From positions 158 through 64,157 of IMG/VR virus record IMGVR_UViG_3300046787_000138: DNA of 64,000 bases; one strand, written 5' to 3'. The stretch comes from a virus. Its lineage: Duplodnaviria > Caudoviricetes. The notes under the pieces are model-generated. The model saw only the letters and a list, made by a program, of their open reading frames with translations. It did no database searches and had not been told where the DNA came from. A program made the position numbers and the translations under genes. Of this stretch, positions 1 through 64,000 are shown piece by piece (position 1 is the stretch's first letter; the number at the start of each line of letters is the position of its first letter).

Positions 1-385
1 ATTCCTCCACTAAGCGCAAATCTAATGGGCGAGCCTTTGAACCCGCGCCATCCGTTGCCGCCTCCTCCTCCGCAACTACACCGAACAGAGCGCGGGCGAT
101 AGCGTCAGCCTTTGCGTACTGCTTAACCATTTTCCATGCGTTCGATGGGTTGGAATAACCGATTGACTTAAGCCCTTCGTAATACGCCTTCTTTTCACCC
201 GCGATAGCTTCGGACAATTTGCCGCCGTTGCCTTCGAGTTCAAACCATGCACAATCGGCGATGTCATTTATTCCAGCCGCATACGCGCGGCGCGCGCCGT
301 AGTTACTAACCTCCGATTCGATAGCCGCGACACGCAGAGCGGCGATAGCAGAGAATGTCGTGGGGGTCGTGATGTTGATTGTCAT
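1..385 (-). CDS. Early hypothetical protein, N-terminal 128 aa, running off the left edge (not in ORF track)
   Basis: ATG at 385 with upstream AAGGA; manually translated open frame MTINITTPTTFSAIAALRVAAIESEV...LDLRLVEE to position 1. Confidence 0.8.
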   Translation of the reverse strand, partial: MTINITTPTTFSAIAALRVAAIESEVSNYGARRAYAAGINDIADCAWFELEGNGGKLSEAIAGEKKAYYEGLKSIGYSNPSNAWKMVKQYAKADAIARALFGVVAEEEAATDGAGSKARPLDLRLVEE

Positions 386-402
386 AATATTTCCTTGAGT
401 TA

Positions 403-417
403 CCTAACATTGTTAGG
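403..417. repeat. Palindrome CCTAACATTGTTAGG (dispersed motif copy)
   Basis: Direct reading; another copy at 526-538. Confidence 0.95.
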
Positions 418-453
418 GGTTATGAATAGGGCTTATTCCCTTTTCATGTTCTC

Positions 454-483
454 AGTATATCAAATTGTGATACAAAATAGCAA
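454..483 (-). promoter_or_regulatory. Putative sigma70 promoter for leftward early gene
   Basis: TTGCTA-18 bp-TATACT with TGn extended -10 on - strand. Confidence 0.55.
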
Positions 484-720
484 GCCCTTGGGGGAAAATT
501 TAATGGGGGGAATGGAAAGAAAAACCTAACATTGTTAGACCCACTACACCGCCACCCACCCAAATGGACAGAAGGGGAGGTATGGTTCCCATACACTGGG
601 TTGCGCTCAAACAATGTTGCGTTTTTAAAAATGGGGGGTACCCCTATATATTTTGTATCACAATGTTACCCCACCCCCTCTATATAGAAAACCCCCCGGG
701 TAGGAGTCCCAGAAAATTTT

Positions 721-750
721 TTGACCCCCATATATTTTTTGTTGTATAGT
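721..750 (+). promoter_or_regulatory. Putative sigma70 promoter for tRNA/terminase transcript
   Basis: TTGACC-18 bp-TATAGT, 12 bp upstream of tRNA. Confidence 0.6.
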
Positions 751-762
751 CGGCCCCGTTGT

Positions 763-838
763 TCCCTGATAGCTCAGCCGGTAGAGCACACGACTGTTAA
801 TCGTGTTGTCGGTGGTTCGAGCCCACCTCGGGGAGCCA
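763..838 (+). tRNA. tRNA-Asn(GTT)
   Basis: Cloverleaf: acceptor TCCCTGA/TCGGGGA, D-arm GCTC/GAGC, anticodon stem CACGA/TCGTG with loop CTGTTAA, T-loop GTTCGAGC, encoded CCA. Confidence 0.97.
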
Positions 839-997
839 ACAACAAAGTGAATTGGTCGTGTGGCGTTTTGCCCATAGCACTAAGTGCCCGCAGTTCTCTT
901 TGTTGTTGGAGTTCGGAGTTCAATTTTTTAAACCACTATTGAGCTACAGGCCCGGACATCCAACAACCCTTCCCGTTAACCCGGTGCAACACAATTT

Positions 998-1681
998 ATG
1001 ATTGAACTCCAGCCTAGCGCAGACAAACCTCTGCCCTTTGACTTGTCCGATGAGCAACCCAAGACTCATGCGGATAGCATTGCTATTGCTGCTAACACCG
1101 TAGACCTAGTGGAACGTCTCGGCGGGTCCCTAGATTTCGACGCAAAAGACTTCCAAGCTGCTGCTGCACTGGCCACGGGCAAAACAAAACCCAACGTCCC
1201 AACCACCGTCTCCAAAACAGGAACGGCCAAAGTCCTCTCCGTTGCAATCAAGGAATACGACTTCCAAGCATTTGCAGATGTGCAGCAGGCGCGCAATTTC
1301 GTAACAAACAAACTCGTGGCCATGGCCGACTGCGGCGATCCAAAACTAGAATTAAAAGCCCTCGAACTTTTGGGCAAGCACAGCGACATCGGACTTTTCA
1401 CAGAACGCAGTGAGATCACAGTCCACCACACCTCTAGCTCTTCTCTAGAAGCCTCAATCAAGGAACGTGTAAAGCGCCTGATGAACGCAGAGATTACAGA
1501 CGTGATTCCGTTCGACGACCTCGACGCGCATCTTGGCCCAGTCGGGGAAGGTACGTTTGAAGAAGCCCCGGGAAAGTTGATTACTACTGATACTGAAGAA
1601 GATGTAGAAGATGTCTCGCCGGGTATAGACGTCGAAGAATCCAAAACGTCAGGCTCAAAAGGTAAGAAAACCAAAAAATGA
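998..1681 (+). CDS. Putative terminase small subunit
   Basis: Directly upstream of and overlapping (ATGA) TerL; ELKALELLGK motif typical of TerS-like proteins. Confidence 0.65.
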   Translation: MIELQPSADKPLPFDLSDEQPKTHADSIAIAANTVDLVERLGGSLDFDAKDFQAAAALATGKTKPNVPTTVSKTGTAKVLSVAIKEYDFQAFADVQQARNFVTNKLVAMADCGDPKLELKALELLGKHSDIGLFTERSEITVHHTSSSSLEASIKERVKRLMNAEITDVIPFDDLDAHLGPVGEGTFEEAPGKLITTDTEEDVEDVSPGIDVEESKTSGSKGKKTKK

Positions 1682-3204
1682 GCCTAAACATCGACAACAT
1701 GTCCCTTGCGGATGTCCTGAAAGTCCTCCCGAGTCTCTCGGAGTCGGACCAGCGGGTGTTGGAGGCTCAGCTTGCGAAGCTCGAAGAGCTCAAGAGCAGG
1801 GAGTTGATGCAGGACAAGTTCATCAAGTTCGTGGAAACGGTCTGGCCGACGTTCATTGCCGGTCGACACCACAAGCGGATGGCCGAAGCGTTCGAGAGAG
1901 TGGCGCGCGGTGAGTGCAAACGGCTGATTATCAACATGCCGCCACGTCATACGAAGTCAGAATTCGCGTCTTACCTGCTCCCAGCTTGGTTTTTGGGCAA
2001 ATTTCCGAACAAAAAGGTCATTCAGACCTCTCATACAGCCGAATTGGCGGTGGGTTTTGGTCGAAAAGTGCGAAATTTGGTGGATACCGAGCAATACCAC
2101 GACATTTTTCCCGAATTGGGACTGCAATCTGACTCAAAAGCGGCTGGCCGGTGGAACACATCCAAGGGCGGTGACTATTTTGCGATCGGTGTGGGCGGTG
2201 CGGTGACCGGTAAGGGTGCCGACTTGCTCATTATTGACGACCCGCACTCAGAACAAGAGGCTGCGATGGCAGCTACCAACCCCGAAGTCTATGACAAGGT
2301 GTATGAGTGGTACACGTCAGGTCCGCGTCAGCGTCTGCAACCGGGTGGGGCGATCGTAATCGTGATGACGCGCTGGGCTCAGCGTGACTTAACAGGACAG
2401 GTGCTGAAAAATGCGCAACTACGTGGTGAAACTGACTGGGAAGTTATCGAATTTCCAGCGATCCTACCAAGCGGGAATCCGCTCTGGCCGGAGTTTTGGA
2501 GTATGGCTGAATTGGCTGCGCTTCGTGAGGAACTCCCAAACAGCAAGTGGCAGGCACAGTATCAACAGAACCCGGTGGGCAACGAAAGCGCTATTGTCAA
2601 GCGTGATTGGTGGCAGTGGTGGGAAGAAGATGAGCCGCCCCAGTGCGAGTACATCCTCCAGACTTGGGACACTGCGTTCGAGAAACACCAACGCGCCGAC
2701 TATTCTGCGGGCACAACTTGGGGCATATTCACACACCATAAGGACCAGTCGAAGAACATCATCCTGCTGAACACATATAAGAAGCGTGTGGAGTGGGTGG
2801 ACTTGAAGCGCGACGTGCTCAAGGAGTACAACATGTTTGAGCCAGATGGTCTGTTGATCGAGAAGAAGGCGACCGGCGCGCCGCTGATCTATGAGTTGAG
2901 GGCGATGGGTATCCCAGTGATGGAGTACACCCCGTCGAAAGGGCAAGACAAAATTGCCCGTTTGAACTCAGTCTCGGACATAATTGCGTCTGGGAAAGTT
3001 TGGGTTCCCAAGACTCGTTGGGCTGAAGAGCTCGTGGACGAGATTGCGGCGTTCCCATCAGGCGAACACGATGACTTGGTTGACGCGACGACACTTGCCT
3101 TAATGCGTTTCCGCGCAGGTGGGTTCTTACGTTTGCCGTCAGACGAGCCCGAGGATATTCAATGGTTCCGAAGCCGCAACAAAGAGCGGTACTACACAGT
3201 GTAA
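1678..3204 (+). CDS. terL: Terminase large subunit
   Basis: Walker A-like MPPRHTKS, Walker B LLIIDDP, nuclease acidic motifs WDTA and HDDLVDA. Confidence 0.95.
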   Translation: MSLNIDNMSLADVLKVLPSLSESDQRVLEAQLAKLEELKSRELMQDKFIKFVETVWPTFIAGRHHKRMAEAFERVARGECKRLIINMPPRHTKSEFASYLLPAWFLGKFPNKKVIQTSHTAELAVGFGRKVRNLVDTEQYHDIFPELGLQSDSKAAGRWNTSKGGDYFAIGVGGAVTGKGADLLIIDDPHSEQEAAMAATNPEVYDKVYEWYTSGPRQRLQPGGAIVIVMTRWAQRDLTGQVLKNAQLRGETDWEVIEFPAILPSGNPLWPEFWSMAELAALREELPNSKWQAQYQQNPVGNESAIVKRDWWQWWEEDEPPQCEYILQTWDTAFEKHQRADYSAGTTWGIFTHHKDQSKNIILLNTYKKRVEWVDLKRDVLKEYNMFEPDGLLIEKKATGAPLIYELRAMGIPVMEYTPSKGQDKIARLNSVSDIIASGKVWVPKTRWAEELVDEIAAFPSGEHDDLVDATTLALMRFRAGGFLRLPSDEPEDIQWFRSRNKERYYTV

Positions 3205-3213
3205 GGACACAAG

Positions 3214-5670
3214 ATGGAAAAAGGTTTATACGCAGCGCCCATGGGCCTATCTGATTTGGCCGACCAGCCAGACTTAGAAATCGAGTTGGAGCTCGAACCC
3301 GGCGAAGACGGTGAGCACCTAGACGCAGAGACCGAAGGCACTGCCGACGACTTTGACGCCAACCTCGCAGAGTTCATGGACGACAGTGTGCTCAGCGCGC
3401 TGGGTATGGACTTGGTTGAAGACTTCGACAAAGACGTGGGTGACCGCCGCGACTGGATTCAGACGTATGTGGACGGCATCAAGCTGTTGGGCCTGAAGTA
3501 CGAAGACCGTACCGAGCCATGGCAAGGTGCTTGCGGTGTGTTCCACCCCATGCTCACCGAGAGCGTTGTTCGCTTCCAGTCCGAGTCAATGATGGAGACG
3601 TTCCCAGCTATGGGACCCGTGAAGACTCAGATCGTTGGAGCTATTGACGTACTCCGAGAAGAAGCCGCCGCGCGCGTCCGTGAGGACATGAACTACCAGC
3701 TCACCGAGGTGATGACTGAGTACCGCAGCGAGCACGAGAAGATGTTGTGGTCTCTGCCCTTGGCAGGTTCCGCGTTCAAGAAGGTGTACTACGACCCAGC
3801 AAAAGGTCGCCAAGTAGCTACGTTCATTCCCGCTGAAGACATCGTCGTCCCATACGGCGCATCTAATATTGAAGACTCAGAGCGCGTTACTCATGTGATG
3901 CGTAAGACTGAGAACGAGCTGAAAAAACTCCAGCACGCAGGTTTCTATCTTGACTGTGACTTGGGCGACCCAGTGGTTGAGTTGGACGACATCGAGAAGC
4001 AGAAGGCTGAAGAGAATGGCATGTCTGCTATTCAGGACGACCGCTACCGCCTGTTGGAGATGCACGTCATGTTGGACCTCGAAGGTTTCGAGGACATGGA
4101 GGATGGCGAGGAGACCGGTATTGCTCTGCCTTACGTGGTGACTATTGAGAAGGGCACGCGTAAAATCTTGGCCATCCGCAGAAATTGGTACGAAGATGAT
4201 CCGCTCAAACTCAAGCGCCAGCACTTTGTGCATTACCAATACATTCCGGGGTTCGGTTTTTACGGCTACGGACTCATTCACCTCATCGGCGGTTATGCAA
4301 AGAGCGCGACCATGCTCATTCGTCAGCTCGTCGATGCTGGTACCTTGTCCAACCTCCCGGGGGGTCTCAAGTCTCGCGGCTTGCGAATTAAAGGCGATGA
4401 CACGCCAATCCAACCGGGCGAGTTCCGCGACGTAGACGTGCCAAGCGGTTCGATCCGCGACAACATTCTGCCTCTGCCATACAAGGAGCCATCACAGGTT
4501 CTGTTTGCTTTGTTCAACCAGATCGTCCAAGAAGGCCGTTCGTTCGCGTCTTCTGGTGATATGAGTGTGAGCGACATGAGCAGCCAAGCCCCAGTTGGCA
4601 CGACTCTTGCTTTGTTGGAGCGTACGTTGAAGGTGATGAGCGCGGTTCAGGCCCGCCTGCACTATGCGATGAAGCAGGAATTCAAACTGCTCAAGGTCAT
4701 CATTGCCGACTACACACCGGAAGAATACGCGTATGAACCAGAAGAAGGCAATCGCGCAGTCAAGAAAGCCGACTATGACATGGTTGATGTCATCCCTGTC
4801 TCCGACCCCAACGCAGCAACCATGGCTCAAAAAGTCGTGCAGTACCAAGCAGTGTTGCAGTTGGCCCAAAGTGCACCGCAGTTGTATAACTTGCCCCTTC
4901 TTCACCGCCAGATGATCGAGGTGTTGGGTGTGAAGAACGCCAACAAGTTGGTGCCAGTCGAGGATGACCAGACTCCGACCGACCCAGTGCAGGAGAACCA
5001 GAACTTGTTGACCGGCAAGCCCGTGAAAGCGTTCATGGAGCAGAACCACCAAGCTCACTTGGGTGTGCACATGGCAGCGATGCAGGACCCCAAGATCATG
5101 CAGATCGTTGGTCAGAACCCACAGGCGCAGGCTATCCAAGCCGCGATGATGGCTCACATCAACGAGCACGTCGCGTTTGAATACCGCAAGCAGATCGAGA
5201 TGCAGATGGGTATGGTCTTGCCAAGCGAAGAGAACCAGAAGCACCTGACTACAGAGCAAGCCGACCAGATTGCGATGATGGCAGCTCAAGCTTCGCAGCA
5301 GCTTCTCCAGCAGAACAAGCAGGAAGCCGCACAACAACAAGCCGCGCAGCAGATGCAGGACCCTGTTGTGCAAATGCAACAGCAAGAACTCCAGATCAAG
5401 ATGCAAGAGTTGCAGCTCAAAGCCCAGAAGCAGTCACTCGATGCAGCGGCCAAAGCCGACCAGCTGGAGATCGAGAAAGCTCGCATCATGGCCCAGAAAG
5501 AGATCGCCGCTATGCAGGTTGGAGCTACAGCCGCCGCTGCCAAGGACAAGCTCAACAAGATGCAAGAGCTTGAAGGTACACGCATGGGCATCGACGCTGC
5601 CAAACACCGCGCTCAGATGGCTATGCAGAAAGCTTCACAAAACCGCGCGCCGCGCGACAAGAAGGAGTAA
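3214..5670 (+). CDS. Portal protein (P22-like, long Q-rich C-terminal coiled coil)
   Basis: 818 aa directly after TerL; GSAFKKVYYD and GFYGYG motifs; helical C-terminal barrel. Confidence 0.85.
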   Translation: MEKGLYAAPMGLSDLADQPDLEIELELEPGEDGEHLDAETEGTADDFDANLAEFMDDSVLSALGMDLVEDFDKDVGDRRDWIQTYVDGIKLLGLKYEDRTEPWQGACGVFHPMLTESVVRFQSESMMETFPAMGPVKTQIVGAIDVLREEAAARVREDMNYQLTEVMTEYRSEHEKMLWSLPLAGSAFKKVYYDPAKGRQVATFIPAEDIVVPYGASNIEDSERVTHVMRKTENELKKLQHAGFYLDCDLGDPVVELDDIEKQKAEENGMSAIQDDRYRLLEMHVMLDLEGFEDMEDGEETGIALPYVVTIEKGTRKILAIRRNWYEDDPLKLKRQHFVHYQYIPGFGFYGYGLIHLIGGYAKSATMLIRQLVDAGTLSNLPGGLKSRGLRIKGDDTPIQPGEFRDVDVPSGSIRDNILPLPYKEPSQVLFALFNQIVQEGRSFASSGDMSVSDMSSQAPVGTTLALLERTLKVMSAVQARLHYAMKQEFKLLKVIIADYTPEEYAYEPEEGNRAVKKADYDMVDVIPVSDPNAATMAQKVVQYQAVLQLAQSAPQLYNLPLLHRQMIEVLGVKNANKLVPVEDDQTPTDPVQENQNLLTGKPVKAFMEQNHQAHLGVHMAAMQDPKIMQIVGQNPQAQAIQAAMMAHINEHVAFEYRKQIEMQMGMVLPSEENQKHLTTEQADQIAMMAAQASQQLLQQNKQEAAQQQAAQQMQDPVVQMQQQELQIKMQELQLKAQKQSLDAAAKADQLEIEKARIMAQKEIAAMQVGATAAAAKDKLNKMQELEGTRMGIDAAKHRAQMAMQKASQNRAPRDKKE

Positions 5671-5673
5671 TAG

Positions 5674-5871
5674 TTGGACAACAGCCGAGTGCTTGCTTAT
5701 ATCGCCAAGGAGATCGACAAACTCCGTGGCGACCAGAATTCCTTCCTCTCAGGAGGAGGTGCCAAAACGTTCGACGAGTATCGTCACGTCTGTGGGGTCA
5801 TCCGAGGTCTGACTCACGCAGAAACCATTGTCAAAGACCTTGTGCAACGAATGGAGCAATCTGATGAGTGA
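5674..5871 (+). CDS. Small hypothetical head-module protein
   Basis: TTG start with AAGGAG RBS; between portal and GroES-like gene. Confidence 0.7.
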   Translation: MDNSRVLAYIAKEIDKLRGDQNSFLSGGGAKTFDEYRHVCGVIRGLTHAETIVKDLVQRMEQSDE

Positions 5872-6277
5872 ACTTAATTTAGCGGGTGCAGTGGACCTGT
5901 CCGGTCTGTTGAACAAACCCGCCGAGGATAAGGCGAAGCAACTGCCTGATCCGAAGCGCTTTCACGTCCTGTGTGTAGTCCCCGAGGCTATGGAGCAGTA
6001 CGCCGATAGCGATGTTGGCATCATCAAATCTAGCCAAGCTATGTACCACGAAGAAGTGCTGACTTCAGTGCTGTTCGTAGTGAAACTTGGCCCTGACGCG
6101 TACAAAGATGAGACTCGTTTCCCATCTGGTCCGTCATGCAAGGAAGGTGACTTCGTCATCGTCCGACCCAATTCAGGCACCCGCCTGAAGATTCATGGCC
6201 GTGAATTCCGCATCATCAACGATGACTCGGTTGAAGCAGTTGTGGAAGACCCCCGTGGTATCACGCGTGCATCATAA
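5864..6277 (+). CDS. groES: GroES-like co-chaperonin
   Basis: VVKLGPDAY...CKEGDFVIV...GTRLKIHGREFRIINDDSVEAVV resembles Cpn10; start moved to ATG 5864 with GGAG RBS. Confidence 0.8.
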   Translation: MSELNLAGAVDLSGLLNKPAEDKAKQLPDPKRFHVLCVVPEAMEQYADSDVGIIKSSQAMYHEEVLTSVLFVVKLGPDAYKDETRFPSGPSCKEGDFVIVRPNSGTRLKIHGREFRIINDDSVEAVVEDPRGITRAS

Positions 6278-6287
6278 GGAGTAGAAC

Positions 6288-7292
6288 ATGCCCGGTTTTA
6301 AAGAAGAAGAGTTCGAGTTTCCTGACGAGAAGGAAGCGCGAGAAGCTAAACAAACTGCTGCTGAAGACGACAAGTTTGAAGTAGAGATTGAAGACGACAC
6401 CCCCGCAGCGGACCGTGGCCGTAAAGCCGCGCCACCCCCTGAAGACCCAACAGAAGACGAGCTAGCCTCGTACGACGAGAAGGTTCAAGCGCGTATCAAG
6501 AAGTTCACCCGTGGCTACCACGATGAGCGCCGCGCCAAGGAAGAAGCTCTGCGTGAGCGTCAGGCCGCTGAAGCCTACGCCAAGCAGGTCTACGAGGAAA
6601 ACAAACGCCTCCAACAGCAGCTTGCCACCGGTAGCCAAGCCTATATTGAGCAGTCAAAGTCGTCTGCTGATATTGAGTTGAGCACCGCCAAGAAAGCCTA
6701 TAAGGACGCCATTGAAGCAGGTGATATTGACGCTCAGGCCGACGCCCAAGCTGATATTGCCCGCGCTATGTTGAAGATCGAGAAGGCTCAGAATATGAAG
6801 CCGATCGAGGTGGAGGAGAAGGACGACTTCAAACCTGCACAGCCCGTTCAAGACGACGAACCCAAGATGAGTCCACGTACTCAAAAATGGGTTAAAGCCA
6901 ACTCTGATTGGTGGGGCGTTGACGAAGAAATGACTATGACTGCTATGGGGCTTGACAAGAAGCTCGCAAAAGAGTATGGTTCAGGCTATGTAGGAAGTGA
7001 AGAGTACTTCCGCACCATCGACAAAACGATGCGCAAACGATTTCCTGAGCACTTTGAAAGTGAACAGAGCCATGAGGATGACGAAACGCCTCCACGAAAG
7101 ACGTCAGAACCGGCTGAAGAGGAAACTCCCCGCCGTGCAACAAAATCCGCTACTGTTGTGGCTCCGGCCTCACGTAGCACCCCGCCTAATCGTATTCGTT
7201 TGAAGGCATCCGAAGCAGCGATCGCTCGCCGTCTTGGGGTTCCAATTGAACAATATGCTAAACAGGTTGCTTTGCTGAAGAGAGGTGAATGA
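6288..7292 (+). CDS. Putative capsid scaffolding protein
   Basis: Acidic, coiled-coil, upstream of capsid genes; C-terminal IARRLGVPIEQYAK helix. Confidence 0.7.
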   Translation: MPGFKEEEFEFPDEKEAREAKQTAAEDDKFEVEIEDDTPAADRGRKAAPPPEDPTEDELASYDEKVQARIKKFTRGYHDERRAKEEALRERQAAEAYAKQVYEENKRLQQQLATGSQAYIEQSKSSADIELSTAKKAYKDAIEAGDIDAQADAQADIARAMLKIEKAQNMKPIEVEEKDDFKPAQPVQDDEPKMSPRTQKWVKANSDWWGVDEEMTMTAMGLDKKLAKEYGSGYVGSEEYFRTIDKTMRKRFPEHFESEQSHEDDETPPRKTSEPAEEETPRRATKSATVVAPASRSTPPNRIRLKASEAAIARRLGVPIEQYAKQVALLKRGE

Positions 7293-7753
7293 TGGAAAAC
7301 GGTACTAAACAAAACCGACTGGATCGTAAATTGGATGACCGCACGGTCGCACAACGCCCAACGGCGTGGCGTCCACCCGAGACTCTGCCTAGCCCTGATG
7401 CCCGCCCCGGCTGGACTCATCGCTGGATTCGTACCAGTACTGTTGGTGTCGCTGACCCATCAAATATTTCTTCGAAGCTTCGCGAAGGTTACGAGCCCTG
7501 CAAAGCAGAGGAGTACCCTGAGCTCATGATGCACGCTACTACCGAAGGTCGCTTTAAAGGCAACATTGAGGTGGGTGGTTTGTTGCTCTGCCGCATCCCG
7601 TCTGAGTTCTTGGAACAACGAGCAGCGTATTACGCTAATCAGAACAAGTCTCAAATGGAGTCCGTGGACAACAATTTCCTTCGAGAAAGTGATCCTCGTA
7701 TGCCCTTGTTCTCGGACAAGAAGTCGAAGGTTACTTTCGGTTCTGGTTCTTAA
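7289..7753 (+). CDS. Head-module hypothetical protein
   Basis: 154-aa ORF translationally coupled to scaffold. Confidence 0.75.
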   Translation: MMENGTKQNRLDRKLDDRTVAQRPTAWRPPETLPSPDARPGWTHRWIRTSTVGVADPSNISSKLREGYEPCKAEEYPELMMHATTEGRFKGNIEVGGLLLCRIPSEFLEQRAAYYANQNKSQMESVDNNFLRESDPRMPLFSDKKSKVTFGSGS

Positions 7754-7768
7754 ATTTTGGAGTCCTAA

Positions 7769-8365
7769 ATGGCATACCCTACCGTTTCGGCACCTTATGG
7801 CCTGAAGCCTATCAATTCACTTGATGGCAAGCCATACGCTGGTGCTATTCGTCAGATTCCCGTCGCTACCGGTTTTGCAACCGCAGTTTTCACTGGTGAC
7901 ACAGTGTTGATTGGCAGCGATGGCTATCTCGTTAAATCAACTACTACAAACAGCGGTGCAATCGTTGGCGTTGTGGTTGGTGGTCAATACACTAACTCTT
8001 CGGGCCAATTGGTTCAGGGTCAGTACATCCCCGCTTTGGCAGCTACAGCAGCTAACCCTGCCGTTGCCTACGTTGTGGATGACCAACAAGCTTTGTTCAA
8101 AGTGGCCGTTGTTACCTCTGGTACAACTATGGGCACTGCGAGCCGCGCTGATGTCGGTTCTAACGTGGCTTTGGTGTTGAACGCAGGTTCTACCACTACC
8201 GGTGACTCAGCTTTTGCTGTGACATTGACTGGTGCTGGCACTACTGCAACCATCCCATTGCGCGTCATCGACGTGGTCCCTGAGACTGCCACTTCTGCTG
8301 GTGTTTACACCGAGTTGCTGGTGAAGATCAACACTCACCAATACAACAACACCACTGGTGTTTAA
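7769..8365 (+). CDS. Putative minor capsid/decoration protein
   Basis: Beta-rich Gly/Thr/Val ORF immediately before MCP; GGAG RBS. Confidence 0.6.
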   Translation: MAYPTVSAPYGLKPINSLDGKPYAGAIRQIPVATGFATAVFTGDTVLIGSDGYLVKSTTTNSGAIVGVVVGGQYTNSSGQLVQGQYIPALAATAANPAVAYVVDDQQALFKVAVVTSGTTMGTASRADVGSNVALVLNAGSTTTGDSAFAVTLTGAGTTATIPLRVIDVVPETATSAGVYTELLVKINTHQYNNTTGV

Positions 8366-8378
8366 GGAGTAAATTACC

Positions 8379-9311
8379 ATGGCTATTTCACGCGCACAGT
8401 TACTTAAAGAACTGCTCCCAGGCTTGAACGCTTTGTTCGGCATGGAATATGCTCGCTACGGTGAGCAACACAAAGAGATTTACGAAACCGAAACTTCTGA
8501 GCGTAGCTTTGAAGAAGAAGTGAAGTTGTCTGGCTTCTCCGCTGCTCCAGTGAAGAACGAAGGCTCTGCAATCTCTTACGACAATGCACAAGAAGCATGG
8601 TCGACTCGCTACAACCACGAGACTATCGCTCTGGGCTTCTCCATCACTGAAGAAGCTGTGGAAGATAACTTGTATGACAGCTTGTCTGCTCGCTACACCA
8701 AGTCTTTGGCTCGCGCCATGGCTTACACCAAGCAAGTTAAAGCCGCAGCCGTGTTGAACAACGGCTTCAACGGTGGCTACTTGGGTGGTGACGGTGTGTC
8801 ATTGTTTGGTTACAACAGCTCTAGCGCTTTGGTTAACCATCCTTTGATCTCTGGTGGCACTAACAGCAACACTCCAGCTACTCAAGCTGACTTGAACGAG
8901 ACTTCTTTGGAAGCCGCCGTGATTCAAATCGCTGCTTGGACTGATGAACGTGGTCTGTTGATCGCTGCTAAGCCAAAGAAAATGGTTGTGCCTCCAAGCC
9001 TCCAGTTCGTTGCTACTCGTTTGTTGGAAACTAACCTCCGCGTTGGTACAGCTGACAACGACATCAACGCGATCAAGAACAACGGTTCTGTGCCAGAAGG
9101 CTACACCGTTAACAACTTCTTGACCGACAATAACGCTTGGTTCTTGACCACAGACGTGCCTAACGGTTTGAAGCACTTCGTGCGTACTCCGCTGCAAAAC
9201 AGCATGGACGGCGACTTCGACACCGGTAACGTGCGTTACAAGGCCCGCGAGCGTTACAGCTTCGGCTGGTCTGATGCTCTGGGTATCTGGGGGAGCTCTG
9301 GCTCTAACTAA
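8379..9311 (+). CDS. Major capsid protein (Mu gpT-like / HTVC010P-type)
   Basis: MAISRAQLLKELLPGLNALFG N-terminus and DGDFDTGNVRYKARERYSFG C-terminus; strong codon bias; followed by terminator. Confidence 0.9.
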   Translation: MAISRAQLLKELLPGLNALFGMEYARYGEQHKEIYETETSERSFEEEVKLSGFSAAPVKNEGSAISYDNAQEAWSTRYNHETIALGFSITEEAVEDNLYDSLSARYTKSLARAMAYTKQVKAAAVLNNGFNGGYLGGDGVSLFGYNSSSALVNHPLISGGTNSNTPATQADLNETSLEAAVIQIAAWTDERGLLIAAKPKKMVVPPSLQFVATRLLETNLRVGTADNDINAIKNNGSVPEGYTVNNFLTDNNAWFLTTDVPNGLKHFVRTPLQNSMDGDFDTGNVRYKARERYSFGWSDALGIWGSSGSN

Positions 9312-9319
9312 GCCAACCT

Positions 9320-9349
9320 AAGAAAAGGACCTTCGGGTCCTTTTCTTTT
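9320..9349 (+). terminator. Rho-independent terminator after MCP (possibly bidirectional)
   Basis: AAGAAAAGGACC-TTCG-GGTCCTTTTCTTTT. Confidence 0.9.
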
Positions 9350-9389
9350 GTCCAAATTGGGTGTATATTCACACCATCCCGGGGTCCCC

Positions 9390-9450
9390 GGTGTATCTGA
9401 CAGTCCCGGCTGACGACATGCAGACAGATACGCCTTATCGCATGTGAGGA
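9390..9450 (+). ncRNA. Structured RNA downstream of capsid gene (possible Mu-gpT-DE-like motif)
   Basis: 10-bp stem 9390-9399/9425-9434, inner hairpin CAGT/GCTG, possible pseudoknot ACATGC/GCATGT next to RBS. Confidence 0.55.
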
Positions 9451-9456
9451 ATCATC

Positions 9457-9684
9457 ATGGCTAATACCACCTTCTCCGGCCCAGTCACCTCGACTAACGG
9501 CTTCATCGGCACTACCACTGGCGCTGCTACTGTCCCAACATACACTGTTGCCACAGTCCCCTCAGCCGCCACAGTTGGCCAAATCATCTATGTGTCTAAC
9601 GGCTTGGCCGGTGCTCCTTGCTTGGCTGTTGCCAACGGTACAAACTGGATTTCTCCAGCCGGTACAGCTGTAGCCGCTGCTTAA
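9457..9684 (+). CDS. Small putative virion protein
   Basis: MANTTFSGPV start, GAGGA RBS, Thr/Ala/Gly-rich. Confidence 0.7.
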   Translation: MANTTFSGPVTSTNGFIGTTTGAATVPTYTVATVPSAATVGQIIYVSNGLAGAPCLAVANGTNWISPAGTAVAAA

Positions 9685-9724
9685 TTGATCTCGGGGCTTC
9701 GGCCCTAACTTAAAGGAGATTGAT

Positions 9725-10015
9725 ATGGCAATGCAAGGTGACGTTAAATGCACGCACTTGAGCGCCTCTGGCAGTATTTTTGCTGGACGCGCCCGAGTCA
9801 AAGGCTTTTCTATTTGCGGTACAGCTAGTACGGCTGGAACGTTGTTGTTGAAAGACGGCGGTTCTGGTGGCACTACGCTTATTGAAATCGACATTCCATC
9901 GAACTCAAACCCAAACTCTTTCTATGTGGCAATCCCACAAGAAGGTGTTTTGTTTACAACTAACGTCTATGCAACGTTGACAAATATTGCAAGCGTAACG
10001 GTGTTCTATGGCTGA
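9725..10015 (+). CDS. Small putative virion protein
   Basis: AAGGAG RBS; beta-rich 96 aa. Confidence 0.7.
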   Translation: MAMQGDVKCTHLSASGSIFAGRARVKGFSICGTASTAGTLLLKDGGSGGTTLIEIDIPSNSNPNSFYVAIPQEGVLFTTNVYATLTNIASVTVFYG

Positions 10016-10760
10016 TACAGAGAAGAGCATTAACCTAGCTGGGCGCAAACTGATGATTGCGATCCCAGCATACGACAACAAGCTGAACATTGATTCAGCT
10101 TTTGCCTTGTCCAATCTGGCCGTTCAGGTTCAGTCGTTGGGGGTTAAGCTTTACCTCACGCACCTCTCGGGGTGCTCCCTTATTACGAAGGCTCGCAACT
10201 CACTGGTTGCGGACTTCCTCAAATCCGACGCAGACACGCTTCTGTTCGTCGATGCCGACGTGGTTATTTCCGCCGACGCAGTGCTCCGCCTTTTGGCGTT
10301 GAGCCTAGACAAAGACATCACGGCTGGTATCTACCCCCGCCGTGGTATGGACCGCAAGTTCTTCCTCGACTACCACCTTGATGAAAACGGTGCGTTGGAG
10401 TTCGACAAGAACGGCTTGATGCGTGTGAAGCGCATTGGCACAGGCTTCATGATGATTCAGCGTCACGTCATTGAGACGATGATCGCCAAACACCCAGAGT
10501 GGGCCTACGACAACAACGTAGACAACCGCACAGACCACGCCATCTTCGACTTGAAGATTGTGAACGGCGAGTATTACGGCGAAGACTACTTGTTCTGTGA
10601 CCGCGCTACTGAAGACGGTTTCACAGTTTTCCTAGACCCATCAATCAGCCTACCCCACGTTGGCCAAGAGAAGTTCACTCGTGACTTCAACGAAGACGTG
10701 TTGCAGCCGTTGTTGGCCGAGCATTGCACCCCCAAGTTGAAAGTCGTCAATGGCAACTAA
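10008..10760 (+). CDS. GT-A fold (family 2-like) glycosyltransferase
   Basis: IAIPAY start, ARN, FVDAD (DxD), IGTGFMMI, GEDYLFC, LPHVG motifs. Confidence 0.75.
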   Translation: MADTEKSINLAGRKLMIAIPAYDNKLNIDSAFALSNLAVQVQSLGVKLYLTHLSGCSLITKARNSLVADFLKSDADTLLFVDADVVISADAVLRLLALSLDKDITAGIYPRRGMDRKFFLDYHLDENGALEFDKNGLMRVKRIGTGFMMIQRHVIETMIAKHPEWAYDNNVDNRTDHAIFDLKIVNGEYYGEDYLFCDRATEDGFTVFLDPSISLPHVGQEKFTRDFNEDVLQPLLAEHCTPKLKVVNGN

Positions 10761-11007
10761 AAAGACTCCATCGCTCGCTGTTGGTCGCGGTGAGAAACTT
10801 CCAGCATCTAAGGGTGCTGGCCTCACAGCCAAAGGCCGTGCTAAGTACAACGCAGCCACAGGCAGCAACCTCAAAGCTCCGCAACCAGAAGGCGGTGCCC
10901 GCAAGAAATCTTTCTGCGCGCGCATGTCTGGTATGCCCGGCCCAATGAAAGACGAGAAGGGTAAGCCCACTCGCAAAGCCGCATCTCTAGCCCGTTGGAA
11001 GTGCTGA
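10750..11007 (+). CDS. Small basic phage protein (RKKSFCARM...RWKC family)
   Basis: Lys/Arg-rich 85 aa with conserved-looking SFCARM and terminal WKC. Confidence 0.75.
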   Translation: MATKKTPSLAVGRGEKLPASKGAGLTAKGRAKYNAATGSNLKAPQPEGGARKKSFCARMSGMPGPMKDEKGKPTRKAASLARWKC

Positions 11008-11008
11008 T

Positions 11009-11206
11009 ATGACCGAACACCACGATACCGCTAAACAAATCGTCGATGGGCTTTCGCTCTTGACCGTAGTTGGGACCTTGACCGAAATGCTACCTTCAAT
11101 CTCCGCGCTACTCAGTATTGTCTGGGTGGGAATCCGAATCTGGGAGACTGATACGGTGCAAGGTTTGTTTGGCCGCAAAGGGGATAAAGATGCCAGCAAC
11201 GAGTGA
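11009..11206 (+). CDS. Small membrane protein (holin-like)
   Basis: Two hydrophobic segments, charged C-terminus. Confidence 0.5.
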   Translation: MTEHHDTAKQIVDGLSLLTVVGTLTEMLPSISALLSIVWVGIRIWETDTVQGLFGRKGDKDASNE

Positions 11207-11708
11207 AAAACAAAAGAAGTTCATGGACGCCGCAGCGCATAACTCATCGTTTGCTAAAAAGGCCGGTGTGCCGCAAAATGTGGCCAAGGAATTTAGCGAA
11301 AAAAGCAAAGGCTTGAAGTTTGGTAAGGGTTCAGATTCCCGCGCCGACCTTCAAAAAGTAAACAAACCCGAAGCCCTTCACGGCAAATCGGCTCTCTTTA
11401 AAAAAGGCGGTACCACCATGGCTACAAAAAAACTCCCTCCATTTATGGGCAAAGAGACTAAGGCTGAAGAAGCCAAAGAAATGAAGATCAAGGCTATTAG
11501 CCCAAAGATGTACCAGAAGGGCGAGAAAGCCGAAGGCGTGCATAAGATGGCCAAGGGCGGCATCTCTTCTTCATTGAAAGCACATGCCGCAGCGCCCGCT
11601 TCCAAAGCTCATGCAAAGCTTGCCAAAGGCGGCGGTGTTGAGGTCAAGGGTAAGACCAAGGGCAAGAACATCGCCATGTGTGGCGGCGGTATGGCCAAGA
11701 AGAAGTGA
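11190..11708 (+). CDS. Small basic protein with repeated KGG motifs
   Basis: ATG 11190 (MPATSEKQKKFM); FKKGG, MAKGG, LAKGG. Confidence 0.75.
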   Translation: MPATSEKQKKFMDAAAHNSSFAKKAGVPQNVAKEFSEKSKGLKFGKGSDSRADLQKVNKPEALHGKSALFKKGGTTMATKKLPPFMGKETKAEEAKEMKIKAISPKMYQKGEKAEGVHKMAKGGISSSLKAHAAAPASKAHAKLAKGGGVEVKGKTKGKNIAMCGGGMAKKK

Positions 11709-11718
11709 GAGGATTATC

Positions 11719-12264
11719 ATGGCACGTAAAAAAGATTTGGCTGGACTCGCTACGTTGGCGGGTCTCGCGTATATGGCGTCTCGCGACAAAGGCGGCGAAT
11801 CAGCTGCTCCAGAAGCTAAAACCGAGAGCGCGGTAGCCTCCCCTGTTTCTAGTTCTGCTGGCGACGTAGAAGAAACCAAACTCGATAGCATGGCCGACAT
11901 CCCTCGTTCACGCCCCGCAGCTCCAAAAGCTTCCGCACCAAAACCCATGGGCGGTTCTGGCCGTGGCGGTCGTGGCGGCGCTACAGCTGAAGAGTTGGCC
12001 GTTTATGCAGCTAGCAAAAAGCCAGCGTATGAATCTCCTTATGACCGCTCACGTCGCGAAGACCGTGAAGCTGGCCGCGACATTGGCTCCGTGGTCGAAG
12101 GCCTGAAAAACCGTATTGCTACTGCTGGTGAACGTGGAAGCGTACTGCCTTTGAAAAGCACAAAAGCAGACAAGAACGAGTTCATGGGTCCCGGCATGAA
12201 AAAAGGCGGCTCAGTCAAAGGCTGGGGCATGGCTCGCGGCGCTCGCAAAGCAAAGACTTACTAA
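11719..12264 (+). CDS. Low-complexity protein with C-terminal MKKGG motif
   Basis: ATG 11719 with GAGGA RBS. Confidence 0.75.
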   Translation: MARKKDLAGLATLAGLAYMASRDKGGESAAPEAKTESAVASPVSSSAGDVEETKLDSMADIPRSRPAAPKASAPKPMGGSGRGGRGGATAEELAVYAASKKPAYESPYDRSRREDREAGRDIGSVVEGLKNRIATAGERGSVLPLKSTKADKNEFMGPGMKKGGSVKGWGMARGARKAKTY

Positions 12265-12273
12265 GGAAAAATC

Positions 12274-12570
12274 ATGGCAAACAGTTTATTAGCCAACCTC
12301 TCCCCCGTTTACGGCGCTCTCAAAGGTGAGGGCATGTTTGGTGACGTGCTGGGCAAAAAGAGCGAAAACGAAGCCGAAGCGCAAAAAGCTATGCAGGCTG
12401 CTCAGGAAAAGAAAGCTGCGGACGAACAAGCATTGGCTAAGGCTAATGCGCAGGAGTGGGCGAAACGCCAAAATGGTATGAAAAAAGGCGGTATGGCTAA
12501 GTCATCTTCCGCTTCCCGCCGCGCTGACGGCATGGCGTCCAAGGGCAAGACCCGTGGCAAATTTTGCTGA
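12274..12570 (+). CDS. Small basic protein (MKKGG...SASRRADGMASKGKTRGK)
   Basis: AAGGA RBS; C-terminal motif shared with next gene. Confidence 0.8.
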   Translation: MANSLLANLSPVYGALKGEGMFGDVLGKKSENEAEAQKAMQAAQEKKAADEQALAKANAQEWAKRQNGMKKGGMAKSSSASRRADGMASKGKTRGKFC

Positions 12571-12578
12571 GGTGAACC

Positions 12579-12884
12579 ATGGCAGATGACAAAATGTGGA
12601 AACCCGGTATGGACATCCCTCAAGATGAGGATGGCGCATCGGTGACCAAAACGGACAAAAAACCTACTCCAGCCCCAAAGAAGATTCAAGCCCCACAGGA
12701 CATTGATGGCGCTTCTGCTACTCGTAGCCCGAAGAAGGGTGAAAAGCCTGTGTATGAAGAACCCGGTAGCGGTATTCGCGTTGACGGCAAACCATTGAAC
12801 AAAGCCAAAGGTGGCTTTGTTTCCGCTTCTAGCCGTGCCGATGGTATGGCATCACGAGGTAAAACTCGTGGGAAGATGTGCTGA
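12579..12884 (+). CDS. Small basic protein (KAKGG...SASSRADGMASRGKTRGK)
   Basis: GAGG RBS; internal repeat PQDEDGAS/PQDIDGAS. Confidence 0.8.
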   Translation: MADDKMWKPGMDIPQDEDGASVTKTDKKPTPAPKKIQAPQDIDGASATRSPKKGEKPVYEEPGSGIRVDGKPLNKAKGGFVSASSRADGMASRGKTRGKMC

Positions 12885-13120
12885 TGTTGGCTAGTCGTGG
12901 CATGGGGGCTGTTAACGCCTCTAAGATGCCTAAACCCAAAGTCATCAAGAAGCGTGACGGAGACTACCCAGTTGACGTCTACGCTGAAGGCGGCAAAGTA
13001 GGTTTGTACGCTAACATCAACGCCAAGCGTAAGCGCGGTGAGAAGATGCGTAAGCCCGGGGCCAAAGGCGCGCCGACAGCCCAAGCATTTATTGACTCCG
13101 CAAAAACAGCAAAGAAGTAA
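12884..13120 (+). CDS. Small basic protein (YAEGG; GLYANINAKRKR)
   Basis: TGATG coupling to previous gene. Confidence 0.75.
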   Translation: MLASRGMGAVNASKMPKPKVIKKRDGDYPVDVYAEGGKVGLYANINAKRKRGEKMRKPGAKGAPTAQAFIDSAKTAKK

Positions 13121-13123
13121 ACC

Positions 13124-14053
13124 ATGGCAGTCACATCCGGCTCAACCTCATTCAACCTTGACCTAACCGAGTTGGTCGAGGAGGCGTTTGAACGCGCCGG
13201 TCGTGAACTGCGTTCGGGTTATGACCTGCGCACAGCTCGTCGTAGCCTCAACATCATGTTCGCCGACTGGGCGAACCGTGGCATCAACATGTGGACGATT
13301 GAGCAAGGTCAGATTGACTTGGTTCAAGGCCAGAGCACTTACGCCCTGCCCAACGACACTGTGGATTTGCTAGAACACGTTATCCGTACTCAAGCCGGTC
13401 AGACTTCTAACCAAGCTGACTTGACCATCACACGTATCAGCGTCTCGACTTATGCGACCCTCCCAAACAAGCTTCAGCAGGCTCGTCCGATTCAGGTATG
13501 GGTCCAAAGACTGGATGGGCAGACTGCGGCGTCAATCACGACTCTTGCGAGTGGCATATCGGCTACTGACACAACGATTGCGTTGACCTCGTCTCAGGGC
13601 TTGCCAGCGGCAGGTTTCATCAAGATCGACAACGAGACCATCAACTACACCGCAGTCAGCGGCAACGACCTCACCGGCTGTTTCCGTGGGCAGAACGGCA
13701 CTACCGCCGCTTCTCATTTAGCTGCCGCCGCTGTGTCCGTGCAGAACCTCCCAGCTGTGACCGTATGGCCTACACCTGATGGCGCTCAGACATACCAATT
13801 CGTCTACTGGCGTCTTCGCCGCACTCAGGATGCCGGTGGTGGTGTGAACGTCATGGACGTGCCTTTCCGCTTCATCCCTTGTATGGCCGCTGGTTTGGCG
13901 TACTACATCGCTGGCAAGATTCCAGAAGGCGCTGAGCGCATCATGCTGTTGAAGCAACAGTACGACGAGGCATGGGAGCTGGCCGCTTATGAAGACCATG
14001 AGAAGGCCGCTATTCGCTTCGTACCGCGTCAGCAGTACATCGGGGGCACCTAA
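13124..14053 (+). CDS. Putative head-tail adaptor/tail tubular protein with inserted beta domain
   Basis: Helical N-terminus (ELVEEAFERAG...RRSLN), VWPTPD motif, helical C-terminus; position after head genes. Confidence 0.65.
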   Translation: MAVTSGSTSFNLDLTELVEEAFERAGRELRSGYDLRTARRSLNIMFADWANRGINMWTIEQGQIDLVQGQSTYALPNDTVDLLEHVIRTQAGQTSNQADLTITRISVSTYATLPNKLQQARPIQVWVQRLDGQTAASITTLASGISATDTTIALTSSQGLPAAGFIKIDNETINYTAVSGNDLTGCFRGQNGTTAASHLAAAAVSVQNLPAVTVWPTPDGAQTYQFVYWRLRRTQDAGGGVNVMDVPFRFIPCMAAGLAYYIAGKIPEGAERIMLLKQQYDEAWELAAYEDHEKAAIRFVPRQQYIGGT

Positions 14054-14481
14054 TGGGTAACCGCTTCGCCAGTGGCAAATGGGCGATTGCTCAATGCGAC
14101 CGTTGCGATCAGCGGTTCAAGTTGAAAGTCCTCAAGCGCGAGATCATCAAGACCAAGAACTACGAGCTCTTGGTGTGCCCAGAGTGCTGGGACCCTGACC
14201 AACCACAACTTCAGCTGGGTATGTATCCGGTTGATGACCCTCAAGGTTTGCGTAACCCACGCCCTGACCGCAGCTATGTAACGTCAGGCACAACGGGCTT
14301 GCAGATTCTGAACGGCAACAGCACTAGCACTCAGGAACAAGGTTTCCAAAGTGAGGGTAGTCGCAACATACAATGGGGGTGGAACCCTGTTGGTGGCGCG
14401 GCCTTAAATGACGACGGTTTAACGCCAAACTACTTGGCTTTATCTGTGGAAATTGGTACAGTCACCATATCAACGACGTAA
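14053..14481 (+). CDS. Hypothetical protein with CxxC...CxxC zinc-binding motif
   Basis: CDRC and CPEC; TAATG coupling. Confidence 0.75.
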   Translation: MGNRFASGKWAIAQCDRCDQRFKLKVLKREIIKTKNYELLVCPECWDPDQPQLQLGMYPVDDPQGLRNPRPDRSYVTSGTTGLQILNGNSTSTQEQGFQSEGSRNIQWGWNPVGGAALNDDGLTPNYLALSVEIGTVTISTT

Positions 14482-14491
14482 GGAGTCGAAC

Positions 14492-14686
14492 ATGTCTTTC
14501 AAAAAATCAGCCGACGGCGTTACCAAAAAAGGTAAGACCGAAGGCAAAAATCTCGGCGATAGCGGCCCAACAGCAGCAGCTCAAAAGGGCAAAGGCGGCA
14601 AGGGCAAAGGCGGCGGCAAAACTAACGAAGACATGCTGAGCATGGGTCGTGGTATGGCCAAAGTTGCAAACCAGAAGCGAGGTTAA
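14492..14686 (+). CDS. Small basic Gly/Lys-rich protein
   Basis: AAGGAG RBS; SADGVTKKGKTEGK resembles the ADGxxxKGKTxGK motif. Confidence 0.75.
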   Translation: MSFKKSADGVTKKGKTEGKNLGDSGPTAAAQKGKGGKGKGGGKTNEDMLSMGRGMAKVANQKRG

Positions 14687-14688
14687 TC

Positions 14689-14958
14689 ATGGCCAAATTC
14701 AGTCAAAAAATGGGTGGTAAGGAAGTTGGCGCTGCTAGCGTCTACGCTAAGCCACACACAATGGACGGCAAGCCCCTCAAGGCTACGAAGAAGACCGACC
14801 CAAACACTTTGTCAGCTAAGCAAATCAGCCCCCGCACAACCGCAATGCGCGTGAGTGGTGGTGACCCTGCTGCCGATGACGTCAAGACCACAGGCATTAA
14901 AATCCGTGGTACTGGCGCGGCAACAAAAGGTTTGATGGCTCGCGGCCCAATGGCATAA
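14689..14958 (+). CDS. Small basic protein
   Basis: GAGG RBS; ends IRGTGAATKGLMARGPMA. Confidence 0.75.
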   Translation: MAKFSQKMGGKEVGAASVYAKPHTMDGKPLKATKKTDPNTLSAKQISPRTTAMRVSGGDPAADDVKTTGIKIRGTGAATKGLMARGPMA

Positions 14959-14959
14959 C

Positions 14960-15661
14960 ATGACCTACGACGAACTCTACGCAAACATCCAAGCGTACAC
15001 GGAGAACACGTTCCCCGATACGTACCTTGCTGACGGAAGCTCCGTGTCTACTGAGACGCAGATCAACACCTTCATCAAGCAGGCGGAGCAACGCATCTAT
15101 AACACGGTGCAGTTTCCGTCTTTGCGTAAGAACGTCGAAGGTATCACGACCACGAACAACAAGTACCTCTCGTGCCCTAACGACTTTCTGGCGGTGTATT
15201 CATTGGCCGTGATCGACGCTACGGGCTCGTACGAGTTCTTGCTGAACAAAGACGTGAACTTCATCCGTCAGGCTTACCCACAACCAACGGATACCGCGAC
15301 CCCCAAGTATTACGCTCTGTTTGGGCCGACTACTTCTGGCACAACAGTTACCAACGAGTTGACCTTTATTCTTGGCCCAACACCTGATGCAGCCTACGAT
15401 GTAGAGCTGCACTATTACTATTACCCAACATCCATTGTGGATTCAGCTGATGGCCACACGTGGTTGGGTGACAACTTCGATAGCGTGCTGTTGTACGGTT
15501 CTTTGGTTGAGGCGTACACCTTCATGAAGGGTGAGACCGACTTGATTACCTTGTACAACACTAAGTACAACGAAGCGTTGGCTATGGCTAAGCGTCTGGG
15601 CGATGGTATGGAACGTCAGGACGCATACCGTTCTGGCCAATATAGACAGGCGGTGACCTGA
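14960..15661 (+). CDS. Putative tail adaptor protein
   Basis: MTYDEL...FIKQAEQRI, PKYY, LGPTPD, LLYGSLVEA motifs typical of podovirus adaptors. Confidence 0.65.
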   Translation: MTYDELYANIQAYTENTFPDTYLADGSSVSTETQINTFIKQAEQRIYNTVQFPSLRKNVEGITTTNNKYLSCPNDFLAVYSLAVIDATGSYEFLLNKDVNFIRQAYPQPTDTATPKYYALFGPTTSGTTVTNELTFILGPTPDAAYDVELHYYYYPTSIVDSADGHTWLGDNFDSVLLYGSLVEAYTFMKGETDLITLYNTKYNEALAMAKRLGDGMERQDAYRSGQYRQAVT

Positions 15662-16089
15662 TGGCAATCGCTCAAGGCGCAACAAACACATTCAAGGTTG
15701 GACTGCTCGACGGCACGTTCGACTTGGCCGCAGGTTCGTTCAAGATCGCGCTGTACACCGGCGCGGCTTCTATTGGGCCTGACACAACTGCGTACACCAC
15801 TGACGGTGAAGTGGTGGCTTCCGGCTACACAGCTGGCGGCGAGGCACTGACAATTTCCCAAGTGCCGACAATCGGCAACCAAACAGGCAATGCTACGGCG
15901 TATCTATCGTTCAGCAACGTTACTTGGACTTCAGCCCTAACTGCGCGTGGCGCTCTGATCTATCAAGTTGGTAGTGGCGACCCGGCGGTATGTGTACTGG
16001 ACTTCGGCGCAGACAAGACTTCTACGACAACTTTCACAGTGCAGTTTCCTGCTGTCACTAGCACAGCGGCGATCATCCGCATTTCCTAA
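15661..16089 (+). CDS. Putative tail protein
   Basis: FKIALYT, GYTAGG, TARGALIY, VLDFG; tail-module context. Confidence 0.65.
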   Translation: MAIAQGATNTFKVGLLDGTFDLAAGSFKIALYTGAASIGPDTTAYTTDGEVVASGYTAGGEALTISQVPTIGNQTGNATAYLSFSNVTWTSALTARGALIYQVGSGDPAVCVLDFGADKTSTTTFTVQFPAVTSTAAIIRIS

Positions 16090-16100
16090 TAGGAGCCCTC

Positions 16101-16676
16101 ATGTTTATCGACAAAGCCCACTCTACAGACACCGTTGCCGCAGGCTTGGTTGCTGGCACTCAATCGACAAGCGGCGCTAAAGGCGGCGGCGTTTTTCACT
16201 TCCAATGCTTAGACAAAGACGGCAACGTGAAGTGGGAAGAGACCACACACAACCTCGTCGTGAACGAGGGTCTGCAAGATATGAACACCAAGTATTTTCA
16301 GGGTAGCTCATACACTGCTGGTTGGTACTTGGGCTTGATTACCGGCCCCGGTTCAGGCACCACTTACGCCGCTGCCGACACCTTAGCTTCGCACGCTGGC
16401 TGGACTGAGTTCACCAACTATTCTGGCGCACGAAAGGCTGTTACGTTTGGTACAGCCACAACCGCTGATCCTTCTGTGATTACCACGTCCTCAGCGTTAA
16501 GTTTCTCAATCAGTAGCTCTGGCGGCACAGTAGCTGGTGCGTTCTTGTGTACGGTGTCTAGCGGTACTTCTGGTGTATTGTTCTCCGAAGCGGACTTCCA
16601 GTCGCCCGGCGACCGTGTGGTTGTGTCTGGCGACACACTGAACGTGACGTACACATTTAGCCTCGACGCGGCTTAA
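16101..16676 (+). CDS. Putative tail protein
   Basis: AGGAG RBS; HNLVVNEG, GDTLNVTY. Confidence 0.65.
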   Translation: MFIDKAHSTDTVAAGLVAGTQSTSGAKGGGVFHFQCLDKDGNVKWEETTHNLVVNEGLQDMNTKYFQGSSYTAGWYLGLITGPGSGTTYAAADTLASHAGWTEFTNYSGARKAVTFGTATTADPSVITTSSALSFSISSSGGTVAGAFLCTVSSGTSGVLFSEADFQSPGDRVVVSGDTLNVTYTFSLDAA

Positions 16677-16692
16677 CGCGTAGGGAGGCCCT

Positions 16693-17247
16693 GTGCTTGG
16701 GTTCACCCCACTTGCCGTAGTACCGCTCGCCGTATCCGGCGCGGCGCAAGCCATCCTTGCTGAGATTGCAGAAAGCGCGGCGGTAAGCGACACAGCACCT
16801 GTGGCAGTGGCTCTTTTTGCGCCTTCTATTGCAGAGCTGTCTGCGGTTTACGAGAGTAACTTTGTAGCGGCGTCTGACTTTAGCGCCGCTATATCTGAGT
16901 TAAGTACTGGTTCTGAATCAACTTCTGCTGTGCCTATCTTTGAGAGCGCGGTTGATGAAGTTGGTACAGCGGCGGATTCCACATCTGTAGCGGCGTCTAC
17001 GTTCAATGCGCCTATTGTTGAGTCAGTATCCGCAGTTGACGCGTTCTTAACAACAGCAGTTCTATTTGCTACAGTCCAAGGTGGTGCAACAGCCGCAGAC
17101 CAAGTAGTTTGTAGGTTCCTATGGGAGTTAATTGATGACTCTCAAAGTGCTGACTGGGTGGTTGTAGATGACGCTCAGACCCCCGGATGGACGACAATTA
17201 ACGATGCGCAACCGGGCACTTGGTCGGTTATTGGTACAGACAACTAA
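16693..17247 (+). CDS. Putative tail-associated protein (acidic, C-terminal W-x-x-I-x-D repeats)
   Basis: GTG start with GGAGG RBS. Confidence 0.65.
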   Translation: MLGFTPLAVVPLAVSGAAQAILAEIAESAAVSDTAPVAVALFAPSIAELSAVYESNFVAASDFSAAISELSTGSESTSAVPIFESAVDEVGTAADSTSVAASTFNAPIVESVSAVDAFLTTAVLFATVQGGATAADQVVCRFLWELIDDSQSADWVVVDDAQTPGWTTINDAQPGTWSVIGTDN

Positions 17248-17256
17248 AGGCATGAC

Positions 17257-19980
17257 ATGGCAATCGTTCTAAAAGATAGGGTCAAAGAGACCACCGCGAC
17301 CACAGGCACATCAAACTTTGTGCTTGGCGGCACGTCTTCTGGGTACCAATCGTTCTCAGTGATCGGCCCTAATAACTTTACGTATTACTGCGCGTATGAC
17401 CAAGCTACAGGCGACTGGGAAGTTGGTTACGGCCAATACACCACCACCGCTGGCGGCACTTTAGTGCGCACTACGGTTCTATCAAATAGCGCAGCGACCA
17501 CAAGCAAGATTGACTTTGCTGCTGGCCCCAAGGATGTGTTCATCACATATCCCGCCGAGAAGGCTATCTACGAAGAGGATGGCGGCAACGTCTTGATCGA
17601 CGGTGGCCCGATTACGGTCGTCGGTGAAAACGTCACTGGGTACACAACATTCTCCGCCGCTCTTGGTGAGTTGTACGGTAACGTAGACACGTTTGCGCAG
17701 ATGTATGCGCAGAACTACAGCGACGGTACGGAAGCCTCTGCTGACTTGATTGTCTATCGAGATAACACGGTAGTTGATACAGCCAACTTCATGGACATGG
17801 GCATTAACAGCTCAAACTTCTCGTCCGCCACGTATCCTATTTTTACCCCCAGCTCAATGTACTTGTACGGCGATGGTGGGGAGATGTTTATCGGTAGCGG
17901 TACTGATGATGTGATTTTCTTTGCTGGCGGTGTCGACGTAACAGACGAAGCCGGGCGGTTTGACAAGACAACAAAAAAGCTGACGTTAGTTGGCGCTTTG
18001 GACGTCGGTGGCGCTATTGACGTAACAGGCGCTGCGACATTTAGTTCGACCGTGCTGCTGAACGCAGACCCAACGCTCGATCTTCAAGCAGCTACCAAGC
18101 AGTACGTTGACAACGCCACATCAAACGGTTTTCACGTACATACACCCGTGCGCGTGGCTACAACAGGTAACCTGACAGCTACATACAGCAACGGCGCTTC
18201 TGGTGTTGGCGCTACGCTGACCAACTCGGGGGCGCAAGCCGCGCTTTCGGTTGATGGTGTTTCACTGTCCGTGGCCGACCGTGTACTTGTATGGCAACAA
18301 ACTACAGGCACACAGAACGGCGTATACGTTGTCACCACCGTAGGGTCTGGCGCAACAAACTGGGTGCTGACACGCTCATCTGATGCAGACACTTCTTCGG
18401 AAGGTGACCCCAACAGTCTTGGCGGCGGTGACTATTTCTTTGTCTCAAGTGGTACTACCTTGGGGTACCACTCGTACATCTGCAACAACACAAGCACGAT
18501 TACTTTTGGCACCACAGCCATTACCTTTGCTGAGTTCAGTTCAGTACCTCAGTACACCGGCACTGCGCCAATTAACGTATCAGGTAATGTCATCGCCTTG
18601 ACCGGCACAGTCGCGGCTACCAACGGCGGTACAGGCACAGCTACGGTGACAACCGGCGACCTGCTCTATGGCTCTGCGACAAACACTTGGTCTAAGCTGG
18701 CCAAAGGTGCAGCCTATAAATCCTTGGTGATGAACGCGGGTGCCACAAACGTCGAGTGGAACGCTGTCGCCCTGAACCAATCTGGCGCAGTGTCTGGGGC
18801 TTTGGGTGCTACCAACGGCGGTACAGGGCAAAGCGCATACGCTTTGGGTGACATTCTCTACTCTGATGCGACAAACTCCGTTACTCGTTTGGCGGGCAAC
18901 ACGACCACAACCAAGAAGTTCTTGGGCCAGACCGGTACAGGCTCCGCTTCTGCGGCCCCTGTGTGGCAGCAGCCTGCGGCTACGGACATCACAGGCTTGG
19001 CTACTTCAGCTACAACGGACACAACCAATGCAGCAAACATCACATCGGGTACGTTGCCAACTGCGCGACTGTCTGGCAGCTATACAGGTATTACCGGAGT
19101 TGGTACTCTCTCTGCTGGTACTTGGAACGGGACTGCTATTGCTGCTGCTTACGGTGGCACTGGGCAGTCTTCGTATACGGTGGGCGACCTTCTGTACGCG
19201 AGCACGACAACTGCGCTTTCCAAACTGGCTGACGTTGCGGTAGGTAACGCTCTCATTTCTGGCGGCGTCAGCTCGGCTCCTAGCTACGGCAAAATTGGAT
19301 TGACCACTCACGTTAGTGGCACGCTTCCAGTTGCTAACGGGGGCACAGGAGTTACAACTTCTACCGGTTCAGGTAACGTAGTTCTTTCAACGAGCCCTAC
19401 TTTGGTTACGCCAGTCCTCGGAACACCATCATCGGGAACGTTGACCAGCTGTACAGGTCTACCACTGTCAACAGGCGTCACTGGCAATTTACCTGTCACT
19501 AACCTTGGCAGCGGCACAGGCGCGTCGTCTTCTACGTTCTGGCGTGGCGATGGTACTTGGGCAGCACCTGCTTCCCCCGCTATTGGCTCAACGACACAAG
19601 TTGCGTACAACAACGCGGGCACGATGACCGGCTCAGCCAACTTGACCTTCAACGGCACGAACTTGACATGCGGCGGTACAGTTACAGCCAACTCGGATGA
19701 GTCCTTGAAGACCAACTGGCGCAATCTCCCCGCTGACTTTGTTGAGCAGCTGGCCAAAGTGAAGCACGGTACTTACGACCGCGTGGATATGGAGCTGACT
19801 CAGGACGGTGTGTCCGCGCAATCACTGCAAAACCTGTTGCCAAACTCAGTCCTATCCGGTGAAGATGGCAAACTTTCTGTGGCCTACGGCAACGCTGCCT
19901 TGGTTGCGGCTATCGCCCTTGCTGAACGCGTTGTACAACTCGAAGCAATCGTGGCAAAATTGACTAAAGGAACAGAATAA
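17257..19980 (+). CDS. Tail fibre with C-terminal intramolecular chaperone (peptidase S74-like)
   Basis: LKDRVKET N-terminus, QNGVYV domain, repeated NGGTG...GDLLY units, NSDESLK...GVSAQ...LSVAY C-terminus. Confidence 0.85.
18616..18827 (+). repeat. 20-bp direct repeat GCTACCAACGGCGGTACAGG within tail-fibre repeats
   Basis: Identical at 18616-18635 and 18808-18827. Confidence 0.85.
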
Positions 19981-21686
19981 TGAGCACCTACTCGACCAAC
20001 CTAAAAATCGAGCTTATCACGCCCGGCACACAAGCTGGCGTGTGGGGCACTACGACCAATACGAACTTGGGTACGCTCATTGAGCAGGCCATTTCAGGGA
20101 TTGTTACTCAGGCTATTACTGACGGCGCTGATACGGTCATCACTATGCCTGACGGTGCTACCGGCGTTGCTCGCAACATGGTCATCGAGTGCACAGGCGC
20201 ATTGACTGCCGCCCGTAATTTAGTTGTACCGGCCAACAAAAAGCTGTACTTTATCTACAACAATACCACCGGCGGCAAGGCTGTCACGGTAAAGGTAAGT
20301 GGCCAGACAGGTATTTCTGTCCCTAATGGCGCAAAAGTCATTCTTATGATGAATAGCGCGGGCACGGACATCGTTACTGCTACTAACTACATGGTGGCCG
20401 CTACTTTGGTAACACCTGCGTTGGACGCTGAAACCTATTCAACATCCGCTACTGTAACTGCGGGTACAAATGCTCAAGGCCAAGGTGCGTTGACAAGTGA
20501 CATCAACGTCATCACCACTGCGTCGTCTAACCCATCCGGTGTTACTTTGCCAACAGCCACGACTGGCCGCATCGTGGCTATCGTGAACAAAGGTGCAAAC
20601 GCGGTCAACGTTTACCCAGCAACCAGCGCGTACATTGATGGTCTGTCGATCAACACCTCGATCCAAATCCCCGCTGGTAGCTCGTTGCAGTTCGTCGCTT
20701 CGTCTACTACTCAGTGGTACTCGTCAGCTACTGGCGACACAGGCTCAGGCGCAAACGTCCGTCAAGTGGCACCGCAACTCGACGCTGAAACCTATACAAC
20801 TAGCGCAACCGTGTCCGCTGCGGGTACTACTCAAGGTACAGCAACAGCGCTGACTAGCGACTACAACATCATTACCACTGTGACGTCCAGCGCGTCAGGC
20901 GTTATTTTGCCGACTGCAACAGCTGGTAGACGAATCATTATTGTGAACAAGGATGCGGCAGACGCGGTGAACATCTACCCAGCTACAGGTGCGTCAATTG
21001 ACGCGCTTAGCACGAACGCTGCGTTTTCTCTCCCTGTCGATGGTTGGTTGGAACTTAACGCGTCTAGCACGACTAAGTGGTATTCGTCTTACAACGCTTA
21101 CTTAGCCACACCTACTACAGCAACGAACGCTACAAACCTTGTAACAACAAATTTTTCAATCTCAGAGTCCGGCGGCGTTTTGGCGTTTATCGCGCATCCA
21201 TCATTCACTGCGTCTATCGCCAGCACCACAATGACGGTGACTTCGGCAAGTGCCGGGTACGTGGTTTACGGTGCTACCCTGACTGGTACAGGTGTTACGG
21301 GGGGCACGACAGTTGGAGTTCAGCTCACTTCTACAGAGACTACTGCGGCTAGCCCAACGTTCTCTTCCGGCGGCGCTGTTGGCGATAACTCTTTTGTGGT
21401 GTCCAGTGCTTCCGGTATAGCTGTGGGGCAGATTATTGCCGGGACCGGTGTCCCATCGGGTACGTATGTGCTCAGCATTGACGGCACGACTATTTATCTT
21501 TGCGACCGTACCGGCGCGGCTGTAGAGTTTACTATTCAAGCTGCTGGAACCTACAACTTCCGGACAGCCGCAGCCAAAGGCACGTATACCGTAAGCGCTT
21601 CGCAAACGGTATCGTCCACAACAATCACAGGTACGAAGACCGTAGCTCAGATCACAAACACCGGTCTTATCACTTCACAACCATAA
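19980..21686 (+). CDS. Second tail fibre/spike protein with tandem ~100-aa domain duplication
   Basis: [12 protein letters not shown]...WGTTTNTNL N-terminus; LDAETY...WYSS twice. Confidence 0.8.
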   Translation: MSTYSTNLKIELITPGTQAGVWGTTTNTNLGTLIEQAISGIVTQAITDGADTVITMPDGATGVARNMVIECTGALTAARNLVVPANKKLYFIYNNTTGGKAVTVKVSGQTGISVPNGAKVILMMNSAGTDIVTATNYMVAATLVTPALDAETYSTSATVTAGTNAQGQGALTSDINVITTASSNPSGVTLPTATTGRIVAIVNKGANAVNVYPATSAYIDGLSINTSIQIPAGSSLQFVASSTTQWYSSATGDTGSGANVRQVAPQLDAETYTTSATVSAAGTTQGTATALTSDYNIITTVTSSASGVILPTATAGRRIIIVNKDAADAVNIYPATGASIDALSTNAAFSLPVDGWLELNASSTTKWYSSYNAYLATPTTATNATNLVTTNFSISESGGVLAFIAHPSFTASIASTTMTVTSASAGYVVYGATLTGTGVTGGTTVGVQLTSTETTAASPTFSSGGAVGDNSFVVSSASGIAVGQIIAGTGVPSGTYVLSIDGTTIYLCDRTGAAVEFTIQAAGTYNFRTAAAKGTYTVSASQTVSSTTITGTKTVAQITNTGLITSQP

Positions 21687-21696
21687 GGAGAAATAA

Positions 21697-22359
21697 ATGG
21701 CTTCAAGTCTTAATGGAACAGGCGTTACGTTTAGCAACGCCACGACTCAAGCAACTGCGTATCTAGGTGTTCAAGGCCAAGTCTTTACAGGAAACGGCAC
21801 ATTCACCATCCCTTCTGGTATCACGGCAGTCAAAGTAACTGTTGTTGGAGGTGGTGGAGGCGGTGGAGGTGGTGTTTCCGTTTCTATGAAGGGTGGCGGT
21901 GGCGGTGGTGCAGCTGTTAAATACCTTACAGGACTTACCCCAAGTAACACTCTTACGGTTACTGTTGGTGGTGGAGGTGCCGCAGGAAGCTCCGGCGGGG
22001 GTGCAGGTGGTACTGGCGGAACTTCTTCTGTAGCCTCTGGAACTCAAACAATTACAACAGTATCCGCAACTGGCGGCGCTGGAGGTAATGGTTCATCGGG
22101 TGGCGGTTCTACTGGAGGAGCGGGGGGATTGGGTGCTAACGGTAGCATGAACATTGGAGGTAGCCGAGGCGGTGCAGCTGTAGGAGTTGGTGGAAGCTCA
22201 CTTTTTGGCGGCTCCTCAGGTAATATAAGTGGCGTTGTTTCTGCTGGTCTTTCAGGTATTGCTTATGGTGGGGGTGGTAGTGCAGGAGTTGGAGACAACT
22301 GCGCATCGTATGTTTCTGGCGGAGCAGGTGCGGCTGGTGTTGTTATTTTTGAATGGTAA
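21697..22359 (+). CDS. Glycine-rich tail-associated protein
   Basis: FTIPSG..VKVTVVGGGGGG...GAAGVVIFEW. Confidence 0.75.
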   Translation: MASSLNGTGVTFSNATTQATAYLGVQGQVFTGNGTFTIPSGITAVKVTVVGGGGGGGGGVSVSMKGGGGGGAAVKYLTGLTPSNTLTVTVGGGGAAGSSGGGAGGTGGTSSVASGTQTITTVSATGGAGGNGSSGGGSTGGAGGLGANGSMNIGGSRGGAAVGVGGSSLFGGSSGNISGVVSAGLSGIAYGGGGSAGVGDNCASYVSGGAGAAGVVIFEW

Positions 22360-22368
22360 GAGGTGTAT

Positions 22369-22599
22369 ATGAAGGCACTTATTTCAACAGTTGAACCTGT
22401 ATTGACAGGCTATCGTGTGGCCCAAGTTGAGCAAGACGCAAACATTTTTGCGGTAGCAGAAGGCCTGTTTTGGCTCGACTGCTCGGATGATGTGGTGGCT
22501 GACCAATTTTGGTACGACCCCACTGACGAAACCATCAAGGCTGTACCGCAGCCGGAACAACGGACCCAACCTACCAGCCAAGGCGCTCAGATTCTGTAA
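22369..22599 (+). CDS. Small tail-fibre-associated (assembly-like) protein
   Basis: Follows Gly-rich gene; FWLDC...WYDP. Confidence 0.55.
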   Translation: MKALISTVEPVLTGYRVAQVEQDANIFAVAEGLFWLDCSDDVVADQFWYDPTDETIKAVPQPEQRTQPTSQGAQIL

Positions 22600-22877
22600 T
22601 GCAAATTATTACTCCTGTCCATCAAGTCACTTATGATGGTGCTCAATTAAACGTGTACCACGCCAACAAAGGACAAGGGTTGCCACGGCATGAACACACA
22701 TACGCTCATCTAACCATGTGCCACGCAGGTTCTATCTTGGTCACCAAAGAAGGCAAGTCACTCACCATGACAAAAGACACGCAGCCGGTGAATCTCGTCG
22801 CAGATGGTTGGCACGAAATAGAAGCACTTGAAGACGGCACGGTGTTCGTGAATGTGTTTGCCGAAGGCAAGTATTAA
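22599..22877 (+). CDS. Cupin-fold small protein
   Basis: PRHEHTYAH and WHEIEALEDG His motifs. Confidence 0.65.
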   Translation: MQIITPVHQVTYDGAQLNVYHANKGQGLPRHEHTYAHLTMCHAGSILVTKEGKSLTMTKDTQPVNLVADGWHEIEALEDGTVFVNVFAEGKY

Positions 22878-22879
22878 AT

Positions 22880-23611
22880 GTGGACCCAATCAGTCTTCTC
22901 CTCATGGCGCAAAGTGCCGTCGGTGCTATCCGCGCTGGCTGTCAAATGCTCAGTGAAGGGAAGGCTGAAATTGGTAAGTTTAAGAAGCAGGTTGAAGGCG
23001 GCGTGGCTGACGCTAAGGCAATCTACAAAGAGGTTGTTGGAATCTGGGGTTGGATACAAAGCCTCTTCGGCGCAAAGCCTGCGCCAAGCGTTAAGCCTGT
23101 ACTACCCACCGCAGCCGAAGCGCCCAAGCCTGTGGCGAAAAAGGCAAAAGCCGGACCAGAACCAGAGTTAAGCTACGAGGAGTTTCAAGCACGCGCAGTC
23201 CACGAAATCTGTGAAAATTTAAAGGTCTATTTTGAGGCTATCCGCCAGCTCAAAATACATTGTCGGGAACTTGAAGAAGAAGCTCTCACCACCGAGAAGG
23301 TTGCCGACAGTGCTATCGACCGTATTGAGATTCAATGGCAAATGCAGCAGTTGTCAGCGCAGCTGAAGCAGGCCATGATCTACGGTACACCAGAAGAGCT
23401 TGGATTGGGGTCAATGTACAAAGAGTTTCTGGTCAAGTATGACGAGATTCTGGAAGAGCAAGAGGTTGCCCGTGAGATCAAACGCAAGAAAGAACGAGAC
23501 AGCGCATGGCAACACGAGCACCGCGAACAAATTCTGGTGGCCAAAGTGGGCTACGTAATCGTGATAGCGATCGGGGTCCTGTGGACGACGGCGTTGTATT
23601 CCGCTCTATGA
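22880..23611 (+). CDS. Coiled-coil hypothetical protein with C-terminal TM
   Basis: 243-aa ORF, MDPIS start, hydrophobic C-terminus. Confidence 0.7.
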   Translation: MDPISLLLMAQSAVGAIRAGCQMLSEGKAEIGKFKKQVEGGVADAKAIYKEVVGIWGWIQSLFGAKPAPSVKPVLPTAAEAPKPVAKKAKAGPEPELSYEEFQARAVHEICENLKVYFEAIRQLKIHCRELEEEALTTEKVADSAIDRIEIQWQMQQLSAQLKQAMIYGTPEELGLGSMYKEFLVKYDEILEEQEVAREIKRKKERDSAWQHEHREQILVAKVGYVIVIAIGVLWTTALYSAL

Positions 23612-23787
23612 AGGAGTTCTACTGGTGGGTGCTCGTTGTCACGTTCATCTTGGTGCTGCTGGGGTTTTCCGCTGCGCTTGCATTGCACGCTGACAAACAA
23701 GTACGTAAAGCCGAGATAATCCTACAACGCGCTGAGCAACTGGAAAAGAAGCGCACCGCAAAACTTGAACCTAAGAAGGACGAATAA
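23608..23787 (+). CDS. Small N-terminally anchored membrane protein
   Basis: ATGA overlap; MKEFYWWVLVVTFILVLLGF. Confidence 0.6.
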   Translation: MKEFYWWVLVVTFILVLLGFSAALALHADKQVRKAEIILQRAEQLEKKRTAKLEPKKDE

Positions 23788-24275
23788 TGCTACCTATCAT
23801 CGCAGGCATCGTAGCCAACCTTATCAACAACGGTATGCACAAGGTAGCCGACGAGGTTATCGAAAAGGGCGTGGATGCCGTTGAAAAGAAACTGGGCATT
23901 GAGTTAAAGCCAGAAGGTGAAGCCACACCCGAGTACAACGCCAAGCTGCAAGAGGAAGCCAACCGTCACTCTGAGTTCATGGCTGCGCTCGACGAGAAGT
24001 CTACCCAACGCGCAACGGATATGTATATGAACGATGACAGCACAAAGCGCTTTACCCAGATGTATGCGTGGTTCCTGACCGTGGTGTCGTTCCTGTACTT
24101 CTTCATGGTGTCGTTCATGCCTATCGAGAACCGCAACCGTGACTTCATCAACATCATCTTGGGTTTCTTGATTGGCACTGCGGTGAACAGCTTGATTCGC
24201 TTCTTCTACGGTAGTAGCAACAAGAGCCAAGAGTCAGTTGACCAAAAGCAAAAAGAGCAAGGTGGTGACAAATGA
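23787..24275 (+). CDS. Putative holin
   Basis: Two TM segments with FFYGSS, directly upstream of endolysin. Confidence 0.65.
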   Translation: MLPIIAGIVANLINNGMHKVADEVIEKGVDAVEKKLGIELKPEGEATPEYNAKLQEEANRHSEFMAALDEKSTQRATDMYMNDDSTKRFTQMYAWFLTVVSFLYFFMVSFMPIENRNRDFINIILGFLIGTAVNSLIRFFYGSSNKSQESVDQKQKEQGGDK

Positions 24276-24928
24276 TCCCAACCATCGCCGACTTACAAGC
24301 TGCCAAAGTAAAGGACCCAGCCAAGTGGCTGGACGCCGTAGGCGCGACCTGTGTGGAGTTCAAGATTGACACCCCCCAGCGCATTGCTGGGTTCTTGGCT
24401 CAGACTTCACATGAGTCTGGCGGTTACACCATGCTGAGCGAGAACTTGAACTACCGCGCCGCTACGCTGGCTGCGTGCTGGCCCAACCGATTCGCTGTGC
24501 TCGGCCCCGACAAAAAGCCTATCAAAGAGAACGGCAAGTTAGTGCCTACTGCCGTGGCCAACGCCATAGCGGGTAAGCCGGAGCTTATCGCCAACTTGGT
24601 TTACAGCTCACGTATGGGCAACGGACCTGCGGAATCCGGTGAGGGGTGGCTGTACCGAGGAAGAGGTCTGAAGCAATTGACCGGCAAGGACAACTACACC
24701 CGCTGTGGGGCAGAGCTCGGCATCGACTTGGTTGGCAACCCCGATTTGCTTCTTGAGCCTTTGTACGCCGCGCGTTCAGCGGGTTGGTTCTGGAAAACAA
24801 ACAATTTATCCGCTTTCGCCGACGCTGGCGACATCAAGGGTATGACCAAGAAAATTAACGGTGGCTACATCGGCCTTGAAGCACGTCAAGCGCTATATGA
24901 TGCGTGCTATGGACAGTGCCGCGCCTAA
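24272..24928 (+). CDS. Glycoside hydrolase family 19 endolysin
   Basis: FLAQTSHESGG, ENLNY, YRGRGLKQLTGKDNY, SAGWFW, TKKINGG. Confidence 0.92.
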   Translation: MIPTIADLQAAKVKDPAKWLDAVGATCVEFKIDTPQRIAGFLAQTSHESGGYTMLSENLNYRAATLAACWPNRFAVLGPDKKPIKENGKLVPTAVANAIAGKPELIANLVYSSRMGNGPAESGEGWLYRGRGLKQLTGKDNYTRCGAELGIDLVGNPDLLLEPLYAARSAGWFWKTNNLSAFADAGDIKGMTKKINGGYIGLEARQALYDACYGQCRA

Positions 24929-24944
24929 GTGAGAAAATCCCACC

Positions 24945-27176
24945 ATGCCTTTACAGAAACTCCAATTCCGCCCCGGTGTCAACCGTGAAGGCACGACCCT
25001 TGCTAACGAGGGCGGCTGGTTCGAGACCGACAAGGTCCGCTTCCGTTCTGGCTACCCCGAGAAAATTGGGGGCTGGGAGCTAGACACCGGCTTATCCGAT
25101 GCGACCCTACAACCGCCGTCTGGCGCGTACTGGGGCGTTGCGCGTTCTTTGTGGAATTGGTTGAACCTATCTGGGTACAACCTGTTGGCAATCGGCACGG
25201 ACCTCAAGTATTACATCCAGAACAGCGCCGACGGCTCCCTATACGACGTTACCCCCATCCGCGCAACAACAGCAGCTGGTGATGTAACTTTTGCTGCCAC
25301 AAACGGTTCTGCGACAATCACTGTCACTGATTCGGCTCACGGTGCGCAGACTGGTGATTTTGTAACCTTTAGCGGTGCTGTATCTCTTGGTGGCGCTATT
25401 ACAGCAACCGTGCTGAACGCTGAGTTTCAGATCACTTACGTCAGCCCTTCGCAGTACACAATCACAGCAGACGTAACAGCGAATGGTAGCGACGTTGGTT
25501 CCGGGGGTACGGCTACTGTCGGTACTTACCAAATCAACACAGGTAGCGTTGTTTACTCGCTCGGTACTGGTTGGGGGGTGGGTGTCTGGGGCGGCGCAAC
25601 TATTGGCGCTACTTTCTCAACACTGAATGGTGCTATCAACTCGTCTGCCACCACGATCACACTTGTTTCAAACGCCAGCTTCCCTACTTCTGGCCAAGTG
25701 CTTATTGACTCTGAACTCATTGACTACTCAGGTAAAGGTGTAAACACGCTGACCGGCTGCACTCGTGGGGTAGAAAGCACCACTGCGGCGTCTCATTCGT
25801 CCGGGGCAATCGTACAAGACACGAGCGCTTTTGTTGGTTGGGGCGACCCAGCACCTGCTTCCGGCGGAATTGGCGTACAACTGCGACTGTGGAGTGAATC
25901 TAACTACGGTGGCGATTTAATTTTTAACCCCCGTGGTGGTGCTATGTACTACTGGGCTAACAACGGTAACCCAAACATTTTTGACCGTGGCCAACTCCTC
26001 GGCCCCGGCGCTACCATTACGACGCAGTACGGTTCAACTACGGTTGACAACTATTGCCCATCCGTGGCCAATATCGTCTTGGTGTCTGATTCATCACGTT
26101 TCATCATTGCGTTTGGGTGCAACGACTATTTCGCAGACGCCCCGAGCCAGCAGAACCCATTGTTTATTGCTTGGTCCGCCCAAGAAAACTTTGCCGCTTG
26201 GGACCCAACTGACATAACTCAACAAGCGGGCACGTACCAGCTTAGCAATGGGTCTGAGATCGTAGCAGTGCAGCAGACCCGGCAAGAAATCTTGGTGTTC
26301 ACTGACGCGGCGCTGTACTCTATGCAGTACCTTGGCCCGCCTTATGTCTGGGGTTTCCAGATCATGGGCGACAACATATCTATCATCAGTCCAAATGCTG
26401 TAGCTACGGCCAACAACATCACCTATTGGATGGGTGTAGATAAGTTCTACATGTACTCTGGCCGTGTGGAGACGCTCCCTTGCGCGGTGCGCCAGTACAT
26501 TTACGACAACATCAACTTGGATCAGTCGTATCAAGTGTTCTCAGGCACGAGCGAAGGCTACAACGAGGTCTGGTGGTTCTACTGCTCTATTACCGGGTTT
26601 GACGGTACAGGTACTGTGAGCAACCCAAACACAACGATCGACAAGTATGTGGTGTTCAACCACTTAGAACGCACTTGGTACTACGGAACTATGGAGCGCA
26701 CTGCTTGGTTGGACAGCTCACTGCGGGATGTGCCGATCGCTGCTGGGTATGACGGGCAGATTATTTACCACGAGGTTGGTAACGATGACGGTACAACAAC
26801 CCCACCCACGCCAATTGAAGCGTATGTACAGTCTTCGGACTTCGACATTGGTGACGGCCACAACTTCGGCTTGGTGACTCGTATCATTCCTGACGTGACT
26901 TTTGATGGCTCAGATTCTGCGCAGCCGACTGTTACGTTCACTGTTCGCCCCCGCCAGAACCCCGGGGCTAACTACGGCACTTCTAATGACCCAGATGTGG
27001 TTAGCGGTAATAACTACACTAACGTGCGCGAGTACAACGTGCAGCAGTTTACCCAGTATGTCTATGTACGAGTTCGCGGGCGTCAAATGGCGTTCCGTGT
27101 CGGCTCTAGTGACTTGGGCGTGGCGTGGCAGCTCGGCGCTCCTCGTATTGATGTTCGACCAGACGGGAGACGTTAA
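24945..27176 (+). CDS. Tail nozzle/stabilisation protein (P22 gp10 / tail tubular B-like)
   Basis: 743 aa, MPLQKLQFRPG...VRFRSGYPEKIGGW, ends DVRPDGRR; precedes ejection proteins. Confidence 0.7.
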   Translation: MPLQKLQFRPGVNREGTTLANEGGWFETDKVRFRSGYPEKIGGWELDTGLSDATLQPPSGAYWGVARSLWNWLNLSGYNLLAIGTDLKYYIQNSADGSLYDVTPIRATTAAGDVTFAATNGSATITVTDSAHGAQTGDFVTFSGAVSLGGAITATVLNAEFQITYVSPSQYTITADVTANGSDVGSGGTATVGTYQINTGSVVYSLGTGWGVGVWGGATIGATFSTLNGAINSSATTITLVSNASFPTSGQVLIDSELIDYSGKGVNTLTGCTRGVESTTAASHSSGAIVQDTSAFVGWGDPAPASGGIGVQLRLWSESNYGGDLIFNPRGGAMYYWANNGNPNIFDRGQLLGPGATITTQYGSTTVDNYCPSVANIVLVSDSSRFIIAFGCNDYFADAPSQQNPLFIAWSAQENFAAWDPTDITQQAGTYQLSNGSEIVAVQQTRQEILVFTDAALYSMQYLGPPYVWGFQIMGDNISIISPNAVATANNITYWMGVDKFYMYSGRVETLPCAVRQYIYDNINLDQSYQVFSGTSEGYNEVWWFYCSITGFDGTGTVSNPNTTIDKYVVFNHLERTWYYGTMERTAWLDSSLRDVPIAAGYDGQIIYHEVGNDDGTTTPPTPIEAYVQSSDFDIGDGHNFGLVTRIIPDVTFDGSDSAQPTVTFTVRPRQNPGANYGTSNDPDVVSGNNYTNVREYNVQQFTQYVYVRVRGRQMAFRVGSSDLGVAWQLGAPRIDVRPDGRR

Positions 27177-27490
27177 TGGGAAACCGTATCGCAATTGCAC
27201 CACGACTCCTCGCTGCGCCGGTAGAATACGACCAGCGGTTTTTGGACGACCTCACAAATACACTGCGTTTGTACTTTAACCAACTGGACAATGCCTCTCC
27301 GATTTCGGCAGCGTCTCAGGGGGTTGGTACAGACAAGGTAATTTCTGGGTTGAACTTTAGCCAACCTGATCCAGCAGTGCCGGGCACATTCCAGCTCAGC
27401 TTGCCAACAGAGGCGGACTTAGCTAACCTTCGGGTGGGTGATGTCTACGTAGACACTACGGCCAGCAATGTATTGAAAGTAAAAGTATGA
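27176..27490 (+). CDS. Hypothetical virion protein
   Basis: TAATG coupling; LRLYFNQLD. Confidence 0.7.
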   Translation: MGNRIAIAPRLLAAPVEYDQRFLDDLTNTLRLYFNQLDNASPISAASQGVGTDKVISGLNFSQPDPAVPGTFQLSLPTEADLANLRVGDVYVDTTASNVLKVKV

Positions 27491-28899
27491 GCTTAAAGCA
27501 CGCTGCAAATCATTTAGCCGCCCACGGTCGCGGCCCAGACACCGAACTCATCCACATGACGAAGGGTGAGATCAACAGCTTACAGCAACTCGCTATGGCG
27601 GGCGGTGGCTCTTTGACGATTAACCCCCATACAGGTCTTCCCGAAGCGGGGTTCTTGTCAAAAATGCTCCCCATGGTTGCAGGTGCGGCGGCTATGTATT
27701 TCACTGGTGGCGCAGCTGCCCCTTTGATCGGCGGTTTAAGTAACGCAGCGACCATTGGTCTAGGTATGGGTGCATTAGAAACCGCTCGTACCGGCAGTCT
27801 CCAAAAAGGTCTTATGGCTGGTATGGGCGCTTATGGTGGCGCTGGTTTGGCCGGTGGTTTGATGGGTGCTGGTGCATCTGCTATGAACACAACAGCTGCA
27901 AACGCAACTCAGGCGGCAAACCCACAACTTATGGCTAGTGAAGTTGGGCGTGAAATGGGGCAGGCAGGTTTTGTACAGCCTGAAATCGCCGCAAACATGA
28001 ACCCAGCAACTGCAACTGCCGCGGATAAGATTGGATTAGGCGCGTCTAACTTGGGGACAGCAGCAGGGCGAAACACCTTCATGACCCAAATGGGTGGCGG
28101 TTCCGGCTTACTTAAAACCGGTCTAGCCGCAGCCGCCCCAATGATTGGTAGTATGTTGCAGCCTAAAACTGAGCAGCCGCAAGTCGCAACGGGCGACGCA
28201 ACGATGCCGCAACGGTTGCAGTACAACTCCGGCGCTACAACAACCCCGTTCCCCCAACCTGACGTCCCAGAATACGGTCAACTTGGCCAAGACTTTGGTA
28301 AGCAGCGGAACTACTTCCCATCCGCTGGGTATCAGAATATAACTGACGAGAAGGCTAAGGAGCTGCGTGGTTACGCCGTTGGTGGCCTCATGCCAACACA
28401 AGGCGGTGGCCCAGTGGAGGCTATGTCGAACGCAAATGCGATTGGCGCAAATACTGGCTTCCCGATGGCTGACATCAACAAAGGTGCATACGCTACTCCT
28501 TGGCAAACTCCCGTAGCTCAAAACGTAGTGCAAGGTGTCGCCGACTCCGGTGTGAACAGCATGACTGGCGAGCAGAATGAGTTTGCTCGTGGTGGTTTGT
28601 CGTCCGCAGCTTCTCATCTCGGTGACTACTCTGATGGTGGTCGACTGCTCAAGGGCCCCGGCGATGGCGTCTCTGATTCCATCCCTGCTGTGATTGGCAA
28701 CAAGCGTCCCGCTCGACTCGCCGACGGTGAATTCGTGGTTCCGGCCCGCATCGTTTCTGAGCTGGGCAATGGCTCTACTGAAGCAGGTGCACGCAAGTTG
28801 TACGCTATGCTGGACCGAGTCCAAGCCGCGCGCAAGAAGTCCATCGGCAAAGGCAAAGTGGCTAAGAACAGCCGCGCCGACAAACTCCTGCCCGCGTAA
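27487..28899 (+). CDS. Putative internal virion (ejection) protein
   Basis: GRGPDTELIH, INPHTGLPE, GPGDGVSDSIPA...LADGEFVV; Gly/Ala-rich. Confidence 0.7.
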   Translation: MSLKHAANHLAAHGRGPDTELIHMTKGEINSLQQLAMAGGGSLTINPHTGLPEAGFLSKMLPMVAGAAAMYFTGGAAAPLIGGLSNAATIGLGMGALETARTGSLQKGLMAGMGAYGGAGLAGGLMGAGASAMNTTAANATQAANPQLMASEVGREMGQAGFVQPEIAANMNPATATAADKIGLGASNLGTAAGRNTFMTQMGGGSGLLKTGLAAAAPMIGSMLQPKTEQPQVATGDATMPQRLQYNSGATTTPFPQPDVPEYGQLGQDFGKQRNYFPSAGYQNITDEKAKELRGYAVGGLMPTQGGGPVEAMSNANAIGANTGFPMADINKGAYATPWQTPVAQNVVQGVADSGVNSMTGEQNEFARGGLSSAASHLGDYSDGGRLLKGPGDGVSDSIPAVIGNKRPARLADGEFVVPARIVSELGNGSTEAGARKLYAMLDRVQAARKKSIGKGKVAKNSRADKLLPA

Positions 28900-29306
28900 T
28901 GCCTCTGTTCCATATTCAACCCCGAGAACTACCACAGGTGTGGCCTATTGCTGCGCCTATGCTCCAAAAAGCCATCGACATTGACCCTAATGCGGTGACA
29001 ATCGAGCAAGTTGAATACTCTGTCCGAACAGGTGCTGTGCATCTGCTCGTATGGGAAGAGCCCGGTGAAGGGCTTACTGGCGCTGTAACTGTTGAGTTCA
29101 TTGACTACCCTAGGGCGCGAGTCGCGCACGTAAACCTGATGGGTGGTAAAGGCATCGTGAAGAAGCATGTGTTTGAAGAAGCACAAAATTGGATGCGTCT
29201 GCACGGGGCCACAAAAGCACAATGTTGGTGTCAGGACAATCTGGTGCCAATGTATGAAAAAATGGGAATGACCAACACCCACAAGGTGATGAGGATTGAG
29301 CTATGA
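28899..29306 (+). CDS. GNAT-like protein among ejection genes
   Basis: 135 aa; AHVNLMGGKG...YEKMG pattern; position like T7 gp13. Confidence 0.5.
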   Translation: MPLFHIQPRELPQVWPIAAPMLQKAIDIDPNAVTIEQVEYSVRTGAVHLLVWEEPGEGLTGAVTVEFIDYPRARVAHVNLMGGKGIVKKHVFEEAQNWMRLHGATKAQCWCQDNLVPMYEKMGMTNTHKVMRIEL

Positions 29307-31546
29307 ATATCTTAGATTTGAAACGCAAATTGCTCCCTATGAGCGGCCCTCAAATGGACGGCGGTGGCGGCGGTGGTGGTGGTTCTTCTACCGGCACTCA
29401 AACTCAGATTTCTGAGCTCCCAGAATGGGCGCGTGGTTACGCCAAGAGTGCTTTAGAGAAGGGCGCGGCTCTTTCCGAGACTCCGTTCCAAGCCTACGGC
29501 GGTAACCGAATCGCTGGCTTTAGCCCGTTGCAAGAACAGTCCCAACAAGCCGCTGCGAACATGCAGACAAACGCCGGTACTGGCGCGGGCATCTCTGGCG
29601 CTCAAGACGTAATGGGCAAAGCTCTTAATACAAACTACGACGCGGGCAAGTTCACCGCTGGTCAGTTTGGTAACGATGCTGCCCAGCAGTACATGAATCC
29701 CTACATGCAGAATGTGGTGGACATCCAAAAGCGCGAAGCCAATAAGCAAGCAGCTATCCAAGGGCAACAACAACAAGCCGCCGGTGTTGGTCGCGGTGCG
29801 TTCGGCGGTAGCCGCGATGCAATGATGCGTTCGGAAGCAAACCGCAACCTGAACCAACAATTGAACGATATTCAGGCAGTCGGCTCTAGCAATGCTTACA
29901 CCAACGCGCAGCAACAATTTAACGCCGACCAAGCTCGCAACATGCAGGCTCAACAGCTCGGGGAACAGTCACGTCAATACGGCGCTGGTCTGGGTATGCA
30001 GGGACTGCAAACAGCTCTGCAAGGTGCCAACACTATGGGTACATTGGGTAGCCAGCAGTTCCAGCAAGGCATGGACATCAACAAGCTGCAAAACGCTTAC
30101 GGTGGCCAGCAACAAGCCCTGCGCCAACAAGGTCTGTCTCAAGCATACCAAGACTTCCAAGACCAGAAGAACTACCCATACAAACAGTTGGGCTTCTTCT
30201 CCGACATGATTCGTGGTCTACCACTGGGCCAAGTCACATCCAAAACTATGTACGAGCCTGCACCGGGTATGGCGCAGCAGGTGGCCTCGCTTGGTACGGG
30301 TGCTTATGGTTTGAGCAAGTTCATGGCCGAGGGTGGTATGGCTTACGCCGACGGCGGTTCTGTGGACAGCGCGGACAACGTGTCTCGCATCGTTAGCAAA
30401 CTGTCGGACCAACAACTCCAGCAAGCCGCGCAAGCTGCTCAAGCCCGTGGCGACATGGACCAACTCGAAGCAATCCAAAGCGAAATGGGTATGCGCGCAT
30501 CTGAGCGTAATGGCTTGGCCAGTGCAGTGACCCCACAGATGGCCGACCAGATGGCTGGTGGTGGCGTGGTTGCGTTTGCTGACGGTGGGTATAACGACGC
30601 GCTTACCCGCGCCCGTGGCCTCGCTGAAACAGACTTGGCAGAAACTCCCGGACAGCGTATGGCGGGAATTAAGTCCGCACTGCCTGATATTCAAGCAATG
30701 TACGGCCCGAGCGCGACTGCTCCCTACATGGAAGACATCAAAAAAGAACGCGCTGGTCTGGGTAAGATGGCAGATCAAGGCGAAGGCCTTGCGTGGTTAG
30801 CCGCATCTAAGGCTATCCTGCGCCCCGGTAATAAGGCTCGTGCTGTGTCCGAAGCCATGGGTGCGTTTGGTACTGAGATCGTGAAAATGAAGAAAGACCA
30901 GCGCGACGCGGACCGCCAACTGCGCCAAGCTGAACTCACTTTGGCTACCGCAGAACAAGCACGTGCTGATGGTCAAATCGGTAAGGCAGAAAGCCTGTAC
31001 GACAAGTCGCAAGCGCAGAAAAAAGAAGGTATCGACCGTCAACTCAGCGTTGCCGAGAAAGAAGCGCAAATCCAAGCCGGTATCAAGCAGGCGCAGATTC
31101 AAGCATCCGCCACTCTGGGCAAAGCCACTGATTTGGACAAGCTCACCAAGGCTAACTTTGAGGCTATGCTTGAAGCGGGGGAGCCAAACAGCGCAGCCAC
31201 CCGCGCAAAGGCGGCGAAGGAAGCAGCCGACCAGCTCGGTAAGTACCCCGGCTCTGCTCGTGCAGAAGCAGCTACTACTAAAGCCATTGCTCCAGAAGTT
31301 GAGAACGCACTGCTGCAAAACAAGGCATACCGGAAGGCTATGAGTACGGGGAATTACGAAGAAGCGGCGGCTATCCGTGCAAAAGTCGTCAACTCTATCA
31401 AGCCTGCCGAAAGCAAGGGCGATTCAACTCCCGCACCACAGCAATCCGCAGCTCCAATCAAGGTTACAACCGAAGCGCAATTTGCTAAACTGCGACCCGG
31501 GACTACATTCATCGCTCCAGATGGGTCGACCCGAATCAAACAGTAA
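29303..31546 (+). CDS. Putative internal virion (DNA pilot/ejection) protein
   Basis: Q/A/G-rich, YMNPY, GAFGGSR motifs; AxGG motifs. Confidence 0.7.
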   Translation: MNILDLKRKLLPMSGPQMDGGGGGGGGSSTGTQTQISELPEWARGYAKSALEKGAALSETPFQAYGGNRIAGFSPLQEQSQQAAANMQTNAGTGAGISGAQDVMGKALNTNYDAGKFTAGQFGNDAAQQYMNPYMQNVVDIQKREANKQAAIQGQQQQAAGVGRGAFGGSRDAMMRSEANRNLNQQLNDIQAVGSSNAYTNAQQQFNADQARNMQAQQLGEQSRQYGAGLGMQGLQTALQGANTMGTLGSQQFQQGMDINKLQNAYGGQQQALRQQGLSQAYQDFQDQKNYPYKQLGFFSDMIRGLPLGQVTSKTMYEPAPGMAQQVASLGTGAYGLSKFMAEGGMAYADGGSVDSADNVSRIVSKLSDQQLQQAAQAAQARGDMDQLEAIQSEMGMRASERNGLASAVTPQMADQMAGGGVVAFADGGYNDALTRARGLAETDLAETPGQRMAGIKSALPDIQAMYGPSATAPYMEDIKKERAGLGKMADQGEGLAWLAASKAILRPGNKARAVSEAMGAFGTEIVKMKKDQRDADRQLRQAELTLATAEQARADGQIGKAESLYDKSQAQKKEGIDRQLSVAEKEAQIQAGIKQAQIQASATLGKATDLDKLTKANFEAMLEAGEPNSAATRAKAAKEAADQLGKYPGSARAEAATTKAIAPEVENALLQNKAYRKAMSTGNYEEAAAIRAKVVNSIKPAESKGDSTPAPQQSAAPIKVTTEAQFAKLRPGTTFIAPDGSTRIKQ

Positions 31547-31554
31547 GGCATGTC

Positions 31555-34500
31555 ATGGCAAAAAATTGGTGGGACGAAGCGCCGCTAGCTGAAGAGAAAT
31601 CCGCAGAGTGGTGGCAAGCTGCCCCACTTGCCAAGGAAGAAGCAAAAGCAGGGGAGTGGTGGCAAGCTGCTCCCGTGGTTAAGGCCGAGCCAAAGCCCGA
31701 GGACCAATCGTTCCTGCGCAGTGTTGCCGACGTCCCTCTGAAAGCCGCTTCTGGCTTGGCTACTGGCGTGCGCTTGGTTGCTGACGCCTTCGGTGCGGGC
31801 AGTGGCGTATCCAACACCATCAAGGGTGTGGAAGATTACATCGGCGATCTGTACAGCGCGCAGTCAAAGAAGGACTCGGCTGAGATTTCTCGCATCATGA
31901 AGGACGCTGAGGACAAGGGTGTTGGCGATCAAGTTAAAGCCGCGATTAAAGCCTTCACCGTTGCCCCTATCGACACAGTCGTAAACGCATTGGGCACTTC
32001 CGCTCCTGCTATCGTGGCGGGTTTGGGCGCGTCTGTTCTTGGTGCTGGTGCTTTGGCTACTACCGCCGTCGGCGCTGGCGTTGGCGCAACCATGGGTGCC
32101 GGTACTATTAAGGGCTCCATCTATGACGCGGTCAAGGAAGAACTCGGCAAGACCGAGATGCCCGAAGACCAAATCGAGGCCCGCGCACAGCTGGCTCAAA
32201 ACTACAACGGTAAGAACCTAGATCAAATTCTGATGGGTTCTGCCCTCGGCGCTATCGGTGCGACTACAGGTTTCGAGCCAGCGGTTGCTCGTCAGGTGGC
32301 TAAACAAATCGCCACGGGTAGCGTTAAGAAACAAGCGGTTACTACAGCTGCTAAGGAATTTGCAGGCGAAGCGGCGGAGGGTGGTCAAGAACAACTGGCC
32401 CAGAACATTGCTCTTCAGCGTGAAGGATACGACGTACCCACCATGCGCGGTGTCGTTGGCCAAGCTACTTTGGAAGGTCTGGCTGGTGCTGGCCTCGGTG
32501 CAACGTCCGGTGTGCGTGAAGGTTTGGAAGCTCGACGCATCGCCGCCGAGAAAGATATGCCAGTTCCCGCAACTGCGGAACAACCTGCGCCCACCCCTGA
32601 AACCGCTCCAGTCGAAGAACGAGTCACCGCACGCGCACAAGAGCTCCAGTCTCAGGGTATGCAGGCTGATGACGCCATCAAGGTGGCCACACGCAATATC
32701 GCCGACGAGGATGCGAAAGCCCGTGCACCAGAAGCAGAGGCTGCGATTGCCGACGTAGCTCCTAACCCCGAGCGCGTCGCTGAACTTATCCCAACCCTAC
32801 AACAAGAGTTTGGTATGTCCCTAGCCGAGGCTGAGGGTACGGCTATTGATCTCGCTACAGAGGAAGCAAAAGAAGATGCGCTTACCCAAAGAGATGCAGC
32901 AGGAGAAACAAATGTTGGACAACCTATCGCCGAAGCAGGTGGAGTCAGCCCTGAGTTGGCTGGACAGCCCGATCAAATCGAGCCCGCCGGAGGAGCTGGA
33001 GAACTTGCAACCGATGGAGTGGTTCCTGCTGGAGAGGATGTTGTACCTACTGTTGCAGGAGAAGCAGTCGAGCCGAGTGCACTGAAGACGGATGAGCAAT
33101 TACTTGCTGAAGCGGATGCGGAAGATCGTCGATATGCAGAGCATGATGCCAAAGTTGCTGAAGCCCGTAGTGTTGCCAGAAATAACTTTGACTCCGCGTT
33201 AGACCAAGTAAATAGTGCTGAATACAATGGCGACATTGATGCGGCATTTGATTCTTATAGCCAGAACACATCGGATACTTTGGCTGAGCAAGGTAATAGA
33301 GATTACATCCTTACCGGTGCTCGTGAGTTTGACAAGTTAGTAGCAGAATACAAAGCAAAACAAGGAGCCCAAGTTGGCACTGAAACCACTGAAGCCGTCC
33401 AAGCAGAAACGCAAGGACAAGAACCAGCCCCTACCGCTGAAGTAACCGCGCCCGTTGTGGCCCCCACAAAGGCTAGCAAAAAAGCGCAGGACAAGGCCAA
33501 CCTCAAGGCAGTTGAAGAGCTTGAGACCAAGTTTGCTGAAATCAGCCGCCCGCTTACGAGCGAAGAAGTTGAGTCCATGCAGCAGGCTAGGGAGAGCGAT
33601 CTCATCCAAGACCCAGCGTACAAAGTTGACTACCTGCGCGACCGCCGCATGGCCAAGATTCAGGCAATCAACGACATTCTCGATATGCGCGAGAAGATGA
33701 AGACGGCTAGCCCCGAGGTAAAGGCGCGTCTGAACGACTTGATTAACAGCCCCTCTATCTCCAAACAAGAGTACGACGACGTCGTTAAGGGGCGCGCATA
33801 TCGCGCCAAGTACAGCGCCCAGCTCAAGGCTGCGGAAGCGCCAGCCGACACTAAATTTAACAACGCCACCAACGGCGCGCAAGCGCTGGCCATCGTCATC
33901 AAGACAGGCAACGGCTTCCAGAAGATGCTCGCTAAGCGCATCCTCCCATTCGTGCGTAACGTCAAGTTCGTGGTTGTGGAAAAGGGCAACGAGCCCGACG
34001 CGCTGAAGACTGAGAAGGGCGAGAAATTCTGGAAAAACGCCAGCGGTCTGTTTGTGCAGAACGATGCAACAGGCGAGCGCACCGTCTATGTGGCGGGGGA
34101 CAGCTACGGCGAACTCCAAGGCATCAACAACATCACCGTGCTGCACGAGCTGCTGCACGCCGCAACGAACCAAAAACTGTACCTTGGCCTCAAGGCGATC
34201 GAGAACGGATTCTCTTCCGACGCTGCTCTTACTAAAGCAGTCCGAGACTTGCAAGACGTCATGCACCGCGTGCAGGACTACATCATAGAAAATAAGGGCC
34301 AACTGCCCCCAGCGATTGTCGCCATCATTAAGAACACCAACGGCATGGCGATCACCGACGTGCGCGAGTTCTTGGCCTACGGCATGTCCGACCCAGACTT
34401 CCAAGAGTTCATGATGCAGGTGCAGGGTGTTGAGGAAGACGTATCGTTCTTCTCCCGCTTTGTTGCCGCCATCCGTGAGTTCTTCAAAATGGGTGAGGAC

Positions 34501-37500
34501 ACTACCAACGCCTTGACCGACTTGATCGTATCGACTGACCGTTTGCTGTCGGCCCAAAAAACTTCGGATATGCGCTTGCTGGAAAAAGGCGATCAAGCCT
34601 TGGCTCAACGCGGTGGGTCTGAACTCAAGATGTCGCAGCAGACGATCACTAAGTCCACACAGAAGCAGGTTGATAAGCTTACAAAGTCTTCGTTCGCCGA
34701 CAACCTCCGTGACGGCTTCCCCGCACTGACAGCCCTGCGCGGCAAGACTCCGCTGGTTGATGAGCTCGACTTACGCACCAAGGACTTTAAAGTTAAGGCG
34801 TTGACACAGCTCCTGCCTAGCTTGCAGACTGAGACTCTGGTTCAATGGGCTAGTCGTGTTGACACAGGTGGTGGCCAACGTGGTATCCCCGGCATCGCCG
34901 AGTCTTGGCAGGCTACAGGTGATATGGTTGCTATGCGCACCAAGCTCACGAACGCCATGGGTAAGATCAACGACAAGCTATCTGAGATAGCATCCAAAGC
35001 GCCCGAGCAGTACAAGAAACTCGCCGACGTGATGCACTTGTCTACACTGCTCTCCAAAGACCCGGCGACGAATAAAACCAACCCTGCGCTTAACCGCATG
35101 TGGGGCGAGCTCAAGCCTGAGAATCAGAAGTTGTACGAAGAGATGCGTGACTTCTACAAGAACAACCACGAGCTGTATCACGCTTTGCTGGACGAGCAGT
35201 TGCAAGCGTCTACCTTGCCGCAAGAAGCCAAGAGCAAACTCATTGCGTCCATCAAGAAGATGTACGAGGACGGCAAGAAGCTGTATCCCTACTTCCCACT
35301 GATGCGCTATGGTCAGTTCTGGGTGCGCATCGGCAAAGGTAAAGATGGCGAGTTCCACATGTTTGAGAGCTCTCTCGACCGTGATCGCTTTGTAATGGAG
35401 CGCCTGCGCCAAATGAACGCCGACGGCGGCAATCGCACCAAATCAGAAATGATGCAGTCTTTGGAGTTGGATGAGGGTAATGACCTGACCAGCGCACGCC
35501 GTAATGACGAGAGCGCCAGCGACATGCTGAAGCAAATCTTCAACACCATTGATGCCTCAAGCACTGACGGTGAGCTCAAGTCTGAAGCACTCAAAGACGA
35601 GATTTACCAGCTCTACTTGCAGACTTTGCCCGACCGCAACTTCCGCCGTCAGTATTTGAAGCGCCAAGGTAAGGCTGGTTTCTCTGGTGACATTCAGCGC
35701 AACTTCATCAACACCGGTACCAACACATCGAACCAACTGGCTCGTATTAAGTACGGCCCCACCATCATGGGGCAGCTTGAGCGTGCGGAAAGCTCGCTGG
35801 TGGGTAACCCCGACAAAGCGCGCCTCGGTGAGTTTGTCTCTGAGATGCGTATTCGTGCAGAGATGCAAGTTCGCCCAGACCCTGAGAATGGCGTCGGCTA
35901 TGACTTGGCCAAGCTAGCAAACACTTCGGCGTTCCTGTGGATGATGACCTCGGTGAAGACCATGGCCACCCAGTTTACGTCTATTCCTATCTTCGTAGCT
36001 CCTGTGTTGGCGTCAAAGCACGGCACGGCTAAGACCGCTGCGGCCTTGGGTAAAGCACTGAACGTGTTCAACGGCATCGGCATCGTGGGTAAGGATGGTA
36101 AGTACGCTCCACCAAGCATGGAGAACTTAAAAGGTTTGACTGTCGACGAGAAAGCCGCCATGCAGTACATGGTGGACCGGGGCTTGAGCGATAACACAAT
36201 GGCGTTTGAGCTGGGCAATCGGCGCGATATGTCTACTGCGGCGTACAACAACCCCGTGCGTGCGGGTATGCGTCAAATCTCAAACGCTATGACAGCTATG
36301 TTCCACCACGCGGAACGCTTGATTCGTGAAGTGACGTTTATTACTTCCTACCGTTTGAACCGAGATGCTGGCAAAACCCATGAGCAAGCACTGCGCTTGG
36401 CCGAGGCCGAGTCGCATGAGGCACTGAACAACTACCATGGCTCTAACCGCCCACGCGGTGTCTTGGCCAACAAACAACGCGAAGTCCGACTCGACGCGCA
36501 CAAGCCGCTTGGCCGTGCCGTGCTCCAGTTCAAGATGTACCCAGCGTTTGTGACCACTTACTTTGTGCGAAACTTCTATCGCATGACGCGTGACATGGAC
36601 CCTCAAGTTCGCAAAGAAGCGCGTGTTCAATTCCTCGGCTCGTTGATGATGTCATTCAGCTTGGCTGGCTACGTCGGTATCCCCGGTGTCAGCTTTGCTA
36701 TGGGCATTATCCAAGGTCTGTTGAACGGCCTGCGCGGAGAAGATGACGATGATGAGTTGGAAGGCCGCAACCTTGAGTTTTGGATTCGCAACAAGTGGAT
36801 GCCTGAGACCTTCGGCAACATCAAGATCGGCGGCAAAGGGCTCGACGAGATTCTCGATCGCGGTGTAGTTACCGCGCTAACCGGCTACGACATCACAAGT
36901 AGCTTGTCGATGAACAACATGTGGCTTCCTGAGCAGAAGGAACAGGCTACCGCCGTCGGCGAAATGCAGAGCTTCTTGTTGTCGTTGGCTGGTCCCGGCG
37001 CATCGCTTGCTACTACGCAAATCCCCAAAGCGATCGACTACTTTAACCAAGGCAAGGTACTGCAAGGTATGGAGCAGCTGTCCCCAGCGTTGTTCCGTGG
37101 CGGCTTGACTGCGGCTCGCTACGGCCAAGAAGGTGCGACCACTACATCTGGCGCAGTGATTAAGGAGCCCGAAGAGTTCACCAAAGGGCAGTTGTTGGCG
37201 CAAAGCGCTGGCTTCGTCACCGAGGGGCTTCAAGCCAAACGGGAAGCTATCTTTGTGCTGCAAGGTGAGATCATGAAGGTCAAACAAGAGCGCACTAAGC
37301 TGCTCGACCGCCTCGACTTGGAAATTACCAAAGGCTCTGATGACGACGTAGAGAAGGCGTTCGACAAGGTGTTCAAGTTCAACTCGCGCAATCCAATGGA
37401 TGCAATCGACAGCGACAATATCAAGCAATCATTGAAGAAGCAGATGGAACGCCGCATGATGTCTGACCGTGGGTTCCCAATCGACAAGAAGTACTACCCG

Positions 37501-37560
37501 TTCGTCGCCGACCTGCTCGACCCAAGCAGTGCGAAACTCGATCGAGAAGCTGCGAAATAA
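31555..37560 (+). CDS. Large (2001 aa) internal virion/polyvalent protein with zincin-like HExxH domain
   Basis: Last late gene; VLHELLH...EFLAYGM; YFPLMRYG; helical C-terminus. Confidence 0.8.
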   Translation: MAKNWWDEAPLAEEKSAEWWQAAPLAKEEAKAGEWWQAAPVVKAEPKPEDQSFLRSVADVPLKAASGLATGVRLVADAFGAGSGVSNTIKGVEDYIGDLYSAQSKKDSAEISRIMKDAEDKGVGDQVKAAIKAFTVAPIDTVVNALGTSAPAIVAGLGASVLGAGALATTAVGAGVGATMGAGTIKGSIYDAVKEELGKTEMPEDQIEARAQLAQNYNGKNLDQILMGSALGAIGATTGFEPAVARQVAKQIATGSVKKQAVTTAAKEFAGEAAEGGQEQLAQNIALQREGYDVPTMRGVVGQATLEGLAGAGLGATSGVREGLEARRIAAEKDMPVPATAEQPAPTPETAPVEERVTARAQELQSQGMQADDAIKVATRNIADEDAKARAPEAEAAIADVAPNPERVAELIPTLQQEFGMSLAEAEGTAIDLATEEAKEDALTQRDAAGETNVGQPIAEAGGVSPELAGQPDQIEPAGGAGELATDGVVPAGEDVVPTVAGEAVEPSALKTDEQLLAEADAEDRRYAEHDAKVAEARSVARNNFDSALDQVNSAEYNGDIDAAFDSYSQNTSDTLAEQGNRDYILTGAREFDKLVAEYKAKQGAQVGTETTEAVQAETQGQEPAPTAEVTAPVVAPTKASKKAQDKANLKAVEELETKFAEISRPLTSEEVESMQQARESDLIQDPAYKVDYLRDRRMAKIQAINDILDMREKMKTASPEVKARLNDLINSPSISKQEYDDVVKGRAYRAKYSAQLKAAEAPADTKFNNATNGAQALAIVIKTGNGFQKMLAKRILPFVRNVKFVVVEKGNEPDALKTEKGEKFWKNASGLFVQNDATGERTVYVAGDSYGELQGINNITVLHELLHAATNQKLYLGLKAIENGFSSDAALTKAVRDLQDVMHRVQDYIIENKGQLPPAIVAIIKNTNGMAITDVREFLAYGMSDPDFQEFMMQVQGVEEDVSFFSRFVAAIREFFKMGEDTTNALTDLIVSTDRLLSAQKTSDMRLLEKGDQALAQRGGSELKMSQQTITKSTQKQVDKLTKSSFADNLRDGFPALTALRGKTPLVDELDLRTKDFKVKALTQLLPSLQTETLVQWASRVDTGGGQRGIPGIAESWQATGDMVAMRTKLTNAMGKINDKLSEIASKAPEQYKKLADVMHLSTLLSKDPATNKTNPALNRMWGELKPENQKLYEEMRDFYKNNHELYHALLDEQLQASTLPQEAKSKLIASIKKMYEDGKKLYPYFPLMRYGQFWVRIGKGKDGEFHMFESSLDRDRFVMERLRQMNADGGNRTKSEMMQSLELDEGNDLTSARRNDESASDMLKQIFNTIDASSTDGELKSEALKDEIYQLYLQTLPDRNFRRQYLKRQGKAGFSGDIQRNFINTGTNTSNQLARIKYGPTIMGQLERAESSLVGNPDKARLGEFVSEMRIRAEMQVRPDPENGVGYDLAKLANTSAFLWMMTSVKTMATQFTSIPIFVAPVLASKHGTAKTAAALGKALNVFNGIGIVGKDGKYAPPSMENLKGLTVDEKAAMQYMVDRGLSDNTMAFELGNRRDMSTAAYNNPVRAGMRQISNAMTAMFHHAERLIREVTFITSYRLNRDAGKTHEQALRLAEAESHEALNNYHGSNRPRGVLANKQREVRLDAHKPLGRAVLQFKMYPAFVTTYFVRNFYRMTRDMDPQVRKEARVQFLGSLMMSFSLAGYVGIPGVSFAMGIIQGLLNGLRGEDDDDELEGRNLEFWIRNKWMPETFGNIKIGGKGLDEILDRGVVTALTGYDITSSLSMNNMWLPEQKEQATAVGEMQSFLLSLAGPGASLATTQIPKAIDYFNQGKVLQGMEQLSPALFRGGLTAARYGQEGATTTSGAVIKEPEEFTKGQLLAQSAGFVTEGLQAKREAIFVLQGEIMKVKQERTKLLDRLDLEITKGSDDDVEKAFDKVFKFNSRNPMDAIDSDNIKQSLKKQMERRMMSDRGFPIDKKYYPFVADLLDPSSAKLDREAAK
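32912..33085 (+). CDS. Putative overprinted small protein (+1 frame inside large virion protein)
   Basis: AGGAG at 32901-32905, ATG 32912; host-frame codon usage shifts to many GGA codons here. Confidence 0.5.
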   Translation: MLDNLSPKQVESALSWLDSPIKSSPPEELENLQPMEWFLLERMLYLLLQEKQSSRVH

Positions 37561-37584
37561 AAAAGCCCCGCACTAGGCGGGGCT
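37559..37584 (-). terminator. Terminator at convergence of the two genome arms
   Basis: AAAAAA-GCCCCGC-loop-GCGGGGC. Confidence 0.75.
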
Positions 37585-37599
37585 AACAGAGTGATGGCA

Positions 37600-37614
37600 A
37601 CTAACATTGTTAGT
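37600..37614. repeat. Isolated palindrome copy ACTAACATTGTTAGT
   Basis: Direct reading. Confidence 0.95.
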
Positions 37615-37619
37615 CTACG

Positions 37620-37814
37620 TCAGGTTCTCCAGACGCGCAATCCTTTGATGCCTTCTTCTATGGTTACTTTGGTAACCACAGCTATCTTCAATCTCTTCGT
37701 GATTTGCGCGATTGTTTTACGGGCTTCTTTGTGGTCGATGCAGGGCACAAAGAAGCTGTGCCCTTTTCGGAACTTGCCCCAATCAATCCGGTACGTTACC
37801 GTCTCGATCTTCAT
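37620..37814 (-). CDS. Small hypothetical protein
   Basis: Ends GLRVWRT; overlaps primase 3' end. Confidence 0.7.
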   Translation of the reverse strand: MKIETVTYRIDWGKFRKGHSFFVPCIDHKEARKTIAQITKRLKIAVVTKVTIEEGIKGLRVWRT

Positions 37815-40635
37815 CGGCTAACACCTCCAGTGGTACGAGACTGTCGAAGTTCTTGGTGTTGAAGTGCAGTGCGCGGACGGCTGGGGAAACCATCTTCATG
37901 CCCTTCGACATACGCTTGTTGACGGCTTCAATGAACACGCCCTCGCTGGTCAACTGCTTGATTGCGTCACGGTAGTGAATCTGGAACTTCACGCAGTAGT
38001 CTTTGAACGCCTTGGCCGCAATGAACAGGTCACCCGTGTCTGGCTCAAACCGCATGAGAAGTTCGCCCTTCGGCTCGGCCAGTGGCAGTGCCTCCATATT
38101 CGTGCGCTTGTCCACCACTCCGTTCACAACCAAGGCGTTGTTCATGTGTGAGTTGATGAAGTCGCCGAGCATGATGGTCGGGTTAGAAGCAGGTGGGGTC
38201 ACCTCGTCGCGCATCTCAGCCAGCATACCGACCAACCACTTGTAGATTGCCTTCATGTCGTAGTCGTGCAAGCCGAGTTCCTTGGAAATCAAACCACCAG
38301 CAATGTTGATGGCAGCGGCGGCTGACCAGAAGCGCTCCCGTGCGGTGAACTGAACTTCCTTGTCGATACGGGCTTGGATGCTGCGAACCAAAGCAATGGC
38401 CTCTTCCAAGTTGTTGACGAGCCACTCGGCATAAATGTCACCGGCGTGGCCGTAGTTCTCAAGCATCTGATGGTCAAACATCTGCTTACCTTCTTCGACG
38501 CTGATGATCGTTGTCGGCTCAATCTTGTACTCAAGCAGACGCATGGATTCGCCGTCGGGTGAGTTCTTTGCCGCACCGAGTTTCTCGTAGAAGCTGGCGT
38601 TGGACGATGCCAAGGTCATGTTGTTCCACTTGGTGTGGTTGGCGCGCAGCTCGTTGGTTTGCGACTTAGCGCGGTCCTTGCCTCGGCCTTGAGAGATGCT
38701 GTAAGCTAAGTCAGAGAACTCCATGGGGCTGGTGTTCGTGATCTCGTCGATCGTGTTGGGCAGGTTGTTGTGCACACCGAGACGCATCATCTTGGCATTG
38801 AGCGTGTCCTTCCACATCGAAGACAACTCTTTGGGGTGGCCCCAGACACTGTTGCACATAAACAACGCTGTCGACTTACCTGAACCTGACGACTTGTGGA
38901 TGACGTTGATGATCGCGCCGCTCAAGCCCGTGAACTTCAACAACGGGGAGCCAAAGGCTGTGAGTGCTGCAAACGCATGGGGCTCAAGGCCGGGCCGTGC
39001 GTACATGTTGAACACCTCTTTCCACTTCTCGAACGTACCAGTCGGCACCATCTTCTCGGCAAACGCACGGGTGATGGCTGATGGTGGGCTGTAAAACACC
39101 CCGTCTTTTGTAATCTCTCGGTCGCCGACAATGAACTTGCTGTCGTTGTCGACCCATCCAAATTGTGTTCGCATAACTTCTGCCTTCCTCACATACTGTA
39201 AATTTTTCATGAACGCCACGACGAAGATCGCCAGTAGCTCATGTTGCTTTTGTGTTGCCATCACACCATGGTGTGACAGTTGTTTGCGCAGCTCATCTTT
39301 CGCTGAGATTGCTGTCGCTGGAATAGAGAACTCTTTCACCCCATCGTGCGGCAGGTGCAGTCGGAACAGGGCCACTTCACCCATCTCGGGGTCTTTCATA
39401 CGCTTGACCACGTACAGGTCATGCTCGTACACCAGCACAGAGTCATCCTCGTCGGTCTCCCCTTTGCGCCAGATACCGCCTTCTTTGCCACGGAAGAAAG
39501 GGAATGGGTACTCAGGAATACGGTAGCTTGTGACTTCTCCTTCTTCCTCTGTCGGCTCCTGCTCAACGACGTACTCACCGTCTTCGACTTCAGCTTGGGC
39601 AATTTCCATGCCGAGCACGATTGGGGATTTGATCTTGCCTTTGTGTGGGCACCCTGCGCAGCCAGTCGGGTTGATCTTCTCGAATGTCAGGCAGTGATGA
39701 GGGCCACCGTTCGCAACCAACTCGGCTACCTTCTTATCTACCTCGGAAGGGTTGTAGGCTGGGTACTGACTGGACATCATGTGGGCAGCTTTGTCTTTGT
39801 CCACGCAGAACGCAGTGATCGACAGGGCGGAGCGCCACAGGGGTTCCTCAATAGTGTCTTGGTTTTGGTAGCAGTAGTTCAGCTGGGCACAGCCGTTCTC
39901 CGCTTTCATCATGATGTTTTTGAACCGCTTAACCTTGTTGCCCATCAAGGCTTCCATCATTGGGCTGATGGACGGTAAGAAGTCAGGTTTGTCGTCAACT
40001 GGGTCGGCAGCGCCGAGCAGCTCTTTCCATTGGTCGTACGTCAGGGTCTGTGTGTTCTCGTTGAGAACAGTGACTTCCATCGGTTCGGCTTGCTTGAAGT
40101 TAAATGTGCCGGGGATGCGCAGTACCCGTGCTGCTTCGAATACGGAGGAATCCACAATGATGCCGTGCTCAACGCACAGTTCACGTAGACGAGTTGCGAG
40201 GGGGAGCCAGTCGCGGCGCTCAACTGTTTCTTCAATCAACCAGTAGGCGTGAACGCCATAACCTGAGCTGACCATAATTGGGCGGGGCAATCTTGCGGCG
40301 ATGCAGAACTTCTTCAGTTCATCCAAGCCGATTTGCTGCGTGAGATACCCTTTGATGATGCCTTTTTCATCGGGTACGCCTTTTGTTGGGCCGCAGTCAA
40401 TATCCATCCACAGTGCGCGGAAGTAAGTGGCGTTGTCTGCTGTGCGCTTGTTCAGTGGGCCGTACTTGGCGCAACCGAAATACACATCGAACTTGTTGTC
40501 CACCAACGTCTGAGTCTGTGCCTCTACTTCTTCTCTCGTATCGAAAAACTTTTGGTCTGGGTACCGTCCAAGCCCGAGCACACAATACCGGCCTTCGGTG
40601 GGCAGTACGGTGTCGAGAAGGTCGAAGTTAGACAT
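37783..40635 (-). CDS. Primase-helicase (AEP/RepB-like primase + DUF927-type helicase)
   Basis: WMDID, SSGYGVHAYW, RVLRIPGT, Cys cluster, Walker A SGSGKST, Walker B TIDE. Confidence 0.85.
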   Translation of the reverse strand: MSNFDLLDTVLPTEGRYCVLGLGRYPDQKFFDTREEVEAQTQTLVDNKFDVYFGCAKYGPLNKRTADNATYFRALWMDIDCGPTKGVPDEKGIIKGYLTQQIGLDELKKFCIAARLPRPIMVSSGYGVHAYWLIEETVERRDWLPLATRLRELCVEHGIIVDSSVFEAARVLRIPGTFNFKQAEPMEVTVLNENTQTLTYDQWKELLGAADPVDDKPDFLPSISPMMEALMGNKVKRFKNIMMKAENGCAQLNYCYQNQDTIEEPLWRSALSITAFCVDKDKAAHMMSSQYPAYNPSEVDKKVAELVANGGPHHCLTFEKINPTGCAGCPHKGKIKSPIVLGMEIAQAEVEDGEYVVEQEPTEEEGEVTSYRIPEYPFPFFRGKEGGIWRKGETDEDDSVLVYEHDLYVVKRMKDPEMGEVALFRLHLPHDGVKEFSIPATAISAKDELRKQLSHHGVMATQKQHELLAIFVVAFMKNLQYVRKAEVMRTQFGWVDNDSKFIVGDREITKDGVFYSPPSAITRAFAEKMVPTGTFEKWKEVFNMYARPGLEPHAFAALTAFGSPLLKFTGLSGAIINVIHKSSGSGKSTALFMCNSVWGHPKELSSMWKDTLNAKMMRLGVHNNLPNTIDEITNTSPMEFSDLAYSISQGRGKDRAKSQTNELRANHTKWNNMTLASSNASFYEKLGAAKNSPDGESMRLLEYKIEPTTIISVEEGKQMFDHQMLENYGHAGDIYAEWLVNNLEEAIALVRSIQARIDKEVQFTARERFWSAAAAINIAGGLISKELGLHDYDMKAIYKWLVGMLAEMRDEVTPPASNPTIMLGDFINSHMNNALVVNGVVDKRTNMEALPLAEPKGELLMRFEPDTGDLFIAAKAFKDYCVKFQIHYRDAIKQLTSEGVFIEAVNKRMSKGMKMVSPAVRALHFNTKNFDSLVPLEVLADEDRDGNVPD

Positions 40636-40694
40636 ATTGGTTTTCTTTTAGGGACGGCAAAGCTGGGGGCCGAAGCCCCCGTCAGTGCACGGAT

Positions 40695-40934
40695 TTACTT
40701 TTTTGCCTTGAGGCGCGGGAGCAAACGCTCAATCTGTTCGCTATGAGTACGGCTCGGGAGCGTGGTGCCCCAGAACCAGTTGTAGATGGTCGCTCGACTC
40801 ACATCAAGACGACCAGCTATATCACTCACAGGAATGTTGAGAGCAATGCAAGTGCGGCCAAGGACGACGCCCCATGACTTGTCATCGGCCTTTTTATTGG
40901 CTTCGACTAGCTGGTAGCTGTATCCGTAGCTCAT
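40695..40934 (-). CDS. HTH DNA-binding protein (Cro/C1-like)
   Basis: VSDIAGRLDVSRATIYNWFWG. Confidence 0.8.
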   Translation of the reverse strand: MSYGYSYQLVEANKKADDKSWGVVLGRTCIALNIPVSDIAGRLDVSRATIYNWFWGTTLPSRTHSEQIERLLPRLKAKK

Positions 40935-40937
40935 TGC

Positions 40938-41831
40938 TTACTCCTCGTCAGACCAAGCTTTGACCACGTCGTCCAGACCCTTCTTGGGGGTTGGGGTAGG
41001 GGTAGCAGCTTTAGCGCTTTCGCGTTTGACTGGCTCGGCAACATCCTCGGCCACAGGTGCGGCAGCTTTAGGAGCAGGTGCGGCCAATGCAGGAGCACGA
41101 CCCGACGCATCCGCTTGGTACGGAGTCATCGTCACCATCTTTTGAACTTCGGGCTTCTTAGCCACTTCGCTCGTCACTGCGTACTGATCTTTGCTGATGA
41201 ATCGTGCAGGTGTGAACAAGATGGATTGGTTGTCGTTGTTCTCGTTAAAGCTCAACGTAGTCACCACGTAGTCCAAGCTCTTGCCGTTGTTGGCCAAGTA
41301 CTTGGTGTAGTTCTCAAAGGTGTGGGTGTTGTCAGCAGTGCCTTCGCCGAACAGGGACTTGGACGCCAAGTTCAGTTGATAGACTTCGCCTTCCAAAGAA
41401 GTACCAAAATCTTCCACCAAGTTCACAGCGATACGGCGGCTGTAACGGCAAGCCTTGGATGTACCTTGACCCGAACCTTTGATGTTCTGAGCGCAGGTGT
41501 CGCAACGGCTAGCTTGGGGTGCAGTCGAACCAGCATCGGGGGCAACGCCATCATTCGAGAAGCAGTCAGGTGCAGTTGGGTCGGCATCGGGTGTCCATTG
41601 CTTTGCGTAGAAGATACGACCGACTTTGGGGGATGCGTTCACGATGACGACTTCGAGGTCGCCTTTGACCTTGCCCATCTCTTCGCCGCCGACCATCTTA
41701 CGGAAGATACCGTTCTTAGGCACGATGCGCTTAACGCCAGACTTACCAGCGAGTTGTTTGGTGAGGTCACTGACGCCAGCGGTTTGCAGGAAGTCAGGCA
41801 GGTCTTGGTTCAAAAGTGCGATGTTACTCAT
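40938..41831 (-). CDS. Putative ssDNA-binding/annealing protein
   Basis: Replication cluster; PDCFS..CDTC..GS..KACR, Pro/Ala linker and acidic aromatic C-terminus. Confidence 0.55.
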   Translation of the reverse strand: MSNIALLNQDLPDFLQTAGVSDLTKQLAGKSGVKRIVPKNGIFRKMVGGEEMGKVKGDLEVVIVNASPKVGRIFYAKQWTPDADPTAPDCFSNDGVAPDAGSTAPQASRCDTCAQNIKGSGQGTSKACRYSRRIAVNLVEDFGTSLEGEVYQLNLASKSLFGEGTADNTHTFENYTKYLANNGKSLDYVVTTLSFNENNDNQSILFTPARFISKDQYAVTSEVAKKPEVQKMVTMTPYQADASGRAPALAAPAPKAAAPVAEDVAEPVKRESAKAATPTPTPKKGLDDVVKAWSDEE

Positions 41832-41971
41832 TTAGTTTCTCCTTGGATAAATTCAAAAATTTCTTTGGCGATGGCGACGGGGCCATCATCTGCATCTGCT
41901 TGGGCTACGTTGCTGAGGTATTTAACAGCCAGCTCCATTGCGAACATGCGCATTTGGATTTCTTCGTTCAT
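41828..41971 (-). CDS. Small hypothetical protein (47 aa, not in ORF track)
   Basis: MNEEIQMRMFAMELAVKYL...; GGAG RBS, ATGA overlap. Confidence 0.6.
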   Translation of the reverse strand: MNEEIQMRMFAMELAVKYLSNVAQADADDGPVAIAKEIFEFIQGETK

Positions 41972-41985
41972 TTCATTTACTCCGA

Positions 41986-42402
41986 TTATTTAGCGCGTCG
42001 TACGACGATGGTGTATTCACTCTCAACATTCAAGCCCATCGGCAGTGCGTCAGGGTTCTCGTTGAGAAAGTCCTTCATGTTGGTTTGGTGCAAGCGTTTC
42101 TCCAGCAAGCCGAAGGCGTTGTGCTCCTTAATGAAGGCGTACATGGAATCCCAGTCGCCAGTCCAGTACTTTGACTTGACCGAACGAATGATGGTTCCGT
42201 GGGGGGTCTTGATGCTGTCAGCACCAATCTCTTTGCATGAGTCGAGCATCTGCTCGGCCAGCATTTTCTGTTGCTCTTCGAGGTCTTTGTCCACGTTCTC
42301 AAACTCACGTTTGTTCTCGGCACGGGTATCTCGAATCTTCAGGTAGATAGCGGTAAGCTGATCTAGGTCTGGCCGTGTGGCCGCTTCATTTTCTTCACTC
42401 AT
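41986..42402 (-). CDS. Phage replication-region protein
   Basis: AAGGAG RBS; coiled coil then SIKTPHGT...DWD...LLEKR. Confidence 0.8.
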   Translation of the reverse strand: MSEENEAATRPDLDQLTAIYLKIRDTRAENKREFENVDKDLEEQQKMLAEQMLDSCKEIGADSIKTPHGTIIRSVKSKYWTGDWDSMYAFIKEHNAFGLLEKRLHQTNMKDFLNENPDALPMGLNVESEYTIVVRRAK

Positions 42403-42510
42403 CTAACACTCCTTTGGTTGGTAAAAAGTTGTGGCGGTAATGGATTGCACCATCTTCAAAACTGTTCCTTGAGCCCACTGAAAGGTATTTACAGACTCGC
42501 CACGAAACCG

Positions 42511-42538
42511 ACTATATCACATCTTTAGACATTGTCAA
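42511..42538 (-). promoter_or_regulatory. Sigma70 promoter
   Basis: TTGACA-16 bp-TATAGT with TGn extension. Confidence 0.75.
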
Positions 42539-43922
42539 CCTCTGTCGAAGAAATTTCTTGTCGGTACAAATCAATGATTTGTTGGTGGTTGGATACGTTC
42601 CCCCGAAGCATCGCGTAAACGCGGCGTTCGGTTTGGCTCCCACAGATATGCACGATGGTCATTGGGTTGACCTGACCGGGACGGTCAATACGTGCGTTGG
42701 CCTGAAGATAAGTCTCCACGCTGGTACAGGGAGCGTACCAAATAATTGTGTCGGCGGCAGTAAGTGTAAGCCCGTGTGACGCCGCTTGTGGTTGGATGAT
42801 GAGAACCTTTGTAGTCGGCTGGTCTTGGAAGTCGCGCACAATGTCACTGCGGCGGTTCACTGGCACGGCTCCGTTAATCACGTCACACGTTATGCCGTTC
42901 TTGGTCAGGTGGTTCTTGAGCATCTCGATGGTGTGCGTAAAGGGCACGAACACCAGCACCTTGTTACTGCTCTCGTCGATGACTTCCTGCACCACGTTCA
43001 TGCGGTTGGACACGTCGAACTCCAGCACCTCATGGTTGTCGGTATAGACCGAGCCACAGGAAATCTGAAGCAGCTTGCTCATCTTGGTTGCGGCGTTCAC
43101 TGCGGAAACCTCTTCGCCTGCCGCTTCCAACAACATCTCCTTCTTGAGAATAGCGTAGTACTTGGCTTGCTGCGGAGTCAATGGCGCATCACGGTCGATG
43201 AACGTCAGAGGCGGCAAGTCGATACAGTCTTTCTTCACAAAACGAATTGCTGGCTGGAGGATGCTATGCACCGTGTGCTTGGCTGTCGGCTTCGGAATCC
43301 ACTTGAACTTGGTGAGCTGCGTCATGACCATGTCCTTGTACTGGCCGTGGAACATGGGCACACCCTTGGGGTTAATCAGCTTGGCCAAGCCATACGCATC
43401 GAGCGGAGACTGCGCCGCTGGCGTACCTGTCAACATCCACAAGCCTTTGACGACTTTGTTAATGTCACGCAGGGTTTTCCAGCGGGTTGTCTGTGCGTTC
43501 TTATACGCAGAGGCTTCGTCTACAACGATGAGGTCAAACCCCCCGTTGATGATCTCGTTCTTCACGATCTCGACACCATCGAAGTTGATGATGACGAACT
43601 CGGCACCAGCGTTGATGATTTCCTTACGCTTGCGCGCACTGCCGTGGGCTACTGCTACTGTGCGATGAATAGCGAACTTGAACAAGTCCTGTTGCCATGC
43701 CGACTTCATGATCGACAGAGGGCAAATCACTAACACTCTCTTCACTATGCTTCGCTGCATCAAATAGTCCACCGCCCAAATCACCGACGCTGTCTTACCT
43801 GTACCCTGCTCGTTAAAGCAGAACGCCTTGCGGTTGGTGGTCAGGAATTGCGCTGTTTCTTTTTGGTGGTTGAATGGCTCGAACCCGTGAGGGCGGGGCC
43901 ATCCGTAAGTCTCTAGGCTCAT
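42525..43922 (-). CDS. SNF2-family helicase
   Basis: EQGTGKT, VDEAS, LTGTP, HGLTLT, QANARIDRPGQ. Confidence 0.92.
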   Translation of the reverse strand: MSLETYGWPRPHGFEPFNHQKETAQFLTTNRKAFCFNEQGTGKTASVIWAVDYLMQRSIVKRVLVICPLSIMKSAWQQDLFKFAIHRTVAVAHGSARKRKEIINAGAEFVIINFDGVEIVKNEIINGGFDLIVVDEASAYKNAQTTRWKTLRDINKVVKGLWMLTGTPAAQSPLDAYGLAKLINPKGVPMFHGQYKDMVMTQLTKFKWIPKPTAKHTVHSILQPAIRFVKKDCIDLPPLTFIDRDAPLTPQQAKYYAILKKEMLLEAAGEEVSAVNAATKMSKLLQISCGSVYTDNHEVLEFDVSNRMNVVQEVIDESSNKVLVFVPFTHTIEMLKNHLTKNGITCDVINGAVPVNRRSDIVRDFQDQPTTKVLIIQPQAASHGLTLTAADTIIWYAPCTSVETYLQANARIDRPGQVNPMTIVHICGSQTERRVYAMLRGNVSNHQQIIDLYRQEISSTEVDNV

Positions 43923-44242
43923 TTTTTCTTTCGTGCTTTGGCTTCTTTGGTACTCGTCTCTGACACAACTTTGTGGTCTGACCCACGCTTGAATGATCGG
44001 TTCTTCGATGGTGCTTCGATACGCACACCGTTCTTGTTCGCGCCGCCCTTTGACAGAGCTACTCGGTGGGCCACATCTTTGCCTTCTCGCTTATCCGCAA
44101 TGTTGTTACCGTTCTTGTCGGCACTGACTTTGTCGATAGCTTCACGGGCGCGTTGGCGCTCCATACGAGCTGGCAGTTCGCCACGGGCGACTTGCTGTTG
44201 GTATTCCTTCTTGTAAGGGCGGGGTTTGTTTACGTAGGGCAT
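43919..44242 (-). CDS. Small HNH-like protein
   Basis: KDVAH...SKGG.N...NRS; start at ATG 44242 with AGGAG RBS. Confidence 0.6.
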   Translation of the reverse strand: MPYVNKPRPYKKEYQQQVARGELPARMERQRAREAIDKVSADKNGNNIADKREGKDVAHRVALSKGGANKNGVRIEAPSKNRSFKRGSDHKVVSETSTKEAKARKKK

Positions 44243-44243
44243 C

Positions 44244-44909
44244 TCAACTCCTGTTGTGCTCACATTGTTTGACCGCGCAGAACCTGCACAGTGGACCCGT
44301 GATTGGGTTCCATACGCCATTTTCCAACGCCGCCTCGATTCGCGCAACGTCTTGGCTGGGTTTCTCCATGTACTTGGCCACCATCTCGGCATGGTGCGTA
44401 GCCTTGACGAACTCCTTGCTCACCACGAACAGCAGGGCTGACTTGATGCGCTTGATCTTGGGGTACTTCTTGAAGATGGCCGTGGCCACCAAGTCCAACT
44501 GCTTGACGTCAGCATAACGGGCAGACTTGCTGGTTTTGTAGTCAACCGACCACGCCAGCTCCTTCTCCTCGTCCAAGATGACCAAGTCGGCGATACCCCG
44601 CCACCACGCCTCGGGTGCGTCAAACGCGCATGGCTCAAGGTCTTTGGTCAGGCCGAGTTCTTCCTCGCACAATTTAATCCCGGGGATAGCGGCTAGAGCG
44701 TCTAGCGTATCTCTAAGATATTCAAAGGCCGGAGGGATCGGCGTTCCGTCCTTAATGTATTCCTCAGCAACTGTATGCGCCGACTTACCGTACAGCGTAG
44801 CCGTGGTGTCGGGCTCCTTCACATCCTTCGCTACCTTGGTGTGGTAGTACTTCTTCGGGCATTGTTGGAACGTCTTCAGGCTACTGAAGGACCACTTAAT
44901 TGGTTGCAT
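44244..44909 (-). CDS. PD-(D/E)xK exonuclease (Cas4/RecB-like)
   Basis: WSFSSLKTFQQCP, GIAD, DYKT, terminal CxxC-x4-C. Confidence 0.85.
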   Translation of the reverse strand: MQPIKWSFSSLKTFQQCPKKYYHTKVAKDVKEPDTTATLYGKSAHTVAEEYIKDGTPIPPAFEYLRDTLDALAAIPGIKLCEEELGLTKDLEPCAFDAPEAWWRGIADLVILDEEKELAWSVDYKTSKSARYADVKQLDLVATAIFKKYPKIKRIKSALLFVVSKEFVKATHHAEMVAKYMEKPSQDVARIEAALENGVWNPITGPLCRFCAVKQCEHNRS

Positions 44910-45228
44910 TTGTATCCTCATTTTCAAAAACTTCGCCGACCATACGCTTGATGTTGAATAGGTCTTTGTGTTGTGGGTAGGTCTTACGCCACAGTCGGGC
45001 ATAAAAGGCTATGTGCCCGTTACCGATTTTGTAGTCTTTACCTGTGGTGACAATGTACACCTCCCAGCGAATACGGTTGACAATCAGCCAGTGGCTAATT
45101 TTCTTCCTACCATGCTTGATAGCTTCAAGGGAAAACTTTTCAAAGTACGTCCACACCAATGGGTTATCGGCGTGCCACTTGTCAAACTCAGCTTGTTTTT
45201 TGTGGAACGGTTTGTTAGCAGTCGCCAT
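44896..45228 (-). CDS. Hypothetical phage protein
   Basis: WHADNP...RIRWE...FYARL. Confidence 0.7.
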   Translation of the reverse strand: MATANKPFHKKQAEFDKWHADNPLVWTYFEKFSLEAIKHGRKKISHWLIVNRIRWEVYIVTTGKDYKIGNGHIAFYARLWRKTYPQHKDLFNIKRMVGEVFENEDTNATN

Positions 45229-47032
45229 AGCTCTCTCCATATCCTGATTCGCAATTCAAGGGCAACTCCAAGCCCCACTTGGGTCGGATGCGCATACACA
45301 TCTCGACGTATTCCACAGCAGTCGCAACCTCTTCGGTCTTGACGATACAAGCCACAGCGTCATGCACAGTCATCACAACGTGATACTTCTTGGCAATCAT
45401 CAGCATTTGGTCGCCGATGATGATACGCGCTAGGGCTTGGCATACGTTTTCGATTACCTTCCCACCGTAGATGCGGTTGGGGATGATGGCTCGGCCCTTC
45501 TTGGTGTCATACACGTATTCGGGTCTGCCTTCGTCGTTTGTGATACCGCGCAGGTTTGGGTACTTGAGGTACAACCCGTTCGGTAACAAGACACCGTTCT
45601 TACCTTCAATCTTCAGGATGCCATCACGCCCAAGTGTTGTTGTTTGGTTCATGATGATCGCGCCAAGGATTAAATTGGCCGACTTCCACAGTGCAGTGAT
45701 TCGGGGGTAGGTTTGACGATAGGTGTCGATGATTCGTTTCGCTTCATCAAGCTCGACAACAACTCCAAAGTTTTTAAGCTGAGCTTGGAACTTCGCCGCC
45801 CCCATGCCGTACCCCGCGCCCAAGATTGTCGTCTTGCCCACGAACCGTTCGTCTTTGGAAATCTCCTCGACTGGCTTGCCGTAAATAGCAGATGCCATGA
45901 TTTTGTAAACGTCCTCGCCACGGTCAAATGCCTCCACTAAGTCGTCTTGCCCAGCTAGCCATGCCAGCGTACGGGCTTCAATTTGCGATGAGTCGGAGTC
46001 GATCATCAAGTACCCCGCAGGTGCGAGGATGGATTTCTTCAGCGCCGACCCCCTTGGCAGGTTCTGAAGATTGAGTTTGTCGTCACCACCCCACCGTCCT
46101 GTGTGCGCGGCGTAATATCGGAGGGGAACTGGCATAGCCCCTCGTTGAGCAATCCCAATAAAACGTTCAGTTCGCGACTCCTCAATCGTAGACTTCGTAC
46201 CCAGTCGGGCGGCGACGAGGGCTTGTACGGACGAATCATGATGTTCGAGAAGTTCTTTAAACGCCTCGTCTGTCTTTGCGAACGCATAGGTCTCCTTCTT
46301 CGTGGTCGCGCTAATCTTTGTCGGCGGAGTTACACCATACAGTCTCAGCATATCGGCGAACTTGTCGTTGCTCATCAGCACGTCTTTGTCGAAGTTCTCC
46401 AGCAGCTCGGCCTTGCGTTGCTGTTCTCTCAGCAGGTGAGAGCGAAGCAGTGGCTCATCCAGTTGCAAGACTGGCTCGGTGAACATACGGATGGTCAGGT
46501 CGATCAAACGCAACTCCGTCTTCGGGAAGTCTTGGCTCATGCACCCGAACAAGTCCCATGTCAGGCGCACGTCGTTCTTGCAGTACTCCCCATACTGAGC
46601 TAGCTGGGCAGGAGGGAAGTCCGTGCGGCGCAATCCCTTGGCGTCATTCACCTCAGTGCCCTTCTCGCCGATGCCATAGAACTCCGCCAGAACCTTGAGG
46701 CTACCGCCTACGTTCGTACCATGAAGCGCTCGGCCCATCGACAGAGTGTCCAGCCACCCCTTCGGTTTGATTTGGAAGTGCTCGGTCAAGATGAAGCCGT
46801 CGAACATAGCGTTGTGGGCTAGGGCGAGGGAGTTCTCCCAATCAAACTGCTTGAGAAAGGCATACGTGCCAATCGAATCACCTGTGTACCACTCGGGCTC
46901 ACCGTCATTGACCTGCACAGCAACACCGACGACTTCAAAGCGCGGGTCACGTACGTATTCCTCAGTAGTCTGTTTCGCAAACCCGAGATCAGCGGAGTAG
47001 TAGGTCTCGAAATCGACCGTGATGATGTTCAT
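45215..47032 (-). CDS. polA: Family A DNA polymerase with 3'-5' exonuclease
   Basis: DFET, HNAMFD, NLQNLP, motif A DSSQIEAR, motif B R...KTTILGAGYG, motif C VHD. Confidence 0.93.
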   Translation of the reverse strand: MNIITVDFETYYSADLGFAKQTTEEYVRDPRFEVVGVAVQVNDGEPEWYTGDSIGTYAFLKQFDWENSLALAHNAMFDGFILTEHFQIKPKGWLDTLSMGRALHGTNVGGSLKVLAEFYGIGEKGTEVNDAKGLRRTDFPPAQLAQYGEYCKNDVRLTWDLFGCMSQDFPKTELRLIDLTIRMFTEPVLQLDEPLLRSHLLREQQRKAELLENFDKDVLMSNDKFADMLRLYGVTPPTKISATTKKETYAFAKTDEAFKELLEHHDSSVQALVAARLGTKSTIEESRTERFIGIAQRGAMPVPLRYYAAHTGRWGGDDKLNLQNLPRGSALKKSILAPAGYLMIDSDSSQIEARTLAWLAGQDDLVEAFDRGEDVYKIMASAIYGKPVEEISKDERFVGKTTILGAGYGMGAAKFQAQLKNFGVVVELDEAKRIIDTYRQTYPRITALWKSANLILGAIIMNQTTTLGRDGILKIEGKNGVLLPNGLYLKYPNLRGITNDEGRPEYVYDTKKGRAIIPNRIYGGKVIENVCQALARIIIGDQMLMIAKKYHVVMTVHDAVACIVKTEEVATAVEYVEMCMRIRPKWGLELPLNCESGYGESYGDC

Positions 47033-47517
47033 CTAGAACCCCCAAAAATTCCTGAAAATGCGTTACCTGCTTGGCCGAGCAAGCCTTGATACCCGCTTTG
47101 TGCGGCGTTGTGGTGCAGTGGCGAAATGCCCCCTGCTTTGATTTGTTGCGCGGCCATTTGCTGTTGGTACATCTGTTGTTTCATCACCTGCACCTGCACC
47201 CTTTGCTCTTCTTGGCGCGTGTAGTAGTCCTCGTCGAACACTTTTTCCATCGTGCGCTTTTCAAAGTATTTGTAGTGGTATTGCTTCCATGCGGCGACAA
47301 GCGCTTGTTTGTCGGCATCGCTCAGAAACCAAAACGCCTCATCCACATACGAACCTTCGTGTTTAAAAGCCAGCTCGTCTCCACCGCCAGCTAACTTTGT
47401 TAGGTAAGGAGCCAAGTGCCCAAACCGAGGCGCGTCCAACGCGCCCGTATCAAAGTCTTCGGGGTGTGATTCCATCCGTGCAATCAGCACGGTCACTGCG
47501 TTAGATAGTTCGGTCAT
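47029..47517 (-). CDS. Hypothetical protein, RMExxPExF paralog 3
   Basis: VLIARMESHPEDF. Confidence 0.75.
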   Translation of the reverse strand: MTELSNAVTVLIARMESHPEDFDTGALDAPRFGHLAPYLTKLAGGGDELAFKHEGSYVDEAFWFLSDADKQALVAAWKQYHYKYFEKRTMEKVFDEDYYTRQEEQRVQVQVMKQQMYQQQMAAQQIKAGGISPLHHNAAQSGYQGLLGQAGNAFSGIFGGSR

Positions 47518-47520
47518 TTT

Positions 47521-47925
47521 TCACCATTTTTTATTTGGTTGCACTGAGGCCGTCAGCAGTTCTTTTTGTGCGAAAGAAACACCGTTCGACACCACTGATG
47601 TAGTCAATGGCCCCGCCACTGTTGCGGTGTACGCATAGCTGTCTAACTTGTCTCCTTCCAACAACTTAGCCATGATTCCGTTGGTGAACTTCTTGCGCTC
47701 CATCTTCACATAAGCGGCAGTAAGTGCTTCAATTTCTTCCGTAGACAGAACATTCATGGCATCCCATGCGGGGCGCTCACCCGATAGTCGTTTCTTGAGC
47801 ATGTCGGCAACGCCTTTGAACTTGCCCCGTGTAATGCGCCCTGTGTTGGGTTCAAAGTCACGGTCTTCAAAGTCCTCGGGGTTGGACTCCATGCGGTCGA
47901 TCAGGATTTTTACGCCTTCATTCAT
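47521..47925 (-). CDS. Hypothetical protein, RMExxPExF paralog 2
   Basis: MNEGVKILIDRMESNPEDF; ATGA overlap. Confidence 0.75.
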   Translation of the reverse strand: MNEGVKILIDRMESNPEDFEDRDFEPNTGRITRGKFKGVADMLKKRLSGERPAWDAMNVLSTEEIEALTAAYVKMERKKFTNGIMAKLLEGDKLDSYAYTATVAGPLTTSVVSNGVSFAQKELLTASVQPNKKW

Positions 47926-48272
47926 ATCTTGCCCCCGTTGATTCGCTTCATCATCTCCATCTGAGATGCGCTGACAATCATCTTCTTTGATTGTTCTGCG
48001 GTGGGTATCGCCCACTTGTAGTGCGATTCTTTTTCTTCCTCTTCCGCTGGCATGATTGTGGCTATCGCCTTATGCGTAATCTCCAAGCGACGAACCTTGG
48101 TCATGCCCGAATGGAGCGCCGCCTTCTCAGGCTCACTCATTACCTCGCGCAAGCTCTCGGCAAAAATCCAACGCCACTTGGTACCAGCGTTCTCGTGCAT
48201 CCCAAAGAACTCTTCGGGGTGTGTCTCCATACGGGCCAAGATGATGCCCACGCCTTCGTTTACTTCACTCAT
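47922..48272 (-). CDS. Hypothetical protein, RMExxPExF paralog 1
   Basis: NEGVGIILARMETHPEEF. Confidence 0.75.
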   Translation of the reverse strand: MSEVNEGVGIILARMETHPEEFFGMHENAGTKWRWIFAESLREVMSEPEKAALHSGMTKVRRLEITHKAIATIMPAEEEEKESHYKWAIPTAEQSKKMIVSASQMEMMKRINGGKI

Positions 48273-48564
48273 TTCCAAACTCCTTTATGTACGCTTCAAA
48301 ATTCTCTAGGTTCGATTCCCGAACCACCCACGCATCGCCTTCGGCTTTCTCAATATCTCGAATGTTCTTCTCTTGCAACGCTGTCGGTATGCCTTTGCCA
48401 GCCTTCGCTTCAACTGCTAAAAACCTGCCTTTGATGCAACACAAGAAGTCAGGGACTCCACTGTTGCCGTACCCCGTGCCCATCGGCATCGCGTAGTACA
48501 CGCCGTGTTCTTTCAGAATCTTCTTTATCTTCTCTTTGACTTTTGCTTCGGGTGTTGACGCCAT
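48265..48564 (-). CDS. VRR-NUC domain nuclease
   Basis: PEAKVK, GVPDF, AVEAKA, PTALQ. Confidence 0.85.
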   Translation of the reverse strand: MASTPEAKVKEKIKKILKEHGVYYAMPMGTGYGNSGVPDFLCCIKGRFLAVEAKAGKGIPTALQEKNIRDIEKAEGDAWVVRESNLENFEAYIKEFGNE

Positions 48565-48899
48565 TACAACCACTCCATGTAAGTATTGCCCTTGTGCTGA
48601 ATGACAGCTAGGCGGTGTGGGGGTTTCGGTGTTTCTGCGTCGTTGTGGCAGTACTCGCACTCGAACTCGATAATCAAACCGTTTCGACGGGAGCTTGGGT
48701 TGCACGTATCGTCCGAGGGGAAATCTGACACCTGTGCTGTTCTGCCGTTTTGCGCTATGACCGTGGTGAACTTGTCGTCTTCGCCACGCTGAAAAATTGT
48801 TACGTTGCCATGGTGCAGGTAGTTATCCCCGCAGTCGGGGCAGTCCAACGCGCCCCCAGCATCTACTTTAATCGCCGCTCTTCCAAAAGTTTTACTCAT
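48564..48899 (-). CDS. Zinc-ribbon hypothetical protein
   Basis: CPDC and CEYC; AAGGAG RBS. Confidence 0.7.
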   Translation of the reverse strand: MSKTFGRAAIKVDAGGALDCPDCGDNYLHHGNVTIFQRGEDDKFTTVIAQNGRTAQVSDFPSDDTCNPSSRRNGLIIEFECEYCHNDAETPKPPHRLAVIQHKGNTYMEWL

Positions 48900-48921
48900 C
48901 GTTTTCTCCTTCGTTGCGTTC

Positions 48922-48949
48922 ACTGTATCACATCATTAGACTTTGTCAA
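48922..48949 (-). promoter_or_regulatory. Sigma70 promoter for replication genes
   Basis: TTGACA-16 bp-TACAGT with TGn; 19-bp palindrome GGGCTAACATTGTTAGCCC at 48952-48970 just upstream. Confidence 0.75.
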
Positions 48950-48982
48950 GAGGGCTAACATTGTTAGCCCCCGTGTTTTTAC

Positions 48983-49570
48983 TTAGACTTGGCCGCGCTC
49001 TTTCAAGATAGCCATACCTGCGTACACGATAGCGCCGAACACTTCTTGCTCAAACGCTTCGCCGTTGCGGGTGCTTGCGGCCTCTTCCAATTTCTTGGTG
49101 GCTTGGCCTGTTGCGAAACCACGACCGTGCATCTTGGTGTAGTGAGCCCAAGGCTGTTCCAAGAATGGAGTACGCGCACCGCCATGGCGTTCGCCTTTAC
49201 CGTGCATGGCTTGCTTGATAGCATCCACGAATACGGCATACAACGGGTGGTCTTCTACTCGGTCGGCTTGCGGCTCGATCATCGTAATGGCTTCTTGCAT
49301 ACGGGTACGGCCTTGGGTCATGTTGAAAGTCAAACGAGCTGTTTGTTCTTCGCTCAGTTTGGTGACGTCATCTTTCGCCATAGTCACGCCAAGGTGTGTA
49401 ACAACTTTCGGTGTCTTCGCGGCTTTGCCCTTGTCGCTGGCGCGGATAGCGTACACATACGCTGGGTTTGTCTTACACGCTTTGGCTACTTTCATAGCAC
49501 TAGCGTCAGGGTTCTTCGCTTGGTACGCACGGACTTGCTCTGCTTTGTTCACTTTTTTAGCTGTTGCCAT
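48983..49570 (-). CDS. Hypothetical protein (HTH-like N-terminus plus helical C-domain)
   Basis: GGAG RBS; AMKVAKAC..NPAYVY; GKGERH...GQATKK. Confidence 0.7.
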   Translation of the reverse strand: MATAKKVNKAEQVRAYQAKNPDASAMKVAKACKTNPAYVYAIRASDKGKAAKTPKVVTHLGVTMAKDDVTKLSEEQTARLTFNMTQGRTRMQEAITMIEPQADRVEDHPLYAVFVDAIKQAMHGKGERHGGARTPFLEQPWAHYTKMHGRGFATGQATKKLEEAASTRNGEAFEQEVFGAIVYAGMAILKERGQV

Positions 49571-49769
49571 TTTCAAATTCTCCAGTTTGGGTTTCTACAT
49601 AATTCACAAGAACTTCTCGGATTTTGGCTTGCTTGTTGGGAAAGGTCTCGAAGTACTCGACTACCTCTCGCGGCAAACGCAAGCTCGTATTAACAAGGGT
49701 CGGCTTCTTGCTGGGACCGCGACCTTGTCGTTTTTTCTCGGGTTTTAAATATTCAATTCCTGTTGTCAT
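49557..49769 (-). CDS. RHH-like DNA-binding protein (BrnA-antitoxin-like)
   Basis: GRGP..KP...TSLRLPREVVEYF...QAKIREVL. Confidence 0.6.
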   Translation of the reverse strand: MTTGIEYLKPEKKRQGRGPSKKPTLVNTSLRLPREVVEYFETFPNKQAKIREVLVNYVETQTGEFENGNS

Positions 49770-50011
49770 AACAGCGCTTCCTCTTCATCAGGGAAAAAAG
49801 TTGTGGTGTGGTTCTTTGGGAACAGCTTTGGATTGAGCCTTGCGAACGGCCACCAAGCGTTCAGCTCGGCCTGAGTCAATCGGCGTGATGGCTGCTCTGA
49901 CTTTGACGACAAAGCAGTCTTCTTTTCCTTGGGACTCAACCCATTCTTTGGCTTCCGTTTTGGTGCGGAACATGACGTAGCCGATGCCTTCGTCGTCTTT
50001 AGTTCTGACAT
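49766..50011 (-). CDS. Hypothetical protein (overlaps 49788-50063)
   Basis: ATGA-coupled to the downstream gene. Confidence 0.5.
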   Translation of the reverse strand: MSELKTTKASATSCSAPKRKPKNGLSPKEKKTALSSKSEQPSRRLTQAELNAWWPFARLNPKLFPKNHTTTFFPDEEEALL

Positions 50012-50063
50012 AGCTACCCCTAATTGTTCTAATCATGTACGCTGATACGTGTACGCTCTGCAT
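49788..50063 (-). CDS. Hypothetical protein (overlaps 49766-50011)
   Basis: TAATG-coupled to the upstream gene with AAGGAG RBS. Confidence 0.5.
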   Translation of the reverse strand: MQSVHVSAYMIRTIRGSYVRTKDDEGIGYVMFRTKTEAKEWVESQGKEDCFVVKVRAAITPIDSGRAERLVAVRKAQSKAVPKEPHHNFFP

Positions 50064-50536
50064 TACGTTTTCTCCTTGATAGGCCGCATCCGTTTGGCGC
50101 GGTACTCTTGGTCAACTATCCCCATAGCCAGCTCCATGTCGCGCACCGTTGTGTTCTGCAACTGCGTGTCGTGAATCTCCATGACTAGGTTCATAGCGTT
50201 AAGCTCGTCGGCCTTCAGTATGAAGCGCCCACTCTCGACACCACGCTTGCCCACAGCATGAAGCGCGTCCAAGCCAGCCTTGATTTCTTCTGACCAATCA
50301 CGGCCAAGCTCAGGGCGTAGCATGGTGTATGCCTCACACATATTGAACGCACCAATCAGTACGTCAATAGTCGCTATCGTTGCATCGCCTCGACGCAACA
50401 AGTCCATCGCGTCATGGTTCTTGATTCGCAAGTCGGCGCTAAGCGCAACGCTTGTAAACGGTTTCATGCCAGCTAGCACCCACGACACTGGGTCAGGGAA
50501 CACACCCTTGGGGCGGTACTTGGAACGCTTTCTCAT
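50063..50536 (-). CDS. Hypothetical phage protein (MRKRSKYRPK)
   Basis: 157-aa ORF in operon. Confidence 0.75.
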   Translation of the reverse strand: MRKRSKYRPKGVFPDPVSWVLAGMKPFTSVALSADLRIKNHDAMDLLRRGDATIATIDVLIGAFNMCEAYTMLRPELGRDWSEEIKAGLDALHAVGKRGVESGRFILKADELNAMNLVMEIHDTQLQNTTVRDMELAMGIVDQEYRAKRMRPIKEKT

Positions 50537-50826
50537 ACACCCATACCCCGCATCGTCATCACCACAGCAATCTGCTCGGCGAGTGGTAGGCCTTCTTCCA
50601 AGATGTAGTACTCGCTCTTCCAGTCAGGGCCATGGTTGTTTCGCTGGTACGACTGCACCTCTAACAGCTTACCGTTCATCACATCCATCACAGCCACGCG
50701 CACCTTGGGTCTCGGCTTGTCCACTGCTTCCTCGGGGCCGGATACCGAAGCGTAAATTTCTTTCTCACGCTGGTTCTTTACCGCAATCTCTTCTTTGAAT
50801 AGCCAATTCTTTAACCACTCTCTCAT
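50533..50826 (-). CDS. Hypothetical protein
   Basis: ATGA overlaps on both sides. Confidence 0.7.
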   Translation of the reverse strand: MREWLKNWLFKEEIAVKNQREKEIYASVSGPEEAVDKPRPKVRVAVMDVMNGKLLEVQSYQRNNHGPDWKSEYYILEEGLPLAEQIAVVMTMRGMGV

Positions 50827-50990
50827 TTCTTTTCTCCTTGTTCACGTTGGATTCGTTCAAACTCGTCGTCTTCTGCCTTGGCATCATCCTGCTTTTGCTT
50901 GGTTCCCCAAATCAAATCGTAGTTACTGCCGTATTTATTTTGGTCTGTTGGGCGTTGGGTATCGCCCTTACCTGCTTCTCTGTTACTCAT
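50823..50990 (-). CDS. Small hypothetical protein (55 aa, GKGD..RP.D..KY..NYD)
   Basis: Manually translated; fills the gap with ATGA overlaps. Confidence 0.65.
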   Translation of the reverse strand: MSNREAGKGDTQRPTDQNKYGSNYDLIWGTKQKQDDAKAEDDEFERIQREQGEKK

Positions 50991-51271
50991 TTCTTTCCTT
51001 TCACACTAACATTGTTAGCACCTGCGGCGCTGAAATAGTTGAAGTCTCTCGGCTTGAGCGCGAGTTCCTTTTTCTTCTGTAAGTCCAACCGTGCTTGCTC
51101 CTTGGAAATCTTTACGGATAGTGACTTAGTCACAGTCTTCAATGGCTTTCGGTTGACCTTCAGCTTTTTCTCCTCACGCACTTCACGGTTAGCCGCATGG
51201 GTGCGAAAGTCTTTCATCAGGTCAGGCATATACGTCTTCACGTAGTCGGGGTGGAACGCGTTCACGGTCAT
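50987..51271 (-). CDS. Hypothetical protein
   Basis: VNAFHPDY start; AAGGA RBS. Confidence 0.7.
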   Translation of the reverse strand: MTVNAFHPDYVKTYMPDLMKDFRTHAANREVREEKKLKVNRKPLKTVTKSLSVKISKEQARLDLQKKKELALKPRDFNYFSAAGANNVSVKGKK

Positions 51272-51374
51272 AGGAGGTCCTTAGAGATGAGTTTGTAAAA
51301 ACCAAACATGAATAGAACAACAATTACAAAAACGACGACACCCTCAAAGTGCGCGTGTAAAAAATCCCAAAACG

Positions 51375-51611
51375 TCATTGCATCGCCCTCAGTTGTGCGA
51401 ACAAGCCCCAAAACTTGGCGGTCTTCGGGTCTTCCTCACCTGCATCCAATGCGTTACACACGCTCTCGGCTTCCTCCACCAATGTCTTCATCACCTCGGC
51501 CACGTTCGCACCTTGCTCAAAGCCCATCTCGTAGGCATTGCCCATTGCCGTGATGGTGTTCTCATCACAGCCCACACTGCGTAGCAGCGTAGTCATATCG
51601 TCTTTTGTCAT
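51375..51611 (-). CDS. Hypothetical protein
   Basis: MTKDDMTTLLRSVG...AYEMG. Confidence 0.7.
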   Translation of the reverse strand: MTKDDMTTLLRSVGCDENTITAMGNAYEMGFEQGANVAEVMKTLVEEAESVCNALDAGEEDPKTAKFWGLFAQLRAMQ

Positions 51612-51743
51612 ATCAATCTTTCAAAAGCCATGTTTCTAAAAATTCGTTCACTGCTAGGTACACAAAGATGATGCCAATAAACATCACGATGCCCACACCC
51701 ATCAGCAAGCAAATCAACCCAATGTTTGCCAAGTCGGAGTCCA

Positions 51744-51950
51744 TCACACCTGCTCCTTACTTACGTCACTCACTCGGTAGAGCAACCCCCACCCAAACGT
51801 CACGGTGCAGATAAAGTAGAACATTCGGTCGTGTCGCTCCCACATGAACGGGTCGGTGTTCGCCCCCACGATTGCCATGAACGGGTACACCAACATTGCC
51901 GCTATCACGAAAGGCGTAGTGCACACCAATATTTCTTTCAGTACTTTCAT
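51744..51950 (-). CDS. Small membrane protein
   Basis: Two hydrophobic segments. Confidence 0.6.
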   Translation of the reverse strand: MKVLKEILVCTTPFVIAAMLVYPFMAIVGANTDPFMWERHDRMFYFICTVTFGWGLLYRVSDVSKEQV

Positions 51951-52129
51951 TTGAATTTCCTCACTAAGTTTTTGTCAGCCCACTCGTCAAACTTCTTGTC
52001 GGTATGGGCAATCTTGCTAGCATCCTTGGGTGGCGGTGGCTTGCGTGGTTTAGGCGCGGCCTTCACTACCTTCGGTTTCTCCACTGGCTTGTTAGGCCAC
52101 GGCGCGTTAGGTGCTAGTACTGTTTTCAC
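51947..52129 (-). CDS. Small basic Pro-rich protein
   Basis: GTG start with GAGGAG RBS; VLAPNAPWP. Confidence 0.55.
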   Translation of the reverse strand: MKTVLAPNAPWPNKPVEKPKVVKAAPKPRKPPPPKDASKIAHTDKKFDEWADKNLVRKFK

Positions 52130-52352
52130 TTTGCTCCTCGTGTTCTTTTTGTAGTCGGCGATATGCCGACACGTTGTTCTTGATAGCTCTCCAGTCACTA
52201 GCACTCTTGGTAATGAACTGGGGTTCAGGGAATTCGGCAAACGTAATCTTGAAGTGTGAGCCACTGCGGGTTTCCAAGGCAATCACATGGAACCCCGCCT
52301 TCTCGTATTCAAGTACCTGCTTGCGTAGGCACTGTGGAATTTTCATTTGCAT
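52107..52352 (-). CDS. HicA-like small protein
   Basis: EKAGF...RSGSHFK...SASDWRAIKN. Confidence 0.5.
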   Translation of the reverse strand: MQMKIPQCLRKQVLEYEKAGFHVIALETRSGSHFKITFAEFPEPQFITKSASDWRAIKNNVSAYRRLQKEHEEQSENSTST

Positions 52353-52461
52353 ATCTCCCCGTTCATCGCGCGTTCGTGCAACTTGTCCCACACATCGGGT
52401 TCACCAGCAAATAAGAAAGCCAACGCCAGTACGAATACGGCGAATACAACATCATCTACTT

Positions 52462-52659
52462 TCATACGACTATCTTTACCAGTATGCCAACGACTAACAA
52501 TGTTAGGGCGTAGAGTACGAAGTCATTCCACGTAGGTGCTGGGCGCTTGTGCCCCTCCCACCATTCACCTAGTCGGTCTTGGGGAAACGCATCATCCAAA
52601 CTGCGTGGGAAGCATCGGGTTGTAGGCCAACCCTCAAATTTAGGATTCGGTTTTTTCAT
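52462..52659 (-). CDS. Hypothetical protein with C-terminal TM
   Basis: PTTRCFPRSLDDAFP. Confidence 0.65.
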   Translation of the reverse strand: MKKPNPKFEGWPTTRCFPRSLDDAFPQDRLGEWWEGHKRPAPTWNDFVLYALTLLVVGILVKIVV

Positions 52660-53464
52660 CTTCAGCCTCCAAAACCAACACAAAAATTTCATCGTTAACT
52701 CGGCAACCTATACCAGTTACCATCGCTTCTTTCTCCACCAGCTTGAGCATACCTAGCTTGCCACGTAGCTCGACGGGTAGAGTCGCATCATCATACAGTT
52801 GTACATTGTCACGTATCTTAACAATATATTTACTGTCTGACAACACAATCAACGCAGTTCTTTGGTTCTGAAACGCCTTAGTAGTTTCCTCAATGGTCAC
52901 CATGTCGGCTTTGACATCGTTTAGCTTCTCCATGTGCTCTAGCACTACTACATTGTTTGTCTGCTTCAGCCACAGTACGTACTGAATAAAGTTGTCTTTA
53001 GCCCATCTATCCAAGCCAGCCTCAATCGGACGCTCATACTCACGCGCCCTAACACGGTTACGATGTGCTTGGTTACCCAATACATCCTCGGCCTTCTTCG
53101 CGGCATCGTGCATACGCTCGGTCAATGACATGACACCAAAGGTCTTCTTCACCTTGAGTACTGCCTTATCTACCTTGTCGGTGTGATATGCGTTCTTGCG
53201 TTCGCTCTGCATTGCGATTCGGTTGTTGCGTACAAACAACTTGTGGCTACTGCCATACCACTCCGAGCCGATGTAGCCCAGCGTCTCGGCACCATGCAGT
53301 ACACGATAAGAACGGAACCCCTCCACCTCGATAGTCCATAGTGGATTCTTGGTCGCTACTTCCCACGCCAATCGCTTGGCATCAATGTGTAACTCCTCCT
53401 CAGCCCTAATCTTTGTGTCCTTACCAAAACGCACGTTGGGCAACTTCAACAATTCAATAGCCAT
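52640..53464 (-). CDS. Hypothetical protein (274 aa)
   Basis: GAGGAG RBS; ends LGMLKLV...GIGCRV. Confidence 0.8.
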   Translation of the reverse strand: MAIELLKLPNVRFGKDTKIRAEEELHIDAKRLAWEVATKNPLWTIEVEGFRSYRVLHGAETLGYIGSEWYGSSHKLFVRNNRIAMQSERKNAYHTDKVDKAVLKVKKTFGVMSLTERMHDAAKKAEDVLGNQAHRNRVRAREYERPIEAGLDRWAKDNFIQYVLWLKQTNNVVVLEHMEKLNDVKADMVTIEETTKAFQNQRTALIVLSDSKYIVKIRDNVQLYDDATLPVELRGKLGMLKLVEKEAMVTGIGCRVNDEIFVLVLEAEDEKTES

Positions 53465-53468
53465 TTCT

Positions 53469-53627
53469 TCACTCCTCTTTCAATAAATCTAACCACATTT
53501 GCACTTCGTTGTGCTTCAGCCATTTCTTCAACACTTTGCCGTCTCTCCAACACCAAATATAGAAACGGTTTTTCTTCCCCCGTTCATGACGTAAGGCGAG
53601 GTAGTCTCCTGCTAGTTTCACCATCAT
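53469..53627 (-). CDS. Small hypothetical protein (52 aa, not in ORF track)
   Basis: AAGGAG RBS; MMVKLAGDYL...WLDLLKEE. Confidence 0.6.
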   Translation of the reverse strand: MMVKLAGDYLALRHERGKKNRFYIWCWRDGKVLKKWLKHNEVQMWLDLLKEE

Positions 53628-53634
53628 TCACTCC

Positions 53635-54489
53635 TTACCATTCAAACTTCTGCAAAATCGCATCGACCTTGTTCTTCATCGTTTCACGAACGTGAGAACT
53701 CTCTTTGATTGTTTCAATGTCAGCACCTAACATTGTTAGCTCTAACTGCTTACGAGCATCCTCCAGCTTGGGGTCGTTCGTAATGTTCATCTTGTCCAGC
53801 AAGCCGCACAAGTCCACAGCATTAGTCACGAGCGAGTCGTGGTAGCGCTTCTTAGACTCCTCGCCATCCTCGTCTTTCAACTTCTCAGACATGGCAGTAA
53901 GTACGGTGTGCAGTCGCTCCCAAGGTGTACGCATAGCCTCGGCCAGTCGCTCGTCGAACTTGGCTTCGTACTGTGCCTTCATCTCATCTAAGTCATGCGC
54001 TGATATGTCCAAGCGAAAGTCACCAGACTCAGGAATGGGGTCAATCGCCATACGGAAACCAAACTTCTCTCTAACATTTGTTAGGTCAGGGTAATCAGTA
54101 GCGCGATACATCGTGCCAAGGTGCGTCTGTGCCTCGCTCACCAACTGTGGATACGCAATAAAGAAGTTGTTGCACATCTGCTTGAACTGCGCCTCGTAGT
54201 TATTCATCGTCTGCTTGTACTCCATGAACAACTTAGTCGGCAACAGTCGCTGGCCCTTGTCAGCCCAAGGCATCGTGTGCTGATTGTGGTAGAGACGGAT
54301 TCGTGCGGCTAATTTTTCTATATCCTTCCTCAATGAGGTTCCCGCAAACAGATTCTTCCGCGTCTGTGACGCATCACGCACCGCTGACGCATTGGTGTTT
54401 ACTGTCTCGGTCATCTCTCGGTCAACCTTGTTGGCTGGCCACACACTTATGTTCAGTTCCACTAGAACCGCGCTTGATGCAATACTCAT
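53635..54489 (-). CDS. DUF3150-like protein
   Basis: AVLVELNISVW, TMPW.D.G.RLLP, DYP....R.KF, NITNDP.L; same arm as AAA and vWA genes. Confidence 0.6.
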   Translation of the reverse strand: MSIASSAVLVELNISVWPANKVDREMTETVNTNASAVRDASQTRKNLFAGTSLRKDIEKLAARIRLYHNQHTMPWADKGQRLLPTKLFMEYKQTMNNYEAQFKQMCNNFFIAYPQLVSEAQTHLGTMYRATDYPDLTNVREKFGFRMAIDPIPESGDFRLDISAHDLDEMKAQYEAKFDERLAEAMRTPWERLHTVLTAMSEKLKDEDGEESKKRYHDSLVTNAVDLCGLLDKMNITNDPKLEDARKQLELTMLGADIETIKESSHVRETMKNKVDAILQKFEW

Positions 54490-54716
54490 TTCACTTCTCC
54501 TTCGTTAGATAAAACCATCGCTTCTGTCATTTCAATATACCCGTGTGTTTTTTCAATCGTGTCGGCTATGTCCTTGTAGTACACCCAGTTCAATAGGCAG
54601 CTCCACGTACCATACTCATACACACCACCCAATTCAAAGTTTCTCATCGCCCCTTCCATATATGAGGCTTGGCTCATCCGTGCCCAGTAGTACCTGCTCA
54701 GTTCATTTAACGTCAT
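54486..54716 (-). CDS. Hypothetical protein
   Basis: In operon, overlaps neighbours. Confidence 0.6.
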   Translation of the reverse strand: MTLNELSRYYWARMSQASYMEGAMRNFELGGVYEYGTWSCLLNWVYYKDIADTIEKTHGYIEMTEAMVLSNEGEVK

Positions 54717-55170
54717 CGGCTTTCCCTTTCATATCTAACATCTTCAACTGTCGTGCAAGACTGCACACTTCCTCTTTCACCCACGCGAACGTGCGGTAGG
54801 TATCTCTCATGTGGTGGCTAATGTCCGTATCGGTGTACTGAAGCATCGTCGCCACCATCTTCGGGCTAAAGTCCCCTGCGTGTGAGCAGTCGAACCCAAC
54901 CACCCACTCATCCGTCTCTTTGTCTTTCTCCGAGTACGTCAGGCCACCATGCACCTCAATGCTCCTGTCGTTAAGCCAGTCGTAGTTAAACCCATACGCT
55001 GTGTGTCCTCTCGGTATAGCCACGTACCCGTTCAGGTGTCCGAGCGTAGGGTGTCGCCACACTGTGCACTTGTACCCTGTCAGTTCGTGTGTCCACTCCT
55101 CTATGTCGGGCTCTTTCTCCCAAGGTCTGTCGCTTATCAGCAACTTCATCTTCTGTTCTGCATCTAACAT
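54703..55170 (-). CDS. Phage protein with His/Cys motifs
   Basis: GHLNGYV, VHGGLTY, GFDCSH; start codon lies within a palindrome copy. Confidence 0.75.
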   Translation of the reverse strand: MLDAEQKMKLLISDRPWEKEPDIEEWTHELTGYKCTVWRHPTLGHLNGYVAIPRGHTAYGFNYDWLNDRSIEVHGGLTYSEKDKETDEWVVGFDCSHAGDFSPKMVATMLQYTDTDISHHMRDTYRTFAWVKEEVCSLARQLKMLDMKGKADDVK

Positions 55171-55172
55171 TG

Positions 55173-55412
55173 TTAGTCTCCATCCTTTGCGTTAGTCCAT
55201 AACATCTTTGCCATAGCCGTAGCTGTGTCTTCGTCGTTGTAGATACCCATTGGTTGCTTCTCTCCTTTCAATCCAATGGCGTACTTGTGCGAGTCCATGA
55301 CGAAGTCGCGTTGCCACTTCACCCAAAACCCAATATGGTTAAGTTGTAGGTCAATGTTTCTCCACTTCACCTCGTGCTCGTGTTCGTACTTCGGTAGTTG
55401 TTGTGCCGCCAT
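55173..55412 (-). CDS. Small early protein
   Basis: GGAGGAG RBS; TAATG coupling. Confidence 0.65.
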   Translation of the reverse strand: MAAQQLPKYEHEHEVKWRNIDLQLNHIGFWVKWQRDFVMDSHKYAIGLKGEKQPMGIYNDEDTATAMAKMLWTNAKDGD

Positions 55413-55636
55413 TACTCCTCCTTCAGTAGTTTCATGTACGCCTTCATCTCTTTCTCGTTCAACCCCCACGCCACGCGCATCCCATCCTTGCTGTAGATAG
55501 TCCACTTCCCATACTTGCGCTTGGAGTAGTAGTCGGGGCGTCGATACTTGAGCCACTCCTCGTGGAATACAGCGTCAATCGTCTGGCGCAACGCCTTCGC
55601 CATGTCCTCTTTCACTAAGTCTGCTAACGTACTCAT
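55412..55636 (-). CDS. Small early protein
   Basis: GAGGA RBS; ends YMKLLKEE. Confidence 0.7.
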   Translation of the reverse strand: MSTLADLVKEDMAKALRQTIDAVFHEEWLKYRRPDYYSKRKYGKWTIYSKDGMRVAWGLNEKEMKAYMKLLKEE

Positions 55637-55637
55637 A

Positions 55638-55862
55638 TCAATCCTCGGGCTTTCCCGCCAGCTTGTACATGGCGTAGGTGTCATCGGTAATCATCCGCAT
55701 CTGTGCGTTGTCCTCCATCGAAAAGATATGGTGCGTCGCGCCCTCTGCTCCGTTGTACTTGCATCGGTACTTCTCTGCCTTCTCAAATATCTTGGCCACA
55801 GTTATCGCGTCCTCGATAGGCATCACCAAATCCCCGTAGGGCAACGTAATAATCATCGGCAT
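55638..55862 (-). CDS. Small early protein
   Basis: GGAGGA RBS; ends YKLAGKPED. Confidence 0.7.
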   Translation of the reverse strand: MPMIITLPYGDLVMPIEDAITVAKIFEKAEKYRCKYNGAEGATHHIFSMEDNAQMRMITDDTYAMYKLAGKPED

Positions 55863-55863
55863 A

Positions 55864-56106
55864 TCAATCCTCCTTCAACAATTCAAATATCTTCAACGTA
55901 CCCTTCAGCCCGTCTTTCGTTAGGAACGGATACACATCATCATGCGCATCGGCGATATACCCGTTGGCTCCTCTCGTGTCCAAGAAGACTATGTATAGGT
56001 TGTACCTCCACGGCATCCACCACACTCGGCTAACGTGCCACGCATACGCACCCGATGGATGGTCTGAGTTCACCATGTACATCTCATGGCAACGAATCTT
56101 GGCCAT
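55864..56106 (-). CDS. Small early protein
   Basis: TAATG coupling to vWA gene. Confidence 0.65.
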   Translation of the reverse strand: MAKIRCHEMYMVNSDHPSGAYAWHVSRVWWMPWRYNLYIVFLDTRGANGYIADAHDDVYPFLTKDGLKGTLKIFELLKED

Positions 56107-57329
56107 TAGTCCTCCAAGTAAATTGTTTTGCCGTGGTCAGATACCGCGCTTGTGTTGCCACCACTGATGACCCACATAGTCGGCGCTGTCCACTCGTCAC
56201 CCCAGTTCGGTACGTAGCCGTCGGTCAGCACGATGACTGCCTCGGGCTTGATGTTCTCGTCACGCAGGTACTTAGACACACAGCTTGGGTCAGTACCACC
56301 ACCGCCTCGTGGCTTGGTCGAGCTAACAATGTTAAATACCTCGCTACCTTCGTACTTCTCATGCCCAGCTACATGGCCGTCCCAGTACAGCAAGTCCACG
56401 ACCTCGGGGTTCACTTCCTCAGCGATTGACTTGACCTCGGACAAGAACTCGGCAAGCTCAGGCCCACCGATAGAACCCGATGTGTCGATAGCCACAACCA
56501 AGTGACCGACCTTCTCGCCAATCATGCTGGGCATATACATACCTGTGCTGAGGAATCGGCGGTTCACACGACGCCATGAGCTTGTGTCTTTCGCAGAACA
56601 CGTAGCCTTGACGAACTCGCGCAATACTTCACGCCAGTCAATCTTGGGTGCAAGTAAGTCTTCCAGCTCTCGGTCGAGCATCCCGCCGCCCTTGCCGATG
56701 TTCTTCTGATGTGCAATCAAGCCTTGGCGAATCGCTTGGTCAATCTCACGCGCCAGCTCTTGCTTCTCCTCATCGGACAAGCCTTCGGCACCTTCCCAAT
56801 CATGTTCGTCAAACCCGTCACCGCCACCACCCCCGCCCGAGCTGTCGTCATCCTTCTGCTCCTGCTTGAGAATGTCGTACACCTGTTTGGTGTTCATGCC
56901 ACGGAATCGTTCATCGACCAAGCCCATGAAGTCACCCTTCTTCGCCTTGGGGTGCCCTGTGTCTTCTGCGTAGCGCGGCATAGCGATGACTGACTCGTTC
57001 GGGTCTAAGTCCTTGAGCATCAAGTTAATCACGTAGTCCATGGCTTGGTTGGCCAACTGCGCGTTCTCGGTGTGCAACTTAGTCCACGTTGTAAGGTGGC
57101 GGTACATTTTGTGGCCAGCCTCGTGTGCGATGACAAATGCCAGTTCCCTGTCGCTCATCTTCTTAACGAAGGCGCGGCCATACATCTCGTCGCGCCCGTT
57201 GGTACACGCAGTCGGAATGTCGTCACGCACATGGGTCTTGCCCACCATCATCACACCTTGGAGTAGTGCGAACTTGGGGTTACGCATTACTGTGATTTTT
57301 GCTTTCTGGAGCTTTCTTTCTTCGAGCAT
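56106..57329 (-). CDS. Metallopeptidase-vWA protein (DUF2201-like)
   Basis: TACTNG, HEAGH (HExxH), AMDYVIN, MIDAS DTSGS, GGGGTD, LTDGY. Confidence 0.85.
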   Translation of the reverse strand: MLEERKLQKAKITVMRNPKFALLQGVMMVGKTHVRDDIPTACTNGRDEMYGRAFVKKMSDRELAFVIAHEAGHKMYRHLTTWTKLHTENAQLANQAMDYVINLMLKDLDPNESVIAMPRYAEDTGHPKAKKGDFMGLVDERFRGMNTKQVYDILKQEQKDDDSSGGGGGGDGFDEHDWEGAEGLSDEEKQELAREIDQAIRQGLIAHQKNIGKGGGMLDRELEDLLAPKIDWREVLREFVKATCSAKDTSSWRRVNRRFLSTGMYMPSMIGEKVGHLVVAIDTSGSIGGPELAEFLSEVKSIAEEVNPEVVDLLYWDGHVAGHEKYEGSEVFNIVSSTKPRGGGGTDPSCVSKYLRDENIKPEAVIVLTDGYVPNWGDEWTAPTMWVISGGNTSAVSDHGKTIYLED

Positions 57330-57370
57330 TTCATTTCTCCTGTTGGTTGCCTAACATTGTTAGGGCTTGG

Positions 57371-57736
57371 TTAAAAATCTGAATCAATATTTCTAGACAC
57401 ACGCAACTGATAGTCGGCATGGTCTGAATGGGTTTCTTCCACGTCGTCACTATCCTCACCAACACGCACGAACTCGTACGCCCATTGGATTTCCTCCTGC
57501 TCTGCTAACTCTAGGTAGTTAGACACGAACCTGTTGAACGCCTTTACTTCAGGCCAGTCGGGGTACCACTTCACATCGTTGTCCTCGAACATGAACCCCA
57601 TGTAGTACCCGTTGTCTATTGGCCGCAAACAACCCGCCAAATCCTCGGGAAAGTTTTCTGTCACGTACAGCTTCAGTGCTGGCGCTCTATCCTCGGTGGT
57701 GTAGAACACCGCCTTTATGTCACTTCGATAGCCCAT
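57371..57736 (-). CDS. Hypothetical phage protein
   Basis: MGYRSD...VKWY...FVRVGED. Confidence 0.75.
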   Translation of the reverse strand: MGYRSDIKAVFYTTEDRAPALKLYVTENFPEDLAGCLRPIDNGYYMGFMFEDNDVKWYPDWPEVKAFNRFVSNYLELAEQEEIQWAYEFVRVGEDSDDVEETHSDHADYQLRVSRNIDSDF

Positions 57737-57953
57737 CGTCTTCCTCCTCGATTGAATTCAATAACTTACAAATTGCCTCGGCCTTGTCAATCGTCTCGTA
57801 TGTACCCATACTGATGTTGTCGAACTTGCGCCTGTCGCACACCTCCCATGCAGTCAGTAGCAAGCCCCCCTTACCGTCATGCTCAGTTACCCACCTAGTG
57901 AAGTACCGATGCAGGTACCCCTTCTTGTTTGTCGCTGAGTTCATGGCGCCCAA
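57720..57953 (-). CDS. Small early protein
   Basis: In operon. Confidence 0.6.
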   Translation of the reverse strand: MGAMNSATNKKGYLHRYFTRWVTEHDGKGGLLLTAWEVCDRRKFDNISMGTYETIDKAEAICKLLNSIEEEDDGLSK

Positions 57954-58267
57954 CCCATGTTCACCACTCGTATCTTCGCCTTGTACTCAGGCTCGGCCTC
58001 GCTAATCAACATGAGTAACGCCGCCTTCATTTGGTCAGGGTCGCTAGTCTCAAGCAATATCTCACGCTTCCTGTCGTCCTTCTCCGATACCCATCGAATC
58101 AATGTGCATCGGTACTGTGGGTACTCACCGCTGTTAAACATTCGAGCCTCAAACGTAACTTGGTAGTTAAACACCATTCTGTGTAGGTACTGAAACATAT
58201 CCCGAACCTCATCCCACTCGGCAGATATGTCATCCCACCGCCTCTTGTCTACTTGTGCATATAACAT
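57941..58267 (-). CDS. Hypothetical early protein
   Basis: Start codon lies within palindrome copy 58261-58273. Confidence 0.65.
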   Translation of the reverse strand: MLYAQVDKRRWDDISAEWDEVRDMFQYLHRMVFNYQVTFEARMFNSGEYPQYRCTLIRWVSEKDDRKREILLETSDPDQMKAALLMLISEAEPEYKAKIRVVNMGWAP

Positions 58268-58269
58268 TG

Positions 58270-58473
58270 TTAGTCCTCAAGTATGAGTTTCAGGTAGTTG
58301 TCCACTAGCTCCACGTCCTCGGATTCAAACGACACCTTGTTGTCGTGATAGATAATCACAGCATCGTTGAACACTCCGACGTGGTAGCCCAGCTTGTTGA
58401 GACGGGGGTTAGATTCTTTGCTCACGATTAACCACCCGTCATCTCTCCAAATGTGCTTACCTTTTTGTATCAC
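58270..58473 (-). CDS. Small early protein
   Basis: GTGA overlap with AAA gene; stop within palindrome. Confidence 0.6.
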   Translation of the reverse strand: MIQKGKHIWRDDGWLIVSKESNPRLNKLGYHVGVFNDAVIIYHDNKVSFESEDVELVDNYLKLILED

Positions 58474-59540
58474 AATAAATCTTGGTTTTTTGCAACCCAG
58501 TCGGCGAACGCCTTTGCGCCGAACGCGATGGACTGCTTGCTTGGTGTCTTAGCAATGTTGATAGCGAACACGGCTTGCCACTCGGCATCGAAGCGTTCCA
58601 AGTACTCCATGAATGGGGCGATGTTGGTCTTGTCGATACGAGCGATTGCACCGAAGATAACGATGGCACACGCGCCGGGACTTGTCGGTACTTTCGTATG
58701 CTTAGGGTCTTTGATGGTGTCTTCCCATGATGGGAGTTGGTCAGAGAACTCAATGTATGCCTGCATATCACGAGCCGCCGCTTCACCGATAGCACCACTG
58801 AGCGCCGCGATAACCGAGTCAGAGTCATTCTGCTTGCGGGTACTAACAATGTTAGATGCCGTTGCCAGTGAACGAGGAGACACGAACGCAACCTGTGGCT
58901 TCTTGGGGTTGAAGATGTACGGGTTGTCGCCTTGCCCTGCGTCGGTATAGCTAGCCATAGCGTGAGGGAATCGGTTGACCCATGCCAACACCTCGGGTGC
59001 GATGTTGTTGTTCATACCCCAATCAATCCATTCCTCAGATGTTGGCTTGGCAATAGTCACGGGCACGATACGGTTCATGCTGTGCGCCTTGATGCTGTCG
59101 CCCACACCGTCAGTAGACAAGTTACCTGTCAGGAAACAGATTGTGTCCTTGGGCAATGGGATGTCACCGAGTCGTGGGTTTGCCTTCTCAAGCATGGGGT
59201 GGAGCATATTCTTCACGGGGTCGGCGCCTTTGCTGAACTCGTCGAGCATGATGACCATTGGCTTGCCTGTATGAATACCGAACCGAGCGTTGGGGTAGTA
59301 GCGGGTCGTCTTCGTATCGTGGTCAATCACGGGCATCGCAATGTCACCCAAGTCCATGTTCGGCACGTCAATGTAGGCGTAGTCGTAGCCTAGTGGTGCG
59401 GCGATTGCTTCTAGCAGAGAACTCTTACCAATTCCTGGCTCGCCACGTAGCATGAAGCGTGTGGTTGGGTTGGTGCGAATCAGGTTCGCGGCTTGCTTCA
59501 ATGTGATGGTCTTACCAAATTTAACTTCTGACATTTTCAT
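58470..59540 (-). CDS. MoxR-like AAA+ ATPase
   Basis: Walker A GEPGIGKS, Walker B MLDE, TGN sensor, NR finger, SPRS. Confidence 0.88.
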   Translation of the reverse strand: MKMSEVKFGKTITLKQAANLIRTNPTTRFMLRGEPGIGKSSLLEAIAAPLGYDYAYIDVPNMDLGDIAMPVIDHDTKTTRYYPNARFGIHTGKPMVIMLDEFSKGADPVKNMLHPMLEKANPRLGDIPLPKDTICFLTGNLSTDGVGDSIKAHSMNRIVPVTIAKPTSEEWIDWGMNNNIAPEVLAWVNRFPHAMASYTDAGQGDNPYIFNPKKPQVAFVSPRSLATASNIVSTRKQNDSDSVIAALSGAIGEAAARDMQAYIEFSDQLPSWEDTIKDPKHTKVPTSPGACAIVIFGAIARIDKTNIAPFMEYLERFDAEWQAVFAINIAKTPSKQSIAFGAKAFADWVAKNQDLL

Positions 59541-59620
59541 TTCCTTCGTTTGTTTTCTAACATTTGTTAGAGGGTTTCACTTGCTTCAACTTACGGGCGG
59601 TATTTATCCACCAAGACTTA

Positions 59621-59649
59621 ATTGTACCACAAAAACTAGACTTTGTCAA
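59621..59649 (-). promoter_or_regulatory. Near-consensus sigma70 promoter
   Basis: TTGACA-17 bp-TACAAT with TGn. Confidence 0.85.
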
Positions 59650-59698
59650 GTTTCTAGGCGTGTTCATGGGCGTAGTTCCCACTGGCTTCTAACATTTG

Positions 59699-59887
59699 TT
59701 AGAGCCCATGCTTCTTTTTAAACGCATCGAACTGCGAGAAGATTCCCTCTCGCTCCTCGGGGTGCATGAACAACACCTTGAGCATCATGCCCAAGCCATC
59801 CTTCTCTGCCTTCCACTTAAAGGCTAGCACCGTAGCACCCACAGCCCATCCAAGCAGGAAACACTCTGCGTCACTCAATCCAAACAT
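59699..59887 (-). CDS. Small membrane-anchored protein
   Basis: Hydrophobic N-terminus; stop within palindrome. Confidence 0.6.
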   Translation of the reverse strand: MFGLSDAECFLLGWAVGATVLAFKWKAEKDGLGMMLKVLFMHPEEREGIFSQFDAFKKKHGL

Positions 59888-60069
59888 ATCAATTCCCCCT
59901 TACCTTTCTAACTTCAATACAACGTGCATCATCTATACGCCTAGCACCAAGCAAAATACTCTGAATCCGAACGCACTCCTCTTTGGTCGCTATGTTGTCG
60001 ATAACGGCTGGCCCTCCGTTGTGGCTACTCCCCGCCATATAAAACACCAATACCCATACATACTGCATA

Positions 60070-61092
60070 TCAATCCTCCTCAGTCATTACATAGTCGGCA
60101 TACTTGTGTGTCGGCACTTTGCCCTCGGGCAACTCCACTCGCTTGTATACCTTGTCGCTGAACATGGTGAACAGAATCTTGTCCAACACCTTCTCGAATT
60201 GGTCTGTGCCCAGCGTTACCTGTGACTCCATGTTGTCGCGCCAATACAAGCTCTGCTCCTGCACCACCAGAATGTTGTAGGCAATCCAATAGTTTTGGTG
60301 GCGTGCGTTGTCATCTTGGTCATTCCGTACTAGGTCGAAGAACTCAGCGGTTGCCTGTCGGTAGTTCGCCCACGCCTCTGCTTTGTCCTCGGCTCGGTAG
60401 TACTTGGGCTTGTGGCTAATCTTCCACTTGTCCACATCGGGTCGGCATCCGTTATTTACGTCCTGCACTTTGCCGAATACCTCAATCAATTCCCCATACG
60501 TTGTTTTGACTAGGTCGAATCGGCGCTCGTAGTGTGTGCCTTCGTTTACCACTCGCTCCTCAGCCTTGAGTTTGATGACACCCGCCAAGTAATCACGGAA
60601 ATTGCTCACCGTTTTCCTGACGTCATTCGCTCCCTTACGGCTAACACGATAGTCACAGAGGACTTGCTTCTCCTTGGGAATCCACCCGCCGCTTGTGTTT
60701 CGCACCAAGACCAGTTCCCCCTGCGCTGGCATCATCGCCTTCGCATCTGTGCCCGAGAAGCCCAGCACCACCTGACCCTTGACTCGGTACGCACCCACGC
60801 CGCCCAGCACTCGGCTAATGAACTGACACGTTGACGCGCTCGGCCAGTTGTCTATGCGGATGATGACCTCATCCTCTGTCGTGAACTTAACCACGGGCGT
60901 TTGGTACAACACACACTCGATTGCGTCTGTCCATACGTTCTTACGGATAGAGTATGTGTCCACATCACGGCGCTCACCTAGTGGTCGCTTGTCCACATCC
61001 CTGCCCTTGATGGGCTTGCTGTTGTTCCATCGCTTCAGCGCCTCGGCGTAGTTGTTTACCTTCGGCACTCTCATTACTGTTGCGTATCCCAT
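60070..61092 (-). CDS. Hypothetical early protein (340 aa)
   Basis: GGAGG RBS; RPLGERR, LYQTPVV. Confidence 0.8.
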   Translation of the reverse strand: MGYATVMRVPKVNNYAEALKRWNNSKPIKGRDVDKRPLGERRDVDTYSIRKNVWTDAIECVLYQTPVVKFTTEDEVIIRIDNWPSASTCQFISRVLGGVGAYRVKGQVVLGFSGTDAKAMMPAQGELVLVRNTSGGWIPKEKQVLCDYRVSRKGANDVRKTVSNFRDYLAGVIKLKAEERVVNEGTHYERRFDLVKTTYGELIEVFGKVQDVNNGCRPDVDKWKISHKPKYYRAEDKAEAWANYRQATAEFFDLVRNDQDDNARHQNYWIAYNILVVQEQSLYWRDNMESQVTLGTDQFEKVLDKILFTMFSDKVYKRVELPEGKVPTHKYADYVMTEED

Positions 61093-61166
61093 AACTCACC
61101 TCCAAAAATAAAAAACAACGGCGTACAAAATTGCAACCGCCCCAATTACTGCAAAACCATCATCCA

Positions 61167-61361
61167 TCACACACTCTCCAATGCAACTGTTGCTCGGTCA
61201 CGTAACTGCATCATCAGCCCTTGTGGGTTGCGCCCTAGCTTCTCTGCTAGTTGGTATATTGCATTACGCTTGGCGTTGTTGATGCTTGTGGTCGTGGTGT
61301 AGAACGTCAGGATTTCCCCTGCGTTGTTGACTGTCACTTTGAACTTGTGTTTTTCTAACAT
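61167..61361 (-). CDS. Small early protein
   Basis: Start codon in palindrome 61355-61367. Confidence 0.6.
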   Translation of the reverse strand: MLEKHKFKVTVNNAGEILTFYTTTTSINNAKRNAIYQLAEKLGRNPQGLMMQLRDRATVALESV

Positions 61362-61363
61362 TG

Positions 61364-61588
61364 TTAGGTCTCTCTCATTAAGTTAATCATCTTCTGTGCT
61401 ACCTCATACGTCAGCCCACGTTGCAACACCACGGCGGTGCCTACTCCGTCACGCTGTACCCGTTCGTCCCACTCGGCTTCCTCCATCGCATAGTGCTCGT
61501 TGGGTATGCGCTTGTGGTAGCTGTAAACCGACCCTTGATAGACCAGCCACTTCCCCTGTTTGTCAATCGTCTGTCTCGGCATCTTCAC
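61364..61588 (-). CDS. Small early protein
   Basis: GGAGG RBS, GTG start; stop in palindrome. Confidence 0.6.
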   Translation of the reverse strand: MKMPRQTIDKQGKWLVYQGSVYSYHKRIPNEHYAMEEAEWDERVQRDGVGTAVVLQRGLTYEVAQKMINLMRET

Positions 61589-61743
61589 GCCTCCTCAATG
61601 TTTGTTACGTTTGACTCAGCAAGCCCGTAGTCGTCGGGTTGCCACTTCTGCCATGCCAATACCTGCGCTTGCTCATCGTTGTCGGCTTCCACCTCCACGA
61701 TGGTTGTCTCCACTCGCTCAATCGTTACTCGATACGTCTTCAT
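61585..61743 (-). CDS. Small protein (MKTYRVTI...EVEADN..QA, DpnD/PcfM-like pattern)
   Basis: ATGA overlap; beta-beta-alpha pattern. Confidence 0.6.
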   Translation of the reverse strand: MKTYRVTIERVETTIVEVEADNDEQAQVLAWQKWQPDDYGLAESNVTNIEEA

Positions 61744-61934
61744 ACCTTGCTCCCTCGCACGAACGACCTCAGCTTCACCATGTGTATCGTGGCTTGGGCA
61801 TACCTGCGGCACAAGTCGGCGTAGTCGGCATCCTCCATCTCGTTGGCTGTCACCCGCTTGAACGCCTCGGTCATCTCCCTGTACGCCGCCTCCATGTTGA
61901 GGTACTCGGTTACTTGCTCTGCGTTAAATTTCAT
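61740..61934 (-). CDS. Small early protein
   Basis: GAGGGG RBS, ATG 61934. Confidence 0.6.
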   Translation of the reverse strand: MKFNAEQVTEYLNMEAAYREMTEAFKRVTANEMEDADYADLCRRYAQATIHMVKLRSFVRGSKV

Positions 61935-61938
61935 GGTT

Positions 61939-62169
61939 TTATCCCCTCTGTTGCTTTTGGTTAGTGTTGAGTAGTGTTGCCCGTGCTGACGTAGGTGTAA
62001 CGTATTGATAGTTACCTTTGCCGTATTCCATAACAACACACCACGATGCACGTTCCTCTCGGGCTAGTGCCTCGCCGCATCCCTTACATACTCGGTAGCC
62101 CAGTGCCCAGCGCTCGATGTGAACGTCATCACCGCACGACTCGCAGTCTCTCCATTCGGTTTCTAACAT
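61939..62169 (-). CDS. C4 zinc-finger protein (DksA/TraR-type finger spacing)
   Basis: CESCG...ER....Y..CKGC; AAGGAG RBS. Confidence 0.65.
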   Translation of the reverse strand: MLETEWRDCESCGDDVHIERWALGYRVCKGCGEALAREERASWCVVMEYGKGNYQYVTPTSARATLLNTNQKQQRG

Positions 62170-62187
62170 TTGTTACTCCTTTGCGTC

Positions 62188-62397
62188 TTAATACTCTTGA
62201 CCTAATGCTTCCATGTACTGCTCAAGCACGTTGGTGCACTCGAAGTAGTCGCTGTCTCGGCACAACTGCTCGGCATCGTGGTCTTGCACGAAGAACGACT
62301 GCCCTGTTTTTTGGCAGGTGATGTTGTACGCCCACCCATTGCCGAGGGACTCGACGTGGTATCGGTTGTCTGGTGTTACGAAAGAAATGGCAATCAT
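62188..62397 (-). CDS. Small early protein
   Basis: GAGGAG RBS; SLGNGWAY. Confidence 0.65.
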   Translation of the reverse strand: MIAISFVTPDNRYHVESLGNGWAYNITCQKTGQSFFVQDHDAEQLCRDSDYFECTNVLEQYMEALGQEY

Positions 62398-62512
62398 TCT
62401 TCTTCTCCTCAATAAATTTCACTAATCCAAGCCAAGAAAATCAGCATACAAGTGCCAGTCGATGCGTTGTCGCCCAGTGAGTTGAGCCACGCAAAGAAAA
62501 TAATCCATGCAG

Positions 62513-62689
62513 TCATTCGTCTTCTCCTTCTACGTAGTTGAGGGTTTCCGTCAGGGTGTGGCCGAGCAGTAAGCCGCCGAACACAAGGGCGAAGTTGCCC
62601 ATTGGTGCGTCATAGCCCCATGCCAAGAAGATGATTGCCGCAGATATGAAGGTCTGTGCGATTGTTAGTAGTGCAGTTGTCGGTGTCAT
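62513..62689 (-). CDS. Small membrane protein
   Basis: AAGGA RBS; two hydrophobic segments. Confidence 0.6.
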   Translation of the reverse strand: MTPTTALLTIAQTFISAAIIFLAWGYDAPMGNFALVFGGLLLGHTLTETLNYVEGEDE

Positions 62690-62769
62690 TTTGTATTCCT
62701 TTGTTGTGCCTAACATTGTTAGGTCGGTTGGTTTGTCTGAGGTACTTTGTTTTTTGTTCCTCAGCCTAT

Positions 62770-62798
62770 ATTGTATCACATTGTTATATGTAAGTCAA
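62770..62798 (-). promoter_or_regulatory. Sigma70 promoter heading early operon
   Basis: TTGACT-17 bp-TACAAT with TGn. Confidence 0.85.
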
Positions 62799-62825
62799 GG
62801 GCTTTACTCTACCCACAGAGCAAAG

Positions 62826-62849
62826 AAAAAGGGAGCCGTTGGGCTCCCT
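62826..62849 (-). terminator. Terminator after RHH gene
   Basis: AGGGAGCC-loop-GGCTCCCT then T-tract on - strand. Confidence 0.8.
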
Positions 62850-62853
62850 ATGT

Positions 62854-63300
62854 TTAGTTATCTAACCCTCCATCAGCGTTCCATTTCTTGTTGGGTCTAC
62901 GCTTGTACTCATAGTCTCGCCAACCATCAAGCGCGGCAACGGGGTCGCCTGTTCCACTATCCTTTGTGTATTCGTAAATAGCTCTACGGATGATTGACGC
63001 AACGGATTGGCACTGCTCCTCTGCATGGGCTTGGAGCGCGGCGCGTACTTCTTTGTCGGGGATGCGGATAGATATGCTCACCCCTCGGGTTAGTTCCCGT
63101 CGGTGTTGCGCAACTGCATGGGCCGACACGTTGCACGTTGGCTCGGTAATCGGGTTCTTCATAAACGCTACAACTGCGGCGTAGGCAACGGCGGCGCGTG
63201 AACTATTTGTGGCCTCGGCGTGCATTTGCATTTGAGCCAGCGTTGCGGGTGTTGTGGTCAAGGTGTGCATATCGGACAGATAGGCTTTGCGGTTTGTCAT
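62854..63300 (-). CDS. Ribbon-helix-helix (CopG/Arc-like) DNA-binding protein
   Basis: VSISIRIPDKEVRAALQAHAEEQCQSVASIIRRAI; ATG 63300 with AAGGG RBS. Confidence 0.7.
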   Translation of the reverse strand: MTNRKAYLSDMHTLTTTPATLAQMQMHAEATNSSRAAVAYAAVVAFMKNPITEPTCNVSAHAVAQHRRELTRGVSISIRIPDKEVRAALQAHAEEQCQSVASIIRRAIYEYTKDSGTGDPVAALDGWRDYEYKRRPNKKWNADGGLDN

Positions 63301-63445
63301 AGAATACCCTTTGTAAAATAACATACAAGAGTATATCACAAGGTGGCCTAACAATGTTAGGGTCTGTTACGAAATGTATGTTCGCCATGTTACGGCGGGA
63401 AACCAAACGTAACACGAAAACGTAACGCGGAAACCCAATAGAATC

Positions 63446-63615
63446 GCGGTGTTCCGTTGTATGTATTAGAAGTTATAGAATTTAAGAAAGAGAGAGAGCC
63501 GGGTTTAAAAGCTGTGTGGTACGAATTGCGCTTGCTGAGAAGGTCTTTGTCTCAGGTTTGCCCACACTCAATTTTGAAAAAGGCGTAACTTCCGATACAT
63601 ACAACGGAAACCCGC
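63446..63615. repeat. Imperfect 31-bp inverted repeat in non-coding region
   Basis: 63446-63476 vs 63585-63615, 26/31 complementary incl. 15-bp perfect core TTCCGTTGTATGTAT. Confidence 0.85.
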
Positions 63616-63705
63616 ATAAACCTTAGATTGTTACGTTACGTTTGTCTTTTTCGGAAACGTAACACGTTCACAAAGGCCGTAACATTGTTAGGTCGCGACT
63701 CCCTT

Positions 63706-63781
63706 TCGGAGAACTGGTATTGCATTGTTACGTTTCACCCCACCGACTCGTTCGCGGCTACCCCTCGGAGAACTGGTATTG
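63706..63781. repeat. 17-bp direct repeat TCGGAGAACTGGTATTG
   Basis: 63706-63722 and 63765-63781. Confidence 0.9.
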
Positions 63782-63845
63782 AAGAAGGAGGACAAACGTA
63801 ACAAAGCCCTAACAATGTTAGGGCTCGCAGAGAAAGTACAGACGC

Positions 63846-63871
63846 AAAAAAGCCCCCGATTTCTCGGGGGC
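63846..63871 (-). terminator. Rho-independent terminator
   Basis: GCCCCCGA-GAAA-TCGGGGGC-TTTTTT on - strand. Confidence 0.9.
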
Positions 63872-63899
63872 CAAGGCTAACAATGTTAGCCTAGGGTAA

Positions 63900-64000
63900 T
63901 TACTTACCTTCGTTAATCAAGGACAAGTCCACGCCCATTGCAGACAGCGCCGCCTTGATACCCTTGAACGCGCCTTCCTGTTTGTTGCTCAGCGTGTCAG
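63900..64000 (-). CDS. C-terminal fragment, probably of the gene starting at 385
   Basis: ...DTLSNKQEGAFKGIKAALSAMGVDLSLINEGK-stop followed by palindrome and terminator. Confidence 0.6.
   Translation of the reverse strand, partial: DTLSNKQEGAFKGIKAALSAMGVDLSLINEGK

What the first reader, a model, noticed from the sequence alone, without database searches (positions are those of the whole stretch)
48952..63892. A 13-14 bp palindrome tiles the early arm about every kb, including inside genes
Seen: 15 exact CTAACAWTGTTAG copies (404, 526, 37601, 48955, 51006, 52494, 53727, 55164, 57351, 58843, 61355, 62710, 63348, 63809, 63877), three 14-bp CTAACATTTGTTAG copies (54071, 59557, 59689) and four one-mismatch variants (56323, 58261, 62163, 63679). 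Chance expectation for the exact motif in 64 kb of uniform sequence is about 0.002. On the circular map 21 of 22 copies fall in ~15.6 kb, and I saw none between 540 and 37600. Six lie inside CDSs in different frames (ANNVS, LTLL, LTML, LTNVR, FNIVS, SNIVS), so selection appears to act on DNA rather than protein. Inference: this looks less like an ordinary operator set and more like a region-marking array (parS/matS-like), for example to silence, compact, protect or internalise the early DNA.
Basis: partly seen in the sequence, partly recalled or inferred. Interest (0 to 1): 0.9.

Follow-up and report, generated by a model that had tools for sequence, protein, structure and literature searches.

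The report
Phage early-arm palindromic operator array
An uncultured 64-kb freshwater phage writes one short mirror-symmetric DNA word about 23 times through its early genes only, and the word most likely serves as docking sites for the phage's own first early protein, a layout of a kind already known from other phages.

Summary
Shuffles give none, and no copy lies between 540 and 37600. The spacing is irregular, not a tiling.

Sites supply the TAA stop or ATG start at gene junctions, sit just 5' of ribosome sites, flank sigma70-like promoters, or lie inside long genes. Selection acts on nucleotides. One in-gene copy occurs in 10 of 10 related loci of the same spacer class and in 0 of 20 of other classes, even where the peptide is the same.

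Relatives carry the same layout with private versions: spacers of 1, 2, 3 or 6 bases and changed arms. The spacer class follows the tree of one gene, the first early gene "gA" (171 aa, no known family, predicted homodimer). Neighbouring genes do not follow it.

Best reading, about 55%: operators for a phage-made paired DNA-binding regulator, probably gA, working like stoperators. An RNA-level reading is not excluded. The RHH gene is not conserved in relatives.

This scan has noted the same motif before in related genomes.

The parts
404..416 (.). palindrome copy in the 5' UTR of gA, about +31..+43 from the predicted start of transcription and 18 nt before the ATG at 385
526..538 (.). outermost copy, about 42 bp upstream of the -35 of the gA promoter and outside any predicted early transcript; the position is conserved in relatives
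454..483 (-). sigma70-like promoter of gA (TTGCTA-N18-TATACT with TG); relatives have TTGCAT-N17-TGnTATAAT here
   Evidence: (L003 611-640 = window 454-483)
1..385 (-). gA, first early gene, 5' part (171 aa in all). It runs off the window start; 30 nt of it are absent from the window. Read whole as L001:30-542:-
63900..64000 (-). gA, 3' end with its TAA stop
63877..63889 (.). copy between the gA stop and its terminator
63851..63872 (-). intrinsic terminator after gA (9-bp stem, T run)
63809..63821 (.). copy just past the terminator, with symmetry extended to 10 pairs
63679..63691 (.). one-mismatch copy in the non-coding stretch
63348..63360 (.). copy lying where the -35 of the extended -10 promoter (TGaTATACT) of the RHH gene should be
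62854..63300 (-). RHH-domain gene g1 (148 aa); an accessory gene, with no homologue found in relatives
62710..62722 (.). copy in a 5' UTR, about +41..+53 from promoter 62770-62798 and 20 nt before the ATG at 62689
62163..62176 (.). one-mismatch 14-mer that holds the ATG of g5 (conserved zinc-ribbon protein) right after AAGGAG
61355..61367 (.). copy supplying the TAA stop of one gene (61582-61364) and the ATG of the next (61361-61167)
59689..59702 (.). 14-mer supplying the TAA stop of gene 59887-59699, upstream of promoter 59621-59649
59557..59570 (.). 14-mer in the 5' UTR of the AAA ATPase gene, 22 nt before its ATG
58843..58855 (.). copy inside the ATPase gene (ASNIVS); 4 of 6 compared genomes keep it by codon choice
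58261..58273 (.). one-mismatch copy supplying a TAA stop and the next ATG
57351..57363 (.). copy between a stop codon and the RBS of the VWA/metallopeptidase-like gene
56323..56335 (.). one-mismatch copy inside the VWA gene (FNIVS)
55164..55176 (.). copy supplying a TAA stop and the next ATG (RBS GGAGA just upstream)
54071..54084 (.). 14-mer inside the 284-aa gene (LTNVR); arms are kept and the centre is free in spacer-2 relatives
53727..53739 (.). 13-mer inside the 284-aa gene (LTML); present in 10 of 10 spacer-1 loci and 0 of 20 others; its synonymous sites are invariant
52494..52506 (.). copy in the last 14 codons of a small ORF, ahead of the next start
51006..51018 (.). copy in the last 10 codons of a 94-aa ORF, 15 nt before the next ATG
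48955..48967 (.). copy 5 bp upstream of the TTGACA of promoter 48922-48949, with symmetry extended to 8 pairs
37601..37613 (.). last copy, about 17 nt before the terminator that ends the minus-strand arm

Best explanation
The palindromes are DNA operators for a phage-encoded, two-fold symmetric regulator.

Proposed sequence of events. This order, and the sign of the regulation, are inferred and not shown:
1. Host RNA polymerase starts at strong sigma70-like early promoters.
2. The first early gene, gA, sits behind its own promoter and ahead of its own terminator, and it is bracketed by three copies of the motif.
3. The gA product, as a dimer, binds those copies for autoregulation.
4. It also binds about 20 further copies at promoters, at stop/start junctions and inside the long genes of the early arm.
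5. There it blocks or tunes transcription of the whole early block, as stoperators do.

The word contains TAA and ATG. It can therefore be fitted into a compact gene junction at no cost in space.

The spacer between the half-sites (1, 2, 3 or 6 bases) and the arm sequence are private to each phage lineage and co-evolve with gA.

Shown: the array, its confinement to the early arm, its positions, selection on nucleotides, and covariation with gA.
Inferred: binding by gA, action on DNA rather than RNA, and repression rather than activation.
For: (1) Array and confinement.
- 23 copies are present against 0 expected, and none lies in 37 kb of late genes.
- In the complete relative G001, all 13 exact copies lie in 12.6 kb of 65.3 kb.
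- In 42 of the 43 loci centred on g5 a repeated palindrome was found, and its copies start only about 1.5-3 kb upstream of g5; L095, where the scan found none, carries a different palindrome.

(2) Copies in DNA that is probably not transcribed.
- 21 of 28 relatives have a copy 92-169 nt upstream of the gA ORF.
- In the 21 relatives aligned, a conserved TTGCAT-N17-TGnTATAAT promoter lies between that copy and gA.
- In the window, 526 is upstream of the gA promoter, 63809 and 63679 lie past a strong terminator, and 63348 lies on a -35 position.

(3) The inner A and T of CTAACA/TGTTAG are conserved although they could not pair in a 1- or 2-nt loop. The bare RNA hairpin is worth only -1.1 to -2.7 kcal/mol. 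Flanking complementarity is barely above expectation at +/-1 (77 observed, 59.5 expected) and absent at +/-2 and +/-3. There is no excess of G-U on the sense strand.

(4) Isolated half-sites are not enriched, so two half-sites are read together.

(5) Selection on nucleotides matches each genome's own spacer class.

(6) Private versions in relatives:
- N1, N2 and N3 spacer classes
- CTGACA, CTAAGA and ATAACA arms
- CCGACA-N3, CTGAC-N6, CTTCATAC-N-GTATGAAG and TCTTA-N6-TAAGA

(7) Covariation with gA.
- The gA tree splits along a 100%-supported branch of about 3 substitutions per column into an N1(+N3) clade and an N2(+TGACA, +CTTA-N6) clade.
- Label changes on the same genome sets: gA needs 2-3 (minimum 2). 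g5 needs 9, ATPase 4, g10 5 and VWA 4.
- All 26 families tested need more than the minimum (the one nearest to it is a sub-clade of gA itself), and none of the 49 families with 12 or more loci meets it with more than 12 loci; one 72-aa ORF family on the strand opposite the early genes does, with 12.
- Copies more than 300 nt beyond g5 follow the gA clade: 83 of 84 are N1 in clade I and 58 of 72 are N2 in clade II.

(8) The gA homodimer model scores ipSAE 0.63 against a best control of 0.00. The three runs agree in at least 90% of contacts and pLDDT is at least 78. In the tool's calibration this mark was reached by 20 of 30 solved homodimers and 1 of 23 proteins solved as single chains.
Against: - gA has no recognisable DNA-binding domain. 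Pfam and PHROGs give nothing. Foldseek against the PDB gives nothing at E <= 0.001. The best VIA-align Z is 7.1, to an unrelated helical protein. A profile search against PDB sequences gives nothing.
- The pI of gA is about 6.
- A rigid dimer should not tolerate mixed spacers, yet the window has 19 N1 and 4 N2 copies and G001 has 13 N2 and 4 N1.
- The centre is A-rich on the sense strand. I count 110 A-only against 58 T-only centres among the 184 sites. This asymmetry is expected if the ATG or an RNA matters.
- In some relatives nearly every small gene starts in the motif (L062, L056). That fits a translation-level role as naturally as a DNA-level one.
- Covariation shows linkage of function, not binding.
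- Spacer classes are also partly clustered on replication-gene trees: primase needs 4 changes against a minimum of 3 with n=16, and DNA polymerase 6 against 3 with n=28.
- gA-like genes in the three most deviant genomes (L120, L132, L133) were recognised only by position and a short shared motif, not by HMM.
- One genome, L117, has a clade-II gA but five distal N1 copies.
Confidence: 0.55

Rival explanations
1. RNA-level operator. The copies act in the early mRNAs as small hairpins (5-bp stem, A-rich loop of 3-5 nt). A phage protein, possibly gA itself, binds them. It would either repress or couple translation of each early gene (as T4 RegA or Mu Com do; both recalled), or load an antitermination factor (as lambda N does at boxB; recalled).
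For: - Many copies contain the start codon or end 15-22 nt before it.
- In L062 and L056, 13 and 11 of 15 copies read AAATG on the sense strand, at successive small-gene starts.
- Centres are A-rich on the sense strand, 110 A-only against 58 T-only (my sum).
- Three copies lie at +31..+53 of promoters, and two lie just before terminators.
- Tolerance of mixed loop sizes within one genome is easier for a hairpin than for a rigid DNA-binding dimer.
Against: - A conserved copy lies upstream of the first early promoter, and other copies lie past a terminator or on a -35 position.
- Copies inside long genes are not at start sites.
- A third of the copies are in the opposite centre orientation.
- The hairpin is very weak and shows no G-U or flank covariation.
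- No Rfam family matches the copies; the only window hit is a tRNA.
Confidence: 0.2
2. Cassette-junction or recombination word. The shared word at gene boundaries mainly serves as short homology, or as a nuclease or recombinase site, through which related phages swap early genes. The known parallels are PeSL of T4-type phages and integron attC, both recalled.
For: - The copies lie at gene junctions.
- The early arm is mosaic: the trees of g5, g10, VWA and ATPase disagree with each other's class labels.
- L117 looks like a recombinant of two classes.
Against: - This reading does not explain copies kept by codon choice inside conserved genes.
- It does not explain the copies bracketing promoters, nor why all copies of a genome share a spacer that follows one gene 2-10 kb away.
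- No integrase or resolvase was found in the genome.
Confidence: 0.07
3. A different reader. The candidates are the RHH protein g1 (62854-63300), whose promoter carries a copy; the small XRE-like HTH protein at 40695-40934; or a host protein.
For: - g1 matches Pfam RHH_1 at 21.1 bits against a cut-off of 20.5, and copy 63348 lies on its promoter.
- A weak HTH_3 match (19 bits, below the cut-off of 23) lies at window 40719-40844.
Against: - g1 has no homologue in five related genomes that carry the array. A viral-contig scan found none either. G001 has no gene at that place.
- The HTH family needs 6 label changes against a minimum of 3, with 41 of 200 shuffles as low (family WIN_16167_16406).
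- A host factor would not explain phage-private arms and spacers among phages that share about 75% DNA polymerase identity.
Confidence: 0.08
4. Region-marking array in the sense of parS or matS. A protein loads or bridges at the copies to compact, protect, segregate or pull in the early DNA, with no primary role in gene expression.
For: - The copies are confined to one arm, are kept at some density even inside genes, and are 13-bp palindromes as matS is (matS recalled).
- This reading also needs a dimeric reader, so the gA evidence fits it equally well.
Against: - No ParB_N domain was found in the genome.
- The copies are tied closely to promoters, 5' UTRs and stop/start codons rather than placed freely.
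- The spacing is irregular.
Confidence: 0.07

Closest known systems
Stoperators and operators of Cluster A mycobacteriophages (L5 gp71-type repressor). I read passages of PMC6550527 and the abstract of PMC9283540.
   Same: There are 20-30 short (13-14 bp) sites per genome. Only some sit in promoters; most lie between or at the ends of genes. The repressor gene has a site in its own upstream region. Site motif and reader co-diverge between related phages.
   Different: Those sites are asymmetric, oriented with transcription, spread over both arms and read by a monomeric HTH repressor of temperate phages. Here the sites are palindromes confined to the early arm. No integrase was found. The candidate reader has no known fold. 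Lineages differ by spacer length.
17-bp dyad repeat of Cluster O mycobacteriophages (TGTTCGG-NNN-CCGAACA, 34 copies in Corndog). I read passages of PMC4351075.
   Same: The repeat is a perfect palindrome with a variable, A/T-rich centre. It is present in tens of copies, lies between genes or near gene 5' ends, has invariant arms, and its reader is unknown.
   Different: That repeat occurs throughout the genome. It has 7-bp arms of a different sequence. The passages I read report no spacer classes, no candidate reader and no use as stop/start codons.
Start-associated sequences (SAS/ESAS) of Cluster K mycobacteriophages. I read passages of PMC3203893.
   Same: They are 13-bp words restricted to the non-structural arm and tightly linked to start codons, and sometimes the upstream stop lies inside the word. 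Whether a protein or an RNA reads them is open.
   Different: SAS are asymmetric, contain the Shine-Dalgarno core, and sit 3-7 bp before the start. Here the word is a palindrome that contains the ATG itself, and it also occurs at promoters and inside genes.
Dispersed operators of phage P1 C1 and the conserved inverted repeats of Streptomyces phage phiC31 (both recalled; no paper was read, and one search found no usable paper)
   Same: One repressor has many operators scattered through early genes.
   Different: Both are temperate phages with known repressor families. The details were not checked here.

Membership tests
Cluster A stoperator system | Tens of 13-14 bp repressor sites dispersed beyond promoters | tested here: met
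   There are 23 copies. Most are not in promoters.
Cluster A stoperator system | Sites are asymmetric and oriented with transcription | tested here: not met
   The sites are perfect palindromes. Only the centre shows a bias, 110 A-only against 58 T-only centres on the sense strand (my sum).
Cluster A stoperator system | Sites lie on both genome arms | tested here: not met
   No copy with up to 2 mismatches lies in 540-37600. G001 shows the same confinement.
   No integrase or resolvase was found. The only HTH signal is a weak sub-threshold HTH_3 hit that does not track the motif class. gA has no Pfam hit. Homology to gp71 itself was not searched.
Cluster A stoperator system | Site motif and reader co-diverge among relatives | tested here: met
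   The gA tree follows the spacer and arm class. That gA binds the sites is not shown.
Cluster O-type dyad repeats | Invariant inverted arms with a short variable centre, tens of copies, intergenic or near gene starts | tested here: met
Cluster O-type dyad repeats | Sequence TGTTCGG-NNN-CCGAACA, spread through the whole genome | tested here: not met
   The word here is different, and it is confined to the early arm.
Cluster K start-associated sequences | An asymmetric 13-mer holding the SD core, 3-7 bp upstream of start codons, in one orientation | tested here: not met
   The word is a palindrome without an SD core. The ATG lies inside the word or 15-22 nt after it. Copies also occur at promoters and inside genes.
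parS/ParB or matS/MatP region marking | A ParB-family (or MatP) reader is encoded or available | tested here: not met
   No ParB_N match was found in the genome, while the control rang in 11 of 14 genomes. MatP was not searched. The only RHH gene is not conserved.
lambda N / boxB-type antitermination | A stable RNA stem-loop read in the nascent transcript just after early promoters | tested here: inconclusive
   Three copies lie at +31..+53. The hairpin is worth only -1.1 to -2.7 kcal/mol. There are about 20 copies, some of them outside transcripts.

The most novel reading that the evidence does not exclude
gA founds a new, fold-unassigned family of dimeric nucleic-acid readers. The spacer length of its palindrome (1, 2, 3 or 6 bases) works as a switchable 'specificity type' for a whole 15-kb early arm of a phage that is apparently virulent. 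A slip of one base in the A/T centre converts a site from one type to another. Related phages that meet in one cell could therefore silence, or escape silencing of, each other's early genes, which would be immunity-like incompatibility groups without lysogeny. The same word may be read twice: as DNA at promoters, and as RNA at the start codons it contains.
Probability: 0.25. Interest if true: 0.8.

Novelty: new variant of a known kind. Interest (0 to 1): 0.55.

Why it matters
Dispersed operator arrays are known from a few actinobacteriophage clusters, mostly temperate ones. This case shows the same logic in a large clade of uncultured freshwater phages with no integrase, and it adds three things.

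1. The word is built so that it doubles as the stop and start codons of compact early genes.
2. Lineages differ by half-site spacing as well as by sequence, and copies inside genes are re-coded to match.
3. Covariation points to a testable reader, a 171-aa first early protein of no known family.

If gA binds these sites, it would give a new DNA-binding family and a simple, programmable pairing of site spacing with protein type. It would also explain how such phages switch off a whole early block. If gA does not bind them, the array is still a strongly selected feature whose reader is open.

Tried and rejected
Identity of the phage.
- Megablast of the early arm against the phage collection gave no match.
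- The nearest cultured phages share only about 36% DNA polymerase identity: the Rhizobium RHph_TM3_14A group and Pseudomonas KPP25/phiR18.
- The first 50 kb of KPP25, which hold its early arm, have no comparable palindrome array.
- More distant relatives found in MAG contigs (47-65% polymerase identity) show none within 10 kb of the polymerase gene. Those MAG labels are too mixed to name a host.

RHH gene g1 as reader: rejected as the general reader.

Fold and family of gA. All of these came back empty or non-specific:
- Pfam and PHROGs
- Foldseek against the PDB
- VIA-align wide search
- PDB profile search
- ESM Atlas, whose nearest named cluster is DUF3102 at 0.83, a lead only

Regular tiling: not supported. 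Gaps run from 68 to 2051 bases, with clusters.

Extended-stem or G-U test for an RNA hairpin: no signal beyond position +/-1.

Rfam: the only window hit is a tRNA.

Expression data: no RNA holder was listed for this stretch. Read laying was not used, because only contigs were on offer.

Literature.
- None of the four motif strings occurs in the searchable library.
- The phiC31 search gave no usable paper.
- Supplementary files of the papers I read were not opened. Those of PMC6550527 and PMC3203893 hold site lists that might refine the comparison.

The automatic classing of 202 sites rests on open-frame lengths, not on gene calls, and is only rough.

Full report
WHAT THE WINDOW IS. The window is bases 158-64157 of a 64157-base IMG/VR virus record whose ends repeat. 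The same motif copy appears at record positions 4-16 and 64034-64046, which gives a circle of 64,030 bases. The window therefore lacks 30 bases of that circle.

Late genes lie on the + strand from about 998 to 37560. They include a terminase, a portal, a capsid gene and a 2001-aa protein. Early and replication genes lie on the - strand from about 63300 down to 37783. They include DNA polymerase 45215-47032, helicase 42525-43922 and primase 37783-40635.

No integrase or resolvase domain was found. Nothing in the phage collection is close at the DNA level. The nearest cultured phages share about 36% DNA polymerase identity. IMG/VR holds hundreds of relatives at 69-88%.

- The four one-mismatch variants are real. 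A fifth, at 47391, was missed.
- With up to two mismatches nothing lies between 540 and 37600.
- Isolated half-sites are not enriched, so the unit is the pair.
- The spacing is irregular: 68-2051 bases, median about 680, with clusters. 'Tiling every kb' overstates it.

WHERE THE COPIES SIT. I made an ORF map of the minus strand with ribosome-site inspection and ran promoter and terminator scans. Read on the coding strand, the word is C-TAA-CA-ATG-TTAG.
- It supplies both the stop of one gene and the start of the next at 61355, 58261 and 55164. It supplies the start alone at 62163 and the stop alone at 59689.
- It ends 15-22 nt before the next ATG, just 5' of the ribosome site, at 404, 51006, 57351, 59557 and 62710.
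- Three of those copies (404, 62710, 59557) lie 31-53 nt downstream of predicted sigma70-like promoters.
- 526 lies about 42 bp upstream of the -35 of the first early promoter.
- 63348 lies where the -35 of an extended -10 promoter should be.
- 48955 ends 5 bp before a TTGACA.
- 63877 and 37601 sit just before intrinsic terminators. 63809 and 63679 lie past one.
- 58843, 56323, 54071, 53727 and 47391 are well inside genes. 52494 and 51006 are in the last codons of small ORFs.

SELECTION ACTS ON NUCLEOTIDES.
- In the AAA ATPase all six compared genomes encode ASNIV(R/S). Four of them spell it with the codons that make the motif, and two use other codons.
- In the 284-aa gene the 14-mer position keeps both arms while its central codon changes (AAT, TCT, GAT) in three genomes. 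Three others have no motif there.
- The 13-mer in the peptide ELTMLG is present in 10 of 10 loci whose other copies have a one-base spacer. It is absent in 20 of 20 loci whose copies have two- or three-base spacers or other arms. That group includes four loci that encode the identical peptide ELTMLGAD with other codons.
- Among nine spacer-1 loci only 18% of conserved, degenerate codon columns of that gene use a single codon. The three degenerate codons inside the motif are invariant in all nine, while their neighbours vary. The loci are related, so these counts are not independent events.

RELATIVES HAVE THE SAME ARCHITECTURE WITH PRIVATE WORDS.
- CTAACA-type palindromes are the commonest palindrome in most of the 80 polymerase-centred loci, and a repeated palindrome was found in 42 of the 43 g5-centred loci.
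- Across 72 non-redundant loci there are 184 exact sites: 62 with spacer 1, 109 with spacer 2 and 13 with spacer 3.
- Each genome favours one spacer:
  - G004 has 14 of 14 sites at N1.
  - G005 has 16 of 16 at N1.
  - G003 has 9 of 9 at N2.
  - G001 has 13 of 17 at N2.
  - G002 has 14 of 14 at N3.
  - L081 has 6 of 6 at N3.
- Other lineages changed the arms: CTGACA (L069, L105, L114, L134), CTAAGA (L031), ATAACA (L078, L080, L059), CCGACA-N3 (L120), CTGAC-N6 (L132), CTTCATAC-N-GTATGAAG (L133, 14 copies) and TCTTA-N6-TAAGA (L095).
- KPP25 and relatives below about 65% polymerase identity show no such array.

Changes made in both arms at once, uniform within a genome, call for a lineage-specific reader.

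WHO READS IT.
- The RHH gene g1 (Pfam RHH_1, just over threshold) was the obvious candidate. It has no homologue in five related genomes that carry the array, and a viral-contig scan found none. G001 has no gene at that place.
- The genes shared by all compared early arms are these: gA, g5 (a zinc-ribbon protein), a 340-aa protein, the ATPase, the VWA protein, and proteins of 284, 274, 70, 197 and 146 aa.
- gA is the first early gene. In 21 of 28 relatives the outermost copy of the whole array lies 92-169 nt upstream of its ORF. A second copy often lies 6-48 nt upstream or on the start codon, and 25 of 28 have a copy within 110 nt of the gA stop codon, 24 of them 11-106 nt after it.
- Aligned upstream regions show a conserved TTGCAT-N17-TGnTATAAT promoter between the first two copies.
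- On a tree of 27 gA proteins the spacer labels need 3 changes against a minimum of 2. None of 200 shuffles was as low. The N1 and N2 clades are separated by a 100%-supported branch of about 3 substitutions per column. g5 from the same genomes needs 9 changes, which is like the shuffles.
- On matched sets gA needs 2 changes, the ATPase 4, the 340-aa protein 5 and the VWA protein 4.
- All 26 families around g5 need more than the minimum (the one nearest to it is a sub-clade of gA itself). None of the 49 families with 12 or more loci around the polymerase meets the minimum with more than 12 loci; one 72-aa ORF family on the strand opposite the early genes does, with 12. Replication genes do show partial clustering: primase needs 4 against 3 and polymerase 6 against 3.
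- With 31 rows, the N3 genome joins the N1 clade on a long branch. The CTGACA and TCTTA-N6 genomes sit in the N2 clade, also on long branches.
- Copies lying more than 300 nt beyond g5, that is 2-7 kb from gA, follow the gA clade: 83 of 84 in clade I and 58 of 72 in clade II. Five of the ten N1 exceptions in clade II (four more are N3) come from L117, whose proximal copies match its gA. L117 looks like a recent recombinant.
- In the three most deviant genomes the first early gene is of similar size and shares a short G-x-P/S...W-x-R/K motif, but the gA HMM does not detect it.
- gA is all-helical (pLDDT 78). Its homodimer model scores 0.63 against 0.00 for the best control. The three runs agree in at least 90% of contacts and pLDDT is at least 78. 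In the tool's calibration 20 of 30 solved homodimers and 1 of 23 single chains reached the mark.
- gA has no family or fold match and a pI near 6.

DNA OR RNA. For DNA:
- A conserved copy lies upstream of the first promoter.
- Other copies lie past a terminator and on a -35 position.
- The inner A and T are conserved although they cannot pair in the 13- and 14-mers.
- The hairpin is feeble (-1.1 to -2.7 kcal/mol).
- Flanks show no covariation and there is no sense-strand G-U excess.
- Copies occur inside genes.

For RNA:
- The word is in exact register with start codons.
- The centre is A-rich on the sense strand. I count 110 A-only against 58 T-only centres, and the bias is much stronger in L062 and L056.
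- Three copies lie in 5' UTRs.
- Mixed spacers are tolerated within a genome.

I put the DNA reading at about 55% and a purely RNA-level reading at about 20%. A dual role is possible.

COMPARISON WITH WHAT IS KNOWN.
- The nearest described system is the stoperator network of Cluster A mycobacteriophages. It has 20-30 sites, most of them outside promoters. They block elongation, and the motif and repressor co-diverge (passages of PMC6550527; abstract of PMC9283540). Those sites are asymmetric, oriented, genome-wide and read by an HTH repressor of temperate phages. This is therefore not a member of that family, although it probably works like it.
- The Cluster O 17-bp dyad repeat (passages of PMC4351075) is the closest in form, and its function is unknown.
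- Cluster K start-associated sequences (passages of PMC3203893) share the arm restriction and the link to start codons, but they are asymmetric and carry the Shine-Dalgarno core.
- None of the four motif strings occurs in the searchable library.
- Notes of this scan record the same TAACA-type array in several related genomes. One follow-up on a 66-kb marine phage reached the same 'first early protein' reading. I treat those notes as leads, not support.

VERDICT. This is a real, strongly selected early-arm array. It is best read as a palindromic operator network with gA as its probable reader. That makes it a new variant of a known kind. The sign of regulation, the binding itself and the DNA-versus-RNA question remain open.

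Noticed in passing
window 763-838 (+): A tRNA-Asn (GTT) sits in the divergent control region, right after a sigma70-like + strand promoter (TTGACC-N18-TATAGT, window about 721-750) and ahead of the late operon.
   Followed up: partly
window 63362-63830: A non-coding stretch of about 500 bp lies between gA and the next promoter. It holds repeated GTTACG/CGTAAC words and four palindrome copies at or near it.
   Followed up: no
L096-L131, about 60-100 nt upstream of gA; window 417-447: Directly after the predicted gA transcription start, relatives keep an inverted repeat ATGCAAAC...GTTTGCAT. The window has ATGAAAAGGG...CCCTATTCAT at the same place. A conserved TTATTGTTTACG block also lies between the upstream palindrome and the -35. 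This may be a 5' stabilising hairpin or a second operator.
   Followed up: no
window 61939-62169 (-): g5 is a 76-aa CxxC...CxxC zinc-ribbon protein whose ATG lies inside a palindrome copy. It is the best conserved small early protein (found in 35 of 36 loci; 52-74% identity), yet its tree is unrelated to the motif class.
   Followed up: partly
window 58470-59534 and 56106-57329 (-): A MoxR-like AAA ATPase and a VWA/metallopeptidase-like protein, followed by conserved proteins of 284 and 274 aa, form the conserved core of the early arm in all relatives.
   Followed up: no
L117 (IMG/VR contig): This is a mosaic genome. Its gA and the copies next to it are of the N2/N3 type, while the five copies beyond g5 are N1. 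It may be a recent recombinant caught before its sites were converted.
   Followed up: partly
window 62854-63300 (-): The RHH gene has its own extended -10 promoter and its own terminator (62830-62849). It is absent from relatives, so it looks like an accessory insert (moron) placed under the array's control.
   Followed up: partly
window 47029-48272 (-): Three adjacent genes of 116-162 aa are weak paralogues of each other (phmmer E 1e-5 to 5e-4). None has a family match.
   Followed up: no
window 31555-37560 (+): The 2001-aa last late gene matches PHROG families of giant virion proteins in its C-terminal part, one of them labelled DarB-like antirestriction. It also matches Pfam LPD39 at 1115-1219. 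It is probably an ejected internal protein.
   Followed up: no
L094 (Pseudomonas phage KPP25): KPP25 has no palindrome array. It does carry AATTTCGTAACA five times and a long run of a 7-base tandem repeat (GCCAGCC).
   Followed up: no
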